A stretch of 64,000 nt of DNA from Leptolyngbyaceae cyanobacterium. GTDB taxonomy: Bacteria > Cyanobacteriota > Cyanobacteriia > Phormidesmidales > Phormidesmidaceae. The notes under the pieces were generated by a model. It was given only the letters and a program-made list of their open reading frames with translations, did no database searches and was not told the DNA's origin. Location: positions 1,600,001 to 1,664,000 of the forward strand of contig CBDHHL010000032.1 of assembly GCA_965263355.1 (NCBI GenBank), given 5' to 3'. A program made the translations under genes and the position numbers. Below are positions 1-64,000 of the stretch, in pieces (position 1 is the stretch's first letter; each line of letters opens with the position of its first letter).

Positions 1-145
1 AACCTAATGTTGTGGTTAAAGTTGGTGGTAGCAACCCTGATGTTGAGACAGATAGTCCTGAAAATTAACATCGTTTTGATTAGTAGTCTCAACGAGTAGT
101 ACGGCATCAAGCTTGAGTCGACTACTTGCTTTGTGTATTACTGCT

Positions 146-1336
146 TCAGTTATTTTGGGGTAAGAATGCGGTTTGTCTTGGTAGAGGTGCAACTGGTTCA
201 CTGAGTTCAAATTTACCGTTGATGATCCAATCTTTAAGGGTAACTGCTACCTTACGTCCAAGGTAAAGACTGGAAAGAGGAGCTGTCCTGACTCGACTGC
301 CATTAATAGTCAGATGCCCAGATTTGAGTTGTTGATAGCTTACTAGGCCAAAGCTGGGACGCACCCGTCGGGGAATTGAAAAGTCAATCACTGGGGCAAG
401 AATATCTTTATCACCAATAGCACAGTTCTGTAATACGGACTGATCCAAAACCGGAATGGGTATCCCTACACCTAACATCAAGGAGGGGCCATAGCCGCTA
501 AAGTAACAACCACGTACCCACTCGGGTTGCATCTGTTTAGCATCACCAATCAGTGCAACAGTAGCAGATGGACCAATAGGGGTACCGTTGGGCAAACGTT
601 TTTGTAGCGGAAAGTGTTGGGTTCCTTCCCAGGCAATGTAACCAGGGGCACCCCCGATAAATAATCGACTGCCGATGCCGATGGTACGCATCTGGGGATC
701 GTTGAGCATGGGGGAAAGGGCACCCGCATTGGCATAGACGGCATTTCCTAAAAATGGCTGCAGTGGCCCCAGGTAGGTGAGCAAGGGGCGGTCGCTACTG
801 TTTACCCCCACAATAAAATTTTGGTAGAGATTGCGAGGGTTGAACAGGTAAAACTGGTTGATGGTATCGCGAGTGATGGAGATATCCAAGGTGGAGCGGG
901 GATAGCAGTCACTGACATGGCCAAGGGCTCTGAGATGGACCGATTTATCGGCAATCAGCTGGGCAATGATATGCCCTCCCCCGCGTTCACTGGTAATGAT
1001 GTCGCTACTGTCTGATGGATCTCCCCAGCGATTTCTGCCGGTGGTCTGGCTAGCTCCTAGATAGAGGTCTACAGCGCCAAACCCGGCATAGGCTAGTACC
1101 CCATCTAGATAACATTCGCGAATGTTAATGGGGGGATCGGTGTGGCCAAGATTGATAATGGCTCCCGATGATTCCATCGGTTCAAAGGTGCCGGTGGTAA
1201 CCACATCAACGATGGCGGTGGCGGTTTCCAAACCTAATTCGGCTACCTTTAATTTGGTTTCCTCGACGGTCCACACCGTAACGCTACCGGCTTTGATTTT
1301 TTGATTGATTTCAGCGATGGTACGGGAGATGACCAT
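146..1336 (-). CDS. Homocysteine biosynthesis protein (DUF39, aspartate-semialdehyde sulfurtransferase-like)
   Basis: 396 aa ORF with family motifs RTIAEINQKI, VDVVTTGTFEPMESSGA, NPRNLYQN and WEGTQH. Confidence 0.85.
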   Translation of the reverse strand: MVISRTIAEINQKIKAGSVTVWTVEETKLKVAELGLETATAIVDVVTTGTFEPMESSGAIINLGHTDPPINIRECYLDGVLAYAGFGAVDLYLGASQTTGRNRWGDPSDSSDIITSERGGGHIIAQLIADKSVHLRALGHVSDCYPRSTLDISITRDTINQFYLFNPRNLYQNFIVGVNSSDRPLLTYLGPLQPFLGNAVYANAGALSPMLNDPQMRTIGIGSRLFIGGAPGYIAWEGTQHFPLQKRLPNGTPIGPSATVALIGDAKQMQPEWVRGCYFSGYGPSLMLGVGIPIPVLDQSVLQNCAIGDKDILAPVIDFSIPRRVRPSFGLVSYQQLKSGHLTINGSRVRTAPLSSLYLGRKVAVTLKDWIINGKFELSEPVAPLPRQTAFLPQNN

Positions 1337-1348
1337 GTTTAGGCATGT

Positions 1349-1522
1349 TTAAGGCTGACTTAAACGGGTTAGGAGCCAGCCGCTAAGGATGCCCGTTGGC
1401 AGAAGTACCAGAATCAGGGCAGCGGATTCTGGCGGTGCCACACTAGGGCCCACCCATTTGATCAGGGCGCTGATAAACGCGGATGCGATCGCAATTTTCA
1501 ACACATACAACCCATTATCCAT
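1349..1522 (-). CDS. Small (57 aa) two-helix membrane protein, cyanobacterial conserved-hypothetical type
   Basis: Hand translation: MDNGLYVLKIAIASAFISALIKWVGPSVAPPESAALILVLLPTGILSGWLLTRLSQP. It fills the gap between prmA and the DUF39 gene on the same strand and is below the ORF-track cutoff. Confidence 0.75.
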   Translation of the reverse strand: MDNGLYVLKIAIASAFISALIKWVGPSVAPPESAALILVLLPTGILSGWLLTRLSQP

Positions 1523-1538
1523 AGTTAAAGCAATCGTC

Positions 1539-2429
1539 TTACGGACGACGAATATTTAGGCAACACCAATCCTCTCGCCGCCAGAGGGTAGCTACCGTCC
1601 AATTATGTTCTTCTAAAGTATCGGCGACCCATTTTGACTGCTCTAACAAAACACCGCTCAAAATACCCCAAGTAGACTCTTTAGCAATGGCATTAAATGA
1701 GGGAATTAACTCGACAATGATCTCCGCCAGGATATTACATAAAATGCCATCCACAGGTTCACTCACTTTGAGACTTTCAATACTACCCTGGGCCACTTGA
1801 ATCCGCCCGGATTCGAGGCCATTGAGCGCACAATTTTCAGTGGTTGCCTTGACAGCCAGTGGGTCCGTGTCCACGGCATAAACCGTTTGGGCCCCTAACA
1901 GCAATGCCCCGATAGATAAGATGCCTGAGCCACAACCAATGTCTGCCAGTGAGAGGGCCGCTGCACTGGGGTCACCAAGGCGCATTTCCAACGACTCCAG
2001 ACAAAGCTGAGTAGTGGGGTGAGTGCCTGTGCCAAAGGCGGTACCTGGGTCAAGTTTGATCACTAACCGTGATGACTCATCAGGAGGATCCATCCAGGCC
2101 GGATTGATGAGCAGGCGGTCACCAATGGGTTGCGGTTGCCAATACTTTTTCCAACTTTTGGACCAATCCTCATCCTCAATCAGGCTCCAGGTCACATCAG
2201 GTAGCTCATGGCTACCAAGACATAGCGCATCCTGCTGGAATCGTAGGGCCAATGCCGCTAAATCCACATTACAAAACTGCTGTTGCGGAAAATAGGCTTT
2301 AATCCGACTTTGGTACCCCCAGCGTTCGCTAGCGGTACCTCGACCATTCCAATTATCAAACCGCCAGAAGACTGTATCTTCGAGCAACGGGGAGCAGGTA
2401 ACTTGTATCTCCCACCAAGTATTTGCCAA
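1539..2429 (-). CDS. prmA: 50S ribosomal protein L11 methyltransferase
   Basis: Motifs [24 protein letters not shown] and NILAEII. Confidence 0.95.
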
Positions 2430-2505
2430 GGGTTTATTTGGGGTATACAGAATTCATCACAGTCACGTTAAGGAATGGCCCCAACGTGACCATGGTTCAC
2501 CAATT

Positions 2506-4086
2506 CTACAGGGCGACGGTGTAGGCATCACGAATGCCAGGCACTTTTGTGATTTCTTCGAGAATACCCTCTGGCAGCGGATCATCAATGCTGAGGACCA
2601 TCACCGCATCCCCACGAACAATCTGACGTCCTACCTGCATGCTGGCAATGTTGACATTAAAGCTCCCTAGCAGCGAGCCAATTTTGCCGATAATCCCTGG
2701 CATGTCACGGTGCAGGGTAAACAGCATGTACTTGGTTGGTGGCACGTTAATGGGGAACTGATTGACATCAGTAATACGAACTTCGGTACCGCCGAGAATA
2801 ATACCGGTTACCGAATGTTCACCCAGGGAGCCTTGAGCTGAAACATAGAGAGAACCTGTAAAGTCTTTGATACTAGCATCGCGGGTTTCAATCACCTTAA
2901 TGCCACGCTCCTTGGCCTCAATCGATGCATTCACATAGTTGACACGCTCTCTCAAGGCGTTGGTCAATAGGCCTTTAAGTGTAGCAATGACAATGGGTTT
3001 GCTGTCTTGGTTAGCCAACTCTCCCTGAAGCCGAATTTGAACTTGCTCTACCCGTCCTCCGGCCAATTGTCCGACCAGATTACCCAAGGTTTCTGCCAAC
3101 TCAAGGTAGGGGCGCAGTTTTTTAAGCACATCGGGGCGGAGTCCAGGAATATTAACGGCAGACCGAGCCGGTAGCCCCAATAAAACATCCCGAATTTGCT
3201 CGGCAACATCGACCGCAACGTTAATTTGGGCTTCAGTGGTAGATGCACCTAGGTGGGGTGTGAGAACAACAGACTTACCCAGTTCTCTGAGAGGACTTTC
3301 GCCCAGGGGCTCTTCTTCATAAACATCAATGGCTGCACCGGCAATGGTCCCATTTTTTACCGCCTCATACAGGGCAGCTTCATCAATGATGCCACCTCGG
3401 GCACAGTTGATAATACGAGCTGTGGGCTTCATCTTGGCTAGGGCCTCAGCATTAACCAAATGAGCAGTTTCGGGTGTTTTGGGAATGTGTAGAGTGATGT
3501 AATCAGCTTCTTGGAAAAGCAGATCTAAATCCACTAAACTGCAACCTAACTCAGTGGCGCGCTCCTTTGAAATAAATGGGTCATAGGCCAGAATAGTCAT
3601 GCCCATTGAGCGAGCGACGGTGGCTACATGGGAGCCAATTTTACCAAGACCGACAACACCGAGAGTTTTTTTGTAGACCTCGACACCCGTAAACTGCTTA
3701 CGATTCCAGGCGGAGGCTTTAACTGATTTATCAGCTTCAGGAATATTGCGTGACAGCGACAGCATCATGGCCAAAGCATGTTCAGCTGCAGCAATAGTAT
3801 TGCCTTCAGGGGAGTTCACTACTACAATGCCCCGACGAGTAGCCGCAGCTACGTCGACGTTGTCAACGCCAACACCAGCCCGACCAATGATTTTGAGCTG
3901 GCTAGCGGCTGCAATAACATCGCTAGTAACCTTGGTGCCTGAACGAATCATCAAGGCATCATAGTCAGGAATTAGCTGAACAAGTTCTTCGGGAGGAAGT
4001 TTGGTTTTGACATCAACTTGGGCCACCTGGGCCAAAATATCGAGACCAGATTGGTCGATCGGGTCGGAGACAAGTACCTTCGGCAT
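2506..4086 (-). CDS. serA: D-3-phosphoglycerate dehydrogenase
   Basis: Motifs RAGVGVDNVD, GLGKIG and TPHLGAST, plus a C-terminal ACT domain. Confidence 0.97.
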   Translation of the reverse strand: MPKVLVSDPIDQSGLDILAQVAQVDVKTKLPPEELVQLIPDYDALMIRSGTKVTSDVIAAASQLKIIGRAGVGVDNVDVAAATRRGIVVVNSPEGNTIAAAEHALAMMLSLSRNIPEADKSVKASAWNRKQFTGVEVYKKTLGVVGLGKIGSHVATVARSMGMTILAYDPFISKERATELGCSLVDLDLLFQEADYITLHIPKTPETAHLVNAEALAKMKPTARIINCARGGIIDEAALYEAVKNGTIAGAAIDVYEEEPLGESPLRELGKSVVLTPHLGASTTEAQINVAVDVAEQIRDVLLGLPARSAVNIPGLRPDVLKKLRPYLELAETLGNLVGQLAGGRVEQVQIRLQGELANQDSKPIVIATLKGLLTNALRERVNYVNASIEAKERGIKVIETRDASIKDFTGSLYVSAQGSLGEHSVTGIILGGTEVRITDVNQFPINVPPTKYMLFTLHRDMPGIIGKIGSLLGSFNVNIASMQVGRQIVRGDAVMVLSIDDPLPEGILEEITKVPGIRDAYTVAL

Positions 4087-4211
4087 AGTTGGGTGAATTT
4101 TTTTTCACAAGGAACTATCGTACTGCATTGCTGCAGGGGATTCTTCCTTTGGGAAATTATGGATCGCAGATACAGTTGCCAATGTTACAAAACGTTTAAG
4201 TTTTTTGACGG

Positions 4212-4261
4212 GCGATCCCCTTGTAGGAATGTTCCATGGAACATTCCTACAAGGGGATCGC
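4212..4261. repeat. Perfect 50-bp palindrome (REP-like) between hemW and serA
   Basis: GCGATCCCCTTGTAGGAATGTTCCA followed directly by its exact reverse complement, with no loop. Confidence 0.9.
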
Positions 4262-5466
4262 TACTGTTCAATGAGTTGTTCAATACCGTTAAAGAGATCG
4301 GCTAGGACAGTATTAGAGATGAGAAAACCATCGGGATCGCTGAGCCTGAGTCGATTGTTTTCCAATATCGCTGAGCCTGCGGCCAGATAGGTTTGTAACT
4401 GGCCCCTGACCATTTGGGTAAACGCTGCTCCAAAGGCTTGGGTAAAGGGTGCCAGGTCAATGCCTGATGACAGTCTGAGGCCAACCATTAGACTGTCGGT
4501 AAGTTGCTCGGTCAGAGGCATTGTGGGCTCGTCCAGGGTACCGTCGGCCTGCTGATAATTATTCAGCCATTGACGATAGTTTTTTTGAGTGCGGGGTCGG
4601 GCGACTCGCTGTGCCTGAGTGTAGCTAGTCGCCCCCATACCAAAACCATAGAAGGGACGGTTTTCCCAATAGGTACGGTTATGACGACATTGGTGACCGG
4701 GTTGGGCGTAGTTGGAAATTTCGTAATGGTCGTAGCCTGCGGTGGTCAGGGTCTGCTGGGCTAACCGATACATTTCAACAGTGTTGGTTTCGCTAGGTAA
4801 AGGCGTTTGACCGGGCTGATATTGTTTGCCGAAGGGGGTGCGTGGTTCGATGGTGAGGTCGTAGATGGATAAATGATGGGGGTGGAGTGCGATCGCACTC
4901 ATCAACGCGTCTTGCCACTGCTCCAGCGTCTGATAGGGCAGTCCAGAAATCAGATCCAAGCTCCAGCTAGGTACCTGGCTGCGGTGCATATCATCCACTG
5001 CGCGGTAAACATCGGCCAATCGATGGAATCGCCCACACCGTTCCAGTAATTGATCATCAAATGCTTGTACTCCCAGACTGATCCGATTTACTCCAAGGGC
5101 ACAGTAGCCCTGCACATGGTCGAGATCAAAGGTGCCTGGATCCATTTCCATGGAAATTTCTACATTGGCCGTCAATCCAAACCGTTGTGTAAGGCTGCTT
5201 AAGATTTGCTCCAACTGTTTAACGGACAGTAATGATGGGGTACCCCCCCCAAAAAAGACCGTTGTCAAGGCTGGTCCCAACACAGGAGTTACCTCTATTT
5301 CCTGACATAGCCAATCGACATAGGTGCGAATAGTGCCCGAAGTTTCTCCCCGCTGCCGATTGCCAATGACTGAAATCGGAAAGTCACAATAAAAGCAACG
5401 ACGACGACAAAATGGGATATGAACATAGGCCGACGTAGGGTCCGACCTAAGAGCCGATAGGGGCAT
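4261..5466 (-). CDS. hemW: Radical SAM heme chaperone HemW (HemN-like)
   Basis: Motifs YVHIPFCRRRCFYCDF, GGGTPS, HYEISNYA and HNRTYW. Confidence 0.92.
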   Translation of the reverse strand: MPLSALRSDPTSAYVHIPFCRRRCFYCDFPISVIGNRQRGETSGTIRTYVDWLCQEIEVTPVLGPALTTVFFGGGTPSLLSVKQLEQILSSLTQRFGLTANVEISMEMDPGTFDLDHVQGYCALGVNRISLGVQAFDDQLLERCGRFHRLADVYRAVDDMHRSQVPSWSLDLISGLPYQTLEQWQDALMSAIALHPHHLSIYDLTIEPRTPFGKQYQPGQTPLPSETNTVEMYRLAQQTLTTAGYDHYEISNYAQPGHQCRHNRTYWENRPFYGFGMGATSYTQAQRVARPRTQKNYRQWLNNYQQADGTLDEPTMPLTEQLTDSLMVGLRLSSGIDLAPFTQAFGAAFTQMVRGQLQTYLAAGSAILENNRLRLSDPDGFLISNTVLADLFNGIEQLIEQ

Positions 5467-5555
5467 AGGAACGTAAAAGCATTTAGTAAGGAACCCAATG
5501 GTGGGAACATGAGTGATTATAATGTCGTTGTTCGAGCCTTCCCAGGGATTATGAG

Positions 5556-5603
5556 TAAACCTTGTCTAGGTCCAGAACGGTCGTTTTGACCTAGACAAGG
5601 TTT
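5556..5603. repeat. Short copy of a dispersed inverted-repeat element (family also at 11890 and 26416)
   Basis: Perfect 16-bp inverted repeat AAACCTTGTCTAGGTC / GACCTAGACAAGGTTT. The GTCCAG..GTCG interior is shared with the other two copies. Confidence 0.75.
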
Positions 5604-5651
5604 GGTGCAACATCCTCTCAATCAGCAGACATTAAGGTCGACATCATTCGA

Positions 5652-6731
5652 ATGCTAGATGCATTAATTATCATTTCATTCATTTTTGCAGGTGCAGGTA
5701 TTGGCTTTTATAGCATTGACCTGTTGCCTATGCAGGTTTTAGACCAGGTCAATAACATTGAGGGTTTGGGGACTGTCATGGCCGGGTTTGGCGGTCTAAT
5801 TGGTACCGGCTTAGGGCTTGTCGCCCAAACCAGCTATCGTCGGTTTGAAAAGCAAGTTCGTACCCTACCGCCCGATCGCATCTTTGCCCGAGCCATTGGC
5901 CTGATTTTAGGCTTATTAATTGCCAATCTGATTTTGGCTCCTGTTTTTCTATTACCCATTCCAAGGGAGTTTAACTTTATCAAACCCCTTGCTGCGGTGA
6001 TGAACAGCATTATATTTGCAGTGTCAGGGATGAATCTGGCCGATACCCAAGGGCGCGCACTATTGCGGTTGGTTAACCCTGGCAGTGTCGAAAGCATGCT
6101 GATTGCCGAAGGTACGCTAAAACCCTCGGCGTCTAAAATTTTAGATACTAGCTGTATTATCGATGGCCGCATAGAAGGCCTGTTGGAAACTAACTTTTTA
6201 GAGGGGCAAATTGTCGTTCCCCAGTTTGTTTTACAGGAGTTGCAAGCCGTTGCCGATGCGGCCAACGATCAAAAGCGGGCTCGGGGTAGACGGGGGTTAG
6301 ATATTCTCAATCGCTTGCGCACAGCCTATCCTGACCGGGTGGTTGTCGATCCGGCAGACTATGCCGATGTGGCTACCGTAGACGCCAAGCTGGTTAAGCT
6401 GGCCCAGGAAATGAATGCCATGCTACTGACCAACGACTACAATCTCAGCAAAGTAGCTCGGGTGCAGCAGGTACGCATACTCAACATTAACGACCTGGCC
6501 AAGGCGATTCGTCCGGCTTATCTGCCTGGGGATGACATTGAGATCAAGATTCTCAAGGAAGGTAAGGAAGATGCCCAGGGCGTGGGGTATTTGAACGATG
6601 GCACCATGGTGGTGGTGGAAGCTGGCAAAGGCTACATTGGCAACAATGTCTTGGTGGTGGTAACCGGAGCGCTACAAACGTCAGCAGGTCGCATGATCTT
6701 TGCGCGTCCCAAGCGAGCGACAGCGGCTTAA
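5652..6731 (+). CDS. PIN/TRAM domain membrane protein (YacL family)
   Basis: N-terminal transmembrane helices, PIN motifs ILDTSCIIDGRI and TNDYNLSKVA, TRAM motifs GYLNDGTMVVVE and QTSAGRMIFA. Confidence 0.93.
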   Translation: MLDALIIISFIFAGAGIGFYSIDLLPMQVLDQVNNIEGLGTVMAGFGGLIGTGLGLVAQTSYRRFEKQVRTLPPDRIFARAIGLILGLLIANLILAPVFLLPIPREFNFIKPLAAVMNSIIFAVSGMNLADTQGRALLRLVNPGSVESMLIAEGTLKPSASKILDTSCIIDGRIEGLLETNFLEGQIVVPQFVLQELQAVADAANDQKRARGRRGLDILNRLRTAYPDRVVVDPADYADVATVDAKLVKLAQEMNAMLLTNDYNLSKVARVQQVRILNINDLAKAIRPAYLPGDDIEIKILKEGKEDAQGVGYLNDGTMVVVEAGKGYIGNNVLVVVTGALQTSAGRMIFARPKRATAA

Positions 6732-6732
6732 C

Positions 6733-6811
6733 GCGGCAAGAAGCCCGGTTTCTCGATCTTGGATAACGTTTGCAGAGATCCCAAGGCTCAGAAATCGGGC
6801 TTCTACGCCGC
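6733..6811. repeat. Small dispersed palindromic repeat / bidirectional terminator between convergent genes
   Basis: Inverted arms AGAAGCCCGGTTTCT (6739-6753) and AGAAATCGGGCTTCT (6790-6804), flanked by GCGGC/GCCGC. Confidence 0.7.
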
Positions 6812-8419
6812 CTACTCCCACTCGATGGTGCCAGGGGGCTTTGAGGTAATGTCATAAACCACGCGGTTAACCCCATCAACCTCATTCACGATGCGGTTCG
6901 AAATGACCTCGAGCAAATCGTAGGACGGACGTGACCAGTCAGCGGTCATGCCATCTTCACTGCTAACAAAGCGTAAGACGATGGGATGGGCATAGGTGCG
7001 TTGATCTCCCATAACACCGACGCTACGCACGGGCAATAACACGGCAAATGCTTGCCAAAAGTCGTGGTATAGACCCCGATTGCGGATTTCTTCGCGCACA
7101 ATGTAGTCAGCATTACGCAAAATATTTAACCGTTCCGCTGTTACTTCACCTAGAATGCGAATAGCTAAACCGGGTCCAGGGAAGGGTTGACGTCGCACAA
7201 TTTCGTCGGGTAATCCAACGGAGCGCCCCACCCTACGCACTTCATCTTTAAACAACTTGCGCAGGGGTTCAATCAACTTAAACTGCAAATCCTTAGGCAG
7301 GCCACCGACATTATGGTGGCTTTTAATTTTAACGGCTACCCGCTCGCCAGTTTTGGGATCTACGTTAGTGTCTGCGGACTCAATCACGTCAGGATAAAGG
7401 GTGCCCTGGGCCAGATAGTCAAAGGGGCCTAAACGCTTAGATTCTTCTTCAAACACCCGAATAAATTCGTGACCAATACGCTTACGCTTTTCCTCTGGAT
7501 CGGTCACACCCTTGATTTTCTCTAGGAAGCGATCGCGAGCCTGGACATATTCAACCTTGATGTGGAATTGCTGATCAAATAGGTCTACCAACCGTTCGGG
7601 TTCACCCTTACGCATAAACCCCTGGTCGATAAACATACATGTGAGTTGTTCTCCAATGGCCCGATGGAGTAGAAACGCTAGTGTGGATGAATCCACCCCC
7701 CCTGACAGCGCCAGTAAAACCCGCTTTTTGCCCACTTTAGCCCGCACTTCACGAATCGCTTCTTCGACAAACGCTTCGGTAGTCCAAGTTGGTTCACAGC
7801 GGCAAATGTGATAAACAAAGTTACAAATTAACGCCTGACCATCGACGGAATGCACCACTTCTGGATGGAACTGTACACCATAGAACCCTTGTGCATGGTT
7901 TGCGATCGCAGCACTGGGCGTATTATCCGTATGGGCTAACACTTCAAACCCTTGGGGTAACTTAGTGACCGAGTCACCATGGCTCATCCACATGGTGGAG
8001 CCATCACCGACATTCGTGAGTAAATCCGTCGGGTCATCAATGTGCAAGCACGCCTTCCCATATTCGCCCCGTTGAGCGGTTTCCACTTGCCCCCCCAGCT
8101 GCTGCACCATCAGCTGCATGCCGTAGCACACCCCTAAGATAGGAATATCCAAGTCCCAAATAGCTGGATCACATTTGGGCGCATTGTCAGCATAGACCGA
8201 GTTAGGACCACCGGACAGAATAATGCCCCGAGGATTAAGCTGACGAATTTTCTCAGCTGAGGTGCGATAGGAAAGAACTTCTGAGTAAACTTGAGTCTCA
8301 CGAATACGACGGGCAATCAACTCAGAATACTGGGAACCAAAATCGAGAATAATGAGCATCTGACGGTTAAACTCAGACGGTTTGGTAGATGCTGTAATGG
8401 CGGGAGTTTGTGCAGTCAC
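6812..8419 (-). CDS. guaA: GMP synthase (glutamine-hydrolysing)
   Basis: Motifs [30 protein letters not shown] and [12 protein letters not shown]. Confidence 0.98.
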
Positions 8420-8860
8420 GGATAGGTCCTGAAGCTGAAGTGGGCGGAAAACAGATTTAACTTATTTTAGTGAGTTACTTATTAAACGCTACTAATTGAT
8501 TGCCTGGAGGTATTTGAGAGACATTACAGACCAATGATGTAATTCCAGGTGAGCAACGGGGATCATGCTCAATCTCAATTGAAAATATTTTATCTAGAGT
8601 AGCAAACCACGGTATTAATGCTTCACTCTTGGCGAGCACTTACAAAATTTGATGCCGGTAATCAACTGGATTAACCCTGATCTAAAAGATTGCAACCGCT
8701 ATGATGTAGACACTGTACTCAACCTATTTACTCAGACGCTAAAGCCCCTGACAAACCGTGTCTTAAACGATGTCTAGGTTGACGTCTAAAATTATATTTA
8801 GGCCAAAACAACCGTTTTAGATATGACCATGGCTTGGTGAAGGCTATTTTACAAAACCCT

Positions 8861-9889
8861 ATGAATTCCATCGATTATCTTCGTATTAGCCTGATTGACC
8901 GCTGTAATTTTCAGTGCCTGTACTGCATGCCGGAGGGGGCTGACCTCACTTATGTATTGCGAGAGTTCTGGTTAAGTCATGGGGAAATTTTAACCCTGTT
9001 AAAGGGCGTATTTATCCCATTAGGATTTACAAAATTTCGCTTGACGGGGGGCGAGCCCCTATTACGTCCAGGTATTGTGCAATTGGTGGATGAGATTGCC
9101 CATTTACCAGAGACAACAGATCTGGCCCTGACCACCAACGCGTTTAAGTTAGAAAAACTAGCTCAACCTTTGTACGATGCTGGATTAAAGCGCATCAATA
9201 TTAGTTTGGACTCATTACAGCCAGACACATTTGAAACCATTGTTGGTAAACCGTTATCGAATACGGCTAGGCAACTAGCAACAGATGCTCCAGCTAACTA
9301 TAGTCGCTGGCAACAGGTGTGGAAAGGGATTCAAATGGCTCATCAGGTGGGCTTTGACCCCCTTAAGCTTAATGTTGTTGTTATTCCAGATGTAAATGAC
9401 CATGAGATTTTAGATCTGGCCGCCTTGACCCTCGATAGGAATTGGCATGTAAGGTTTATCGAGTTTATGCCAATCGGTAACGATGACCTATTTACTACCA
9501 AAGGTTGGATTGATTCTGAAACCATTCGACAACAGATTCGAGATCGTTGGGGGCTAAAAGAGTCCAGGGTGTGCGGTAATGGTCCGGCAGATGTTTTTAA
9601 GATTCCAGGGGCAAAAGGAACGTTAGGATTTATTAGTCAAATGTCAGAGTGCTTTTGCGATCGCTGCAACCGAATGAGACTCTCCGCCGATGGCTGGTTG
9701 CGCCCTTGTCTGTTAAATGAGACAGGCCAGCTTAATTTGCGAGATGCCTTACGCAGCGGAGAATCCATTGCAACTATTCGAGCCCGAGTCGGCAATTTAG
9801 TCGCTAACAAACCAGAGATTAACTTCAAAATGCGAGAATCGGGTGCTACCGGGGCTTATAGTCGTACAATGTCCCAAATTGGCGGTTAA
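8861..9889 (+). CDS. moaA: GTP 3',8-cyclase
   Basis: CNFQCLYC radical SAM motif, [16 protein letters not shown] and a C-terminal MSQIGG. Start placed at the ATG at 8861. Confidence 0.95.
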
Positions 9890-9918
9890 ATACAAAAGTT
9901 TGCGTCAAGTGAGCACCT

Positions 9919-10458
9919 TTATGACACTGGATGCCTAGCCAAAAATGCAAGGACATCCGAACACCATTTTAACCAGCTCTCTTCATAGGCAATCCCTCGT
10001 TTCATGGTGAGGTATTTAAACTGTTGTTCTATGGGAAAGTCAGCCTCACCTAAGCAGGCTTCCTCAGCCTGGAACTTCTCTAACTGGGCCTGATGCAGCG
10101 CTTGGCGATGATGTAATTCTTTAAGTAGTAGCTCGCGGGGCATTTTGTAGCCAATCATGGTCTTAACCAACAAATCTTCTCGGATTTGTGTACGTTCCGT
10201 CGGCTCCCCATACCAGCGAATGAGTTCATCCCGTCCGGCCTGGGTAATACTGTAAATCTTTTTATCTGGCTTGCCTTCTTGGGGGATTTTCTCAAAATCA
10301 ACCCAACCCTGGGTCTTCATCTTAGTCAACTCCCGGTAAACCTGTTGTTGCGTAGCTTTCCAAAAGCAACTAAGCCCTTCATCAAAGCGCTTACTAATGC
10401 CATATCCACTATCGGGTTGCTGGGATAATAATGCCAAAATGGTTTGGGCTAAGGCCAT
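9919..10458 (-). CDS. PadR/AphA-family transcriptional regulator
   Basis: Motifs SGYGISKRF, QQQVYREL and PDKKIYSIT; divergent from the efflux operon. Confidence 0.92.
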   Translation of the reverse strand: MALAQTILALLSQQPDSGYGISKRFDEGLSCFWKATQQQVYRELTKMKTQGWVDFEKIPQEGKPDKKIYSITQAGRDELIRWYGEPTERTQIREDLLVKTMIGYKMPRELLLKELHHRQALHQAQLEKFQAEEACLGEADFPIEQQFKYLTMKRGIAYEESWLKWCSDVLAFLARHPVS

Positions 10459-10486
10459 AAAGCTTACAGACTAAACTAAATTTTTA

Positions 10487-10547
10487 TTGACATATTCAAT
10501 ATGTTGAATATAGGCTGTGAGGAAAACATAATCAACATGTTGAATAC
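10487..10547 (+). promoter_or_regulatory. Promoter of the RND operon with two palindromic operators (likely PadR sites)
   Basis: TTGACA at 10487-10492 and TAGGCT at 10511-10516. Palindromes ATATTCAATATGTTGAATAT (10492-10511) and TCAACATGTTGA (10532-10543). Confidence 0.7.
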
Positions 10548-10599
10548 TAATATATTTGTATATTAATTAAGTGAATATCAACTATTTGGATAGTACCCA

Positions 10600-11892
10600 A
10601 TGGTTTCATCAATGTCTGATAACGCTGGCGGCGTTCGGAGCATTAACTGGCGGTGGTTATTGTTGCTGCTGTTGCTAGCAGTCCCCGCTTTTTGGATATG
10701 GCGGCTTCGATTTCATTCAGCAGAAGTTGAGGATGTGATAGAGCCATTGCCCGTCCAAACCCAGGTGTTAAAGCAGGTGAGTGACTATCAAGTAACGCGT
10801 ACCTTCACCGGGGAAATTGTTGCTCGTCGCAGCAGCGACCTGGGCTTTGAGCAAGCGGGTACCCTGATAGATGTGCTTGTAAACGAAGGGGATCGGGTGG
10901 TTGCAGGCACCCCCCTGGCTCGACTAGATACTCGCAGTCTGGAGGCCCAGCGACAGCAGCTTGAAGCCCAACAGCGTCAGGCCCAGGCGGTTTTTCAGGA
11001 ATTACAGCGGGGACCGCGCCAAGAAGATATTGCCGCTGCCGCTGCCGCCGTTCAAGACTTGCAAGCTCAGCTAGCCCTGGCTCGCCTACAGCAGGAACGG
11101 CGTGAAAATCTCTACACCCAAGGTGCTATTTCCTTGGAAGAGCGAGATTCAGCGGTGTTTGGGGCCGATGCCCTGGAGGCGCGTTTGAATCAGACTCAAA
11201 GTCAGTTAAACGAACTGATGGCCGGTACCCGTATAGAACAAGTGAGTGCCCAGGATGCTCAGATTGATCAAATCGATGCCAACCTGAAAAATCTGGATGT
11301 ATCGATTGCTAAAAGCGTGATTTACGCGCCTTTTGATGGGCGAGTCTCGTTACGTTTGGTTGATGAAGGAGTGGTCGTCAGCCCAGGGCAATCCATCCTG
11401 CGCCTAGTGGAAGGAAATGCCCTGGAGGCGCGTATTGGGGTACCCAATCCCATGGCTAGTCGGATTCCCCTAGGTAGTACCCAGGCACTTGAGGTGAATG
11501 GGCAATCGTTTCGGGGAGAAGTGACGGCCCTGTTGCCAGAACTGGATGATGACAGTCAAACGGTTACCGTGGTGATGACATTACCTGGGGCAGCACAGCC
11601 TACCATTGGAGCAACGGCACGGCTGACGTTACAGGACCAACAAGAAGATGTCGGTTACTGGCTACCGACCAGTGCCCTCGTTGCTGGGGAACGAGGGTTA
11701 TGGTCAGCTTATGTTCTGAAAAAGCCAGAGGATGACACCGATGAGACTCTCTATCAGGTCTCTCGTCGAGAGGTGGAAGTGCTTTACACGGAAAGCGAGC
11801 GGGCCTTTGTGCGGGGGCTGTTACAGCCTGGAGAAGAAATTATCACCAGTGGGACCCATCGTTTGACGCCAGGACAGTTGGTTAAAAACTAA
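10600..11892 (+). CDS. RND efflux periplasmic adaptor (membrane fusion protein)
   Basis: N-terminal transmembrane helix, lipoyl motifs VNEGDRVVAG and IYAPFDG, and a coiled-coil hairpin. Confidence 0.93.
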   Translation: MVSSMSDNAGGVRSINWRWLLLLLLLAVPAFWIWRLRFHSAEVEDVIEPLPVQTQVLKQVSDYQVTRTFTGEIVARRSSDLGFEQAGTLIDVLVNEGDRVVAGTPLARLDTRSLEAQRQQLEAQQRQAQAVFQELQRGPRQEDIAAAAAAVQDLQAQLALARLQQERRENLYTQGAISLEERDSAVFGADALEARLNQTQSQLNELMAGTRIEQVSAQDAQIDQIDANLKNLDVSIAKSVIYAPFDGRVSLRLVDEGVVVSPGQSILRLVEGNALEARIGVPNPMASRIPLGSTQALEVNGQSFRGEVTALLPELDDDSQTVTVVMTLPGAAQPTIGATARLTLQDQQEDVGYWLPTSALVAGERGLWSAYVLKKPEDDTDETLYQVSRREVEVLYTESERAFVRGLLQPGEEIITSGTHRLTPGQLVKN

Positions 11893-11962
11893 ACCGTTTC
11901 CATGTCCAGCCCTGTCGCTCTGCCGTAGATAAACCTATAGGTTTCAACTTGGGCTTGGTTTA
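11890..11962. mobile_element. MITE/REP-like element, TA-flanked, overlapping a stop codon
   Basis: TAAACC...GGTTTA ends and an internal AAACCTATAGGTTT palindrome; aligns with 26416-26487. Confidence 0.6.
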
Positions 11963-12030
11963 GGTGATTTTTATGATGGCTAGTCGGAATCGACGTAAAC
12001 AGTATCCGGTGAGGACAATCTGGACCTATT

Positions 12031-15000
12031 ATGTTTAACCTCTTTTTTCGGAATCGGCAGCTTTTATTTTTGACCCTGACGCTGGTTGTTGTCTGGGGAG
12101 TCTCTTCATTTTTTACATTACCTCGGCTAGAGGACCCTGAGATTGCACAACGCTTCTCGACCATCACCACGATTTTTCCAGGGGCCAGTGCTGAACGGGT
12201 GGAATCTTTAGTTACTGACAGGCTGGAGGAGGAGCTGTCCACTATTGAGGAGGTTGAGGAGATTACCTCGTTGTCCAGTCCGGGGGTGTCATCTGTTACG
12301 GTAGAAATCAAGGAAACTGTTGCCAATATTGACCCTGTGTGGGCACGGGTCCGTAGCCAGATTGATGATGTAATTCCGGCACTGCCAGCTGGGGCTAGCC
12401 GCCCAGAATATGAAGATATCAAAGTCAAGGCCAGTGCCATGATTGTGGGACTGACTTGGGAGCTGGATGAACCAGTTAACTATACAATTTTGCGGCGGGT
12501 GATAGAAGGCCTGGAAATAGAGCTGCGGAACTTACCTGGAACGGACAGGGTGGAGCTATTTGGGGAACCGGACGAAGAGATTCAGGTGGAAATTAGTCAA
12601 GCGGATTTGCTGAGGTTAGGGATTAGCGCTCAACAGCTGTCGCAACAGATTGCCGCCAGTGATGCAAAAATTCCGGCAGGCGAGTTGCGCAGTCGTTCTA
12701 CTGAATTTTTATTGGAAATAGACAGTGCTCTGAATTCACTAGAGCGAATTAGGGGGATTCCTGTTCGCGTGGGGGCCGATGGACAGATTGCGCAGCTGGG
12801 AGATATTGCTCAGGTGAGCAAAGGGGTACGCACACCGGTGTCTGACTTAGCCCTAATAGGTGGGAAACCAGCGGTGGTGGTGGCCGCAACGGTGGAGTCT
12901 GACTACCGGGTGGACCAATGGGCACAGCAGGCAAGAACGGTGATTAAGGACTTTGAAGCTAATCTGTCAGATGGCTTGGGCATTAGCGTAGTACTCGATC
13001 AAAGTCAGTATGTGCAGCAGCGTCTGAATGGGGTGATTGGTAACCTGTTACTCAGCTCTGTTTTAGTCATCGGTATCTCGTTGGTGGTGTTGGGATGGCG
13101 GTCGGCCTTGATTGTTGGCATGGCGTTGCCGCTCTCCACACTGATGGTCTTTGGCAGCATGAAGGCATTAGGCATTCCCTTACACCAAATGTCAGTAACG
13201 GGACTGATTATTGCCTTAGGCTTGTTAATTGACAATGCCATCGTCGTCGTCGATGAAGTACGGGTGCATTTGCGACAGGGCAGTCATCCAGCTGATGCTG
13301 TGAGTAATACGGTAAAACATCTGGCAGTCCCCCTGCTGGCCTCCACCCTGACCACAGTATTGGCGTTTGTGCCAATTGCCACATCGCCGGGGGGAACCGG
13401 AGAGTTTATTGGCACCATTGGTAGTACGGTGATTTTGGCCCTAGTGAGTTCTCTCACGCTATCGCTGACCCTCATTGCAGCCTTAGCGGGTCTGATGTAT
13501 CGTTGGCGGCCATTGCGGTCTCAATCACAACACTGGTGGGTGGGCGGCTGGTCCCATGAGGAGCTCTCTCGTCTCTACGAAAACAGTCTTACGACCGTTT
13601 TTCGGCGACCCATGCTGGGGGTATTCATTGCCATGGTGTTACCAGTCGTGGGGTTTATCCAGTTTGCTAGTCTGCCACAACAATTTTTTCCACCGACCAA
13701 TCGTGACCAGTTTCAAATTGAGTTGCAGCGACCGGCTTCTAGCTCAATTGCAGCCACTCGCGCCCAAACGTTAGCGATACGCGAGCGGATTCAACAACAT
13801 CCAGCGGTCAAGGATATTCACTGGTTTTTAGGTGAAAACGCGCCGTCATTTTTCTACAATGTGGTGGGTAGTTTGCGCAATGCCTCTGAGTATGCCCAGG
13901 GCATTGTCCAGCTAGCGTCGACGGAGGATTTGCTAGGCACTATCCGAACGCTGCAAACAGAGCTGGATGGGGCCTTTCCTGATGCTCAGATCTTGGTGAG
14001 ACAATTGGAGCAGGGTCCCCCAGTTGATGCACCGATTGAGGTCAGTCTCTACGGTCCCAATCTAGAAGAGCTAAGGGCATTAGGTAATCAGCTGCAGCTG
14101 CTCTTATCTCAGTTAGATGAGGTTACCCATACGCGCTCTACGTTGACGGAATTATCTCCAAAACTTGCGTTAGCGGTGGATGAGGCGGTCGCACAGCGGG
14201 TGGGGTTGAGTAATAGTGAGATTGCATCCCAGCTCAGCATCCTGCTAGATGGTCAGGTAGGGGGCTCACTTCTAGAAGACACGGAAGATATTCCGGTACG
14301 AGTACAGCTACCGGAATATGAGCGAGGCGATCTGGCCAGTATTACGTCTATCGATTTGCTCAGCGCAGATGGCACAACGGTTCCCTTTTCGGCGGTGACG
14401 TCGGTTAACGTTCGCCCAGAGCAGAGTACCATTGCTCGACAAGATGGACAGCGGGTGAATACAGTGCAGGCATTTATTACGGCGGGGGCGTTGCCCAGTA
14501 TCGTCTTAGCTGAGTTTAAACAGGCCCTCGACGATCAAGGATTTGAGCTACCGACGGGGTATCGCCTTAGCTATGGTGGGGAGGCCGATGCTCGAGGGTC
14601 TGCGGTGGGCAACTTGTTATCGACCGTCGGCATTTTAGTGGTACTGATGACTGCCACCCTGGTGTTATCGTTTAACTCGTTTGCCTTAGCTGGATTACTG
14701 GCGGTGGTTGCATTGGCTGCGGTCGGATTGGCAGCAATGGCTTTGTGGGCGTTTAACTCGTTGTTTGGATTTACGGCTATTCTAGGCACCTTGGGATTGA
14801 TTGGCTTAGCCATTAACGATTCCATTGTTGTCTTAGCCGCTTTGCGAGAGCATCCCTTAGCCCGACAGGGAGATGCGGCTGCCATCCAACAGGTCGTGGT
14901 TAAGTCCACACGTCATGTAGTGGCGACGACGGTTACGACAATTATTGGGTTTACACCTCTATTATTGGATAATACCGGGTTTTGGCCACCGTTGGCGATT

Positions 15001-16146
15001 TCAATCGCTGGGGGGCTGGGGGGCGCAACGCTGTTGGCGTTATATTTTATCCCCTCTGCTTATTTGTTAATTTATCGCTCCAAGGTGGCAGCTGTAACCC
15101 CTGCAAACAGGGATTCAGAACCGTCTGTAAAACAGCCTTTGGAAAAACCTGTAGAGCCTGTGGAACAGCCACAACAGCCACAGCCACAGCAACGACAGCT
15201 AGCCCATAAAACAGCTCAACCGCTGTGGGCAAAGGCTCCAAGAAACTACCCTGGCATTGGAAAACCCCCGATAAACTTGCCTACGTCAACGGTGGTATCA
15301 ACATCACAGTGGGGACATGCCCAATTTAACCGTGAGCGATGGTTGATTGAGCAACTGCTGGAACAGGGGCACTGTCAACTGGCCTATGAAAAGGCACAGC
15401 GGCTGTTAGAGAATACTAAGGCAGTAGGAGCAGGGGCCTATCGCGAGGTGGACTATGATCTGGCCATGGCCTATAGCTTGATGGGACAGGTGCTAAAAGC
15501 TTATGAGCAGGCGGCCCTGGCCCTTGAATTTCTAGCAAAAGCGCAGCGATTGTTTGAGGCATTGGGAAGTCGGAGAGGGGGCATGGCTCCTGTCGCCATG
15601 TCTGTAGTACTGCATGAACAAGCAAACTGTTTTCAGGTGTTGGGTCAGTTGGAGCAGGCGGCTCAAAAATGTGCAGAGTACATAACCTGGAGTGAAAAAC
15701 TCAACAATGTACGAGGCGTGGCAGTTGGTAAAGCGAACCTGGCCGCGTTAAGAATTTCTCAACAACGATATGGGGATGCGATCGCACTCTATCAAGATGC
15801 CCGCTCCCTGTTTGAACAGCAGGATTCTCCCCTATTGGTAGCCGGTATCTGGTACCAAATTGGCGAGGTGCAAAAAAATGCCGGGGATTATGACAAAGCA
15901 GAAGTAGCCTATCTTCACTCCTTGAATATCGCTGTCGAGACCAACAATCTGGCCGGTCAGGCCAAGAACTTAAATCGGTTGGGCAATCTTTACAATGATG
16001 ACCTGAATCAACCGGAAGAGGCCGTGAACTTCTACCGACAGGCCGCTGATATTTATGGTGCGTTAGGGGATGTATCGTCTGAAACGGTAGTACGTAGGAA
16101 TATTACTAGCATATTGCAAAAGATTCAACATTATAATGAGACATGA
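12031..16146 (+). CDS. RND efflux permease (AcrB family) with a fused C-terminal TPR block
   Basis: About 1020 aa of RND sequence (LPRLEDP, GLLIDNAIVV, INDSIVV, GFWPPLA), then a Gln/Pro linker and about 270 aa of TPR-like repeats in one frame. Confidence 0.9.
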   Translation: MFNLFFRNRQLLFLTLTLVVVWGVSSFFTLPRLEDPEIAQRFSTITTIFPGASAERVESLVTDRLEEELSTIEEVEEITSLSSPGVSSVTVEIKETVANIDPVWARVRSQIDDVIPALPAGASRPEYEDIKVKASAMIVGLTWELDEPVNYTILRRVIEGLEIELRNLPGTDRVELFGEPDEEIQVEISQADLLRLGISAQQLSQQIAASDAKIPAGELRSRSTEFLLEIDSALNSLERIRGIPVRVGADGQIAQLGDIAQVSKGVRTPVSDLALIGGKPAVVVAATVESDYRVDQWAQQARTVIKDFEANLSDGLGISVVLDQSQYVQQRLNGVIGNLLLSSVLVIGISLVVLGWRSALIVGMALPLSTLMVFGSMKALGIPLHQMSVTGLIIALGLLIDNAIVVVDEVRVHLRQGSHPADAVSNTVKHLAVPLLASTLTTVLAFVPIATSPGGTGEFIGTIGSTVILALVSSLTLSLTLIAALAGLMYRWRPLRSQSQHWWVGGWSHEELSRLYENSLTTVFRRPMLGVFIAMVLPVVGFIQFASLPQQFFPPTNRDQFQIELQRPASSSIAATRAQTLAIRERIQQHPAVKDIHWFLGENAPSFFYNVVGSLRNASEYAQGIVQLASTEDLLGTIRTLQTELDGAFPDAQILVRQLEQGPPVDAPIEVSLYGPNLEELRALGNQLQLLLSQLDEVTHTRSTLTELSPKLALAVDEAVAQRVGLSNSEIASQLSILLDGQVGGSLLEDTEDIPVRVQLPEYERGDLASITSIDLLSADGTTVPFSAVTSVNVRPEQSTIARQDGQRVNTVQAFITAGALPSIVLAEFKQALDDQGFELPTGYRLSYGGEADARGSAVGNLLSTVGILVVLMTATLVLSFNSFALAGLLAVVALAAVGLAAMALWAFNSLFGFTAILGTLGLIGLAINDSIVVLAALREHPLARQGDAAAIQQVVVKSTRHVVATTVTTIIGFTPLLLDNTGFWPPLAISIAGGLGGATLLALYFIPSAYLLIYRSKVAAVTPANRDSEPSVKQPLEKPVEPVEQPQQPQPQQRQLAHKTAQPLWAKAPRNYPGIGKPPINLPTSTVVSTSQWGHAQFNRERWLIEQLLEQGHCQLAYEKAQRLLENTKAVGAGAYREVDYDLAMAYSLMGQVLKAYEQAALALEFLAKAQRLFEALGSRRGGMAPVAMSVVLHEQANCFQVLGQLEQAAQKCAEYITWSEKLNNVRGVAVGKANLAALRISQQRYGDAIALYQDARSLFEQQDSPLLVAGIWYQIGEVQKNAGDYDKAEVAYLHSLNIAVETNNLAGQAKNLNRLGNLYNDDLNQPEEAVNFYRQAADIYGALGDVSSETVVRRNITSILQKIQHYNET

Positions 16147-16170
16147 TCTGAAATTTTGTTATACCTGACC

Positions 16171-17439
16171 ATGGGATCGGTTTATCGTCGAGGAAGTAAA
16201 CTTTTATGGGCTGCTTGCCTTTGTCTGCAGCTAGCAGCTTGTGGGGCGATGGCTGAGACCAGCAATCTCATATCCCAGCAAGAATTAGTCGCCCAAATTG
16301 AATCTGGTACTGCACCGCTAATTTTGGACGTGCGTACAGTTGAGGAATATGAGGCTGGCCATATTCCAGGAGCTACCAATATTCATTTCCGGGAAATTGG
16401 CAAGCGCATTGATGAGATTGATCAGAATGTTTCCATTGTGGTGTACTGCGAACGAGGAATACGTGCCAATGTTGCAGAAAGAACCCTACGGGAAGCGGGT
16501 GTCGATTCGATATTTCATCTAGAGGGAGATATTTCTCTATGGCGTGAGAATGATTTGCCCCTTGAGCGTGATAGTTCCTCTTCAAATTCAGCATTAATTT
16601 CAAACGTCTCTGAGTTAGAAGAATCTTTCGCAAACCGATGGATTGTCAGTGCATCGGAGGCAAAGCAACTTATTGAGCAAGGAGCAACGCTTTTAGATAC
16701 GCGAAAACTTGCTTTGACACGATTACAAACGTCCCTCTATGTAGACTGGCGACAATTTTCTCACCAGAACGCGGTTACTCGTGGCAGGCTACTAGATCAA
16801 GAAGCGTTGCTGACTCAGAGACTACAGGCCATAGGAATTTCGCAAGATAAACCTGTAGTAGTTTTTGCTAATCCACCCAGTGGCTGGGGTGAGGATGGTC
16901 GTATTGTTTGGATGCTGCGTACGCTGGGCCATTCCCATGTGGTGATGGTGGATGGTGGATTTAATGCGCTGCTGGATGCGGGGGTACCTGTGCAACAGGG
17001 TAGGAATAATGCACTGGATCCTGGAGATTTTGTGATTAAACGAAATCCTACTTGGGAGATCTATCGTGATCAACTAAAAGCTCAGCTGGGAAAGGAAGAT
17101 GTGGTGATTATTGACACCCGTGAAGCGAGGGAATTTGCTGGCAAGACTCCCTATGGAGAACAGCGGGGTGGCCATGTTCCTGGAGCCATTAATCTTTATT
17201 TTAAGGAGTTTTTAGGCCAAGATGGCAAGCTGCTGCCAGTGGATACTATTCGAGAAAAGCTTGAGAATGCAGGCATTACGCCCAACACTAAGGTTATTGT
17301 ATATTGTACAGGCGGTATTCGGTCAGGTTGGCTAACCGCCGTGTTAGCTACGCTAGGATATGACGTTAAGAACTATGCAGGTTCAATGTGGGAATGGTCA
17401 GCTGGGCCTGCGGATAGCTATCCGTTGGAAACATTTTAG
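16171..17439 (+). CDS. Rhodanese/sulfurtransferase lipoprotein with three rhodanese domains
   Basis: Lipobox LAAC, motifs DVRTVEEYEAGHIPGA and GGHVPGA, active-site loops YCERGIRA and YCTGGIRS, and NYAGSMWEW. Confidence 0.88.
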   Translation: MGSVYRRGSKLLWAACLCLQLAACGAMAETSNLISQQELVAQIESGTAPLILDVRTVEEYEAGHIPGATNIHFREIGKRIDEIDQNVSIVVYCERGIRANVAERTLREAGVDSIFHLEGDISLWRENDLPLERDSSSSNSALISNVSELEESFANRWIVSASEAKQLIEQGATLLDTRKLALTRLQTSLYVDWRQFSHQNAVTRGRLLDQEALLTQRLQAIGISQDKPVVVFANPPSGWGEDGRIVWMLRTLGHSHVVMVDGGFNALLDAGVPVQQGRNNALDPGDFVIKRNPTWEIYRDQLKAQLGKEDVVIIDTREAREFAGKTPYGEQRGGHVPGAINLYFKEFLGQDGKLLPVDTIREKLENAGITPNTKVIVYCTGGIRSGWLTAVLATLGYDVKNYAGSMWEWSAGPADSYPLETF

Positions 17440-17508
17440 GACTGTCCATCTCGAAGAGCCACATCTCCTACTGCTGGGCTTAATAGATAGTCAATAGATG
17501 ATTAGTCT

Positions 17509-17832
17509 TTAACCCTCATCATTATCATTAATGCTTTCTGCCCCAAGTTCTGTGTTGAGAGACTGAATCTGTTGGATAACTTCAATCAGCTTTTGGCCAA
17601 ATGGAGTTATGGAATATTCCGTACGGGGTGGCACCTCAGGAAACGTGTGTTTTTCCAAAAGGTCATATGCCATTAGCTTTCGCAGTCGTTCTGATAGTAC
17701 CTTTTTTGAAATACCGTTGATATGTCTTTCCAGAGCACCTGGCCGAGTAACACCATCGCTAACAGCGAGCAGGACAGATACTGACCATTTGCAGCCAAGA
17801 ACATTTTCAAGTTTTCGAGAGCCACTGTGCAT
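17509..17832 (-). CDS. HxlR-family winged-helix regulator
   Basis: Motifs GCKWSVSVL, GISKKVLSERL and VPPRTEYSIT. Confidence 0.9.
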   Translation of the reverse strand: MHSGSRKLENVLGCKWSVSVLLAVSDGVTRPGALERHINGISKKVLSERLRKLMAYDLLEKHTFPEVPPRTEYSITPFGQKLIEVIQQIQSLNTELGAESINDNDEG

Positions 17833-17872
17833 TTGTTAACTAATTTTTTCTCTAAATAGTTCGCTAAATTAA

Positions 17873-17904
17873 ACCAAAAGGTGCCTACCCCACCAAAAAG
17901 TGCC
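17873..17904. promoter_or_regulatory. Direct repeat, likely operator of the HxlR-family regulator
   Basis: ACCAAAAGGTGCC (17873-17885) and ACCAAAAAGTGCC (17892-17904) in the divergent intergenic region. Confidence 0.5.
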
Positions 17905-17999
17905 CTCTTTCTTAGATAGTTTACCTGCGTTTAATTTAAGCATAGGCGGGCATCGCCCGTAGGTGTACATCACCCAACATCTTAATCTAGGAAAGAATC

Positions 18000-18235
18000 A
18001 TGACTAAGACAGCTACTTTTTACCACGCCGGTTGTTCAGTTTGTGTTGCTGCTGAAAATAATCTGGCAACAGCAATAGATACGTCTCGCTACAATGTGGA
18101 GAGCGTGCATCTCGGCAATCATCAATCCCGTATTGCTGAAGCTGAATCAGCGGGCGTTAATCTGTACCAGCATTGGTTATAGACGGTGAACCCTTCCATA
18201 TCAATTTCGGAGCTACTTTGTCTGATTTGAAATAA
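18000..18235 (+). pseudogene. Small thioredoxin/glutaredoxin-fold protein with a 1-nt frameshift
   Basis: The ORF has a CSVC motif. Adding one A at GTTAA (about 18160) gives AGVKSVPALVIDGEPFHINFGATLSDLK*, which restores the cis-Pro SVP motif. Confidence 0.8.
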
Positions 18236-18245
18236 CTAAAACAAC

Positions 18246-18283
18246 TCTAGCAGCATTTTCCATACGCTGAAAATACTGCTAGA
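18246..18283 (+). terminator. Stem-loop after the small thioredoxin-fold gene
   Basis: TCTAGCAGCATTTTC / GAAAATACTGCTAGA inverted repeat. Confidence 0.55.
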
Positions 18284-18330
18284 AGTCTCTAATAGCCCCG
18301 TTCTATGGTTAAATCTTGAGGCTCTGCACC

Positions 18331-18864
18331 ATGACTAAATTTCATCTGAGCACCGAACAGATGCTTCAGGGCGATTTCACCATTCAGCCTATCAATCTTA
18401 TGCTGATCTTTCAGATAAACTGTCCTGGATGTTTTATCTACGCTTTGCCCTTAGCGGCAAAGTTACATGAACAGTATAAAGACCGTATCAATGTTCTGGG
18501 TCTCTCTACTGCTTTTGAAGATTTTGAACTCAATACAGCAGAAAATACTAAGAAGTTATTGCAATCTGGCGAGATGGTCGGAGTCACTCGACAATATTTT
18601 TTGCAAGAACAGATTGAACGATATCGGGTGCCTCTAGAGTTTGCGATCGCATTTGATGTTACAACCTTTCACATCAATTTTCTGCCAGGAACCCCTAGCT
18701 GGGTTGTTTTTGACCAAGACTATAATGTGTTGGCCAGTTGGTTTGGACATAAATCTGAAGAGGAGGTTAAAAGCATTCTCTGTAAGCATTTAGGGAGTGC
18801 TACCAATCATCAACCATTGAGCAGTATGCATCAGTGCCACACTAGTAGGGATAGCGCAGCATAG
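18331..18864 (+). CDS. TlpA/peroxiredoxin-like thioredoxin-fold protein
   Basis: Motifs FQINCPGC, GLSTAFEDF and PGTPSW. Confidence 0.75.
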   Translation: MTKFHLSTEQMLQGDFTIQPINLMLIFQINCPGCFIYALPLAAKLHEQYKDRINVLGLSTAFEDFELNTAENTKKLLQSGEMVGVTRQYFLQEQIERYRVPLEFAIAFDVTTFHINFLPGTPSWVVFDQDYNVLASWFGHKSEEEVKSILCKHLGSATNHQPLSSMHQCHTSRDSAA

Positions 18865-18876
18865 TTTTAATACTTA

Positions 18877-21870
18877 CTATCCCGATAACCTCACCTGAGA
18901 CCCCATCTCTGTTTTTGTGACATCTATATGGGTCTGAAACGCTTCTCGAAAATGGGGCATATGGGTTACGGTCAGAATACAGGCAAAATCGGGTGCGATC
19001 GCATTAATCGCTGCTACCAGTCGATCACAGCCTGCCTGATCTTGGGTACCAAATCCCTCATCAATAATCAGCATCTGGAGCGCCATGCCAGATCGTTGGG
19101 CCAAAAGCCGTGCCAGTGCTAAACGGATAGCAAAGTTTACCCGAAAAGCTTCACCACCGGAATAGGTTTCATAGGCCCTGGTACCCTGGGTATCGGCAAT
19201 TAAAATATCCAGAGTATCAATCAGTTTCTTGCGTCCCGAGCGCTGGCTAGCACGCTGGGTAACAAACTGCACATGGAGCTGATGGGCGCTGAGGCGACCT
19301 AAAATCTGGTTAGTTTCCGCCTCTAGCTGAGGCAGTAAATTTTCAATCATCAGCGCTTGAATACCGTTTTTGCCAAATGCCTGTTGCAGTGCCTGATAGA
19401 CCTTAAGCTGGTGCTGATGGTTATGAAGTTGCTGTCGTTGTTGATCTACCTGTTGTTGCAATGTGTCTAGCTGCTGTAATTGTTGCTCTAAACGTCCCAG
19501 TTGACTAATTTGTTGTTCACGTTGGGTTTGTAACTCGGTGATAGTAACCTCTAGCTGCTGAATTTGGTCGGTGACATCAGGCAGTAAAGCGGCCTCAGTC
19601 TCAGCTATCTGTTGCTTTAGATGGGTGTATTGTTCCTGTTGTTGCACCTGAATATTGACCAATGCATCTCGTCGCTGTGCTAATTCAGGCAACATTGCCC
19701 GTGCCTGCTGTAAGGTTTGGTACCGCAACTGCCAGGGCTTTAAGGCCTGTATTTGTGTACGCAACTTTTGGTGATAGTCAGGGCAGTAGTCAAGTTCAGT
19801 CAACGTCGCCTCCACTTGCAATAATTCTGGGGGAGGTTCTTGGTCTAACTTTTGGAGCTGCGATCGCAATTCCTCTACCTGTTTTTCTAATCCAGGTCGT
19901 TCTGCCAAATGCTGCTTTAATTTATTGCCTGCCTGGGTGAGTTCTGCCTGCTTAAACTCAGCCCAGCGTAGTTTTTCTACCTGATTACGAATCAGAGCAT
20001 GATCGCGCTCGTCATAATCTAGGGCAATGAGTTTTTGTTCTAACTGCTTATATTCCTGCTGTAGCTCAACGGCATAGTTTTCTGAATCTAAACACTGTTC
20101 TAAATGTCGTTGTTCCTGGGTGAGCGCTTCTAACTGGGTAGCGACCTCTGTCGCAGAGGTCAGCTGCGCCTTAAGTGCTCCCTGTTCCTGAAGTATGGTA
20201 TTGTAACTTCCCAATTCCGTCTCTAATTCTCGATATTCGCGCCGCAGCACCTGAATTTCTCGCTCAGAAGTGGTCAACTGCTCACGAATCACCCAAATTC
20301 GCTGTTCTAACTGGTCTCGCCGCTGTTGCAGCTGCGCCTTGACCTGAGGACCGTGCTCTACCAAAGGCCGTTCACATAGAGGACAGCTAGGCTCTGGTTG
20401 GTTAAGTAGCATGAGTTGTTGATCCACCTGCATTAGCTGTTGTTCAGTTTGGCGCTGCTCAGTTTGCAGTTGAGCCATAAAGTCTCGTCGTTCCTGTCCC
20501 TTTTGCCGAACCTGGGCTTGATAGGCCCGGCGCTGTTCTAAATAGGTGAGTTGATGCTGAATCTGAGCTAGGGTTTCATGCAGTTCCGGTCGCTGTTGGT
20601 TGGTGAGGGTGCTTTGGGTTTGGTTAATGGCTTCCAAACGAGCTTCTAAGCGAGCTGACGCCTGTTTTAACCGCGTATATACTTGCTGCCGACGTTGCTG
20701 CAGTGGAGCCACATCAACCTGGCGCTGATCCAGGGTGCGTAACTGTTGGCGAGCAGCCTGCAGTTGCTTTAAGTTAGTGTTGACAGTTTCCCTGTGACTG
20801 AGGCTCTGCTGAAGTTCAGCAATAGCGTCGTCTAGGGTATCTAATTTAAGCTGTATCTGGCTAACGGTGCTTTGCAGTGCTGCCTGTTTTTGTTGATGTT
20901 GGGCTTGGAGTTGTATCTTTTGGGTCTGGAGCTGCTGAAATCGTTGAAATCGTTGAGCATAGTCCTCTTCCAAATGTTGCAATGTTTGCAGCTCTGCGTA
21001 GCTCGCTTCAATCTCGGTGACAGCGGCTAACTCAGCTTGAAGAGACTGATAATGCTGTTCGATGTTTTCCAACTCCGACTGCCGCTGGGTCTGACTTTGG
21101 TGTAAATAATCAAGCTGTTGTCGCTGGGTTTCGATGGATTGTTGCTGCTGTTGTCGTTGCTGTTGCTGCTGTTGCAGTTGATTTCGCTGGGTTTGACTGG
21201 TTTGTTGTGTTTTCCGTGTCTGGGCAGCATTTTGCTGTAGATTTTGATAGTGGATTGCGATCGCACTGCGCTCCGTCAGTTTTGCTTCGGCCTCAGCCAA
21301 TGTCGCGTTTAAGATTTTGACCGCAGCCTGATAATCACGCCCACGTTCCCGAGCCTTTTCAGCTAAATGATCATATTGGTTGAGCTTGAGCAAATCAGCC
21401 AGTATTTGTTTCCGCTCCCCAGGGCGTTTTAACATAAACTCATCCGCTCGCCCCTGGCGCAGATAGGCTGAGTGAATAAATGTTTCGTAGTCGACCTTTA
21501 AATGCTGCAGAATTAACTGCTGGGTTGCCCGTACGCCTTTTTGGGTAAGGCTCCGAAATCCATGGTCAGTCTGGAGCTGAAACTCCAACCAGCAACCCTG
21601 CTGCTGACGACGCCCCCGGACAATCCGATAAACCTGACCTTGATTTTCAAAGATAAACTCTACCTTCGCCTCTTTGGCACCCAGATGAATCACATCATCA
21701 TCGGTAGCTACACGGCTGTGCCCCCAGACCACCCAAGCCATGGCTTCTAAAAGTGAGGACTTGCCGGCACCATTCGGTCCACAGATACAAGCGACATGTA
21801 ACCCAGCAAAATCGAGACTGACTTCTCGATAGCTCAAAAAATTAATTAGGGTTAGTCGCTTTGGAATCAT
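18877..21870 (-). CDS. sbcC: Exonuclease SbcC (Rad50-like SMC ATPase)
   Basis: Walker A GPNGAGKS, zinc hook CPLCER, signature YSGGE, and IIDEGFGTQD. Confidence 0.95.
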   Translation of the reverse strand: MIPKRLTLINFLSYREVSLDFAGLHVACICGPNGAGKSSLLEAMAWVVWGHSRVATDDDVIHLGAKEAKVEFIFENQGQVYRIVRGRRQQQGCWLEFQLQTDHGFRSLTQKGVRATQQLILQHLKVDYETFIHSAYLRQGRADEFMLKRPGERKQILADLLKLNQYDHLAEKARERGRDYQAAVKILNATLAEAEAKLTERSAIAIHYQNLQQNAAQTRKTQQTSQTQRNQLQQQQQQRQQQQQSIETQRQQLDYLHQSQTQRQSELENIEQHYQSLQAELAAVTEIEASYAELQTLQHLEEDYAQRFQRFQQLQTQKIQLQAQHQQKQAALQSTVSQIQLKLDTLDDAIAELQQSLSHRETVNTNLKQLQAARQQLRTLDQRQVDVAPLQQRRQQVYTRLKQASARLEARLEAINQTQSTLTNQQRPELHETLAQIQHQLTYLEQRRAYQAQVRQKGQERRDFMAQLQTEQRQTEQQLMQVDQQLMLLNQPEPSCPLCERPLVEHGPQVKAQLQQRRDQLEQRIWVIREQLTTSEREIQVLRREYRELETELGSYNTILQEQGALKAQLTSATEVATQLEALTQEQRHLEQCLDSENYAVELQQEYKQLEQKLIALDYDERDHALIRNQVEKLRWAEFKQAELTQAGNKLKQHLAERPGLEKQVEELRSQLQKLDQEPPPELLQVEATLTELDYCPDYHQKLRTQIQALKPWQLRYQTLQQARAMLPELAQRRDALVNIQVQQQEQYTHLKQQIAETEAALLPDVTDQIQQLEVTITELQTQREQQISQLGRLEQQLQQLDTLQQQVDQQRQQLHNHQHQLKVYQALQQAFGKNGIQALMIENLLPQLEAETNQILGRLSAHQLHVQFVTQRASQRSGRKKLIDTLDILIADTQGTRAYETYSGGEAFRVNFAIRLALARLLAQRSGMALQMLIIDEGFGTQDQAGCDRLVAAINAIAPDFACILTVTHMPHFREAFQTHIDVTKTEMGSQVRLSG

Positions 21871-22163
21871 CACATAGCTGATCAGCCTATGCCTACCATA
21901 GCAAGTACATACGATCTTTAGTACTCGTGATCTGATTTTTAAATAACTAGCGATCCCATCGATCTGGTTTACTTATACGGTGCCGTAAATTCCAGTTTTA
22001 TCCTTAAGGGAGATAATTTCTGGGCTCAATCCGCCTTATCTTGTACCTAAGTCCGTCAAATGAACTAAGTGATTCATTTTTGACTAAGTGTGTAGAAAAC
22101 TTCATCTATCCTTAATCATGGGCTTGTAATTTTTTCACTGGCAGATTAAAGGAGGCTGAAACC

Positions 22164-22556
22164 ATGGAAACTGGCATAGTTACGGAGCTCAAGGTGCACA
22201 GTCGCGATAATTGTTATCGCCTGAGTCCTGACCAGATGAACGCAATTCAGAACAAGGGGGTTTCGGTCACAATGACACCGGGTATCAACGTTGTTAAACT
22301 GCTTGAGACCGAGGTCCCCTATACTACCGGCATTGGTGCTCAGGCAGATCCCTGGATTTTGCTGTGGATTTATGGCGGCAGGTTTGTCAACAGGCAAACC
22401 AATGTGGAAGTTGTCGCTACTTGGACCTCACTCAACGGTTACCATGATTCCTTAACATTTGATGTGGTTGAACCGACAACACTTTGTGCTTTTTTGTTCG
22501 ATACCAATACCGGTAATCACAGCGGTGAGTTAACCCTATCTGTAACCACACTTTAA
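22164..22556 (+). CDS. Hypothetical protein; stand-alone paralog of the C-terminal domain of the next gene
   Basis: GGAGG ribosome-binding site. Shares KVHSR, LLWIxGG, WTxLNGY and LCAF motifs with residues about 900-1024 of 22755..25829. Confidence 0.85.
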   Translation: METGIVTELKVHSRDNCYRLSPDQMNAIQNKGVSVTMTPGINVVKLLETEVPYTTGIGAQADPWILLWIYGGRFVNRQTNVEVVATWTSLNGYHDSLTFDVVEPTTLCAFLFDTNTGNHSGELTLSVTTL

Positions 22557-22754
22557 TGTACGTGGTCATGCTTAATCCGTTGCGAATTGCCATTTGCACG
22601 ACCTTTAGATGCCCTGCTAAGTCAAAGTCACGAAGCCTTAACGAGAACTCCGTAATGAGATTTGGACAGCGAGAGCGATCTCCCCTACTTGGATAGCCAC
22701 TCTTTGCTATCCCATTTCTAGTCTCTGTTTTTTATTTACTTTGGACTCAGAACC

Positions 22755-25700
22755 GTGTATCGAAAAATGTCTTTGGTTAAGTTCGTTGCTATTTTAGCCA
22801 CAGCAACAGTCTCTCAATTTTATGCTGAGGCCCTTTATCGGCAAACTGTCGTTGCTCAATCCTTTGGCGAGACTCCTGAATCCTTTCCTGTTCCTGATTC
22901 TTTGCCAGACGGTACAACGCTCAAGCTGGATGGTTCTACCAGTATGCGGCTTACCAATGAAACCCTTGAGCAACGATTTGAAGCACAGTTTCCCAATATA
23001 GATGTTGAACTTAGTGCCAGTCGCACGGATAAAGCGTTTGAAGCATTGATTAATGGTGATATCGATGTTCTTTCTACGGGACGCCCTTTGACTGATGCAG
23101 AAAAAGCTCAAGGTGTTGTCGAGGTGCCTCTGGAACAGCGGGAAAAGCTAGCCATCATTCTGGGGCCAGACAACACATTTGAAGGGGATCTTACATTTGA
23201 ACAATTTGCCGGTATTTTTCGGGGCGAAATTACTAATTGGTCTGAAATAGGTGGTCCTAATCTTCCTATTCGGCTAGTGGATCGTCCTGACTACAGCGAT
23301 ACTCGACGCGCTTTAAGTACCTACACTGTATTTGAAGGCAAACCGTTTGAGACAGGTGCGACAGCTGATCCTGTAGACGATGATGAAACAGACACTGTTG
23401 TTAAAGCCCTAGGTAACGACGGCATTGGCTATTCAGTTGTTTCCCAGGTAATTGATCGGGATGATGTCCGCATTATTCCAATGCATCAAACGTTGCCCGA
23501 CGATCCTCGTTACCCCTATTCCCAATACCGTGCCTTTGCTTATAAGCAAGGGACTGGGCCAGCTGCTTTAGCCTTTATGGGATTTGCTACCACAGAGCCT
23601 GGAAAGGAAGTTTTTGAGTCAGAGCCAGCAGTAGTAGATAGTCCTACAGCTGCAGATACTCCCACTCCAACGGATACAGCGGCTACCCCTGCTCCGGCCC
23701 CTGAACCTGAAGCACCACCAGCCCCCGAAGCGACCGCTGCACCAGCCGCTGGTGCACCAGCCGCTGATCGAGGTGGATTTCCACTATGGCTTTTACCGCT
23801 GTTGGCAATTCCATTACTGGGGGGGCTGCTGTGGTGGTTGCTCAAGGGTAGCAATGCTGCTGCACCAGCGACGGCAACAACTGCAGCAGTTGCTGGTGGG
23901 GCGGCTACGGTTCCCATGCAGCCACGTCTGGTGCTTGTTCCCCGAGACTGTCGGCATGCCTATGCCTATTGGGAAATTCCCAAAGAATGCTTAACCGAAA
24001 CTAAGCGTCAGGGCGGGGAAACGATGATGATACGTCTTTATGAAGTTACTGGACGCAGCAAAAATTCTCCCTTGCCCCCCCATGCAGCTGAGTTCCCTTG
24101 TCTAGAGGCAAATCCCGATCTCCATTTGCCAATTACTGTAGATGATCGCAGCTACTGTGCAGAGGTCGGATATCTAGGTAAGGACAAGCAGTGGCTACCC
24201 ATTGTTAAATCAGATCCAGTCCGAGTGCCCATATGTCCTAAAGATGAAACCCCGTCTGATACTGTCCCAGCGGCATCTGTGCCAGCAACGAGTGTTAATA
24301 AGCCAGCTGCTGGAGTAAGGGATTTAGGGGGAGCCGTCCTGGGAGGTGCGGCATTGGCGGGAGGCGCAGCTTTAGGCGCAACCAAATTGGCAGACGGTAA
24401 AGCCAAAACTCCAACAGGCATAGGGCGTATGATATTGACTCCCCGTAACGCTCAAGACGTCTATGCCTATTGGGAGATTCCTCAGCAGCGTTTCACGGAT
24501 ACCAAGCTGCAGGGGGGGGAAACTATGGTGGCAAAGCTTTACGACATAACTGATAGGCCTGCTGCTGTCGGCTTGCCTGAGCCGATTGCCCAGTTAGAGT
24601 GCACAGAAGCGGATATGGATGCCCACTTCCCCATCACCTCGGAGCGGGACTATGTTGCTGAATTAGGTTATCAGACGACGTCTGGGAACTGGTTACCCCT
24701 TGCCCAGTCAAACTCGGTACGAGTCCCTGCTGACATTGCTGATATTGACTCAGGGAGGGTTGTTAACACACTTCCAGATGCTGCTGGCGCTGCGGCTGTT
24801 GTTGCTGCCACTGCGGCTATGGGGACTAGTGCTCTTACTGTTGAAGAGACAAGTACATCTGAAAAGGCAAGTACATCTGAGGCAAAAAGTACGTCATCGA
24901 CAGTTACTCAAAGTCGTATTGTAATGACTCCTCAAACTGCTCAGAGGGCCTATGTTTATTGGGAAGTGCCTGAAACAGCTAAATCGGCCCTTAAAGTTGA
25001 AGGTGGTCAAGTTTATCAACTGCGGATGCATGATGTGACTGACATTGAGCTTGATCAACAGTCACCTAACAGTACGCTTACCTATGATTTATTAGAGACA
25101 GACTGCGATCGCACCGTTCCCATACCCAACGATCAAAATGACTATGTTGCGGAGGTAGGGTATCAAACCTTATCTGGTGACTGGTTGACCTTAGCTCGGT
25201 CCAAATCGCTCAATCCCGCCCAGAGTTTAGCCAAATCTTTGGATGCTAAGAACTTAGCAGATAGGATATCCAAGTCATCTCTAGCGTCTTCGGGAATGGC
25301 AATGGGTGCTGCTGGGGTTGCTGCCATTGGAGGTCTAGCCGCTACTGCACATGAAGATCAGTCGTCCAGCAGCCAGCTGTCTGAATCTAATATAACTGTT
25401 GAAAACGGCACTGACACCGTCCATGCAGACTCTACAGCGTCAGGGACTACGCAAATTGTTAAAGTCCATAGTCGCAACAATGCGGTTGTGTTTGATGAAG
25501 CCCAACGACATCATATTGAATACGATGTTGCAAGTACATATCAGCTAACTCCAGGGATATACACACTGCGTCTTCGGGATGGAGTATTTAACTATGATGC
25601 CGACGATAATCACCCTGGAGAACCATTTGTACTGTTATGGATTCATGGTGGTACTATCATCAACCAAAAAACTGGAGTTCCGATCAGTTCAACCTGGACC

Positions 25701-25829
25701 ACATTGAATGGCTATGACGATACGCTAATTCTAGATGTGAGAGAACCAGCAAAACTCTGTGCCTTTTTTGTTGATACCTATCCAGATGACAATTTAGGAG
25801 AAGTGATCCTTTCTGTTATTAAGCAGTAG
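22755..25829 (+). CDS. PstS-like periplasmic binding domain + transmembrane helix + three DUF4912-like repeats + C-terminal beta domain
   Basis: DGSTS and IFRGEITNWSEIGG (PBP domain), transmembrane FPLWLLPLLAIPLLGGLLWW, and three R.VL.P...AY.YWE...Y.AE.GY repeats. Confidence 0.85.
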   Translation: MYRKMSLVKFVAILATATVSQFYAEALYRQTVVAQSFGETPESFPVPDSLPDGTTLKLDGSTSMRLTNETLEQRFEAQFPNIDVELSASRTDKAFEALINGDIDVLSTGRPLTDAEKAQGVVEVPLEQREKLAIILGPDNTFEGDLTFEQFAGIFRGEITNWSEIGGPNLPIRLVDRPDYSDTRRALSTYTVFEGKPFETGATADPVDDDETDTVVKALGNDGIGYSVVSQVIDRDDVRIIPMHQTLPDDPRYPYSQYRAFAYKQGTGPAALAFMGFATTEPGKEVFESEPAVVDSPTAADTPTPTDTAATPAPAPEPEAPPAPEATAAPAAGAPAADRGGFPLWLLPLLAIPLLGGLLWWLLKGSNAAAPATATTAAVAGGAATVPMQPRLVLVPRDCRHAYAYWEIPKECLTETKRQGGETMMIRLYEVTGRSKNSPLPPHAAEFPCLEANPDLHLPITVDDRSYCAEVGYLGKDKQWLPIVKSDPVRVPICPKDETPSDTVPAASVPATSVNKPAAGVRDLGGAVLGGAALAGGAALGATKLADGKAKTPTGIGRMILTPRNAQDVYAYWEIPQQRFTDTKLQGGETMVAKLYDITDRPAAVGLPEPIAQLECTEADMDAHFPITSERDYVAELGYQTTSGNWLPLAQSNSVRVPADIADIDSGRVVNTLPDAAGAAAVVAATAAMGTSALTVEETSTSEKASTSEAKSTSSTVTQSRIVMTPQTAQRAYVYWEVPETAKSALKVEGGQVYQLRMHDVTDIELDQQSPNSTLTYDLLETDCDRTVPIPNDQNDYVAEVGYQTLSGDWLTLARSKSLNPAQSLAKSLDAKNLADRISKSSLASSGMAMGAAGVAAIGGLAATAHEDQSSSSQLSESNITVENGTDTVHADSTASGTTQIVKVHSRNNAVVFDEAQRHHIEYDVASTYQLTPGIYTLRLRDGVFNYDADDNHPGEPFVLLWIHGGTIINQKTGVPISSTWTTLNGYDDTLILDVREPAKLCAFFVDTYPDDNLGEVILSVIKQ

Positions 25830-25905
25830 ATTCGGACGGCTGGTCTTATTGTTTTCGCACCCTTAATTTTTAGTTTTACATCGGTTCTTTTTGGAGAGTT
25901 AATCA

Positions 25906-26418
25906 ATGTTTTTTGAAGTCTTAAGTGCCATTAATGATCCCAACCAGCAAGCCAACATTAGTCAGTTGGACCAGGTGACTAAATCAGTGCAAAAATTAGC
26001 CAATAGTCAAGGGGTTAATCCGACTCAAATGCAGTCAATGATGACTGCTTTGGGAGGAGCCCTTCAACCTGTGCTCAAAGAAAAACAGTCTCAGCTGGGG
26101 GTTGGGCAGTTAACCTCCATGCTAGGGCAAGCTAACGATACCTCAGTGTTGACATCGCTTATTTCTTCACAGCTGCAACAACAACTTGCCCAGACAATTG
26201 CCCAAAAAACAGGTATGCAAGCTTCTATTGCACAAGCAATATTGCCTCAGTTATTACCAGTAGTCATGAACCTGTTTAATATGGGCTCCCCTAAACCGGG
26301 TAGCGTAGGTGAAACAAATTCATTGCTCAGTGCTTTTTTAGATGGCAATCGTGCCAGTAATACCGATTTGGGTAATGTAATGAAGTTTGCAAGTCGTTTT
26401 TTGAATACGCCCAGTTAA
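25906..26418 (+). CDS. DUF937-like hypothetical protein
   Basis: N-terminal MFFEVLSAINDPNQQA and C-terminal LLSAFLD..TDLGNVMKFASRFL. Confidence 0.75.
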   Translation: MFFEVLSAINDPNQQANISQLDQVTKSVQKLANSQGVNPTQMQSMMTALGGALQPVLKEKQSQLGVGQLTSMLGQANDTSVLTSLISSQLQQQLAQTIAQKTGMQASIAQAILPQLLPVVMNLFNMGSPKPGSVGETNSLLSAFLDGNRASNTDLGNVMKFASRFLNTPS

Positions 26419-26487
26419 ACCTTATCCATGTCCAGGACAGTCGTTTCTGCGTAGAAGAACCTACAGGTTTTACTTGGATATAGTTTA
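26416..26487. mobile_element. MITE/REP-like element, TA-flanked, overlapping a stop codon
   Basis: TAAACCTTATCCA...TGGATATAGTTTA; aligns with the copies at 11890 and 5556. Confidence 0.6.
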
Positions 26488-26548
26488 GAAGCGTTTTGTC
26501 AACCCCTACACCAAAACTCTCGTTCTAGTTGGGTCGAGAGTGAATATT

Positions 26549-26594
26549 ATCAAATGCCTGCAAGCAAGTTTTATTTTGTTTGCAGGCATTTGAT
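26549..26594 (+). terminator. Stem-loop terminator downstream of the DUF4912/DUF937 operon
   Basis: ATCAAATGCCTGCAAGCAA / TTGTTTGCAGGCATTTGAT inverted repeat. Confidence 0.6.
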
Positions 26595-27174
26595 TTATAA
26601 GCTTGCGTCCATAGCTCTCACCCCATTGGTACCCCCTAAAAGCGAATTTAGTCTCAGATAGCTTTATGAAAGCTTGTTTGAACTAAGAAACCTATATGTT
26701 TTTTTGCCGTCCTATAGATCTGAGACGTTCATTTCTAAGAAAGAGGTCTGCATCATTCAAAAGGCATTGGGGCACATTTAAACTGAGTACTTTACATATT
26801 TACGGAAACATATATAGTGTTTTAACTGTCTCACAAACCTGAATTGACACTAATCTTAGTTGTCTCATCCGTTCAAATACATCAACTTAAATAAATCAAA
26901 TTAATTGTCAATGGTGTCTAAGGTAAGTTATTTCTCCTTTTTCTAAAACTTATTCCCTAGGAGCTATGAAATATTTACTCGCAGGGGATCGGCGATTTAA
27001 CTGAATTTGGTGTTTATATCCTGGTGCTTGCCGTCTAGATGGTAAACGTTATTTATTAAATGTTAGCCAAACGTTCATTTCAGTCTTCAGTTATTCAGTC
27101 TCTTGCTTCTGTGGTTATAAATTTTATGCCCAGAAGGTTTTTGGTTTGCCCCAGGGCACATACACCGTGATCCT

Positions 27175-29415
27175 ATGAAGTATTCATTTGTCAACCAGCC
27201 TCGCGAAGAAGATTGCGGAATTGCCTGTATTGCAATGATTGCAAGGCACTATGGTCAGAAATTCACGTTGGCCCGTGTCCGTGAACTTGTTGGTACAGGA
27301 CAGTTAGGGGCATCTCTGTTGGGTCTTCAGCAAGGTGCTGAGGCATTAGGTTTTCAAGCCCGCTCTGGGCAAGCAACTGACGACATTTTTAATCGTATTC
27401 ATCGCCTGCCTTTGCCAGCTATTATTCACTGGGGTAGAGAGCGTTGGGTCGTTTTCTACGGCAAGGAGCAAAATAAATATGTGATAGCTGACCCAAGCGT
27501 AGGTATTCGTTACCTTAGTGCTGACGAAATTAAGCGCAATTGGGGTGATGGTGCAATGCTTCTGCTTGTACCAGATGAAGCGTTTTATCACTTGTCGACA
27601 GATAAGCCAAGCAGGATTGCAGGCATTCTACAGCAGGTTTGGCCTTATCGTTTAGCATTATTTCAAGTTGTTTTATACGGATTATTTATTGGGTTTCTAT
27701 CGCTTTCAATTCCATTTTTAATTCAGTTTATTACTGATGATGTCTTGATTGGGGGAGATACCCAGCTGCTGCCTAAGGTTGCGATCGCAGCAGCAGCTTT
27801 TTTTATAATTAAAAGCTTACTAAATCTAGTTCAAGTTACCCTGGTAGCCAATGTCTTTCAGCGATTAGAACTGGGGCTGACACTAGAATTTGGACGTAAG
27901 TTATTAAAACTACCTTTGAACTATTACGAAACCAGGCGTAGTGGTGAATTTTCCAGTCAACTTAAAGACATTTCCCGAATTCATGAGCTAATTGTCGATG
28001 GGGCAGTTCAACTACCTGGGCTGTTTTTTACTGCAATCGTGTCGTTTGGTTGCATGCTATTTTTCTACAGCCAGCGTCTAACCCTTCTATCGTTTATAAC
28101 AGCAGGGTTAATGTTAGGAACAACGCTGACATTGCTACCTGTATTTCAGGAACGTATTCGACGTCTATTATCACTGAACGCTAAAAACCAAGCCCTGCTT
28201 GTAGAGATTTTTAGAGGGGCTATGACCTTTAAGACGACAGCGGCTCAGCCTCAACTTTGGAAGGAGATGCAAGGACGATTTGGCAACCTGGCCAGTAAAA
28301 AAGCTAGTACCGTTCAACTTAGTTTTTTCACAAATCAGCTAGCAAACTTGATGTCGGGTGTTGGCCATATTGGTATCTTTTGCTTAGGCAGCACCATGGT
28401 TATTAGTCAAGAGTTGACCCTGGGTAAACTTTTCGCCTTTAGCATCATGAACTACGGCTTTCTGGAGTTTATTAACTCCTTAGTCAGATTTTCAGACAGG
28501 TTTATGGAAATCAAAACATCAGTACAACGGTTTGATGATGTGATTGATGTTGATGACGAGAGTCCAGATGATTGGCTAAAGCCCCTTGCTGAAATCCCTT
28601 CAAACGGTGATATCACATTCAATCAAGTGAACTTTCACTATCCAGGGCGATTCAATTTGTTAGAAACGTTTTCGCTGACCATTCCTGGAGGTAAATCCTC
28701 AGCACTAGTGGGCGCATCTGGTTCTGGTAAAAGTACGATTGCTAAGATTCTGGCTGGATTACATTCTTATCAGTCTGGTGAAGTATTAGTAGGACCCCAT
28801 AATTTACGTGATTTATCCACTGAATGTGTGCGTCAACAAATTGTTTTAGTGTCTCAAACCACCCATTTTTGGAGCCGCTCAATCTTAGAAAATTTCCAAC
28901 TTTGTGCACCAAAAGTGTCATACAACGAAGTAGTAGCGGCTTGTCGAATTACAGGGGCAGATAAATTTATTGATCAGCTACCAGATGGTTACTTAACAGT
29001 TTTGGGTGAGTTTGGCTCAAATCTTTCAGGAGGGCAGCTGCAGCGGTTAGCGATTGCTCGAGCCTTGCTACTGAAACCAGCTATCTTGATTTTAGATGAG
29101 TCAACTTCGGCGTTAGATCCCCTGAGTGAAGCTGAATTACTTCAAAAGCTATTGATGCATCGCAAGGGTCACACTACCGTTCTCATTAGCCATCGTTCCA
29201 GTGTGAATCGACTTGTAGACTGGGTAGCCGTGATTAATGATGGAGAAGCTGATATTGCAGGTTCTCCTGAGTATTTGCTTACTCAAGAAGGTGGTCATTT
29301 ACAATTTCTAGAGGGGACAACCCCCAATCTTTTAGACGGCTCCAGACGTCTAGTTGCTAGTAACAGCTCATCAGCGCCTGATCTCCCTTCCTTACCAGGC
29401 CCTGTCGAGAACTAA
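27175..29415 (+). CDS. Peptidase-domain ABC transporter (PCAT 1); the C39 domain lacks the catalytic His
   Basis: EEDCGIAC, IIHWGRERWVV (His position is Arg), IADP, a transmembrane domain, Walker A GASGSGKS, LSGGQLQR and LDESTSALD. Confidence 0.93.
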   Translation: MKYSFVNQPREEDCGIACIAMIARHYGQKFTLARVRELVGTGQLGASLLGLQQGAEALGFQARSGQATDDIFNRIHRLPLPAIIHWGRERWVVFYGKEQNKYVIADPSVGIRYLSADEIKRNWGDGAMLLLVPDEAFYHLSTDKPSRIAGILQQVWPYRLALFQVVLYGLFIGFLSLSIPFLIQFITDDVLIGGDTQLLPKVAIAAAAFFIIKSLLNLVQVTLVANVFQRLELGLTLEFGRKLLKLPLNYYETRRSGEFSSQLKDISRIHELIVDGAVQLPGLFFTAIVSFGCMLFFYSQRLTLLSFITAGLMLGTTLTLLPVFQERIRRLLSLNAKNQALLVEIFRGAMTFKTTAAQPQLWKEMQGRFGNLASKKASTVQLSFFTNQLANLMSGVGHIGIFCLGSTMVISQELTLGKLFAFSIMNYGFLEFINSLVRFSDRFMEIKTSVQRFDDVIDVDDESPDDWLKPLAEIPSNGDITFNQVNFHYPGRFNLLETFSLTIPGGKSSALVGASGSGKSTIAKILAGLHSYQSGEVLVGPHNLRDLSTECVRQQIVLVSQTTHFWSRSILENFQLCAPKVSYNEVVAACRITGADKFIDQLPDGYLTVLGEFGSNLSGGQLQRLAIARALLLKPAILILDESTSALDPLSEAELLQKLLMHRKGHTTVLISHRSSVNRLVDWVAVINDGEADIAGSPEYLLTQEGGHLQFLEGTTPNLLDGSRRLVASNSSSAPDLPSLPGPVEN

Positions 29416-29463
29416 TCAATTAACGCAAAAATTGTATTTAATTTGTCAATGTGAGTGTAACCC

Positions 29464-30660
29464 ATGAATCATGATGACGCTTTTTCCAATTCTATGTTTG
29501 ACTTGCCAGTTAAGGCGACCAAGTCAACATCGATTGAACCAGTCACTGACATTGACCTTGCAATTGAGCAAGCCAAATCTCCTGTCGGAACCTTAGCGGC
29601 CACCCAAGATTACCAATCTAGGCAGGTGTCTGTAGAGAAATCTCAGTCTCTAGCTTCATCTGTTGTAGATAATTTTTTACCTTCTCCAAATCGTTTTATT
29701 ATGCTGGGTGGTTTAGGCCTGGTTGCTGCACTGGGGATAGGGGGAGTAGCGGCCAATTTTATGACCTATCGCACCACAGTTAAGGCTCAAGCTGTTGTCC
29801 AGCCAGTAGGTGATGTGCAAGTCATACAATCTGGTATGGGAGGAGTTGTTGAAACTATTCTTGTGCAGGAGTATGACACCCTAAAGCCAGACCAGGTGAT
29901 TATTTCTTTTGAGAACTCACCTTTGCAGAATAAGCTGCTTCAAATCGAAGCCAGGATTGCTGGTACTGAGGAGCGCATCTTTCAGGTGGATGGTCAACTT
30001 AAGACCTTAGAACGACGACGATTGGCAGAATCAACTTGGTTACAGCAGCTCACTACATCGGGTTTAGGGATTGGGGGAGGTGCAGCCCAATTTGAATATT
30101 CGAAAGCACGCCTGCTTGAGTATCGCAATGATCTGGCTACTCAGCTTCAAGGAGAACGTGACCAGTTAAAGCAAGCTCAGCAGCAAATTGATAACTTGAT
30201 CATTCGGTCTCCAGCAGCTGGTAGTATTTATGATCTGCAACTAGACAAATTGGGCCAGACTGTAAACGCTAATGAAACTATTGCCAAACTTGTGCCCGAC
30301 GGAGTGGACTTAGAGATCAAAGCATTGATACCGGATACTCAGATTAAAAACGTTGAGGTGGGCTACCCTACGCAGATGAAGTTATCTCAATGTGCGTCTT
30401 TTAGCTTTGGTGCTTTAGAGGGGCAAGTCACTTCGGTAGAACCCCTTCAACCAGACGCAGATACAGATCTAGTCAAATCCAAGGATATCCCCCAAAATAG
30501 TTATATAGTAACCATAAACGCTCCTGAGAAAAGCTTGCAATCTGGCTCACGCATATGTGAGGTGTTGCCTGGTATGAAAGGAGAGTTGAAAATCATGGCT
30601 AATCAGGAAAAGCTTATGAATTTCTTTTTAAGGAAACTGCGTTTCAAAACAAATGTTTGA
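29464..30660 (+). CDS. HlyD-family type I secretion adaptor
   Basis: Single transmembrane helix, IRSPAAG, C..FSFGALEG and C..LPGM motifs; directly downstream of PCAT 1. Confidence 0.88.
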   Translation: MNHDDAFSNSMFDLPVKATKSTSIEPVTDIDLAIEQAKSPVGTLAATQDYQSRQVSVEKSQSLASSVVDNFLPSPNRFIMLGGLGLVAALGIGGVAANFMTYRTTVKAQAVVQPVGDVQVIQSGMGGVVETILVQEYDTLKPDQVIISFENSPLQNKLLQIEARIAGTEERIFQVDGQLKTLERRRLAESTWLQQLTTSGLGIGGGAAQFEYSKARLLEYRNDLATQLQGERDQLKQAQQQIDNLIIRSPAAGSIYDLQLDKLGQTVNANETIAKLVPDGVDLEIKALIPDTQIKNVEVGYPTQMKLSQCASFSFGALEGQVTSVEPLQPDADTDLVKSKDIPQNSYIVTINAPEKSLQSGSRICEVLPGMKGELKIMANQEKLMNFFLRKLRFKTNV

Positions 30661-30665
30661 GTTAC

Positions 30666-31325
30666 ATGGAAACTAACTTAGGACAGCCTGACGAACAACA
30701 AGAACAGCAGGAGGAGAAAGAGTTATTCCCCTCAGGGGGTAATTTAGCGTTTAGAGATATCACTCTAGTCGCTAATGATTTAGTGCTAGATACAGCCCCC
30801 CCCCCGCCTCAGCTCTATTCAAAATCTGGGGAACCTAAACAAAATTCCTATACTGTAGAGCTTTTCTGGGATGAGGCCTTAGTAACGGCAACTGAGTTAT
30901 TCTATGGTCAAACTACATATCTTTTAGAGAACATTGACTCACTACAAATTCTTAAATTACACGGAAAACGGTCAGTTATCAAAAAAAAGCTCAGCAATTT
31001 TCTAGCTGGAACGATAACGACAGTTGGATTAGTATTGCTCTTGGGCCCGGTTACCTGGTTTTTACATTTATTGGGTTTGATATTAGCGGTTGCTAGTATG
31101 GGCTATGCCATTTACTTTAATTGGTGGCTAGAGCAGCGTAGGCGAGGGGAGTTTGGCCTACTTATGACGATGAAATTAAATTCAAAAGTTGTTATCACAA
31201 GCCATAGCTTAAAAGCTATTCAAGCTCTTTATCAAATTATGTTTCGACGTTTAGATATGGCTGATCCCAATGGCGAATCTTTAATGGTCAATATGTATAC
31301 AGGCCAAACTATAAGTTACCAGTAG
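30666..31325 (+). CDS. Hypothetical two-helix membrane protein (DUF6232-like)
   Basis: Follows HlyD with almost no gap. TTYLLENIDSL precedes two hydrophobic helices. The family assignment is tentative. Confidence 0.65.
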   Translation: METNLGQPDEQQEQQEEKELFPSGGNLAFRDITLVANDLVLDTAPPPPQLYSKSGEPKQNSYTVELFWDEALVTATELFYGQTTYLLENIDSLQILKLHGKRSVIKKKLSNFLAGTITTVGLVLLLGPVTWFLHLLGLILAVASMGYAIYFNWWLEQRRRGEFGLLMTMKLNSKVVITSHSLKAIQALYQIMFRRLDMADPNGESLMVNMYTGQTISYQ

Positions 31326-31452
31326 CATAAGAAATATGGTTAACTTGAGCATCCTAGAGTTTGCCATTGCTGAGCCGAACTGCGATTTCATCTGCAAGAG
31401 CCTGATACATAGATTGTTTTATAGAGCGGTTCATCCTCTAAGTCAACAGTGG

Positions 31453-32787
31453 CTAGAGTTGAGTTGTTAACCTTAGCTTACGCCACACTATTCTTGAAAC
31501 AGATTCCCTTCGAGTAAGAATATCAGCTCGTCCTGTCATCCCAGCTTGTAAATCACAGGATGCATATTTACTGCTCAGGACAGGACGTGAAAGTTGAAGT
31601 GTAATCTCGTATAATCCACTGCTGGTAGTATTACGAATTTCATCAGGTAAAGCTTCTGGCAATAGTGTATCTGGAGAAATAGTCTTAACCTTAGCCGCTA
31701 GAGTGCCATAATCAGTATATGGGCAAGCGGAAATACGTAGCTGAGCAGATTGATTATTCTCGATAGTATTAATATCTTGTGGCTCTACCCAAGCTTTTGC
31801 AAGCAGGGAGGCATCACTGGCTGCAATTTGAGCAATTGGATCACCTAGGTTAACCACTTGGGCATTATTGCGTAACTCTAACATCTGAATCGTACCTGAT
31901 ACCGGGGCTCTTAGGGTTAGTAAGGCTATTTCGGTCTGAGTCTGGGTCTGGTCTCGTTGAATTTGATTTAGCTGATCTAAAAGGTTGCTTCTTTGCTGAG
32001 TCAGAGTTTCAGACTCTTGCTGTAATTGGGCTAAGGTAGCGCTGCCCTGGGCTTTGGTCTGAGTGATTTGTTGCTGGGCAATCGCTAATTCAGCACGACT
32101 AGGCTGCGAAGTTGCCTTAGCTTTTTCAAATCGCGCGATCGCAGTTTCCAGAGCCACTTCCTGTTCTCGTAGTTGACTGGCGGCAATCGCCCCTTGCTCG
32201 ACCAGTTGGCTATAACGCTCTGTATTTTCTTGAGCAAACTCAATTTCTGCCTGGATCTCACGCAGATCGGCCTGATTGACTAACTGGCGTTCTATCAACT
32301 CTTGTTGAGCTAGGGTTAACTCTGCCACTGTTGCTTTTAAATTACCTTGAATTTGTTCAGCAGTAGCGGTTGTGCGTTGCTGGAGTGATTGTAGCTGATT
32401 GTCAATTTGAGTTAGCTGCTGTTGAATCTGAATCGCGCTAGTCTGTAATTGCACCGCTTGATTTTGGAGCTGGGTGTCATCCAGATATGCGATCGCATCT
32501 CCCACATTTATCCACTCATTTTCCTGCACCATAATTTGACGAATCCGCCCTGAAGCGGTCGCCTCTACCAGGCGCAAATCTCCTTCAGGACGGATCATGA
32601 CAGGAGCTTTAATTGTTTCGTTGTAGGTTACAGTCTGGCATAAAAGAAAAACTGTACCTACTGTAATAACGCCCGCTAAACCACTCAACCGTTGCCATAA
32701 GCGTAATGGTGGCAACAAGTCTTCTGGTACTATTTCAGGCAAAATAGCCAGACTATCCGATTGATCGTTAGGTATATCAGTTTGCAT
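31453..32787 (-). CDS. HlyD-family type I secretion adaptor
   Basis: Long coiled coil, LRAPVSG, ISACPYTDYGTL and LQAGMTGRADI. Confidence 0.92.
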   Translation of the reverse strand: MQTDIPNDQSDSLAILPEIVPEDLLPPLRLWQRLSGLAGVITVGTVFLLCQTVTYNETIKAPVMIRPEGDLRLVEATASGRIRQIMVQENEWINVGDAIAYLDDTQLQNQAVQLQTSAIQIQQQLTQIDNQLQSLQQRTTATAEQIQGNLKATVAELTLAQQELIERQLVNQADLREIQAEIEFAQENTERYSQLVEQGAIAASQLREQEVALETAIARFEKAKATSQPSRAELAIAQQQITQTKAQGSATLAQLQQESETLTQQRSNLLDQLNQIQRDQTQTQTEIALLTLRAPVSGTIQMLELRNNAQVVNLGDPIAQIAASDASLLAKAWVEPQDINTIENNQSAQLRISACPYTDYGTLAAKVKTISPDTLLPEALPDEIRNTTSSGLYEITLQLSRPVLSSKYASCDLQAGMTGRADILTRRESVSRIVWRKLRLTTQL

Positions 32788-32803
32788 CTCTATAAAAGTC
32801 TCT

Positions 32804-34948
32804 TTAGGGAGTTAAGAAGAACCAATGTTCTCCTGGTTGTTTCGATAGTTCAGAGGGTTCACCTTCAAGGGCTAGTTCACCACGGTCAAGCATTACTAAC
32901 CAGTCAGCTTGCAAAATTACACGGGGACGATGACTAATCATGATAGTGGTTTTCCCCTTACGATAGAACAACAGTTTATCTAATACACGCATTTCTAAGT
33001 CAGGATCCAGGGCGCTGGTAGACTCATCTAAAATCAGTACAGGTGGGTCTTTAACAATAGCCCGTGCTAGAGCCAAACGCTGAAGCTGTCCTCCAGAGAG
33101 ATTTGCACCAAATTCTCCTAAGATAGTTTGAAACTTTTCTGGCAAATCACCAATAAATTCATCAACCTGAGCAATCTGGCAAGCCTGGATGATTTTTTCA
33201 AAGCTGATGTTAGGATTGCCGACATAGAAGTTTTCTAAAATAGAACGGTTCCAAAAGTGAGCTTGTTGGGGAACAAGTACGACTTGCTGCCGTAAGCAGT
33301 CAAGAGAGAGATCGCCCTGGTTGTAACAACCATAGCGAATGTTGCCAGACTGCAATGTATATAGCCCAGCAATCAGCTTAACGAGCGTACTTTTACCACA
33401 GCCAGAATGACCAATCAGTGCGGTTGCCTGCCCTCCTGGTATAGTTACAGAGAAATCCTTAAGCAGGGCAACACGCCCTATATGGCAAAAGTGTAACTGC
33501 TCGCACACAATATCATCTGTACCGGGCAGAGGTGCAAAGGGTTTATTTTTATTATTCACATATTCATTTGGAGCATTAATCACCTCCGAGAGTCGCTGGG
33601 CTGCTACACGGGTACGGGTAACCTCATCACTTAGCTCTACGAGGGACTCCACAAGCAGAGTAATATACTGATTGAGGGTATTAAATGCTAGCAGTTGGCC
33701 AATTGTAAGTTCTTGTTTTGTAACTAGCCAACCTCCTATCCAGAGGATGATAATTGCTCCCACTGAAGATAGTAACCGAGAAAAAACACTATTTGCGATC
33801 GCCAGCTGATTTCTCTCCAAAGCCAGCCGCCCCAATCGACTAAATCGACGTTGAAACTCATCCCAAAACTGCGGTGCCGCATAAATTGTCTTAAGAGTTA
33901 ACGCTCCTTTAAAGGTTTCTACCAATAACCCCTGATTATCAGCATCAGTGATTAATAGATTTTGCGTACGGACTTTGAGGGCAGGCCACAACGCTACCAT
34001 TGACAGTGTCATGAGCAATGCAGCCCCCAGAGCTACCCCTGTTAAGAGTCGGCTATAAGCCACCATAAGCCCCAATGCAATCAGTGCAACAAACGTCTGG
34101 GTAGGCACCGTAATAATACTTTGGGCAATTAATTGGTTAACCGTTTGAATATCTTGCAGACGACTGATCGTCTCACCACTACGATGGGACTCAAAATAAC
34201 TTAAGGGCAACTGTAATAGCTGTCGCCCAAAGTTTAAAGTGAGCTTAAGTTCCAAACGCTGAGCAAAGTGTGCAATCAAATTTGACTGTACCCAGCTCAT
34301 AAAGCTGCGTAATCCATTTAGAGTCACCACCACAATGGCAATGGTGCCGAGCATACGTAAATCTTGACGGACTAAAATATCATCCGTCAACATCTGAATA
34401 AGCAGTGGCAAAGCTAAGGCCAGTAATCCAATACCTAAATTGATCAACAACGCTTCAGTGAGCAATTGCCGGTAAGGTTTTAATGCTCTTAGAAAGCTAC
34501 CGAACCCCTCTACAGGATCATTTTCATGGGCATAAAACCGGGCATCGTCCAGTTCCAGCAGTAGCATGACTCGGTCAGCCCAGCTTTTTACCAGGTCGTC
34601 TCGGGTTAAACGCCTTACCCCTACTGCCGGATCGGCAATCACATAGCGCTGCCTCTTCTTGCCGTAGAGCACTACCCAGTGATAGCCACGCCAGTGAATA
34701 ATAGCTGGTAGGGGAGCTTCTGCTAAGCGATCAATTAGCTGATCGCTAGCTTGTACAGCTTGGGCTTGAAACCCCAAAATCTCTGCACCGCGTCGTAAGC
34801 CTAGTAATGTAGTGCCTAATTGCCCGGTGCCTACCATTTCACGCATACGGCTAAGGCTAAAATTTCGGCCATAGTACTTAGCTACTGTCGCTAAACAAGC
34901 TGCACCACAATCTTCTTCACTGTGCTGTAAAACAGATGCATATCTCAT
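32804..34948 (-). CDS. Peptidase-domain ABC transporter (PCAT 2) with an intact C39 Cys/His/Asp triad
   Basis: QHSEEDCGAAC, IIHWRGYHWVV, IADPA, Walker A GHSGCGKS and LSGGQLQR. Confidence 0.95.
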   Translation of the reverse strand: MRYASVLQHSEEDCGAACLATVAKYYGRNFSLSRMREMVGTGQLGTTLLGLRRGAEILGFQAQAVQASDQLIDRLAEAPLPAIIHWRGYHWVVLYGKKRQRYVIADPAVGVRRLTRDDLVKSWADRVMLLLELDDARFYAHENDPVEGFGSFLRALKPYRQLLTEALLINLGIGLLALALPLLIQMLTDDILVRQDLRMLGTIAIVVVTLNGLRSFMSWVQSNLIAHFAQRLELKLTLNFGRQLLQLPLSYFESHRSGETISRLQDIQTVNQLIAQSIITVPTQTFVALIALGLMVAYSRLLTGVALGAALLMTLSMVALWPALKVRTQNLLITDADNQGLLVETFKGALTLKTIYAAPQFWDEFQRRFSRLGRLALERNQLAIANSVFSRLLSSVGAIIILWIGGWLVTKQELTIGQLLAFNTLNQYITLLVESLVELSDEVTRTRVAAQRLSEVINAPNEYVNNKNKPFAPLPGTDDIVCEQLHFCHIGRVALLKDFSVTIPGGQATALIGHSGCGKSTLVKLIAGLYTLQSGNIRYGCYNQGDLSLDCLRQQVVLVPQQAHFWNRSILENFYVGNPNISFEKIIQACQIAQVDEFIGDLPEKFQTILGEFGANLSGGQLQRLALARAIVKDPPVLILDESTSALDPDLEMRVLDKLLFYRKGKTTIMISHRPRVILQADWLVMLDRGELALEGEPSELSKQPGEHWFFLTP

Positions 34949-35229
34949 AGATAGGGGTAGACACGGTTTAATTCAGCGTGCCCACCCAAACTCTAAAGCA
35001 ATGTTTCTTGCTCAAAGAAATTAGAGTTGGCTATTTTCAAGTTAAAAAACCGAGTAGAGAATAGTATTTATCCAATGGCTGTCAACAGTAAATTTACGAG
35101 GCGGGATTTACAGACACTTAATAGATTTTCGCCAAATGGCTGATGACAATACGCAAAATGTCTAGTTTTTACTTACTTAGATGACACATACCCGTTTAAT
35201 GTTAATAAAAGATCCCTGAGTTAGCCCTG

Positions 35230-35305
35230 AACTTTATCTGTAACTTCCGCAATTTCCTGAGTGGTATTAACAGGAATATTGGTTTTAATAAATACAAACA
35301 CCCCA
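35230..35305 (+). promoter_or_regulatory. Promoter region of precursor 1 (paralogous to 35894-35969)
   Basis: Conserved block CTTTAnCTGnAACTTnCGCAATnTCCTnnGTG; the CGCAAT starts 109 nt upstream of the ATG. Confidence 0.6.
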
Positions 35306-35356
35306 CAACCTTAAAGTTGTATTAACCATTTGCCGTGTTTTTAATAGGTTAAGAAA

Positions 35357-35521
35357 ATGTTTTCTAAGCGTTCCGACAAAAAGCAATCGTCTCAAAGTAC
35401 ATCTCAGTCCAAAGCAAACTCTTCCACCTTATGGAATAGCTTAAGTGAAAAGCAAGAAGAACAGATCAATGGTGGCTTCTATTATTACTACGATAATCGT
35501 TCTTGCTGTTACTACTATTAA
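35357..35521 (+). CDS. Double-glycine precursor peptide 1 (54 aa), Tyr-rich core FYYYYDNRSCCYYY
   Basis: Hand translation: MFSKRSDKKQSSQSTSQSKANSSTLWNSLSEKQEEQINGG-FYYYYDNRSCCYYY*. The leader matches the three downstream precursors. Absent from the ORF track. Confidence 0.9.
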   Translation: MFSKRSDKKQSSQSTSQSKANSSTLWNSLSEKQEEQINGGFYYYYDNRSCCYYY

Positions 35522-35700
35522 AGACTCTTATCGTTGAATAAAGATAAGCATGGATAGTATCAATGACAGCCTTAAAGCGTTTTTTCAATAGTTGAACATA
35601 GTCAATTGTTGCTAACTACAGATAAAAGAAAAATCATAAAATCGATTGTGCCCTAGATCAAGCAACAGCTAATTGAATTCGGCGAATAGCTACTTTAACG

Positions 35701-35738
35701 AATTCAGTAATGTCAGTTTTTGACATTACTGAATTTTT
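35701..35738 (+). terminator. Intrinsic terminator after precursor 1
   Basis: Perfect 15-bp stem AATTCAGTAATGTCA / TGACATTACTGAATT followed by T residues. Confidence 0.7.
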
Positions 35739-35893
35739 CTGTAGAGTAAGTTTCTAATTGAGCAAAAGTACTTGACATCCAGCGTATGTCTTCAGCCAAA
35801 TAGCTGTTCTTTTCATGTTTTTCCTTGAATACTTAAAGTCTAGTTTATCGTTTACTCACAGTATTTTTAGCAATCCATTAATCTCTACTTATA

Positions 35894-35969
35894 AGCTTTA
35901 CCTGGAACTTACGCAATCTCCTAGGTGAGAATATCCAAAAAATTAGCTTCAATAGATATACAAACCTCC
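35894..35969 (+). promoter_or_regulatory. Promoter region of precursors 2-4 (paralogous to 35230-35305)
   Basis: Same block, CTTTACCTGGAACTTACGCAATCTCCTAGGTG; the CGCAAT starts 108 nt upstream of the ATG. Confidence 0.6.
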
Positions 35970-36019
35970 AATAGTTTCATTGTTGCTCAACAGAGTCTAC
36001 TGCATTTTCTCTCAAACCC

Positions 36020-36211
36020 ATGTCTCATAAAATAAATCAGCAAGCATCCAGTAACATCTCATCAAAGTCTTCCCAAAAAAGTAAATCTACAAAACTGTGG
36101 CAAGCTCTAACAGAAAATGAGCAAGAAGTTACCAAAGGTGGGTTTGGTTTTCCCGGCTTTCCTGGAGGACCTGCTCTTCCCGGTTATACCAATAACACAG
36201 GCAAAGGTTAG
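36020..36211 (+). CDS. Double-glycine precursor peptide 2, core FGFPGFPGGPALPGYTNNTGKG
   Basis: Leader ends LWQALTENEQEVTKGG. Confidence 0.9.
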   Translation: MSHKINQQASSNISSKSSQKSKSTKLWQALTENEQEVTKGGFGFPGFPGGPALPGYTNNTGKG

Positions 36212-36236
36212 TTCGTCTTAAAGGATAATAATAGTT

Positions 36237-36422
36237 ATGTTCCGCACAAAAGATCGACAAGTATCCAGTAACGTTTCACCAGAGTCTTCTCAAAAGACGC
36301 AATCTACACAATTGTGGCAAGCTCTAACAGAAATCGAACAAGAAGTTCCTAAGGGTGGGTTTGGTTTCCCTGGCTTTCCCGGTGGTCCTATGCGTCCTGG
36401 TGATGGAAGAAAAAGAGGATAG
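36237..36422 (+). CDS. Double-glycine precursor peptide 3, core FGFPGFPGGPMRPGDGRKRG
   Basis: Leader ends LWQALTEIEQEVPKGG; tandem paralog of precursor 2. Confidence 0.9.
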   Translation: MFRTKDRQVSSNVSPESSQKTQSTQLWQALTEIEQEVPKGGFGFPGFPGGPMRPGDGRKRG

Positions 36423-36470
36423 GTTTTATCAAGTTTAAGGTCGTTTAAGTCTACTTTTTTGGAGTTAGTC

Positions 36471-36653
36471 ATGTTTTTAAACTTGCACTGTCAATCATCA
36501 ACTAAGACAAGAAGTCAGTCTACAGCACAGAATTCATCAACAAATCAGTTATGGACAAAGCTGACAGAGTCTGATCAAGAAATCATCAAGGGAGGGAATG
36601 GACTCGTTTTTTTCTTTCCTGGATTTCCACCATCAAGAGAACGTAATCATTAA
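36471..36653 (+). CDS. Double-glycine precursor peptide 4, core NGLVFFFPGFPPSRERNH
   Basis: GGAG at 36461 and ATG at 36471; leader ends LWTKLTESDQEIIKGG. Confidence 0.88.
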   Translation: MFLNLHCQSSTKTRSQSTAQNSSTNQLWTKLTESDQEIIKGGNGLVFFFPGFPPSRERNH

Positions 36654-36659
36654 GTTTCC

Positions 36660-36696
36660 AAAAGTAGCTACTATCCCATAGATGGTGGCTACTTTT
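36660..36696 (+). terminator. Intrinsic terminator after the precursor array
   Basis: AAAAGTAGCTACTATC / GATGGTGGCTACTTTT stem with G-U pairs. Confidence 0.7.
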
Positions 36697-36802
36697 GATT
36701 GTTGGGCGGCGTAGTGTACATAGAGTAAAAGTTATAGCTTCCCTCCCTGAGGGCACCCTAATACTGAACTGCGTCTAGGGTATATTGCATTACCAATCGC
36801 CT

Positions 36803-39484
36803 ATGTATAACCCCAAAAAATATTATTTCAGATGGGTTGGTTATCTCAGCATTATAGGTATTCTGGGCTGCACATTGCCAAGCGTAGCCCAATCAACCCA
36901 AATTGTAGGTGACAACTCGATTGGTACCCTGGTTAATGGTAATCTTTCAATTCCTTGCACTGGCGGCATCTGTTCAGTTACCGGTGGCACTCAGATAGGT
37001 ACAAGCCTTTTTCATAGTTTTGAGCAGTTTTCCCTACAGTCTGGCGATGAAGCTCGCTTTAATCATAACGGAATTGAAACAATTTTTACTCGTGTAACGG
37101 GAAGCAATTCCTTTATCGATGGTACTATTAGCACTGCAACACCGACTGATTTCTTCCTATTAAACCCCCAGGGAATTATCTTTGGTCCTAATGCGAGCCT
37201 TAATATCGGAGGTTCTTTTCTAGCGACTACAGCTGATAGCATCGTCTTTGACAATGACGTGACATTCAGTGCTAGTAATCCCACAACCCTAGGCAATTTA
37301 CTCAGCATTAGCACTCCTGTAGGTGTGCAGTTTGGCACAAATCCAGGTCCTATTAAAGTGCAAGGTCCAGGACACCAAATGACTCCATTTTTTACTACTG
37401 AGTTTACCCGCACTAATCGCCCTAACGGCTTACAGGTCACCAATGGTGAAACCCTTGCAATACTGAGTGGTCCTCTCACGATTGACGGTGGTAATCTGAC
37501 TGCTACAGGTGGACATGTAGAACTGGCTAGCGTTACCAAAAATGGTTTTGTCGATCTATCAACAACGAGAACCGGGCCTTGGTCGTTTGATTATATCGAA
37601 ACACCTAACTTGCAAGATATTTCGTTGACTAATGCAGCTTCCGTAGATGTAAGTGCATCTAATGGTGGCTCTGTGGGGATAAAAGCTCAAAATCTTTCCC
37701 TTAGTGGTGGTTCTGTGATTGCAGCTAATCTTCAAGGTGCTGGTACTAGTAACGGTTTAACGATTAATACAGAGAGTTTATCGATTCAGGGTTCCATTAA
37801 CGGTATCAACAGCGGTCTTTACAGCGATGCTGAGTTTCCAGCTACAGGCCAGGGTGGCGATATTGATGTTCAAACTCAACAACTCTCAATTTCTGATGCT
37901 GGCCGTATATCGGCCATTACCTTTTGGGATGCTGATGCCGGTGACATTCAAGTAGATACCGATAATCTGACCATAGATGGAGGGAGTTTTATCGTTTCAT
38001 CAGCTTATCCTTTTATCTCGGGCAGCACTGGCAACGTAGACGTCAATGCCAACAACATTAGATTAAGTGGGGGAGCTCAGATAGCAACTAGTAATTTTGG
38101 GTTTGGCTCCACTGGTCAATTAACAGTCAATGCCGATCAAATTATGATCATAGGCACAGATATTAATGGAAGAATTCAAAGTGGCTTTGAGGCTATTAAT
38201 GTTTTCGGTACTGAAGGCGAAGTCGTTGTAAATGCAAACCAAATTCGAATTTTAGACGGTGGGCAGATTACGGCTAGTACCCAGGGTCCTGGAGCTGGGG
38301 GACAGGTGACCATTACGGCTAACCTGCTTGAAGCCAACGGTACTGCCACGTTAACTAATGTTCCTAGTGGAGTATCTACAAGCGCGTTACCTAGTCCTCC
38401 TGCATTTGCTGCCCTCGGAGTCACTTCCACAGGAGACGGCGGTAATTTAACCTTGATTGTTGACCAGTTATATCTAACGGATGGTGCCAACATTGGTGTG
38501 GGCACCTTTGCTGATGGTGATGCCGGTAATATGACTATTCAGGCAAAAAATATTATTGAGTTAGCGGGTGTATCACCAGTGGGTCGTACAGGCCTATTTG
38601 CCAGTAACATTGAGGGTACAGGCGATGGTGGCAACATTAATTTAGAGGCAGAACAAGTTATCATCCGTAATGGAGCCACCGTTAGCGCCAGCAGTTTTCA
38701 AAGTCTCGGGTTAGCTCCTCCCGGTCAAGGAGCACCAGGCAATATTGAGATTAGGGCGGATAATTTATCATTAAATAATGATGCCAGCATTGCTGCTGAC
38801 ACCATTGCGATGAATCACGAGTTAGGCAATATCTTGCTCGATTTGGAGACCCTTACCCTACAGCAGGGTAGCCGCATTAGTACCAATGCCCAGGGGAGTT
38901 CGACAGGGGGAAATATTGTGATAGATGCGATCGCACTAATCGCCACAAACAACAGTGATATCTCCGCTAATGCCCAACAAGGTATTGGTGGTCAGATTGT
39001 TGTTAATGCCGATCTAATTTTAGGCACAGCCTTTCGCCCTCAGCTAACCCCCCAGAGTGATATCACCGCCAGCTCGGAATTAGGTCCCACATTTAGCGGT
39101 AGCGTTGAGCTTAACACTCCTGAGCACGAGCCAGGAGAAAGCTTAACCATATTGCCAACAACACCAGCTGACAATACCCAACAAATTACTCGCCAATGTT
39201 CATCAACTGGTAACTCACTTGTGGTTTCTGGTCGAGGAGGAACAGCTCCTGTTCCCAATGAGATTCTTAGGAGCAATACACTCTGGACAGATTTACGCAT
39301 GTTACAAAATCATAGGCTATATCCAGGGACATCAGTAACACCTGAAAGTTCAATTATTGATAACACCTCAAACTCCAATAATCAGGTATTTGAAGCTCAA
39401 GGAGTTGCCTTTGAAGATGGACAGGTAAAACTTTTAACAACAGCCACTACTACCCAGGCAGACATGACGCATATGACATGCTAA
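36803..39484 (+). CDS. Filamentous haemagglutinin-like (TPS-domain) beta-helix exoprotein
   Basis: Signal peptide, SLFHSFEQF, FLLNPQGIIFGPNA, G-G-G-I-I repeats, and the cyanobacterial tail SDITASS..C....GRGG.P. Start placed at the ATG at 36803. Confidence 0.92.
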   Translation: MYNPKKYYFRWVGYLSIIGILGCTLPSVAQSTQIVGDNSIGTLVNGNLSIPCTGGICSVTGGTQIGTSLFHSFEQFSLQSGDEARFNHNGIETIFTRVTGSNSFIDGTISTATPTDFFLLNPQGIIFGPNASLNIGGSFLATTADSIVFDNDVTFSASNPTTLGNLLSISTPVGVQFGTNPGPIKVQGPGHQMTPFFTTEFTRTNRPNGLQVTNGETLAILSGPLTIDGGNLTATGGHVELASVTKNGFVDLSTTRTGPWSFDYIETPNLQDISLTNAASVDVSASNGGSVGIKAQNLSLSGGSVIAANLQGAGTSNGLTINTESLSIQGSINGINSGLYSDAEFPATGQGGDIDVQTQQLSISDAGRISAITFWDADAGDIQVDTDNLTIDGGSFIVSSAYPFISGSTGNVDVNANNIRLSGGAQIATSNFGFGSTGQLTVNADQIMIIGTDINGRIQSGFEAINVFGTEGEVVVNANQIRILDGGQITASTQGPGAGGQVTITANLLEANGTATLTNVPSGVSTSALPSPPAFAALGVTSTGDGGNLTLIVDQLYLTDGANIGVGTFADGDAGNMTIQAKNIIELAGVSPVGRTGLFASNIEGTGDGGNINLEAEQVIIRNGATVSASSFQSLGLAPPGQGAPGNIEIRADNLSLNNDASIAADTIAMNHELGNILLDLETLTLQQGSRISTNAQGSSTGGNIVIDAIALIATNNSDISANAQQGIGGQIVVNADLILGTAFRPQLTPQSDITASSELGPTFSGSVELNTPEHEPGESLTILPTTPADNTQQITRQCSSTGNSLVVSGRGGTAPVPNEILRSNTLWTDLRMLQNHRLYPGTSVTPESSIIDNTSNSNNQVFEAQGVAFEDGQVKLLTTATTTQADMTHMTC

Positions 39485-39501
39485 GAGATTAAAGTTAAAT
39501 T

Positions 39502-39545
39502 TAAGCTACATGTTATTGGCATACTTGCCAATAACATGTAGCTTA
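39502..39545. terminator. Bidirectional terminator between the convergent FHA-like genes
   Basis: Perfect 20-bp inverted repeat TAAGCTACATGTTATTGGCA-TACT-TGCCAATAACATGTAGCTTA. Confidence 0.8.
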
Positions 39546-41828
39546 GCCTAAACAGTTTAAGGAACTTTGAACTAAGCCGTTCTGTGAACCGTTGATTAAT
39601 TCAACCTGACCGTTCTCGTTAACCGACCATCCCTGAGCCTCTATTAAAGTGGTTTCAATGTTGATGACTTCAGTATTAGTTTTTTCAGTATTAACCGTTT
39701 CACTAACAGAAGACTGAAATTCAAAGGTATTTTGAGTGGTGTCATTTCCCCATCGGAGATCTTGCCAGACAGTCTCTCCTCTCAACATTTGATTGGCATT
39801 TTGAGGTACTCCCCCTCGACCAGATACAACGAAAGTGTTATCTGCTTCTAGGGCACAGGCTGTTCGAATTTGTTCTTGATTGACTATGACTTGGGGTAAT
39901 GCGATCGCACCCTGCGTCGGATCAATCTCTGGTGTAATCAGCACTACCTGACCACTAAATTCTGCCCCTTGCTCCGAAAAAGCGGTGATATCATTATCGG
40001 GCGTTAGTATATCGCGGAACTCCGCTCCAAAAACCCCCCCTGCATCAACAGAAATCTTACCCCCAAAGCTATTCACGGCATTGGCTGTAATATCGCTATT
40101 ACCAATGGCTATGAGCGTGCCCGTATCTAAATTAATGTTTCCACCTGTGGCGTTCCCCGTCGCACTGGTTGTAATAAGACTGCCATTTTTCAAAACAATA
40201 GCATCTGCTTCGAGATCAATGTTGGCTCCACCCCCATCCACACTATCGGCAGTTAGCAGCGACTGACTGTCCAACAAAATGACTTCAGCACCTTGTACCT
40301 GAATACTGCCAGCCGCTCCCGTTCCGGATGGAACACGTGATGTGGGACTACTGGGAGAATTACTAACATTTATGGTTGCCCCATCTCGCAAGCTGAGATA
40401 AGGGGTATTGACGGTAACATTACCCCCTGAACCCGCTTGAAACAGCGCATTGGCAAATAATCCACTGCGACCATCGTCAGTATTGCCTTCCAACGTAACG
40501 GACTCTGTCGCGTTAATGCTGACACTGCCAGCATCGCCAGTTGTCTGTGTACCGCTGACAATCTGACCACCCTCCGTCACGATCAACCGTGCAGTGTCGA
40601 TAACAATCTGTCCACTAGAACCAGTATCAACAGAAATTATGCTTCCAGTGTTTCGATCTCTAGTAATGGAGGTGGTTGCGGCAATATTACTAGGACCATT
40701 CTCTGAGAACCCTGCCACCTCAATTGTTTCTGTATTTTGGATAGTAACATTACCACTATTTCCAGAACCTAATGTCCTGGAAAAAATACTACCTCCATTA
40801 ATCAGGCGAATATTATCTGTCTGAACATTGATATCTCCACCCGACGCTGTGCTGCCAAAGACCGACACTATACCAATAAAGTCATCACGGGGAGAATCCG
40901 TGTTATCTATGATCAATGTATCGGCACTGACATCAATCTGACCCAGTTCACCCGATCCGAAACTACCCAAAATCACCTGAGTACCGCCGGTAAGGCTGAC
41001 CGTTGGTGCATCCAAAATAATCCGGTTACTACCATCGCCATCACCAACTAACCCATTTTCAACCGTTCCCCCAGTCATGGTGATAGCTTCAGTCGCCGTT
41101 AGTTGAATAGCTCCTCCACTAGGTCCTAAAATATCAAACACCTGGATTTCAGCCCCTGGTGTTAGTGCCACATTGCGTCCTACAAACGCTAACGTTTGCC
41201 CATGCAGTCCGCCTAGGCGGGCAAACCCACCAGACCCAGTAGGCGTATTAACAACAATATCCCCAGAATTAGCCCCTAGCTGTAGCCCAATGGGAGTACT
41301 TACTGTCAGTAAAGACACAACCGTTGGATCACCTGAATTAATAACAGCGGAGTCAAAAGTTATATTTTCTGCTGTACTGGCAATAAAGTCACCTGAAACA
41401 TCTAGAGCAGCATCTGCCCCAAAAATAATGCCATTGGGATTGATTAGGAAAAGATTTGCGGGGCCATTAACAGCTAGGGTGCCATTAATAGTAGATACAT
41501 TGCTGGAATCAACAGCCGTAATTTGTCCAATAATATTTACAACACCTGGATCATCAAAGGTAACCGTTGCACCTGTATCTACATTAAACGTCTGAAACGA
41601 ATGCATTAAGCTAGTGTCTCTTCGTGTGCCACCTGTAATCAGGCAGGAGCCTGAACAGTTAGTTCCACCGTTTAATAAGGTTGTTGTGTCATCTTGAACA
41701 ATTGATTGAGCAACCGCTGAATACCCTAAGAAAAGACTACCCATGGTTAAGCTACTTACCCAGGGAAGTAGCTTGAGTAAAACTGTAGGTGGTTTCCAAT
41801 AATTTTCCCAAGAAATCATAGGCATCAT
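39543..41828 (-). CDS. Filamentous haemagglutinin-like (TPS-domain) exoprotein
   Basis: SLMHSFQTF, NLFLINPNGIIFG, NDITAFS and SGRGGVP..EAQGW. Confidence 0.92.
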   Translation of the reverse strand: MMPMISWENYWKPPTVLLKLLPWVSSLTMGSLFLGYSAVAQSIVQDDTTTLLNGGTNCSGSCLITGGTRRDTSLMHSFQTFNVDTGATVTFDDPGVVNIIGQITAVDSSNVSTINGTLAVNGPANLFLINPNGIIFGADAALDVSGDFIASTAENITFDSAVINSGDPTVVSLLTVSTPIGLQLGANSGDIVVNTPTGSGGFARLGGLHGQTLAFVGRNVALTPGAEIQVFDILGPSGGAIQLTATEAITMTGGTVENGLVGDGDGSNRIILDAPTVSLTGGTQVILGSFGSGELGQIDVSADTLIIDNTDSPRDDFIGIVSVFGSTASGGDINVQTDNIRLINGGSIFSRTLGSGNSGNVTIQNTETIEVAGFSENGPSNIAATTSITRDRNTGSIISVDTGSSGQIVIDTARLIVTEGGQIVSGTQTTGDAGSVSINATESVTLEGNTDDGRSGLFANALFQAGSGGNVTVNTPYLSLRDGATINVSNSPSSPTSRVPSGTGAAGSIQVQGAEVILLDSQSLLTADSVDGGGANIDLEADAIVLKNGSLITTSATGNATGGNINLDTGTLIAIGNSDITANAVNSFGGKISVDAGGVFGAEFRDILTPDNDITAFSEQGAEFSGQVVLITPEIDPTQGAIALPQVIVNQEQIRTACALEADNTFVVSGRGGVPQNANQMLRGETVWQDLRWGNDTTQNTFEFQSSVSETVNTEKTNTEVINIETTLIEAQGWSVNENGQVELINGSQNGLVQSSLNCLG

Positions 41829-42373
41829 GGCAGAGCATCCAGAGAATCGGTCAACAGCGTCTAGTGCGTAGTCATTTCAAATAAAACCTGCAGTCTTCTC
41901 TGTATAAAGTGACTGTTATGAGTGTAGATAAGAGTTAGATATTGCCACACGTTTTAACGTAAAAGTGCCCTGAGAGCAAAATTAAATAACAATTAATTCA
42001 GGGTGACTTGATGCGGTCAATATTTCTCAGGAGAAATGATTAAAGACACTTGATATGTAATGAATTCAATATGAGTCATTACTGTAAGACTTTTCAGCAA
42101 ACACCTAAGTTAATGTACTGATATCTCAGCTATTTTGCGTAGGAAAAATGATTTTCTACAACAACTAAATTTATTCAATAACCTTATCTTCACCCAACTC
42201 AATAAGAGTCTCACCTAAGTTTTACATGAGTTTTGGTGTGTTTTCCCATGAGGAATATACTGTCTCACAACTATGCTTGTTAGGTATAAAAAAACACTTC
42301 GTGTCTGCTAAATCGGGTTGCTTGAAGTTGTTTCTGTAACTATTCCTGAAAACACAGCTTAAGAGTAAGAAAA

Positions 42374-45300
42374 ATGGTCCAGTTCAACTTTACCTACGAC
42401 CCTGGAATTTCTGTAGAACAGCGTACTGGCTTTGAGCTAGCAGCCCGCATCTGGGGGGCCTATCTGACCGATGACATTACCGTTAACCTCCACATTGCCT
42501 CGGTTGATGAGCTTGAAGGTAATGCCATTGGCGGAGCGGTGCCAGTTTTATACGAGCAAAACTATGGCGTTTTTACTCAATATCTGGAGAACGATGCCAC
42601 TAATTCATCAGTGGATCAGCAAGCCCTTGAGAGTTTGCAGGATGGTAATACGGTAGATGTTATTGTTGACGGGGAAGTCATTGATGGGAATAGTCAGCTT
42701 TTACTCACGTCTGCCCAAGCAAAAGCCCTGGGTATGGATGAGGCGCTTGCGCTTGAAAATGGTGGCACCTGGGACCGTGACTTAGTCGAGCCAGATGGAT
42801 TAGATGGCTACATTGTCATCAACCAAAGTTATGACTGGAACTATGACTTTCTACGGGAAGGGAAGGCACCTGCAAGCACATTAGACTTTCTTAGTCTAGC
42901 GATGCATGAGATTGGTCATCAACTTGGTTTTGTCAGCGGTCTAGATGGTTTGCTCAATATTGAAGAGCTTCATTCTGGCGAGACCCAGGTCGATGGCTTT
43001 ACTGTTCTGGATTTATTCCGTCATACGGTAGAGAGTAGCGATGTCGATAATGCAGACGGTGCCGTTAGCGACCTAACGTTAGGCGCTAATGCCTATTTTT
43101 CCGTAGATGGTGGCACTACTGACCTTGGAGAGTTTTCTGATGGACAGAGACTCCAAGCCGCTCACTGGAAACGGATGAAAGATGCTTTGGGCATTATGGA
43201 TCCCACGCTGGCCTATCGAGAACGGCTCAGCCTAACAGAACTTGACCTACAGGCGTTTGATGCCCTGGGGTATGAGGTTAACTATGGAGTGCTGGATGGA
43301 CTGGATATCAGTACCCTGCTAAATGAGGCAGAAATAGCCGTCAACAGTTCATTAGCCAATTCCTCTAGTGATAGTGGTTTGCTAACCAGTACAGCTTCGG
43401 GTGATGGTGTTCATCAGGGTATGAGTGATGAAGAATGGTGGCAGATTTTTGAAGAACAGCTAGGCTCTCTAGGTTGGAGCGATTGGTGGCAGATTATAGA
43501 CCTGGGTTTTGGCGGATGGTGGCAAAAATTTGGTCAATCTTTAATCAATCAGGGCTATGGCCAATGGTGGCAAATCTTTGAGCAGAATATCAGTCAAGGG
43601 TTGAGTACCTGGTTCCAAAGGTTGGAAACTACATTTTTTGATCTGGGTTTTGGGCGATGGTGGCAAAAGTTTGATCTGGGAAATATTTCCTGGTGGCAAG
43701 AGCTAGAGCCCTTTTTCTTAACGGTAGATAATGCTGTTGAGGGTTCTACCCCAGTTGACAGTGCCACGACTGACAACAGCATCTTAGAAACGGCTGTTGA
43801 TATCGTGCTGAGTGGAAACGTCGACAATATTTTAGCGGGAGATGAAAACCATAACCAGATTTATGCTGGGGCTGGAGATGACCTGATTGATGGAAAAGCT
43901 GGGGATGATGAGCTTTGGGGAGAAGCCGGGCGCGATACCATCTATGGTCACGATGGTAATGACAAGATTTACGGTGGTGAGCACAATGACTTGCTAATGG
44001 GAGAAGCCGGTAATGATGAACTCCACGGTGGTGAAGGTCATGATATCTTAAGCGGCGGCGAAGGAAAGGACATTCTGCACGGAAATAAAGGGCATGACGA
44101 TCTGCGTGGTGGTGATGGTGACGACATACTATCGGGCAATGATGGTCACGATCGCCTGGAGGGTGACAGTGGTAACGATCTCCTAATAGGTGGTAAAGGG
44201 CATGATGAACTCAATGGTGGCAGTGATGACGATATTGTCTTTGGTGATGCCTATTTGTCTGAAGATGAAGCATTACTCGAACAGCTAAAACAGAAAATAC
44301 AAGAACCTGAGAGTTCTGGCAGCACCTCAGCAACACCCTCAACTAATTCTGAGTCACAGCAAGTTATCTCGTTCGAGAATATTCTTGTGACTCATTTAGA
44401 GTCAAATGTTCTAGAGAATTTGACGACACAAAACTCTGAGGGTGAGGAATCTGTAGATGAAGCATCTTCCACCGATTCTGAACCAACTGTATTAGGTGAT
44501 GCTATTCGAATTGAAGCCGAATCCATGGCCCTGAATGGATATCATACAGAATATACAAGTGTTGCTTCGAATAATCGATTGATACGTACTAAATCCAGCG
44601 GCATCGCCAGTACATCTTTTACGGGGGACACTGGTTATTACAACATTGTGGTTGCCTACTATGATGAAAATGATGGGCTAGCGCGGCTCTCTGCTAGTTT
44701 GGCAGGTGTGGAACTAGACGATTGGCAGTTAAATCAAAATCTGGGATCCGACAGAGCAAGCACTAACAACTTAGTCACACGCACTATTGCCACTCAAGTA
44801 CAGATAAATACTGGGGATCTTCTAGAGCTTCAAGGGCAAAGAGAGTATAACGAATTTGCTCGCATTGACTATGTAGAGTTTATTCCGGTGTCTGCTCCGG
44901 TGGTTGTTGAACCAACAGTTGCGACTGATGGTGACACTCTTCAGGGTGGGTTTGGTAATGATATTCTTTTTGGTGGAATAGGTGACGATCTGATCTATGG
45001 TGAATCTCAAGCTGATAACACCAGCAGTCTGTTGCAAGGAGCCCAAACCTATAATGGGCATACTTATCTGCTGACTGAGATTGGCACCTGGAATGAAGCT
45101 CAAGCCGATGCTCATATATTAGGTGGTAACTTGGTTACCCTCAACAATTCAGAAGAAGAAGCTTGGTTGCAACAGACATTTGGTACGTCAGAAAGTTTCT
45201 GGTTGGGAATTAATGACCAACGAGTAGAAGGACAATTTGAATGGGTTAGTGGTGAAGCGATCACCTATATGAACTGGGCGCCTGGTGAGCCAAATGATAC

Positions 45301-46579
45301 TGGGGGAGGACAGGACTTTGGTCGACTGAACTATGGCAGTAATAACCAGTGGGATGATACTCAACATAATGGTTTTTGGGATCCGGATGCTTCTAAGTGG
45401 GTAGAAGGCCTACGCGGCATCATAGAGATCGACGCAGCCAATAGCGATATTCTTGTAGGAGGCGTGGGTAACGATACCCTATATGGCAATGCAGGCAACG
45501 ACACTCTCTACGGTGACAATCTAGAGAATGTAAGTGCTTCTTTAACAAGCGGTCTGGTTGGCCATTGGGGTCTTGATGAAACCACAGGTATACAAGCCAA
45601 CGATACTACCGGTAGCCACTCAGGAACACTCAGTCATATGACTAGTAGCCAATGGACTACTGGCCAAGTGGGTGGTGCCTTATCCTTTGATGGATATAAC
45701 GATCGAGTGATTGTTGCTGATTCATCAGCTCTCGATATTACCAATACCCTGACTCTAGCAACCTGGGTCAAAGCAGATACATTTGAATACTTGGACGGAC
45801 TGATTGTCAAAGGAACGTCTAACATTCCCTATGCTTTGGATTTAAGCAATGATGGTAGATTGATCTTCACAGCCAACTATAGATCTAGCTTATTAGGAAG
45901 TTTGCTTGGCAGTAGTGGTGGTGAATGGTCTTCTAATACTGCTCTCCAAGCTAATAAGTGGCACCATGTGGCTGTCACTTATGACGGCAGTTATTTACAG
46001 TTTTACGTTGATGGTCAGTTGGATAGTAGCCATCAGGCAAGTATTACCTTTGATAGCAACGACGAATCTTTCGTATTAGGTGCTGATTTGGCAGGTGGTT
46101 CTCATCTTGATGGGGCTTTGGATGATGCCAGAGTTTATAACCGGGCATTGACCGCTGATGAAGTGGTTGAGTTGGCTACCTTAACAACCGAGAAGATGAT
46201 TGGAGGAAATGATACTTTAATAGGCGGTGTAGGTAACGACACTCTGGTGGGTGGAGTTGGCAATGATAGTTTGAATGGAACGGATGCTATAGCGGTTGGC
46301 TATTTCGAAAAAGATACGCTAACCGGTGGTCTCGGAATCGATACCTTTATTCTTGGAGATGCTAACCACATTTATTATCAAGGTAAGGAGAATCAAGACT
46401 ATGCTCTGATCACAGACTTCAATTCTGGTGAAGACCTGATCGTTTTACATGGCACCGCCAATGATTACACCCAATCGCAACAAGGAAATGATACTTATCT
46501 ATATGCCAGCTCAGACCTTGTAGCTGTTTTTGAAAATATTTCCAACTTAAACCTCAGCGTTGGGGTTGTCTTTGCATAA
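42374..46579 (+). CDS. Secreted zinc metalloprotease (NF038122-like N-terminus) with RTX repeats, CBM-like, C-type lectin and LamG domains
   Basis: HEIGHQLG zincin motif, many GGxGxD nonapeptides, IRIEAE..IDY carbohydrate-binding module, C-type lectin motifs WLGIND and NWAPGEPN, LamG motifs WHHVAVTYDG and RVYNRAL. No Sec signal; RTX-type C-terminus. Confidence 0.88.
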   Translation: MVQFNFTYDPGISVEQRTGFELAARIWGAYLTDDITVNLHIASVDELEGNAIGGAVPVLYEQNYGVFTQYLENDATNSSVDQQALESLQDGNTVDVIVDGEVIDGNSQLLLTSAQAKALGMDEALALENGGTWDRDLVEPDGLDGYIVINQSYDWNYDFLREGKAPASTLDFLSLAMHEIGHQLGFVSGLDGLLNIEELHSGETQVDGFTVLDLFRHTVESSDVDNADGAVSDLTLGANAYFSVDGGTTDLGEFSDGQRLQAAHWKRMKDALGIMDPTLAYRERLSLTELDLQAFDALGYEVNYGVLDGLDISTLLNEAEIAVNSSLANSSSDSGLLTSTASGDGVHQGMSDEEWWQIFEEQLGSLGWSDWWQIIDLGFGGWWQKFGQSLINQGYGQWWQIFEQNISQGLSTWFQRLETTFFDLGFGRWWQKFDLGNISWWQELEPFFLTVDNAVEGSTPVDSATTDNSILETAVDIVLSGNVDNILAGDENHNQIYAGAGDDLIDGKAGDDELWGEAGRDTIYGHDGNDKIYGGEHNDLLMGEAGNDELHGGEGHDILSGGEGKDILHGNKGHDDLRGGDGDDILSGNDGHDRLEGDSGNDLLIGGKGHDELNGGSDDDIVFGDAYLSEDEALLEQLKQKIQEPESSGSTSATPSTNSESQQVISFENILVTHLESNVLENLTTQNSEGEESVDEASSTDSEPTVLGDAIRIEAESMALNGYHTEYTSVASNNRLIRTKSSGIASTSFTGDTGYYNIVVAYYDENDGLARLSASLAGVELDDWQLNQNLGSDRASTNNLVTRTIATQVQINTGDLLELQGQREYNEFARIDYVEFIPVSAPVVVEPTVATDGDTLQGGFGNDILFGGIGDDLIYGESQADNTSSLLQGAQTYNGHTYLLTEIGTWNEAQADAHILGGNLVTLNNSEEEAWLQQTFGTSESFWLGINDQRVEGQFEWVSGEAITYMNWAPGEPNDTGGGQDFGRLNYGSNNQWDDTQHNGFWDPDASKWVEGLRGIIEIDAANSDILVGGVGNDTLYGNAGNDTLYGDNLENVSASLTSGLVGHWGLDETTGIQANDTTGSHSGTLSHMTSSQWTTGQVGGALSFDGYNDRVIVADSSALDITNTLTLATWVKADTFEYLDGLIVKGTSNIPYALDLSNDGRLIFTANYRSSLLGSLLGSSGGEWSSNTALQANKWHHVAVTYDGSYLQFYVDGQLDSSHQASITFDSNDESFVLGADLAGGSHLDGALDDARVYNRALTADEVVELATLTTEKMIGGNDTLIGGVGNDTLVGGVGNDSLNGTDAIAVGYFEKDTLTGGLGIDTFILGDANHIYYQGKENQDYALITDFNSGEDLIVLHGTANDYTQSQQGNDTYLYASSDLVAVFENISNLNLSVGVVFA

Positions 46580-46593
46580 GTAAGGTTCAAGAG

Positions 46594-46627
46594 ACTATCG
46601 TGTCATTGCCTACAGTGACACGATAGT
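46594..46627 (+). terminator. Stem-loop after the metalloprotease gene
   Basis: ACTATCGTGTCATTG-CCTA-CAGTGACACGATAGT. Confidence 0.65.
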
Positions 46628-46654
46628 TGTCAACTCTCAATTAAGGATTAATAC

Positions 46655-46888
46655 ATGTTGTTCAAAAATGCAATCCACCCTTGGAGAGGTTCTGACTTAA
46701 CATTAGTCGTACCCTTTGGGATATCCACTAAAGTATTAACTTGTCAGTTAGCCATCCTCTTAGTATGCAGCTCCTTGTTGTTGAACTATTGTTTGCCGTC
46801 TAATCAAACACAGACCTACGCATCAGCGACGGAAGAAATCCTACGTCAAGGCATCCCAAAGGGTCGAATTTCTGGTGCAAGCCGTTAG
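46655..46888 (+). CDS. Small putatively exported protein ending in GIPKGRISGASR
   Basis: AAGGA ribosome-binding site, a hydrophobic stretch LAILLVCSSLLL, and a C-terminal G-x-P-x-x-R-x-x-G-x-x-R motif. Confidence 0.6.
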   Translation: MLFKNAIHPWRGSDLTLVVPFGISTKVLTCQLAILLVCSSLLLNYCLPSNQTQTYASATEEILRQGIPKGRISGASR

Positions 46889-46953
46889 CAAGGACTTTTC
46901 CAACTCTTCCCGCTCGTCAGTCATGCCAAAATTATCTTGAACTTGGAGAAGGA

Positions 46954-48063
46954 TTAAGCCTTCTCATTTGTATATATTACTCTTTTGATCTCTAATCCCC
47001 TTACTGTCAACATTTTTTCAAATAAAGGTGTTGGTAGTGCTTGTTCTACAGGCCATACGCCTGGCAGAGAAAGCTGCCCAGATAGAACTAACTGAGCAAT
47101 GCTACCAGTGCCATAACCAGCGGCTGCAGCTGTATCTGGATGAGTGGCTGTGGCTAGATAGGTGGCTGATTGCCCCTGATGTTTGCCCGTAATAGCCAGA
47201 CGCATGGCAATACCCGTACTGCTAAAATGGTTAGTTACCTGGGTCATGGCGTAGCTGATCTGGGCAAGAAATTCCACTATGGTCTGTTGCTTTAGCCAAG
47301 GTGAGGGCAACAATGTCATTAGTTTGGTTAGACGATTGTAGACATCGGGTAGGGAACCAAATTTGGTGACTATGCTAGTTAGTTGAGGAAATGACTTAGC
47401 CAGGGTCATGGCTTCAACGGTATTAAACCAATATACGCCGGCTCCTTTGTTGTAGGGTTCGGGAAAGGGTAAAACTTCGCGATCGCAATAGGGCTGAATC
47501 TTTACCCACTGGCCGTTAACCTTAGCTTCAAAGGGCGTTTGTAACTCAATAAATGTAGTACGCATGACGGTGACGCCAGCTCCGCCTGAGCCAGCGACTA
47601 AGTAACTAAGATGTACCTGGTCAGCCTGCTCTAACTGCTCGATGCCCTGGCGAACCATACTATTAGAGATACCAGGAAACACCCCAGTGCTGACAATGCA
47701 GGTGACACCCGCCGCTTTTGCCACATCGCTAAAGGCCAGGGCTGCACTGACGTAATCAGGACTATCGGCAATGTCAATGTAGTTTGTGCCCTGTTCAATG
47801 CATTGGGCCAGAACGTTGCAATTCCTCGTTCTAAAGGGGCCAGCACAGTGGATGACCAAATCATGAGCTGAGATCGCAGCCCTCACCCGAGCGTGGTCCT
47901 CTAACAGCAACGACTGATACTGCTGGCGTGGCTGCAGCTTAAACGCAGCTTGGGAACGTCTGCCGGTCAGGGTCAGGGTTGCATCTGTATGGCACAACAA
48001 ATCCATTGCTATGCTACGACCGATGCGGCCACTACCACCAATGATTAGAACGGTTAAAGTCAT
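46954..48063 (-). CDS. Saccharopine dehydrogenase-like oxidoreductase
   Basis: Rossmann motif IIGGSGRIG, HCAGPF and TGVFPGISN. Confidence 0.9.
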   Translation of the reverse strand: MTLTVLIIGGSGRIGRSIAMDLLCHTDATLTLTGRRSQAAFKLQPRQQYQSLLLEDHARVRAAISAHDLVIHCAGPFRTRNCNVLAQCIEQGTNYIDIADSPDYVSAALAFSDVAKAAGVTCIVSTGVFPGISNSMVRQGIEQLEQADQVHLSYLVAGSGGAGVTVMRTTFIELQTPFEAKVNGQWVKIQPYCDREVLPFPEPYNKGAGVYWFNTVEAMTLAKSFPQLTSIVTKFGSLPDVYNRLTKLMTLLPSPWLKQQTIVEFLAQISYAMTQVTNHFSSTGIAMRLAITGKHQGQSATYLATATHPDTAAAAGYGTGSIAQLVLSGQLSLPGVWPVEQALPTPLFEKMLTVRGLEIKRVIYTNEKA

Positions 48064-48131
48064 GGTTGATCAGACAAAAATACTCTGGTTGATGCAACGG
48101 TCGCTATAACTGACAATGGACCAACTGATCT

Positions 48132-49820
48132 ATGTTGGCTGCATTGTTCATGACTACTCCTACCACTACACAAGCGTCTTGCTCCATTCCTGTTTGGCCT
48201 CGTATCACGGGCTGGACCATCGTAGTGTGGCTGATTGCGTTGCTAGTAGCATCGCCTATTTTAGTTGTGTTAGGTAGTGTATTGTCACCGAGCGAAGGGG
48301 TATTTAGTCATTTAGCGTCAACGGTGCTAACCCAATATATTACCCATTCCCTAATGTTGATGGTGGGGGTGGGAGTAGGGGTATTGTTACTGGGCATTGG
48401 TACAGCTTGGCTAGTGACTATGTGTCGCTTTCCCGGTAGCCATCTATTTGAGTGGGCGTTGTTGTTACCCTTGGCAGCACCCGCTTACTTGCTGGCTTAC
48501 ACCTACACTGACTGGCTGGATTATTATGGGCCGGTGCAGCTGTGGTTGCGCTCTCAATTTGGCTGGCAATCTGTCGGCGACTATTGGTTTCCCGATGTGC
48601 GTTCAGTGGGTGGTGCCATTGCCATGTTTAGCCTTACTCTTTACCCCTATGTATACATGCTGACAAGGGTCGCCTTCTTAGAACAGTCAGTCTGTACGTT
48701 AGAAGCCAGTCGCTCTTTGGGCTGTGGTCCCTGGCGTAGCTTTTTTAGGGTGGCGTTGCCCTTAGCCCGCCCTGCCATTATGGCCGGACTGTCTCTGGCG
48801 TTAATGGAAACCCTGAGCGACTTTGGCACTGTTGATTACTTTGGTGTGGCCACTTTTACCACCGGCATTTACCGCACCTGGTTTGGCATGGGAGCCCAGG
48901 TCGCTGCCGCTCAACTATCGGCCATGCTGATGGTGTTTATTTTGGTGCTGATTATCTTGGAACGCTGGTCTCGACGACAGGCCAAATATTATCAAGCAAA
49001 AAATAGTGTTAAACGCCCTCAAGCTTATGATTTGAAGGGAATTCGTGCCTGGGGAGCAACCTTTGCCTGTGGGCTGCCCATTGCTCTGGGATTATTGTTA
49101 CCGGGGGGGGTATTGGCTCAAATGACCTTCACTCATCTGGATGAAACTTTAGACAATCGTTTTTTAGAGCTGGCGCACCATAGTCTGATCCTAGCCGGTC
49201 TGACTGCTGGGATAGGGGTGGTTGTGGCCCTGTTGCTGGGCTATGGGGCACGACTGAGTAAACAACGAGTGGTAAATCTGGGTGTCCGTCTAGCGTCTAT
49301 GGGATATGCAGTCCCTGGTGCCGTAATTGCTGTAGGCATTTTGATTCCAGTGGTGAAATTGGACAAGGGTCTATCAAGCTGGGTTGAGGCTATGACTGGC
49401 AACAATATTGGCCTGATTCTTAGCGGCACAATTACAGCGTTGATTTTTGCCTATTTGGTCAGGTTTTTAGCAGTGGCCTTAGGAACTGTGGAGTCAGGAC
49501 TGAGTAAAATTCGGCCCACTATTGATGATGCCGCCCGCAGCTTGGGGTGTTCGCCTACGAAAACTCTAGTAAAAATTCATACGCCTTTGATGGCTAGCAG
49601 CTTATTTACGGCTCTTATGCTGGTGTTTGTAGATGTCATGAAAGAGCTACCGGCCACCCTGGTAATGCGCCCGTTTAACTTTGATACTCTGGCTGTGAGG
49701 GTTTACCAGTATGCGTCAGATGAGCGATTGGTAGAAGCATCAGCTCCTGCATTAATGATTTTGCTAGTAGGGCTGTTGCCCGTTATTGTATTGAGCTGGC
49801 AAATCGCACGGGAAAGATAA
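48132..49820 (+). CDS. futB: Fe(III) ABC transporter permease
   Basis: Two EAA loops (LEASRSLG, DDAARSLG), METLSDFGTV and KELPATL..FNFDTLA. Confidence 0.9.
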   Translation: MLAALFMTTPTTTQASCSIPVWPRITGWTIVVWLIALLVASPILVVLGSVLSPSEGVFSHLASTVLTQYITHSLMLMVGVGVGVLLLGIGTAWLVTMCRFPGSHLFEWALLLPLAAPAYLLAYTYTDWLDYYGPVQLWLRSQFGWQSVGDYWFPDVRSVGGAIAMFSLTLYPYVYMLTRVAFLEQSVCTLEASRSLGCGPWRSFFRVALPLARPAIMAGLSLALMETLSDFGTVDYFGVATFTTGIYRTWFGMGAQVAAAQLSAMLMVFILVLIILERWSRRQAKYYQAKNSVKRPQAYDLKGIRAWGATFACGLPIALGLLLPGGVLAQMTFTHLDETLDNRFLELAHHSLILAGLTAGIGVVVALLLGYGARLSKQRVVNLGVRLASMGYAVPGAVIAVGILIPVVKLDKGLSSWVEAMTGNNIGLILSGTITALIFAYLVRFLAVALGTVESGLSKIRPTIDDAARSLGCSPTKTLVKIHTPLMASSLFTALMLVFVDVMKELPATLVMRPFNFDTLAVRVYQYASDERLVEASAPALMILLVGLLPVIVLSWQIARER

Positions 49821-49984
49821 CAGTGCGATCGCAATATCTACCCAATATATAGCCAGCTTAACTATAAAGATGGCATTTACATTTTTGCTAGCTTCTTGAG
49901 ATCGTTTATCATGAAGGTGAAAGCTCTGTATAAGTAGATGCGTTTTATTGATGCAGCTAATGCTCCCTTAAGGCCTCTAAACCT

Positions 49985-50170
49985 ATGAATTGGCACGACT
50001 GGCTCTTAATTATTTGTTTTATAGCAATGTCTGCCGTAGGGCTTAGACTTTCTTGGATATGGTGCTATCGTTCGTACTATGAAAGGTGGCGACGACGTTC
50101 TCAACTCTCGATAGTACTAGGCAAATTTGGTCACTCTAAGCGTCGCATATACTATATGCCACGTAAATGA
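49985..50170 (+). CDS. Small hypothetical membrane protein (61 aa)
   Basis: ATG start, N-terminal hydrophobic helix and basic tail; no family recognised. Confidence 0.45.
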   Translation: MNWHDWLLIICFIAMSAVGLRLSWIWCYRSYYERWRRRSQLSIVLGKFGHSKRRIYYMPRK

Positions 50171-50308
50171 AATTTATAAGCAATAATATAGTTAATTTTT
50201 AAGTACATTTATACTAAACAAGATTGGTATAAAAAGCTTATGAGAAAACAGACATTCCCCTGTAACCAATCGGCCAAATAAAGTGTCCAGAATTACGAGG
50301 GGTTAGCT

Positions 50309-51091
50309 ATGGTTCTAGATGCCTACGACCTGCGAGGGGGCTATGGCGATAAGACCATTATTGACCAAGTCACCCTAGCGTTACATCAGGGGGAATGGCT
50401 GAGTATCTTAGGTGCAAACGGGTCTGGTAAATCCACGCTGTTGCGATTGTTTGGACGTATTTTGACTCCCCAAGACGGTACTATCTGGCTAAGCGGTCGC
50501 GACATTCACAGTTTGTCGCCAACTGAGATCGCTCGTAAGTTAGCGCTACTGCCCCAGCAACAGATTTTGCCAGATGATCTGAATGTCTATCAGCTCGTAA
50601 GTCTAGGGCGTTCCCCACACCAACCTTGGTGGCAATGGGATTTGACTGCCAAGGACCATCACCAAATCGAGCAGGCCTTAGCCTGGACCGATTTGGAACA
50701 ATATCGCCATGAACCTGTATCAGCGTTGTCTGGAGGGCAGCGACAGAGAGCCTTTCTAGCGTTAGCTCTGGCTCAACAACCTCAGGTATTACTATTGGAT
50801 GAACCGACTACCTATTTGGATATCCATTATCAGCTGCAGCTTCTAGAATTGCTCAAACAGCTGAATCAAACAGGGCAGATTACCATCATCACTGTACTTC
50901 ACGATATTAATCTTGCTGTTCGGTATAGTCATCGGCTTGCCTTCATGCGTCAGGGCAAACTATTAGCCATTGGTCCAGTTGATAAAACCCTAACACCCGA
51001 AATTTTGAAACAAGTGTTCGATGTGGATGTCACTATTTTGGCCACCCCCGTCGGCCCGCAGATTTGCCCTTTGGCAGCAAGTCAATACTAA
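50309..51091 (+). CDS. Iron-siderophore/cobalamin-type ABC ATPase (FhuC/FecE-like)
   Basis: GANGSGKS, LGRSPH, LSGGQRQRA, LDEPTTYLD and VLHDINLA. Confidence 0.9.
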   Translation: MVLDAYDLRGGYGDKTIIDQVTLALHQGEWLSILGANGSGKSTLLRLFGRILTPQDGTIWLSGRDIHSLSPTEIARKLALLPQQQILPDDLNVYQLVSLGRSPHQPWWQWDLTAKDHHQIEQALAWTDLEQYRHEPVSALSGGQRQRAFLALALAQQPQVLLLDEPTTYLDIHYQLQLLELLKQLNQTGQITIITVLHDINLAVRYSHRLAFMRQGKLLAIGPVDKTLTPEILKQVFDVDVTILATPVGPQICPLAASQY

Positions 51092-51507
51092 GGTTCTTGA
51101 GCTGATTTAGGAATTGTTGCAATACCTAAACTTGCACCTTCAATAGTTCGTAATTCATCCATGACTGTAATTACCTTGCCGTGGTAAGTTTGCTCATCTG
51201 CTTTAATGGTAATGAATACTTCCTGTTCAGGTTCAAGCTGGGCAAAAATACGCTGACGTAGTTCTTTATCTACCACTGGTGCGTCATCCAGAAAAAGACT
51301 GCCATCAGGTTGTATAGTGACAGTAAAGTCAGCCACTTCTTGCGGTTTAGAGGTTTCGGTTTTAGGTAAATTGACTGGCAGCCCCTCTGTACGAGTCAAA
51401 AAGAGCGTTGAGACGATAAAGAAAGCGAGGATCGCGAAGATCACATCGATCATCGGCAGAATATTGATTTCGAACTCATCGTCTAACTCATTATCATGAA
51501 TTCGCAT
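51088..51507 (-). CDS. exbD: Biopolymer transport protein ExbD
   Basis: INILPMIDVIF and IKADEQTYHGKVITVMD. Confidence 0.93.
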   Translation of the reverse strand: MRIHDNELDDEFEINILPMIDVIFAILAFFIVSTLFLTRTEGLPVNLPKTETSKPQEVADFTVTIQPDGSLFLDDAPVVDKELRQRIFAQLEPEQEVFITIKADEQTYHGKVITVMDELRTIEGASLGIATIPKSAQEP

Positions 51508-52144
51508 ATTCTGGATTCCTTAGCTGACTTGCATAATGGCCTTCATACAATAGTTCAAACTGTCCCCCATGTTCCTGCAATAGGGCAATCTGGCGTTTGT
51601 AGAGACCACGAAATAAGTTGGCAAACAATAAGGTGAAAATTGCCACAACCATGCCTGCTGCTGTGGAGACTAATGCCTCACTGATTCCACCGGTAACAAT
51701 CTCTGCATTGGAGCCAATACCACCAATTTCAATGGCGTCAAATGAACGAATGAGGCCCAGGATGGTACCAAGCAGCCCCAACAAAGGTGAGACTGTAATG
51801 ATGGTTTGAAAAATGGTATTGAAACGTTTGAGCAGGGGTAGCTCTGCTTGAGTAGCACTTTCCAACGCCAGACGAAATTGACTGGGAGATGGGCTTTCTA
51901 GCTCTAGCGCTTCGAGAAAGATGCGAGAGATAGGTAAATGAATATTCTTGCGCAATGGGGTGAAGACATCGACTGGCGTACGGCGATATGTGGCCAGGAT
52001 TGTTTTGACAACTTTTCGCTGATTGCGATTGATGCGCGTCCAGAAAACAAGCCGTTCAACGGAGAGTGCGATCGCAACCACTGAGAACAAAGCCAGCGGC
52101 CACATCACAATCCCACCTGCTCGAAAAATCTCAGTAAACGACAT
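51494..52144 (-). CDS. exbB: MotA/TolQ/ExbB proton channel protein
   Basis: GGIVMWPL, SPLLGLLGTILG and GISEALVSTAAG. Confidence 0.93.
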   Translation of the reverse strand: MSFTEIFRAGGIVMWPLALFSVVAIALSVERLVFWTRINRNQRKVVKTILATYRRTPVDVFTPLRKNIHLPISRIFLEALELESPSPSQFRLALESATQAELPLLKRFNTIFQTIITVSPLLGLLGTILGLIRSFDAIEIGGIGSNAEIVTGGISEALVSTAAGMVVAIFTLLFANLFRGLYKRQIALLQEHGGQFELLYEGHYASQLRNPEYANS

Positions 52145-52478
52145 AACCAATACCTCTACCAAGCTCTAATTCTCAACTGCACAAACTCGTCTCAACGATC
52201 TTCTAAACTATCGAAAGCGTTTATTACCCATTCTGACTTACTTAAAAAGTAATGACATTAAATGTCATGTAAGAGCTTATCCTGCGAATTTTTATTTTAA
52301 TACATGTAGTTACCACCTATACAGAACCTAGTTGATTAATTAAAAACCATTGACAACCAATAGCTTTAGTAGCTAAGCCTAAATGGCCATAGCGGGAACT
52401 AATCATGATTACGCTGAAATTTCTATTTTATTTTCCGATTAATAAAGCTACACTGATAGAGCTGTCCCGGGTTTTTAT

Positions 52479-52493
52479 TGATATTCAGTGTCA
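52479..52493 (+). promoter_or_regulatory. Fur-like 7-1-7 box upstream of tonB
   Basis: TGATATTCAGTGTCA matches TGATAATCATTATCA at 12 of 15 positions. Confidence 0.55.
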
Positions 52494-52512
52494 ATAATTG
52501 TAGTATCAATGG

Positions 52513-54198
52513 TTGTGTTGTATGGCGCTTTCTCAAGCATGTATCGAGCAACATAATAGAGAAAATGCTATTGCTCGCAGATGGCTGTGGTGGGGATTGG
52601 TCTGTGCCTCTGGATTTCACGTTGCCCTGGTTCCTTTGTTGGCGTTGCGATCACATCCTGTAAAGAGCCTGGACGAACTAGAACGGATTGAGTTGCTCGT
52701 AACAACTTCCCATGAATCTAGTTCCCCTATTGCTCAAGCTACCCAGGAGAACAAACCAGACCTAGAACCAGAGACATCTCCACCACCTAGCTCTGGAAAG
52801 CTGAAAAAAACAGAGGAACTTGAGCCCCCTGAAGAGCCTGAAGAGTCAGAAAAACTAGAAAAAGCAGAGGAACCAGGGGAGCCAGAAAAAACAGAGGAGC
52901 CAGAGGAGCTAGAAGCGCCAGAAGCGCCAGAAGAAGAAGCTCCAGAAGCAGCAGCGCCAGAGGAGCCAGAAGAAGAAGCTCCAGAAAAAACAAATCATCA
53001 GCCTAATAGTTCTCCTGAGGAACCAAAAGTTGTCGATAATCCGGGTAGTCGTCAAGCAACTCAGCAGGCCACAACAAATGGCAGCGACATTCCTGAGCAC
53101 AGCGAGCCCACTAGAGTTTTTGCTCCGTCCCTTGAACCTAGCATTGCAGTCATTTCGAGTAACGATACAGAAAGCAATACAGAAACAGACAACCAGGGGG
53201 CAATTGCAGCTGGTACAGAAGAAATTGGTACAGGAGGGCAGTCTGAGGATCAAACCGTAGCTCGAACCACAGCTAGCCAGGGAAGCAATGAACCCCCTGC
53301 GACCAGTAGGGACAGTACACGTTTTGGTTGTCGTGACTGTGTTGTTCCAAACTATCCTGAAGCCGCTTCAGGCGACCACGTCGAAGGGCAGCCAGATATT
53401 GAATTTGAGGTGGATAAAGACGGTAATGTTATCAATGCTCGTATAGCTCAATCTAGTGGTAGTACGGCGTTAGACCAAGCCGCTTTGGATGCCGTTAGAC
53501 GCTCAAGCTTTACAGCAGGCGGACAGGGACGTACCCACACTATTCAAATGAACTTTTCCATTGAAGGGTCTGAGCGGCATCGAGCAGCGCAGAGGCAGGG
53601 CGAGCGACGAATGATAGAGGAATTAGCGCCTATCCAGGAATCTGAATCTGTTATTGCTCAACCAGAGTCACCTACACCGGGGGTGGATACGTCATCAAGT
53701 ATGCCAATTCTAGATGCAACAGGACCAGAGTCAACAGAAACCGATGATGCAAGTAGCGATATTCCTCAACTGACTGACTCAAGTTCTGTATCTGCTGAGG
53801 ATGCTGACCAAATCAACCTAAGCCCGTCAGGAGAGCACTCAGATTCAACAGCAGAGATTTCTCCGGATGCTAGGCAGCCTGCCAATACTAATGTGATATC
53901 ACCTGAACCCATGGGGGCTTCTGAAACGCTACCAGAGACATCCACGGCTCCAGTCAACGCTCCACAAATACCCAATCTGCCAGCTTTATCACCAAGTATA
54001 CCCAGCACATCAACATCTCCGAGTGCTAAGCCAACTGAACCTGCACCACAACAACCTGTACTGCAACTCGCACCACAACCTAGCTCTCCTCAGTCTGTAC
54101 TACAGCCTGTGCCGCATTCGCCCGTATTGCAGCAACCTGACCTCCAGCCAATACCTGACGCCAAACCGCTTAGTGGTGAATCAGAAACGGAGAACTAA
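52513..54198 (+). CDS. tonB: TonB-family energy transducer with a long acidic/Pro-rich C-terminal extension
   Basis: Transmembrane helix with ASGFH, a Glu-Pro-rich spacer, and TonB_C motifs PNYPEAA and SSGSTALDQAALDAV; divergent from exbBD. Confidence 0.85.
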   Translation: MCCMALSQACIEQHNRENAIARRWLWWGLVCASGFHVALVPLLALRSHPVKSLDELERIELLVTTSHESSSPIAQATQENKPDLEPETSPPPSSGKLKKTEELEPPEEPEESEKLEKAEEPGEPEKTEEPEELEAPEAPEEEAPEAAAPEEPEEEAPEKTNHQPNSSPEEPKVVDNPGSRQATQQATTNGSDIPEHSEPTRVFAPSLEPSIAVISSNDTESNTETDNQGAIAAGTEEIGTGGQSEDQTVARTTASQGSNEPPATSRDSTRFGCRDCVVPNYPEAASGDHVEGQPDIEFEVDKDGNVINARIAQSSGSTALDQAALDAVRRSSFTAGGQGRTHTIQMNFSIEGSERHRAAQRQGERRMIEELAPIQESESVIAQPESPTPGVDTSSSMPILDATGPESTETDDASSDIPQLTDSSSVSAEDADQINLSPSGEHSDSTAEISPDARQPANTNVISPEPMGASETLPETSTAPVNAPQIPNLPALSPSIPSTSTSPSAKPTEPAPQQPVLQLAPQPSSPQSVLQPVPHSPVLQQPDLQPIPDAKPLSGESETEN

Positions 54199-54241
54199 AA
54201 CAAATGGGTAGTCCTTAAAGAGTAAGAAATAGGATTATCTT

Positions 54242-55576
54242 CTAATCTACTATCCCCGCTTTTTGTGACCGAACCATGTTTCTCGACACATGAAGAACTG
54301 GTAGCTCAATATTGAATTCAGTTCCCTTATCAGAAGAAGATTCAAAATAGAACTTGCCACTATGCTTTTCAACAATAATTTGGTGGCTAATAGAAAGCCC
54401 AAGACCTGTACCTTTGCCGCGAGGTTTAGTGGTAAAGAACGGTTCAAATAATTTAGCCTGATGGTCTTCAGGAATACCAGGGCCATTATCAATAATCCGT
54501 ATCCGAACATTATTGCTAGCAATCACCTGCGTCTGAATATGAATGGTTGGTGTGATGGATTGCCCCTGATTGATCGATTCTTCAAGCGCATCAATGGCGT
54601 TGCTCAGCAGATTCATAAATACCTGGTTAAGCTGGCTAGCGTAGCACTCAACTTTAGGCAACTCGCCGTAATCTTTTATGATCTTGATGCCGGGACAATC
54701 ATAGGTAGCGTTAGTACGATTTTGTAAAATTAGTAGCGTATTATCAATGCCTTCGTGTAAATCAACAGGTTTCATTTCAGCCTCATCTAAGCGAGAAAAA
54801 TTTCGTAAAGATAAGACGATTTTACGGATACGTTTAGACCCAATTTTCATGGAATGAAATAACTGTGGTAAGTCTTCTCGCACGAAATTCAGGTCAATTT
54901 CATCCATTTTTTCTTGCACAGCCGGCGTCAGTTCTGGATATTCGTTGCAGAACGTCTCGATTAATTCCAGTAAGCTCTGAACATAGTTACTAGCTGGCCA
55001 TACATTGCCGTAGATAAAGTTGACTGGATTGTTAATTTCATGGGCAATTCCTGCAACTAGTTGCCCCAAACTCGACATTTTTTCACTTTGGACTAACTGC
55101 ATTTGGCTGCGCTCTAATCTGCGTATTGCCGCTTGTAAGTCAGCAGTACGCTCAGCAATTCGCTGTTCTAGGGTTTGATTAAGCTGTCTCAACTGTAGAT
55201 GTACCTGAATACGGGCCAGTACTTCTTCGTGCTGAATAGGCTTAGTGATATAGTCAACGGCACCCAGTTTAAGCCCTTTAACCCTGTCAACAGATTCGGA
55301 AAGCGCTGTCATAAAGATGACCGGGATATCTTTAGTGTGGTCGTTTGCTTTTAACCGTTGGCAAATTTCAAACCCGTCGATACCCGGCATCATCACGTCA
55401 AGCAAAATTAAGTCTGGTAGGTGATCTTGCAGCCGTTTGAGGGCACTTTCACCTGTTTTTGCGATCGCTACCCGATAGCCAGAGCCGCTAAGGACATCAA
55501 AAAGAACTTGAATATTTGTCGGCGTATCGTCAACAACTAAAATTGTGCCTTTATCCTCAACCATTTCCATAGTCAT
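54242..55576 (-). CDS. Receiver + histidine kinase hybrid
   Basis: LVVDD..LLDVMMP..KPI receiver, AHEINNP H-box, LNQVFMN and GTGLGL. Start placed at 55576 to avoid overlap with the upstream gene. Confidence 0.93.
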   Translation of the reverse strand: MTMEMVEDKGTILVVDDTPTNIQVLFDVLSGSGYRVAIAKTGESALKRLQDHLPDLILLDVMMPGIDGFEICQRLKANDHTKDIPVIFMTALSESVDRVKGLKLGAVDYITKPIQHEEVLARIQVHLQLRQLNQTLEQRIAERTADLQAAIRRLERSQMQLVQSEKMSSLGQLVAGIAHEINNPVNFIYGNVWPASNYVQSLLELIETFCNEYPELTPAVQEKMDEIDLNFVREDLPQLFHSMKIGSKRIRKIVLSLRNFSRLDEAEMKPVDLHEGIDNTLLILQNRTNATYDCPGIKIIKDYGELPKVECYASQLNQVFMNLLSNAIDALEESINQGQSITPTIHIQTQVIASNNVRIRIIDNGPGIPEDHQAKLFEPFFTTKPRGKGTGLGLSISHQIIVEKHSGKFYFESSSDKGTEFNIELPVLHVSRNMVRSQKAGIVD

Positions 55577-55607
55577 TATTTGATTTCCTAAAGCTCCTGA
55601 CCAAAAG

Positions 55608-57815
55608 TCATACATACTGTTCAACGAGATCGATAATCGCATCGTCTTCGAATGCTTGAGCCAACTCCAACAACTTGTTGACAAAAAGGGTATAGTTCTG
55701 ATCAAGTTGTTTCAAACGTTTCGCTTCCTTCTGAACGTCGCCGATAAAGCCAGCTTTGGCTAACTGGTAGAGCTTTACGAGTTCTGGGGCTGGGGGCACA
55801 ATCCACTCAGAGGTGGCCTGCTCGGTAGCAGCGGCAGACTCTGCAACGGTGTTGCTATAAATCCATTCAAGCTCCAGTAAACACTGGATTTCCTGGAGCA
55901 GTGAAGAGAAATCGATGGGTTTTGGTAAAAATGCTGTGCAGCCCGCTGTCAAGCTTTCTCGCTTGTCGACACGAGAGAATGTGGCTGGAGACGCAATGAT
56001 GGGTGTGGTCGCAAAGTCGTCCTGTTGTCTCAATTGACGAGTCATCTCAAGGCCATCCATCTCGGGCATCATTACGTCCGTAATGATTAAATCAGGCTTG
56101 TGAAGCTGCGCAGCCAAGAGTCCTGATTTGCCAGTGTCGGCGGTTACAACCTGAAACCCTAACGGTTCCAGCATGTCAACCAAGACATCACGGTTTTCTG
56201 ATTCGTCATCAATGGCCAAAACGGTTTGCCTGTTACCCTGGTAACCAGTAATTTGACGAGTGATGCGATCGCGACTTTCAGTTGCCTGACCTTCTTGCGC
56301 CGTTTCTAATTCTAGTTCAAACCAAAACCTACTACCCTGCCCTAGGGTACTGACGACCTGAATTTCACCGCCCATCATTTTCACTATCTCTTGGCTAATC
56401 GCTAACCCTAAGCCTGTTCCCTGAGAATTATGTTCGTCGCTGACTGCCTGCTCGAAGGGGGTGAAAATGTGGGTCAGCTTATCCGCAGGGATGCCAATGC
56501 CGGTATCTTTCACGGTGAACCGCAGTTGCACAGGGCCAGAAAACTGTTGCGTCTGAGCCTCGTCCACGGGCTCAATGCTTAGCGTCACGGTGCCAATGTC
56601 AGTGAATTTGATAGCATTGCTCAGCAAATTCAACAATACCTGGCGCAACCGTTTGTCATCTACATGCACTACTAGCGGCAGCCCATTGGCGGGAGCGTAC
56701 ACAAATTTGATGCCTTTTTGATCAGCTTTAATACGGCAAATTTCCGTAGTTACCATCAAAAAATTGGAGAGATGCACATCTTTAGGGTGCAAATCAACTT
56801 TACCTGCTTCGATTTTCGAAATATCGAGCACATCGTTGATCAGTGTCAGCAAATGAGTTGCACACTGCTGAATCACCTCGACCCCTTTGAGCTGTTTAGT
56901 ACTTAACGTAGCATCGCGGCCTAAAATTTGGGCATAGCCCAGAATGCCGTTGAGGGGTGTCCGTAGCTCATGGTTCATATTTGCCAAAAAGCTACTCTTG
57001 GCTCGGTTGGCTGTTTCGGCAGCCTGCTGAGCCACTTGCACTGCCTGCATCTGGTGGTTTAATTGCTGATTGGAAACCTGGAGCTTGGTTGTCATTTGAT
57101 TAAACTCATGCCCCAATGCTTCGATTTCATCACCTGTAGTGATCGCCAATCGATAGTTGAGTTCCCCTTCACCCACCTTAGTGACCCCTAATTTCAACTG
57201 CTGAATTGAGCGCAATACAGGTAGCAAAATCCAGCTAAATTGAGCGGCCAGCAACAACAGAATAAGCACCATTTCAATGGTATTAGCTGTTCTAGCGGTT
57301 GCCCGAATTTTCCGTAGATGATTATTGGCAGCTAGTTCTTGTTGACGGGTTTGGTCAAGCAACAGATTCGCATAAAATTCGATATCTCTCACGAACGAGT
57401 TGAGCGCGTACAAATCCTGCCGCATGTTAGAGAGCGAAGTTTCGCCCTCAGTTAGTTTATTGGCTAAACGAACAATGTCGCGATGCCGACGCCGTAACAA
57501 CTCAACATCTTCATTATCAGTCAGCAACAGTTCGAGTTTGTCTAAGCGTATGAGGACATCTGATTTGGCTTGTTCGTACTGGATAAAATTAGCGCGCTTG
57601 CGATCCAGCAGCAGATAATCCTTCAGCAATTGCACTTCATGCTGCAAAGATACTTCTAAAGCCAATGCTGTGTCCAACGCTTGCCGCTGGTGCTGATAAC
57701 TAACTTCGACCTGTTGCTCAGCTCTCTTAAGTAACCAATTACCACCGCCCGATAAAGCTAAAATCAATCCCCCCACAAGCAACGACGAGCCGAGAAATTT
57801 GGTGATGAGTTGCAT
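55608..57815 (-). CDS. Membrane hybrid sensor histidine kinase (HAMP, HisKA, HATPase, receiver)
   Basis: Two transmembrane helices, GDEIEAL HAMP, NHELRTPLN, GTGLGL and TDVMMP. Confidence 0.94.
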   Translation of the reverse strand: MQLITKFLGSSLLVGGLILALSGGGNWLLKRAEQQVEVSYQHQRQALDTALALEVSLQHEVQLLKDYLLLDRKRANFIQYEQAKSDVLIRLDKLELLLTDNEDVELLRRRHRDIVRLANKLTEGETSLSNMRQDLYALNSFVRDIEFYANLLLDQTRQQELAANNHLRKIRATARTANTIEMVLILLLLAAQFSWILLPVLRSIQQLKLGVTKVGEGELNYRLAITTGDEIEALGHEFNQMTTKLQVSNQQLNHQMQAVQVAQQAAETANRAKSSFLANMNHELRTPLNGILGYAQILGRDATLSTKQLKGVEVIQQCATHLLTLINDVLDISKIEAGKVDLHPKDVHLSNFLMVTTEICRIKADQKGIKFVYAPANGLPLVVHVDDKRLRQVLLNLLSNAIKFTDIGTVTLSIEPVDEAQTQQFSGPVQLRFTVKDTGIGIPADKLTHIFTPFEQAVSDEHNSQGTGLGLAISQEIVKMMGGEIQVVSTLGQGSRFWFELELETAQEGQATESRDRITRQITGYQGNRQTVLAIDDESENRDVLVDMLEPLGFQVVTADTGKSGLLAAQLHKPDLIITDVMMPEMDGLEMTRQLRQQDDFATTPIIASPATFSRVDKRESLTAGCTAFLPKPIDFSSLLQEIQCLLELEWIYSNTVAESAAATEQATSEWIVPPAPELVKLYQLAKAGFIGDVQKEAKRLKQLDQNYTLFVNKLLELAQAFEDDAIIDLVEQYV

Positions 57816-57821
57816 AATGAG

Positions 57822-58757
57822 TTAGAGGCCCAGGACCTGCTTAAGCTCCCGAATGGACTGATAATCCGCGTCTTCAGTCACCGTATAGCCAGCAGATTCA
57901 GCACCACTGACACCCACTAATCCCTCTGGTGCATTTATTAAAGCTTTCTGCAGTTCTAATTTTAGGGTTGCAGGAAGTTGAGAGGAGACAACGATTGGGC
58001 CATTGGGAATCGGCTCTGATTCCCACACAATTTTATACTCTCCAGATGCGAGTGCACCGCCTGGTTTAGTTTCGCGGGTAAAGTTGAGATTCTCAGTCAC
58101 AATGACATCAACGTCTTGGGCAACTAACATTTCAATAGATTTGTTGTGGCCACCAGAGAACCCTACACTTGAAAAATGTTCTTCGGGAACGAGGTCTATC
58201 TGTTTAAAGTTGTAGGAAGGTACTAAAAATCCAGATGTTGAAGAGTCGGTTACAAAGCTAAATCGTTTACCAGCGGTGTCTTCGATGGAGTCAATACCGC
58301 TGTCAGTACGAACAACCATGACACTGGTATACCACGGGCGACCACTATTTTTATCGATAGGAACAACTAATGGTTCTACGTTAGAGTTGCGCTCACGTGC
58401 TTGGAGATAGGTGAAGGCTCCCAAAGACGCCATTTGAACCTCACCATTGACAAGATAATCTACGGCTGCATCGTAGCTGTCGGTCAACTCGATGTTGACA
58501 GGCAGCCCAAGTTTCTCTGTCAAATAAGCTGCCAAGTCTTGAAGTTTGGCCGCCTGTTCATTGGAATTTTGCCAGGGAATAACTGCGACATTAAGGCTTT
58601 CAAGGTTAGCCTGGGTGTCTGTAACTGGCTCTGACACAATAGTATTAATGCTGGCAGGTGAGTTACACGCAGTGATTATTCCCCCTACGGTCAACATAGT
58701 CAATAGCAAGGATACGGTACTCACCTGCGATCGCCATTGATCAGAGAAATGATTCAT
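57822..58757 (-). CDS. PhnD/PtxB-like substrate-binding lipoprotein
   Basis: Lipobox ITAC, YTSVMVVR, DSSTSGFLVP, GGH and WESEPIP. Confidence 0.85.
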   Translation of the reverse strand: MNHFSDQWRSQVSTVSLLLTMLTVGGIITACNSPASINTIVSEPVTDTQANLESLNVAVIPWQNSNEQAAKLQDLAAYLTEKLGLPVNIELTDSYDAAVDYLVNGEVQMASLGAFTYLQARERNSNVEPLVVPIDKNSGRPWYTSVMVVRTDSGIDSIEDTAGKRFSFVTDSSTSGFLVPSYNFKQIDLVPEEHFSSVGFSGGHNKSIEMLVAQDVDVIVTENLNFTRETKPGGALASGEYKIVWESEPIPNGPIVVSSQLPATLKLELQKALINAPEGLVGVSGAESAGYTVTEDADYQSIRELKQVLGL

Positions 58758-59086
58758 AGAATTAGCTAGAGTGAAGATTGACAAGCAAGAAAATCTTAAC
58801 GAAACGAAATATCTTCTTACAGATAGCCTTAGTCTGCCCACGTCTGACAGTCCATGAGACAGCTTTAAATCTATGAGTATAACGGTTTATACGGTTCGAG
58901 TTTTGCTCTCTCACAGAAAGGTCATATTGGTAAAACACATATTGGTAAGTAAAATCATAAATGTCGTGATGACGGACATTCGTTCGTTGAGGCCTCTCAA
59001 CATAAACCTATTGATGAGGCTCCCAAACGATTGAACAATAAGCGCTTACTCGAAAATCCTCACTATATGACAGTCTCATCTAAACC

Positions 59087-59245
59087 CTAAAAAAGCCTGT
59101 ACCGTTAAGTACAGGCTTGGTTGAGAGAGGAGTTATGGGAATGCCCAGAAATACCCTTGCAGCTTCTAGAATTTATACCTGCTCCACATCAGCAACGATG
59201 TTAGCCCCAGCCGTTATATAAATATTCAATGGGCTAGGCAAGCTT
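59087..59245 (-). ncRNA. Candidate small RNA with a CU-rich (anti-SD-like) motif and intrinsic terminator
   Basis: Minus strand reads CCCATAACTCCTCTCTCAACC-AAGCCTGTAC-TTAACG-GTACAGGCTT-TTTT in a region with no ORF. The 5' end is only a guess. Confidence 0.4.
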
Positions 59246-59414
59246 GCTCTATGGTATGCAGATCTCGCAAATAATAAGAAAACTCCTAATAATAGCGATT
59301 TACATAACAGACTCAAAGAAAACGTATTTACTGTAAAACCTTTAACCCAGGCATAAATTCAAAAATATTTCACCAAAACCAGCTTTTTATAGCAATTAGA
59401 TTAAAAAAAATCCA

Positions 59415-59442
59415 TTAAAAAAGGGATAGCTACCGCTATCCC
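59415..59442 (-). terminator. Intrinsic terminator after the Asr1405-like gene
   Basis: Minus strand GGGATAGC-GGTA-GCTATCCC-TTTTTT. Confidence 0.7.
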
Positions 59443-59467
59443 ATTAGAGAGGATATCTAGTAAATTT

Positions 59468-59677
59468 TTAAGCCAGGATCAGGCAGCCCTCTAACCAGCT
59501 GGCAAGCTCACGCCGCGATTTGGTTAAACGGGTTGTAATGCACCAGACCTGAATCGCCTGATTGGCTGATTTGACATGCACTTTTAAGGGTTGATGACTT
59601 TTACACTCACAGACGATGCCCAACTCTTGTAGTCGAAAATACGCTTCCCAGCGATCGCAGCAATCAATTTCAACCAT
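59468..59677 (-). CDS. Asr1405/Asl0597-family small protein
   Basis: DRWEAYFRLQELGIVCEC...LASWLEGC; typical neighbour of dps and the ferredoxin. Confidence 0.8.
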   Translation of the reverse strand: MVEIDCCDRWEAYFRLQELGIVCECKSHQPLKVHVKSANQAIQVWCITTRLTKSRRELASWLEGCLILA

Positions 59678-60247
59678 AAATCAGCTCAATGTTTCTTACA
59701 GGGTTAGTAGTTGATATGGGCATGGAATTGTCAGCAAACAATCCCTGAAAACTCATCACTGGACAACTCTCTACATTACTAGAAGCTATTTGCAGTAACA
59801 CCGTAAATAAAAAATATGCACAAGGGAAAACGCCTGAATGGAAAAGGATTTCAACCTTTTTCAAAAAACACCTTTATCCATTAGATGACAATCTCTACCA
59901 GGTAGTCCGATAAGAAAACTCAAAACTTTTTAAAAGATTGTTATCACTTCCTAATAATTCATAACAAAATAGCTAGAAGTTACTTTCATCAAGGAAAAAC
60001 CATAGCCATGTGATGGTTTTAACATCAGTTCCTGAGGTCTCTGGCGATGGGGCTAACGGGCCAATAGCATTAGTAGCGCTTATTGCGAATACGTCCTACA
60101 TGAAAGGTGCTGAAAGTCTTGCATATCAAGCTTTTCAGCTAAATCTGGTGAGCTAATATAAGTTGCAAGAGTATTTGACAAAACAGTCTGAATTCTTGCA
60201 ATTCAGTGAACTCGATATCGCACTTACATTCCTTTAAGGAGTCATCT

Positions 60248-60790
60248 ATGGTTAGCCTATCTGCGTTAGTTACCCCCTTCGGCGAAGTTACTGACAATGC
60301 GATCGCATTAGAAGCATCCATTACCACCCCCATCTGTGAAGGCCTAAATATCCTACTGGCCAGTTTTCAGGCCATGTATATCCAGTACCAAAAGCATCAC
60401 TTCGTTGTAGAAGGTGCTGAGTTTTATCAACTCCACAACTATTTTGAAGAGAGCTACGACCAGGTCAAGGAGCATACCCATGATATTGGTGAGCGCCTGG
60501 ATGGCCTTGGAGGAGTACCCGTAGCCAGCTTTAGCAAATTAGCCGAACTGTGCTGCTTTACTCCCGAGTCCGATGGTATCTATCGCTGCCGCCAGATGGT
60601 TGCCAACGATCTAGCAGGAGAACAGGAAATAATCGCTGTTTTACGCCGTCAAGCTGCTCAAGCCGAAAGCTTGGGAGATCGCGCCACACGTTATTTGTAT
60701 GAAACGATTCTCCTGAAGACAGAAGAACGTGCTTATCACCTCAATCACTTCCTGGCAAATGACACCCTAGTGCTTATGAACAACAATTAA
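60248..60790 (+). CDS. dps: Dps/ferritin-like DNA protection protein
   Basis: AAGGAG ribosome-binding site, [25 protein letters not shown] and TEERAYH. Confidence 0.93.
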
Positions 60791-60809
60791 AGTTGTCACA
60801 ACCAACTAG

Positions 60810-60937
60810 CCGGATGTAACTAACCATCATCCAACTCCAGAATGGTTACTCTCCTGTAAAGGAATCTACAGGCTAAACCACGGACATGGTTTGAGAAAAC
60901 TCAAACGTAGACTGACCTCCCCTAGGGGAGGTTTTTC
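60810..60937 (+). ncRNA. Candidate PsrR1(SyR1)-like structured RNA downstream of dps
   Basis: AAACCACGGACATGGTTTGAGAAAACTCAAACGTA followed by the terminator ACCTCCCC-TA-GGGGAGGT-TTTT. The resemblance to PsrR1 is from memory only. Confidence 0.4.
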
Positions 60938-60950
60938 TATGCCTAGCATT

Positions 60951-60999
60951 TGAAAAGTATTCTCAGCTCCAATTGAACAGCAAATGAAAATAGATGTCA
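60951..60999 (+). promoter_or_regulatory. Two Fur-like 7-1-7 boxes upstream of the 2Fe-2S ferredoxin gene
   Basis: TGAAAAGTATTCTCA (60951-60965) and TGAAAATAGATGTCA (60985-60999). Confidence 0.45.
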
Positions 61000-61237
61000 A
61001 GAAGCCTAAGGGGTTTTCTGCGATTAGACTACCAAGGTATGTTCAGTTAGTTGTTGTAATCCTTTTCAGATAAGGTTTTAGCTAAAAAATGGTTCAGGTG
61101 ACCTAAGTACATTTGTATAGAATAGGCTTTCTTAATAGGATTTTATTCTAGGTTTAATTGACCTAATTTTAGAGGAACTAATCTCAATAAGCATAGATTT
61201 CTACGTTAAACTAGCGATAGTTGCTAAACAGATTGGC

Positions 61238-61822
61238 ATGGCTAAGGAAACATTCTGTCTGGAAGGTCGGTTTGAAGGGTTTATGGCGGGTAGCAAGTCC
61301 CCCTTCAAGTATTTGAATCTGTATAGTACCGATGGACAGTATGTGATTAAGCTGCCAAAGTCAGTACGTCTGATGCTGTTTGGTTACCTACAAACCGGCG
61401 ACTGGATTCGGGTGGTTGGCACTGAGTCTATTAATAAGGAAACTGGAGAGCCCAAATTTAAGGCCAGGGAAGTGGTGCGGGTGACGATGCCCGTAGAGGT
61501 CGTTAATACACCTTTAGATGATGCTGAGGAGCAGATGGTAGCTAAGGCTAAGAAAAAGCAGAGCCGTCCTAAGATTCTGATTTGCCAGAAATCCACATGC
61601 CGTAAACGGGGAGCTGGGCAAGTGTGCCATGAAGTAGAAACAGCCCTTGCTACCCATGGATTGACCGATACGGTCCAGGTAAAACTGACGGGCTGTATGG
61701 ATAAGTGCAAGGCCGGTCCTAACCTCGTTGTTATGCCCCACAAACAGCGATACACCAAGGTTAAGCCTGATCAAGTATCAGACTTAATCGCCCAGCATTT
61801 TCAATCGGATAATGTTGGTTAG
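61238..61822 (+). CDS. (2Fe-2S) thioredoxin-like ferredoxin domain protein with an N-terminal OB-like domain
   Basis: ICQKSTCRKRG and GCMDKCKAGPN. Confidence 0.88.
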   Translation: MAKETFCLEGRFEGFMAGSKSPFKYLNLYSTDGQYVIKLPKSVRLMLFGYLQTGDWIRVVGTESINKETGEPKFKAREVVRVTMPVEVVNTPLDDAEEQMVAKAKKKQSRPKILICQKSTCRKRGAGQVCHEVETALATHGLTDTVQVKLTGCMDKCKAGPNLVVMPHKQRYTKVKPDQVSDLIAQHFQSDNVG

Positions 61823-62660
61823 ACCCCCTACGTCAGCTACGGCGTCTAAGTCAGTTAAGCAGCCTCTTTTATCTAAAGGATTGCAAAACCATAAAGGTCT
61901 AGGGCTCTTAATTTTTCTATCGGTAATATTACACGGGGGATTACTGGTACTGCCAATGCCTCAATGGTGGTTACGAACAGCAGCCCCGGAGTCGGTACTT
62001 GACGAAGAGCTTGAGCAAAGTGGTGCGATCGCACTCACTATCGTTCCCCCCATTGCCAACCCCGAACCCGAACCAATTGCCCCGGCTACAGACCTTGAAC
62101 CAATTGCCCCGGCCCTACCAGAAGCGCCATCACCCGTCATTGAACCACCACCGCTGACTCAGGTTCCTGAGGAGTTAATTGCAGAGATCCCAGAGGAACT
62201 AGAAAAAGACTTAGAAGACGATATACAGGAGGAGCCCGAGCAGGAACCTGATCCTCCCTTGGAAAATATAGACGATAACCAACTAGACACAGACCCTGCT
62301 AATAGCGACCCCGAAGCTGGCATTGCCACCCCATTTAATGATGATTTTCCCCATATTGCTGGGGCACAGTCGGGCTGTTATGGGCTAGAAAACTGTCGTA
62401 TTGTAGATGGGCAAACCTTTAGGGATATTGCCAAAGCGATCCGCCAGGATTTAGAAGCTAAGGGCTATAAACTAATCCCCTATGACAATAGCGATTCTGG
62501 TGGAGGTAACCATAGAATTTACGAAATGCGACTGCTCAATGAGCCAGATACTGAGGTGAACTATCTCAATATTTTTGGTGAAGGGTTAACAGGAGCATTT
62601 TATGTCATTACTCCACAATTAATTGAACGAGAGGATTTAGAAGCTCTCGCCTTAGGATAG
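61812..62660 (+). CDS. Hypothetical membrane-anchored Pro/Glu-rich protein
   Basis: Transmembrane helix with SVILH, an EPEP spacer, and a C-terminal domain FPHIAGAQSGCYGLENC. Confidence 0.75.
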   Translation: MLVRPPTSATASKSVKQPLLSKGLQNHKGLGLLIFLSVILHGGLLVLPMPQWWLRTAAPESVLDEELEQSGAIALTIVPPIANPEPEPIAPATDLEPIAPALPEAPSPVIEPPPLTQVPEELIAEIPEELEKDLEDDIQEEPEQEPDPPLENIDDNQLDTDPANSDPEAGIATPFNDDFPHIAGAQSGCYGLENCRIVDGQTFRDIAKAIRQDLEAKGYKLIPYDNSDSGGGNHRIYEMRLLNEPDTEVNYLNIFGEGLTGAFYVITPQLIEREDLEALALG

Positions 62661-62754
62661 TCTGCAGAACAGAAAACAGGATGAGATCTTCGCGCATCGT
62701 TGTTACTCGATGGGTAGATCTGCATCCTGTGGTAAGAGGGAACAACTGAGAGAA

Positions 62755-63297
62755 CTAGGCAACGTTGGTTTGTTTTTTGCGAGCCACAACTAACCCACCT
62801 GCCATCAACAAGCTAATTATTGTAGCAGGTTCAGGAACGGTGGTACTCTCTCCGGCAACGAGAGTGCCCAAGCCAGCATCTGTGGCTGCACCAACAGGTC
62901 CCAACTCGTATTCAAAGTTTGTGCCAGGTTGATTAGCGCTATCGCCAATGGCAAAAAATACATCGCCTGTATCAACAACATAATTAAGGCCACTGAATGA
63001 GCCATCTAAGAAAGATACCTCTGGAAACAGACCTGTTTCAAAACCGAAGTCATCTGCTTCTGTGAAGGTGGTGCCTGAAAAGTCAAAATCAAGGGTAAGG
63101 CCATCTTCTGCAGTAACAATCTCCTGACCGACGCCAGATAGTAAGGAATCTTTAAAGCTTAGGGAACCGCTAAAGGTTTCGCCAGCTAAATCACCACTAG
63201 TAACATCGATAGAAAAGGGCTGGAGCAGTGTAGCAGCGTTAGCTGGAGCTGCGGCTAAAACCATACTGCTTGCGATCGCGAAGGTCAAACGTTTCAT
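62755..63297 (-). CDS. PEP-CTERM sorting domain protein
   Basis: AAGGAG ribosome-binding site, signal peptide ending ANA, and C-terminal VPEP + hydrophobic helix + RKK. Confidence 0.9.
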   Translation of the reverse strand: MKRLTFAIASSMVLAAAPANAATLLQPFSIDVTSGDLAGETFSGSLSFKDSLLSGVGQEIVTAEDGLTLDFDFSGTTFTEADDFGFETGLFPEVSFLDGSFSGLNYVVDTGDVFFAIGDSANQPGTNFEYELGPVGAATDAGLGTLVAGESTTVPEPATIISLLMAGGLVVARKKQTNVA

Positions 63298-63930
63298 CAG
63301 AGAAAACTCCTTTGAGAGTATATTTTCATCAGATAAATAGCTGTTATGAGCTAGATGCAGATAAATTGCCGTTGCTGATTTGGAGGATGGATCAATCCGA
63401 AAGAATGGCAACTAGCCCAGGCTATACAGATAAAATCATGCCAGAATTCAGCAACGTCCTATTTCTGCTAGCAACCAATACCAGCAGAAAAATACAAACA
63501 CTAGGTTAATGTCGGGTTATCAAAATTTTCCTAATTTATGGAAAACGGAACGTTGGCTAGGGAATACGACCAAAATCGTTCTGCTGTGTTAATGACACGT
63601 TAAGAGAGCGTTTATCTTGGCATAATACTTGCTTTACGTTTGCTTTCTATAGATACATTGTCTCTTTTACAGAGATGCTTCTATGGATAGTTTACCGTTG
63701 CTGATTTTAGGTCTTGAGTTTACCTATTGCAATGTCCTTTGAAAAACATCGCAATGGTGCATTGCAAGCCAATCCACACCGAGAATCAGCAGCACCAATA
63801 TTTAGGGATTGCCTGACCAGTTATACAAAACTTTGTCGTCTATCTAACAGATAACAACGTTGAGGTAGTGGTTTCTGGCAAATCTTTGGGGCCTAACGCT
63901 TACGGTAATATTTTGTCAGGGGAATTAGAC

Positions 63931-64000
63931 ATGAATGGAAAGCTATCGAGACGTTCTTTTTTGGCGCTAAGTGCCGCCAGCGCAGGTGCTGCTGTTGGCA
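63931..64000 (+). CDS. 5' fragment of a Tat-exported protein, possibly the Fe(III)-binding protein FutA/IdiA
   Basis: MNGKLSRRSFLALSAASAGAAVG has an SRRxFL twin-arginine motif and is cut off by the window edge. The FutA identity is inferred from context only. Confidence 0.6.
   Translation, partial: MNGKLSRRSFLALSAASAGAAVG

Follow-up and report, generated by a model that had tools for sequence, protein, structure and literature searches.

C39 domains cut after a Gly-Gly (GG) motif, and the export route of a C39-ABC exporter (PCAT) consists of HlyD and an outer-membrane channel, the channel being encoded elsewhere in the case described here. Cyanobacteria are already known to combine a PCAT with HlyD and tandem GG precursors. 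In the accessible text of Wang 2011, group III clusters hold a short-type C39-ABC exporter, HlyD and tandem GG precursors (a mean of 3.9 per cluster), and LanM, S8 or extra ABC genes mark other groups (PMC3140520). A second example, taken from the accessible parts of two reports, is PteB with EbfG1–4 of Synechococcus elongatus PCC 7942 (PMC4997328; bioRxiv 2022.07.13.498973). The first-pass annotation had called the locus analysed here a candidate undescribed island, a view that the analysis did not support. Both the overall architecture and an interpretation in terms of biofilm were already published (PMC3140520, PMC4997328, PMC12267927).

Layout of the locus

Within the window (the whole 64,000-nt stretch of DNA analysed), the gene order, strands and families first assigned were confirmed. 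The PCAT1-HlyD1-membrane protein genes converge on HlyD2-PCAT2, four GG precursors are divergent from PCAT2, and two FHA-like proteins, an RTX metalloprotease/lectin and a small protein follow downstream (Table 1). The proposed shared leader, LWxxL[ST]ExxxExxxGG, matched four times in the six frames of the window and never in 100 shuffles. The absence of LanM, YcaO, radical SAM, P450 and ATP-grasp genes was likewise upheld, with no family match to any ORF of the stretch. Contigs of two sequencing runs cover 30 of 30 bins of 28500–48400 with no joints, one of them extending over 32121–40200; as these contigs may come from the source sample, the coverage serves as an assembly check only. Scans for sigma-70 promoters (33 versus 38) and terminators (13 versus 16.5) were at chance level.

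Table 1. Features of the locus, in window coordinates. For P4, the ORF tool places the start at TTG 36459; the ATG at 36471 was used.
Feature	Coordinates	Strand	Description
PCAT1	27175..29415	+	Short-type C39-ABC exporter
HlyD1	29464..30660	+	Periplasmic adaptor, operonic with PCAT1
DUF6232-like protein	30657..31325	+	Two-TM membrane protein; Pfam match below cut-off
HlyD2	31453..32787	-	Adaptor of the peptide cassette
PCAT2	32804..34948	-	Short-type C39-ABC exporter; predicted peptide processor/exporter
P1–P4	35357–36653	+	Four GG precursors
P1	35357..35521	+	54 aa; predicted core FYYYYDNRSCCYYY, 14 aa, Tyr-rich, Cys pair
P2	36020..36211	+	63 aa; predicted 22-aa core beginning FGFPGFPGGP
P3	36237..36422	+	61 aa; P2 paralogue; predicted 20-aa core
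P4	36471..36653	+	60 aa from ATG; predicted 18-aa core with LVFFFPGFP
FHA1	36785..39484	+	TpsA-type protein with TPS domain
Inverted repeat	39502..39545		20-bp, perfect, terminator-like; between converging FHA1 and FHA2
FHA2	39543..41828	-	Second TPS protein
RTX metalloprotease	42374..46579	+	NF038122 metalloprotease, RTX repeats, C-type lectin, LamG
Small protein	46655..46888	+	77 aa; DUF928 N-terminus-like

The PCAT1 operon

Two C39 exporters are present, as first described, but they are not equivalent twins. PCAT2 has the catalytic His90, whereas PCAT1 has Arg at this position (R90, codon CGT at 27442–27444). In an alignment with 4RY2, R90 falls on the His of RLAHFVV, and its distance to Asp106 equals the 16-residue His–Asp spacing given for ComA; Gln8, Cys14, Asp106 and the ATPase motifs of PCAT1 are intact. 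In trees built by quick and FastTree methods, the two exporters are not sister duplicates. Arg occupies the site in 15 of 18 genomic orthologues of PCAT1, all 18 of which retain the Cys, and 20 of the 27 proteins of the PCAT1 clade carry a non-His residue, with at least six His/non-His changes on the clade's tree. The C39 domain is under purifying selection (dN/dS 0.02–0.29 in eight pairs). With Arg in place of the catalytic His, and residues other than His in most of these homologues too, PCAT1 is probably a non-cleaving exporter; residual activity is possible, since seven of the 27 clade proteins keep His, and Cys, Gln and Asp are retained. One protein of the clade (P0016) is annotated 'bacteriocin-processing peptidase', a label that is probably wrong for the His-to-Arg group. 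The literature searched held no relevant report of such a PCAT.

HlyB-type exporters carry a C39-like domain (CLD) that has lost the catalytic Cys, and the C39 domains of RTX exporters typically do not cleave (PMC8277102). PCAT1 resembles them in that selection maintains its C39 fold although the catalytic residues are no longer complete. It shows neither the replaced Cys nor the linked RTX cargo of a CLD exporter, however: it keeps Cys, loses His, toggles between His and Arg, and derives from peptide PCATs.

PCAT1-HlyD1-DUF6232 is a conserved operon in 17 of the 172 family genomes, and it persists without the peptides; in seven genomes the position following DUF6232 is without the peptide cassette and otherwise empty. 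The single island with twin peptide exporters that was first proposed is not supported, the operon being separate and having a degenerate protease site. From gene anatomy and distribution, the stretch is a patchwork of three units. No small ORF upstream of PCAT1 was conspicuously conserved among the matches listed, and PCAT1 most likely transports a protein that is encoded elsewhere and either lacks a GG motif or stays uncleaved. Nif11 genes were present in all five genomes tested. We rejected the DUF6232-like protein as an immunity protein because its gene accompanies PCAT1, not the peptides.

The PCAT2 cassette and its neighbours

A variable cassette is made up of HlyD2-PCAT2, the GG peptides P1–P4 and FHA1. 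PCAT2 comprises C39, TMD and NBD, with Gln8, Cys14, His90 and Asp106 all intact as in an active PCAT, and is predicted to process and export the four peptides. The cores had been described as aromatic-rich, which is correct for core 1 (57% F/W/Y) and incorrect for cores 2–4 (15–22%), which are Pro/Gly/Phe-rich; net charges range from 0 to +3, and P2–P4 contain no Cys. The core start FGFPGFP shows no amino-acid changes against three to five silent changes and recurs in other library peptides. No match to P1–P4 was found in Pfam or NCBIfam, and no sensor kinase or regulator is among the family matches in the cassette.

Of the seven PCAT1 genomes with an additional His-type PCAT2-like exporter, five contain LW-leader peptides; in the remaining ten none were found, the one marginal match having no peptide at the locus. 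The family is dispersed, with 24 matches in one genome (G039); another (G033) has nine matches and FHA1, and no short-type PCAT was found in this possibly incomplete genome. Upstream k-mers common to the peptides of these two genomes are largely missing from those of the window.

Dedicated tailoring enzymes such as would mark a lanthipeptide or YcaO RiPP were found neither in cis nor, as judged from the relatives' genomes searched, in trans: LanC-like and YcaO genes were absent from all five cassette genomes, with working controls in both searches. A PatG search also gave none in five, with a control that was silent too. The peptides look unmodified and non-classical, as first suggested.

Gene content places the cassette close to Wang group III, with a short-type PCAT, HlyD and adjacent GG precursors, and without LanM, an S8 peptidase, SurA or an extra peptidase-less ABC (PCAT1 retains its C39 domain, so does not count as one). 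Compared with that group as the accessible text describes it, the leader stands out by its LW motif and its long N-terminus rich in Ser and Gln, core length is only 14–22 residues, a TpsA gene is linked, and an unrelated PCAT with a His-to-Arg site adjoins. With PteB/EbfG the cassette, known from its sequence, shares one active-type PCAT, HlyD and four GG proteins, and mature EbfG1/2 begin Pro/Tyr-rich, loosely resembling FGFPGFP. In the accessible parts of the EbfG reports, however, the cores are 6–7 kDa, EbfG1–3 carry an amyloid motif (A-hydrophobic-N-I-small) that is absent from the cassette cores, and no linked TpsA is described. As cores 2–4 are Pro-rich, lack this motif and are about one third the size of EbfG, a fibre-matrix role would fit only P1, perhaps P4.

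A third likeness is to CTB (NCBIfam NF038167), where tandem precursors lie beside PCATs 54–60% identical to PCAT2 and the leader is related (the relatives' LW peptides score 13–16 bits). The conserved CTB core is absent from the window's peptides, though, and the profile gave no match to P1–P4 at E<=10 (cut-off 32 bits; Nostocales control proteins 60–87 bits). A CTB search of nine PCAT1 genomes without the cassette found none, with one working control. As judged from leader and distribution, the LW-leader family, with its short cores, is new and lineage-limited.

TPS proteins are secreted by two-partner secretion. FHA1 has the TPS domain of a TpsA protein and a predicted β-helix of ~740 residues, followed by a low-confidence C-terminal tail; the closest structural matches of the model are EtpA (Foldseek E 8e-8) and HxuA, and FHA1 is predicted to be an adhesin. 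It is only 12–16% identical to the TpsA proteins EtpA, HxuA, HMW1 and FHA, and no cognate TpsB gene lies in the window. Orthologues (54–75%) occur in five of the 172 genomes, each 0.2–0.3 kb behind co-oriented LW peptides and twice without the exporter. Of the proposed adhesin neighbours, FHA1 thus shows conserved linkage (five of five relatives with an orthologue), and FHA2 and the RTX gene do not. By this co-occurrence, FHA1 is a new, conserved partner of the peptide array; the literature searched held no relevant report of a peptide-TpsA link. Peptide arrays adjoin TPS genes of four separate lineages, and outside the lineage a TPS gene lies at one of 78 PCAT loci. A TPS neighbour is absent at 24 of 35 LW-peptide loci, and because TPS genes lie near six of 19 RTX loci, the adjacency may reflect general clustering of surface genes. 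A complex prediction of FHA1 (modelled-chain residues 1–760) with P2 residues 34–63 scored 0.02 and was taken neither as support nor as counter-evidence.

FHA2 is 29–36% identical to FHA1; it has a single clear orthologue (G039:C76), which neither a PCAT nor a peptide adjoins. The NF038122 protein has the metalloprotease motif HEIGH at 178 and no N-terminal hydrophobic signal. None of the 19 RTX loci has a C39 exporter, HlyD or peptide nearby, and only two of the 17 PCAT1 genomes have RTX homologues, on other contigs. By these distributions, both FHA2 and the RTX gene are passengers, separate from the peptide cassette.

Competing readings of the cassette

The reading we prefer rests directly on gene anatomy, catalytic residues, core selection and co-occurrence in relatives, and as a whole we give it about an even chance of being right. 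A conserved operon with a non-cutting PCAT1 would be joined to a variable surface cassette, in which PCAT2 would cut the four precursors after Gly-Gly and export the likely unmodified 14–22-residue peptides via HlyD. The released cores would act at the cell surface, as EbfG does, together with the predicted adhesin FHA1; by analogy, we infer that they may promote attachment or aggregation. FHA2 and the RTX protease would be separate surface-protein genes at the same variable site.

The 77-aa protein bears on a different reading. It has a hydrophobic signal-like stretch and RQGIPKGRISGASR, and it is a stand-alone gene aligning to the N-terminal motif of DUF928 only, with no match to the full PF06051 domain or to anything in Pfam and NCBIfam. 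As PatX/PatS it was rejected, having no RGxGR, the motif expected of these. Purifying selection acts on its DUF928 motif (pN 0.16 versus pS 0.58), a stand-alone DUF928 N-terminus directly follows FHA1 in one relative (G001), and full DUF928 genes lie in an operon of DUF928, TPS-CHAT and CHASE2-GGDEF-EAL (c-di-GMP). This would suit peptides that are secreted signals or identity tags with FHA1 as receptor, feeding that c-di-GMP pathway, with the small protein as its modulator. The very short, hypervariable cores, the dispersal of the family and the arrays beside four TPS lineages point the same way. We nonetheless consider it improbable, given a cassette without sensor kinase or regulator, a small gene that accompanies the cassette in the window and G001 only, and the similar rate of TPS neighbours at RTX loci.

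Somewhat more doubtful is an antimicrobial role, in which the unmodified peptides would act like microcins or class II bacteriocins and the surface genes would be mere variable-region neighbours. The classical GG leader with PCAT-HlyD export, the charge and Pro/Phe-rich cores, the patchy presence with rapid core turnover and the weak similarity of the leader to the CTB 'bacteriocin' model are consistent with this. That label is an annotation, however, no candidate immunity gene accompanies the peptides, and linkage to FHA1 is maintained across 54–57% divergence. More speculative still, and rather unlikely, is that each GG micro-peptide is the ligand of a cognate receptor, the TpsA protein next to it, in a diversifying surface code for kin recognition or aggregation among filamentous cyanobacteria. 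This code would be wired via the stand-alone DUF928-motif peptide into TPS-CHAT/CHASE2 c-di-GMP signalling, the disarmed PCAT being kept lineage-wide to export without cleaving.

We find it very unlikely that all 20 kb make up a single integrated secretion island, in which PCAT1 would be either a further exporter of peptides or the dedicated type I exporter of the RTX protein. The convergent arrangement recurs in three genomes (G002, G039 and G047), GC3 is lower in the region (0.35–0.40 versus 0.47–0.50), the corresponding chromosomal site of G041 carries an RTX orthologue, and RTX exporters typically have non-cleaving C39 domains (PMC8277102); yet G001 has both modules at unlinked loci, the FHA2 orthologue is unlinked, and the distribution of RTX loci described above largely refutes it. 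Least probable of all is that the peptides are precursors of RiPPs and that a distant, promiscuous enzyme modifies them in trans, in the manner of the prochlorosin system: the dispersed precursors share one leader, [WYF]CxxT occurs in 19 of 65 relatives' cores, and a SPASM radical SAM gene lies ~1.3 kb from two G039 peptides, but that gene is 91–92% conserved in five of five genomes without the cassette, LanC-like and YcaO genes are absent from the five cassette genomes, and P2–P4 have no Cys.

Hundreds of cyanobacterial GG-peptide clusters are called bacteriocins, and in the accessible parts of the literature examined a tested role was found for EbfG only. The very short, easily synthesised cores and their fixed TpsA partner make the question of matrix, signal or antibiotic directly testable. 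The stand-alone DUF928 motif offers a handle on a DUF928/CHAT pathway for which the literature searched held no relevant report, the term itself occurring in a single paper. For genome mining, the clade of His-to-Arg PCATs calls for caution; it also offers a natural test of whether a PCAT can export its cargo uncut.

The window as a composite and its two exporters

ORF and family searches of the window confirmed the genes, strands and families of the first-pass annotation. The annotation had put them forward as a single candidate undescribed island; the stretch is instead composite, and the type of cluster in it is already known. The groups of cyanobacterial clusters used for comparison are defined in the accessible part of PMC3140520, and Anabaena PCAT-HlyD-GG clusters have already been proposed as EbfG-like (accessible part of PMC12267927).

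Features of the window, and of loci in relatives (L-numbers)
Feature	Position	Strand	Observation
RND permease	12031-16146		Fused C-terminal TPR region; 3' of PadR regulator and adaptor
DUF4912 protein	22755-25829		Phosphate-binding-like domain and three DUF4912 repeats, with a TM segment linking them; conserved 5' of PCAT1
Blocks 5' of PCAT1	26900-27175		Short DNA blocks conserved across orthologues: GGGGCACATTTA; CCCAGGGCACATAC immediately ahead of start
PCAT1	27175-29415	+	
PCAT2	32804-34948	-	
P1-P4	35357-36653	+	Four GG precursors (LW peptides)
P4 core	36597-36650		Contains LVFFF; Phe run retained in homologues (locus L001, protein P0006)
FHA1	36785-39484	+	TpsA-type protein
FHA1 C-terminal region	39170-39200		NTLWTDLR, resembling LWxxL of the leader
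FHA2	39543-41828	-	Second TPS protein
RTX gene	42374-46579	+	NF038122 metalloprotease
Small gene	46655-46888	+	77 aa
DpsA protein; thioredoxin-like 2Fe-2S ferredoxin	60206-61822		Two ORFs of equal length (194 aa), families unrelated
SLH-domain protein	L083:8193-9185		Long poly-Asp C-terminal tail
PCAT cluster	L110:4033-8165		Several LW peptides, PatG-like S8 protease, regulator-like gene upstream; a variant of the peptide system, possibly modified
DUF928 operons	L172:10234-17796; L173:3023-10470; L175:3690-10588		Few kb from NHLM-type two-ABC C39 exporter

The two exporters, described as twins, are unlike: they are only 46% identical, fall in separate clades of a quick tree, and PCAT1 carries Arg90 where PCAT2 carries His90 (PCAT2 residues Gln8/Cys14/His90/Asp106). 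When aligned to structure 4RY2, of the known protein named PCAT1, Arg90 takes the place of the His in RLAHFVV, and site 90 agrees with the His96-Asp112 spacing of ComA in the accessible part of PMC8277102. Orthologues of the window's PCAT1 occur in 17 of the 172 family genomes, where site 90 is Arg in 15 and His in 3 of 18 genomic copies; among 27 PCAT1-clade proteins it is Arg in 18, His in 7, Asn in 1 and Ser in 1, with His in 4/4 outgroup sequences, and the FastTree tree forces at least six switches between His and non-His. The C39 domain is constrained (dN/dS 0.02-0.29, 8 pairs), with 70 of its 133 columns invariant, so that the kept Cys tells little, and the ATPase motifs of the orthologue copies are intact wherever present. 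In the quick tree the sister of PCAT1 is a His-bearing PCAT, likewise ahead of HlyD and DUF6232. We infer that PCAT1 is a non-cleaving or weakly cleaving exporter. The closest relatives of PCAT2 are in Leptothoe sp. PORK10 BA2 (85%) and cyanobacterium J06554_1 (75%).

PCAT1, HlyD1 and the DUF6232-like gene form a conserved operon, usually 3' of DUF4912 and DUF937 genes. In seven relatives (G034, G035, G037, G038, G045, G046 and G050) a saccharopine-dehydrogenase-like gene follows 1.5-4.8 kb after the operon, separated from it by an SLH gene (and two more genes in G037), and none of HlyD2, PCAT2, peptides, FHA or RTX is at this site. The protein filling the empty site is the poly-Asp-tailed SLH protein (L083 and orthologues), and none was seen among the window's ORFs. 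The convergent arrangement recurs in G002, G039 and G047; G001 has the PCAT1 and cassette modules at unlinked loci.

Peptides and their exporter

C39 exporters cut after GG and export through HlyD and a TolC-type channel. The leader LWxxL[ST]ExxxExxxGG reported for the four precursors gave four matches in the window and none in 100 shuffles, and the predicted cores of P1-P4 have 14, 22, 20 and 18 residues. The description of these as aromatic-rich holds for P1 only (57%); P2-P4 have Phe-Pro-Gly-Phe-Pro in common. The cores are under selection, since non-synonymous differences are absent where synonymous ones are frequent: 0/16 against 3/5 over the first seven core codons of P2 and its L001 orthologue, and 0/20 against 5/7 over nine codons of P2 and P3. 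P1-P4 matched nothing in NCBIfam or Pfam; with the CTB model (cut-off 32 bits), the LW peptides of relatives reach 13-16 bits. The family is lineage-limited and hypervariable, with 65 clusters at 50% identity across the whole library, 52 of them with a Trp leader. The LVFFF of P4 resembles the LVFF core of amyloid-beta.

A leader profile built from 48 sequences found LW peptides in 16 of the 172 genomes. Of the 17 PCAT1 genomes, LW peptides are present in 5/7 with an additional His-type PCAT2-like exporter and in 0/10 without one. The association (Fisher p 0.003, or 0.035 if G038 is counted, which has one marginal leader match and no peptide on reading the locus) is uncorrected for kinship and uses a profile drawn partly from the same genomes. 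CTB precursors were likewise absent from 9/9 tested PCAT1 genomes that carry no cassette, and PCAT1 cargo is therefore probably something other than the LW peptides. A pattern search detected one or more GG peptides at 63 of the 80 best PCAT2 relatives, and only locus L022 has two such PCATs. G033 is exceptional, with nine peptide matches and FHA1, yet no short-type PCAT found; the flanking dehydrogenase gene is missing too, and its assembly may be incomplete.

LW-leader peptides form large dispersed expansions in G039 (L107, L132-L147; 24 matches) and G033 (L148-L150; 9). Many of these cores have only one Cys, set in a common [WYF]-C-x-x-T-x-K, and searches of both genomes for LanC-like and YcaO genes found none. 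Upstream of the peptides in L150, L140, L142 and L121, common elements lie at similar distances before the LW codons (GGTAAATACG / GGGAAATACG at ~250-270 nt, CTTCATA at ~200 nt, ACATAGT at ~110 nt), a possible promoter motif that is largely missing before the window's own peptides.

Neighbours of the peptides

Linkage to adhesins, as first proposed, was borne out for FHA1. Its orthologues (54-75% identity) occur in 5 of 172 genomes (G001, G002, G033, G039, G047), all 0.2-0.3 kb behind co-oriented LW peptides; a sixth match (45%, G028) has no peptide beside it. At G039:C33 and G033:C4 peptides and FHA1 stand with no PCAT within the retrieved stretch. What is conserved as a unit is the peptides together with FHA1. 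A TPS gene lies within 1 kb at 11/35 peptide loci, from four TPS lineages (0.22 expected from genome-wide TPS density), and at 6/30 with the five seed loci excluded; the locus count excludes G038:C2, which has no peptide, and G156:C28, whose sequence was not retrieved. TPS genes also fall inside the retrieved stretch of 6/19 control RTX loci, and thus cluster generally with secreted-protein genes, which weakens the peptide-TPS link. Among PCAT2's 80 best relatives, 78 loci are from outside Leptothoe, and just one of these has a TPS gene. The FHA1 model comprises a TPS domain and a beta-helix (mean pLDDT 79.8; final 120 residues <50), closest in fold to EtpA, HxuA and HMW1. The likeness of NTLWTDLR to the leader is probably coincidence, because WxDxR is general in such FHA tails.

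The other two surface genes proved to be passengers. RTX homologues occur in 26/172 genomes but in only 2/17 PCAT1 genomes, both on other contigs, and 0/19 RTX loci (examined from 43 matches) have a C39 exporter, HlyD or LW peptide nearby. In G041 a close RTX orthologue lies directly 5' of the same SLH and dehydrogenase genes, and the site is therefore a variable one for surface genes. The sole clear FHA2 orthologue (58%, G039:C76) adjoins neither PCAT nor peptide; the converging FHA1 and FHA2 are separated by a 20-bp inverted repeat.

The small gene's product is similar to the N-terminal part of DUF928 proteins, whose operon runs DUF928, TPS-CHAT, CHASE2-GGDEF-EAL; these domains were verified in G001, and G002 and G034 have their genes in the same order. 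In the window and in L001, where it directly follows FHA1, the protein stops immediately after the motif, at its last Arg, an end that, speculatively, resembles a CHAT cleavage product. Constraint is evident over the final 16 codons (pN 0.16, pS 0.58), and another stand-alone version exists in G033. The gene thus encodes a genuine micro-protein, not debris, but it accompanies the cassette in two genomes only.

Proposed function

The reported lack of tailoring enzymes was upheld, as family searches of all window ORFs gave no match to a tailoring family; two radical SAM genes do occur in the window, one HemW-like and one MoaA-like, both >17 kb off. Searches for LanC-like genes (matched in 25/172 family genomes) and YcaO (controls matched) found none in the five cassette genomes, and the single SPASM gene found in 4/5 of them is 91-92% conserved in 5/5 cassette-less genomes.

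In our best explanation, PCAT2 would cut the precursors after GG, the cores would leave by way of HlyD2 and a TolC-type channel whose gene lies elsewhere, and FHA1 would be exported by two-partner secretion. The cores, likely unmodified, would serve attachment or aggregation at the surface, a role lent by analogy with the EbfG proteins (accessible parts of PMC4997328 and bioRxiv 2022.07.13.498973). We give this explanation even chances, and are much more confident of the anatomy of the stretch. Signalling by the peptides through FHA1 is a less likely but serious alternative, and so is an antimicrobial role for them, slightly less likely still.

The literature listings searched, which take in few subscription papers, showed no GG-peptide/TpsA link, no His-to-Arg PCAT and nothing on DUF928 function. 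The window thus adds three unreported twists to a known cluster type: LW micro-peptides tied to a TpsA protein, a putatively disarmed, lineage-wide PCAT, and a stand-alone DUF928 motif.
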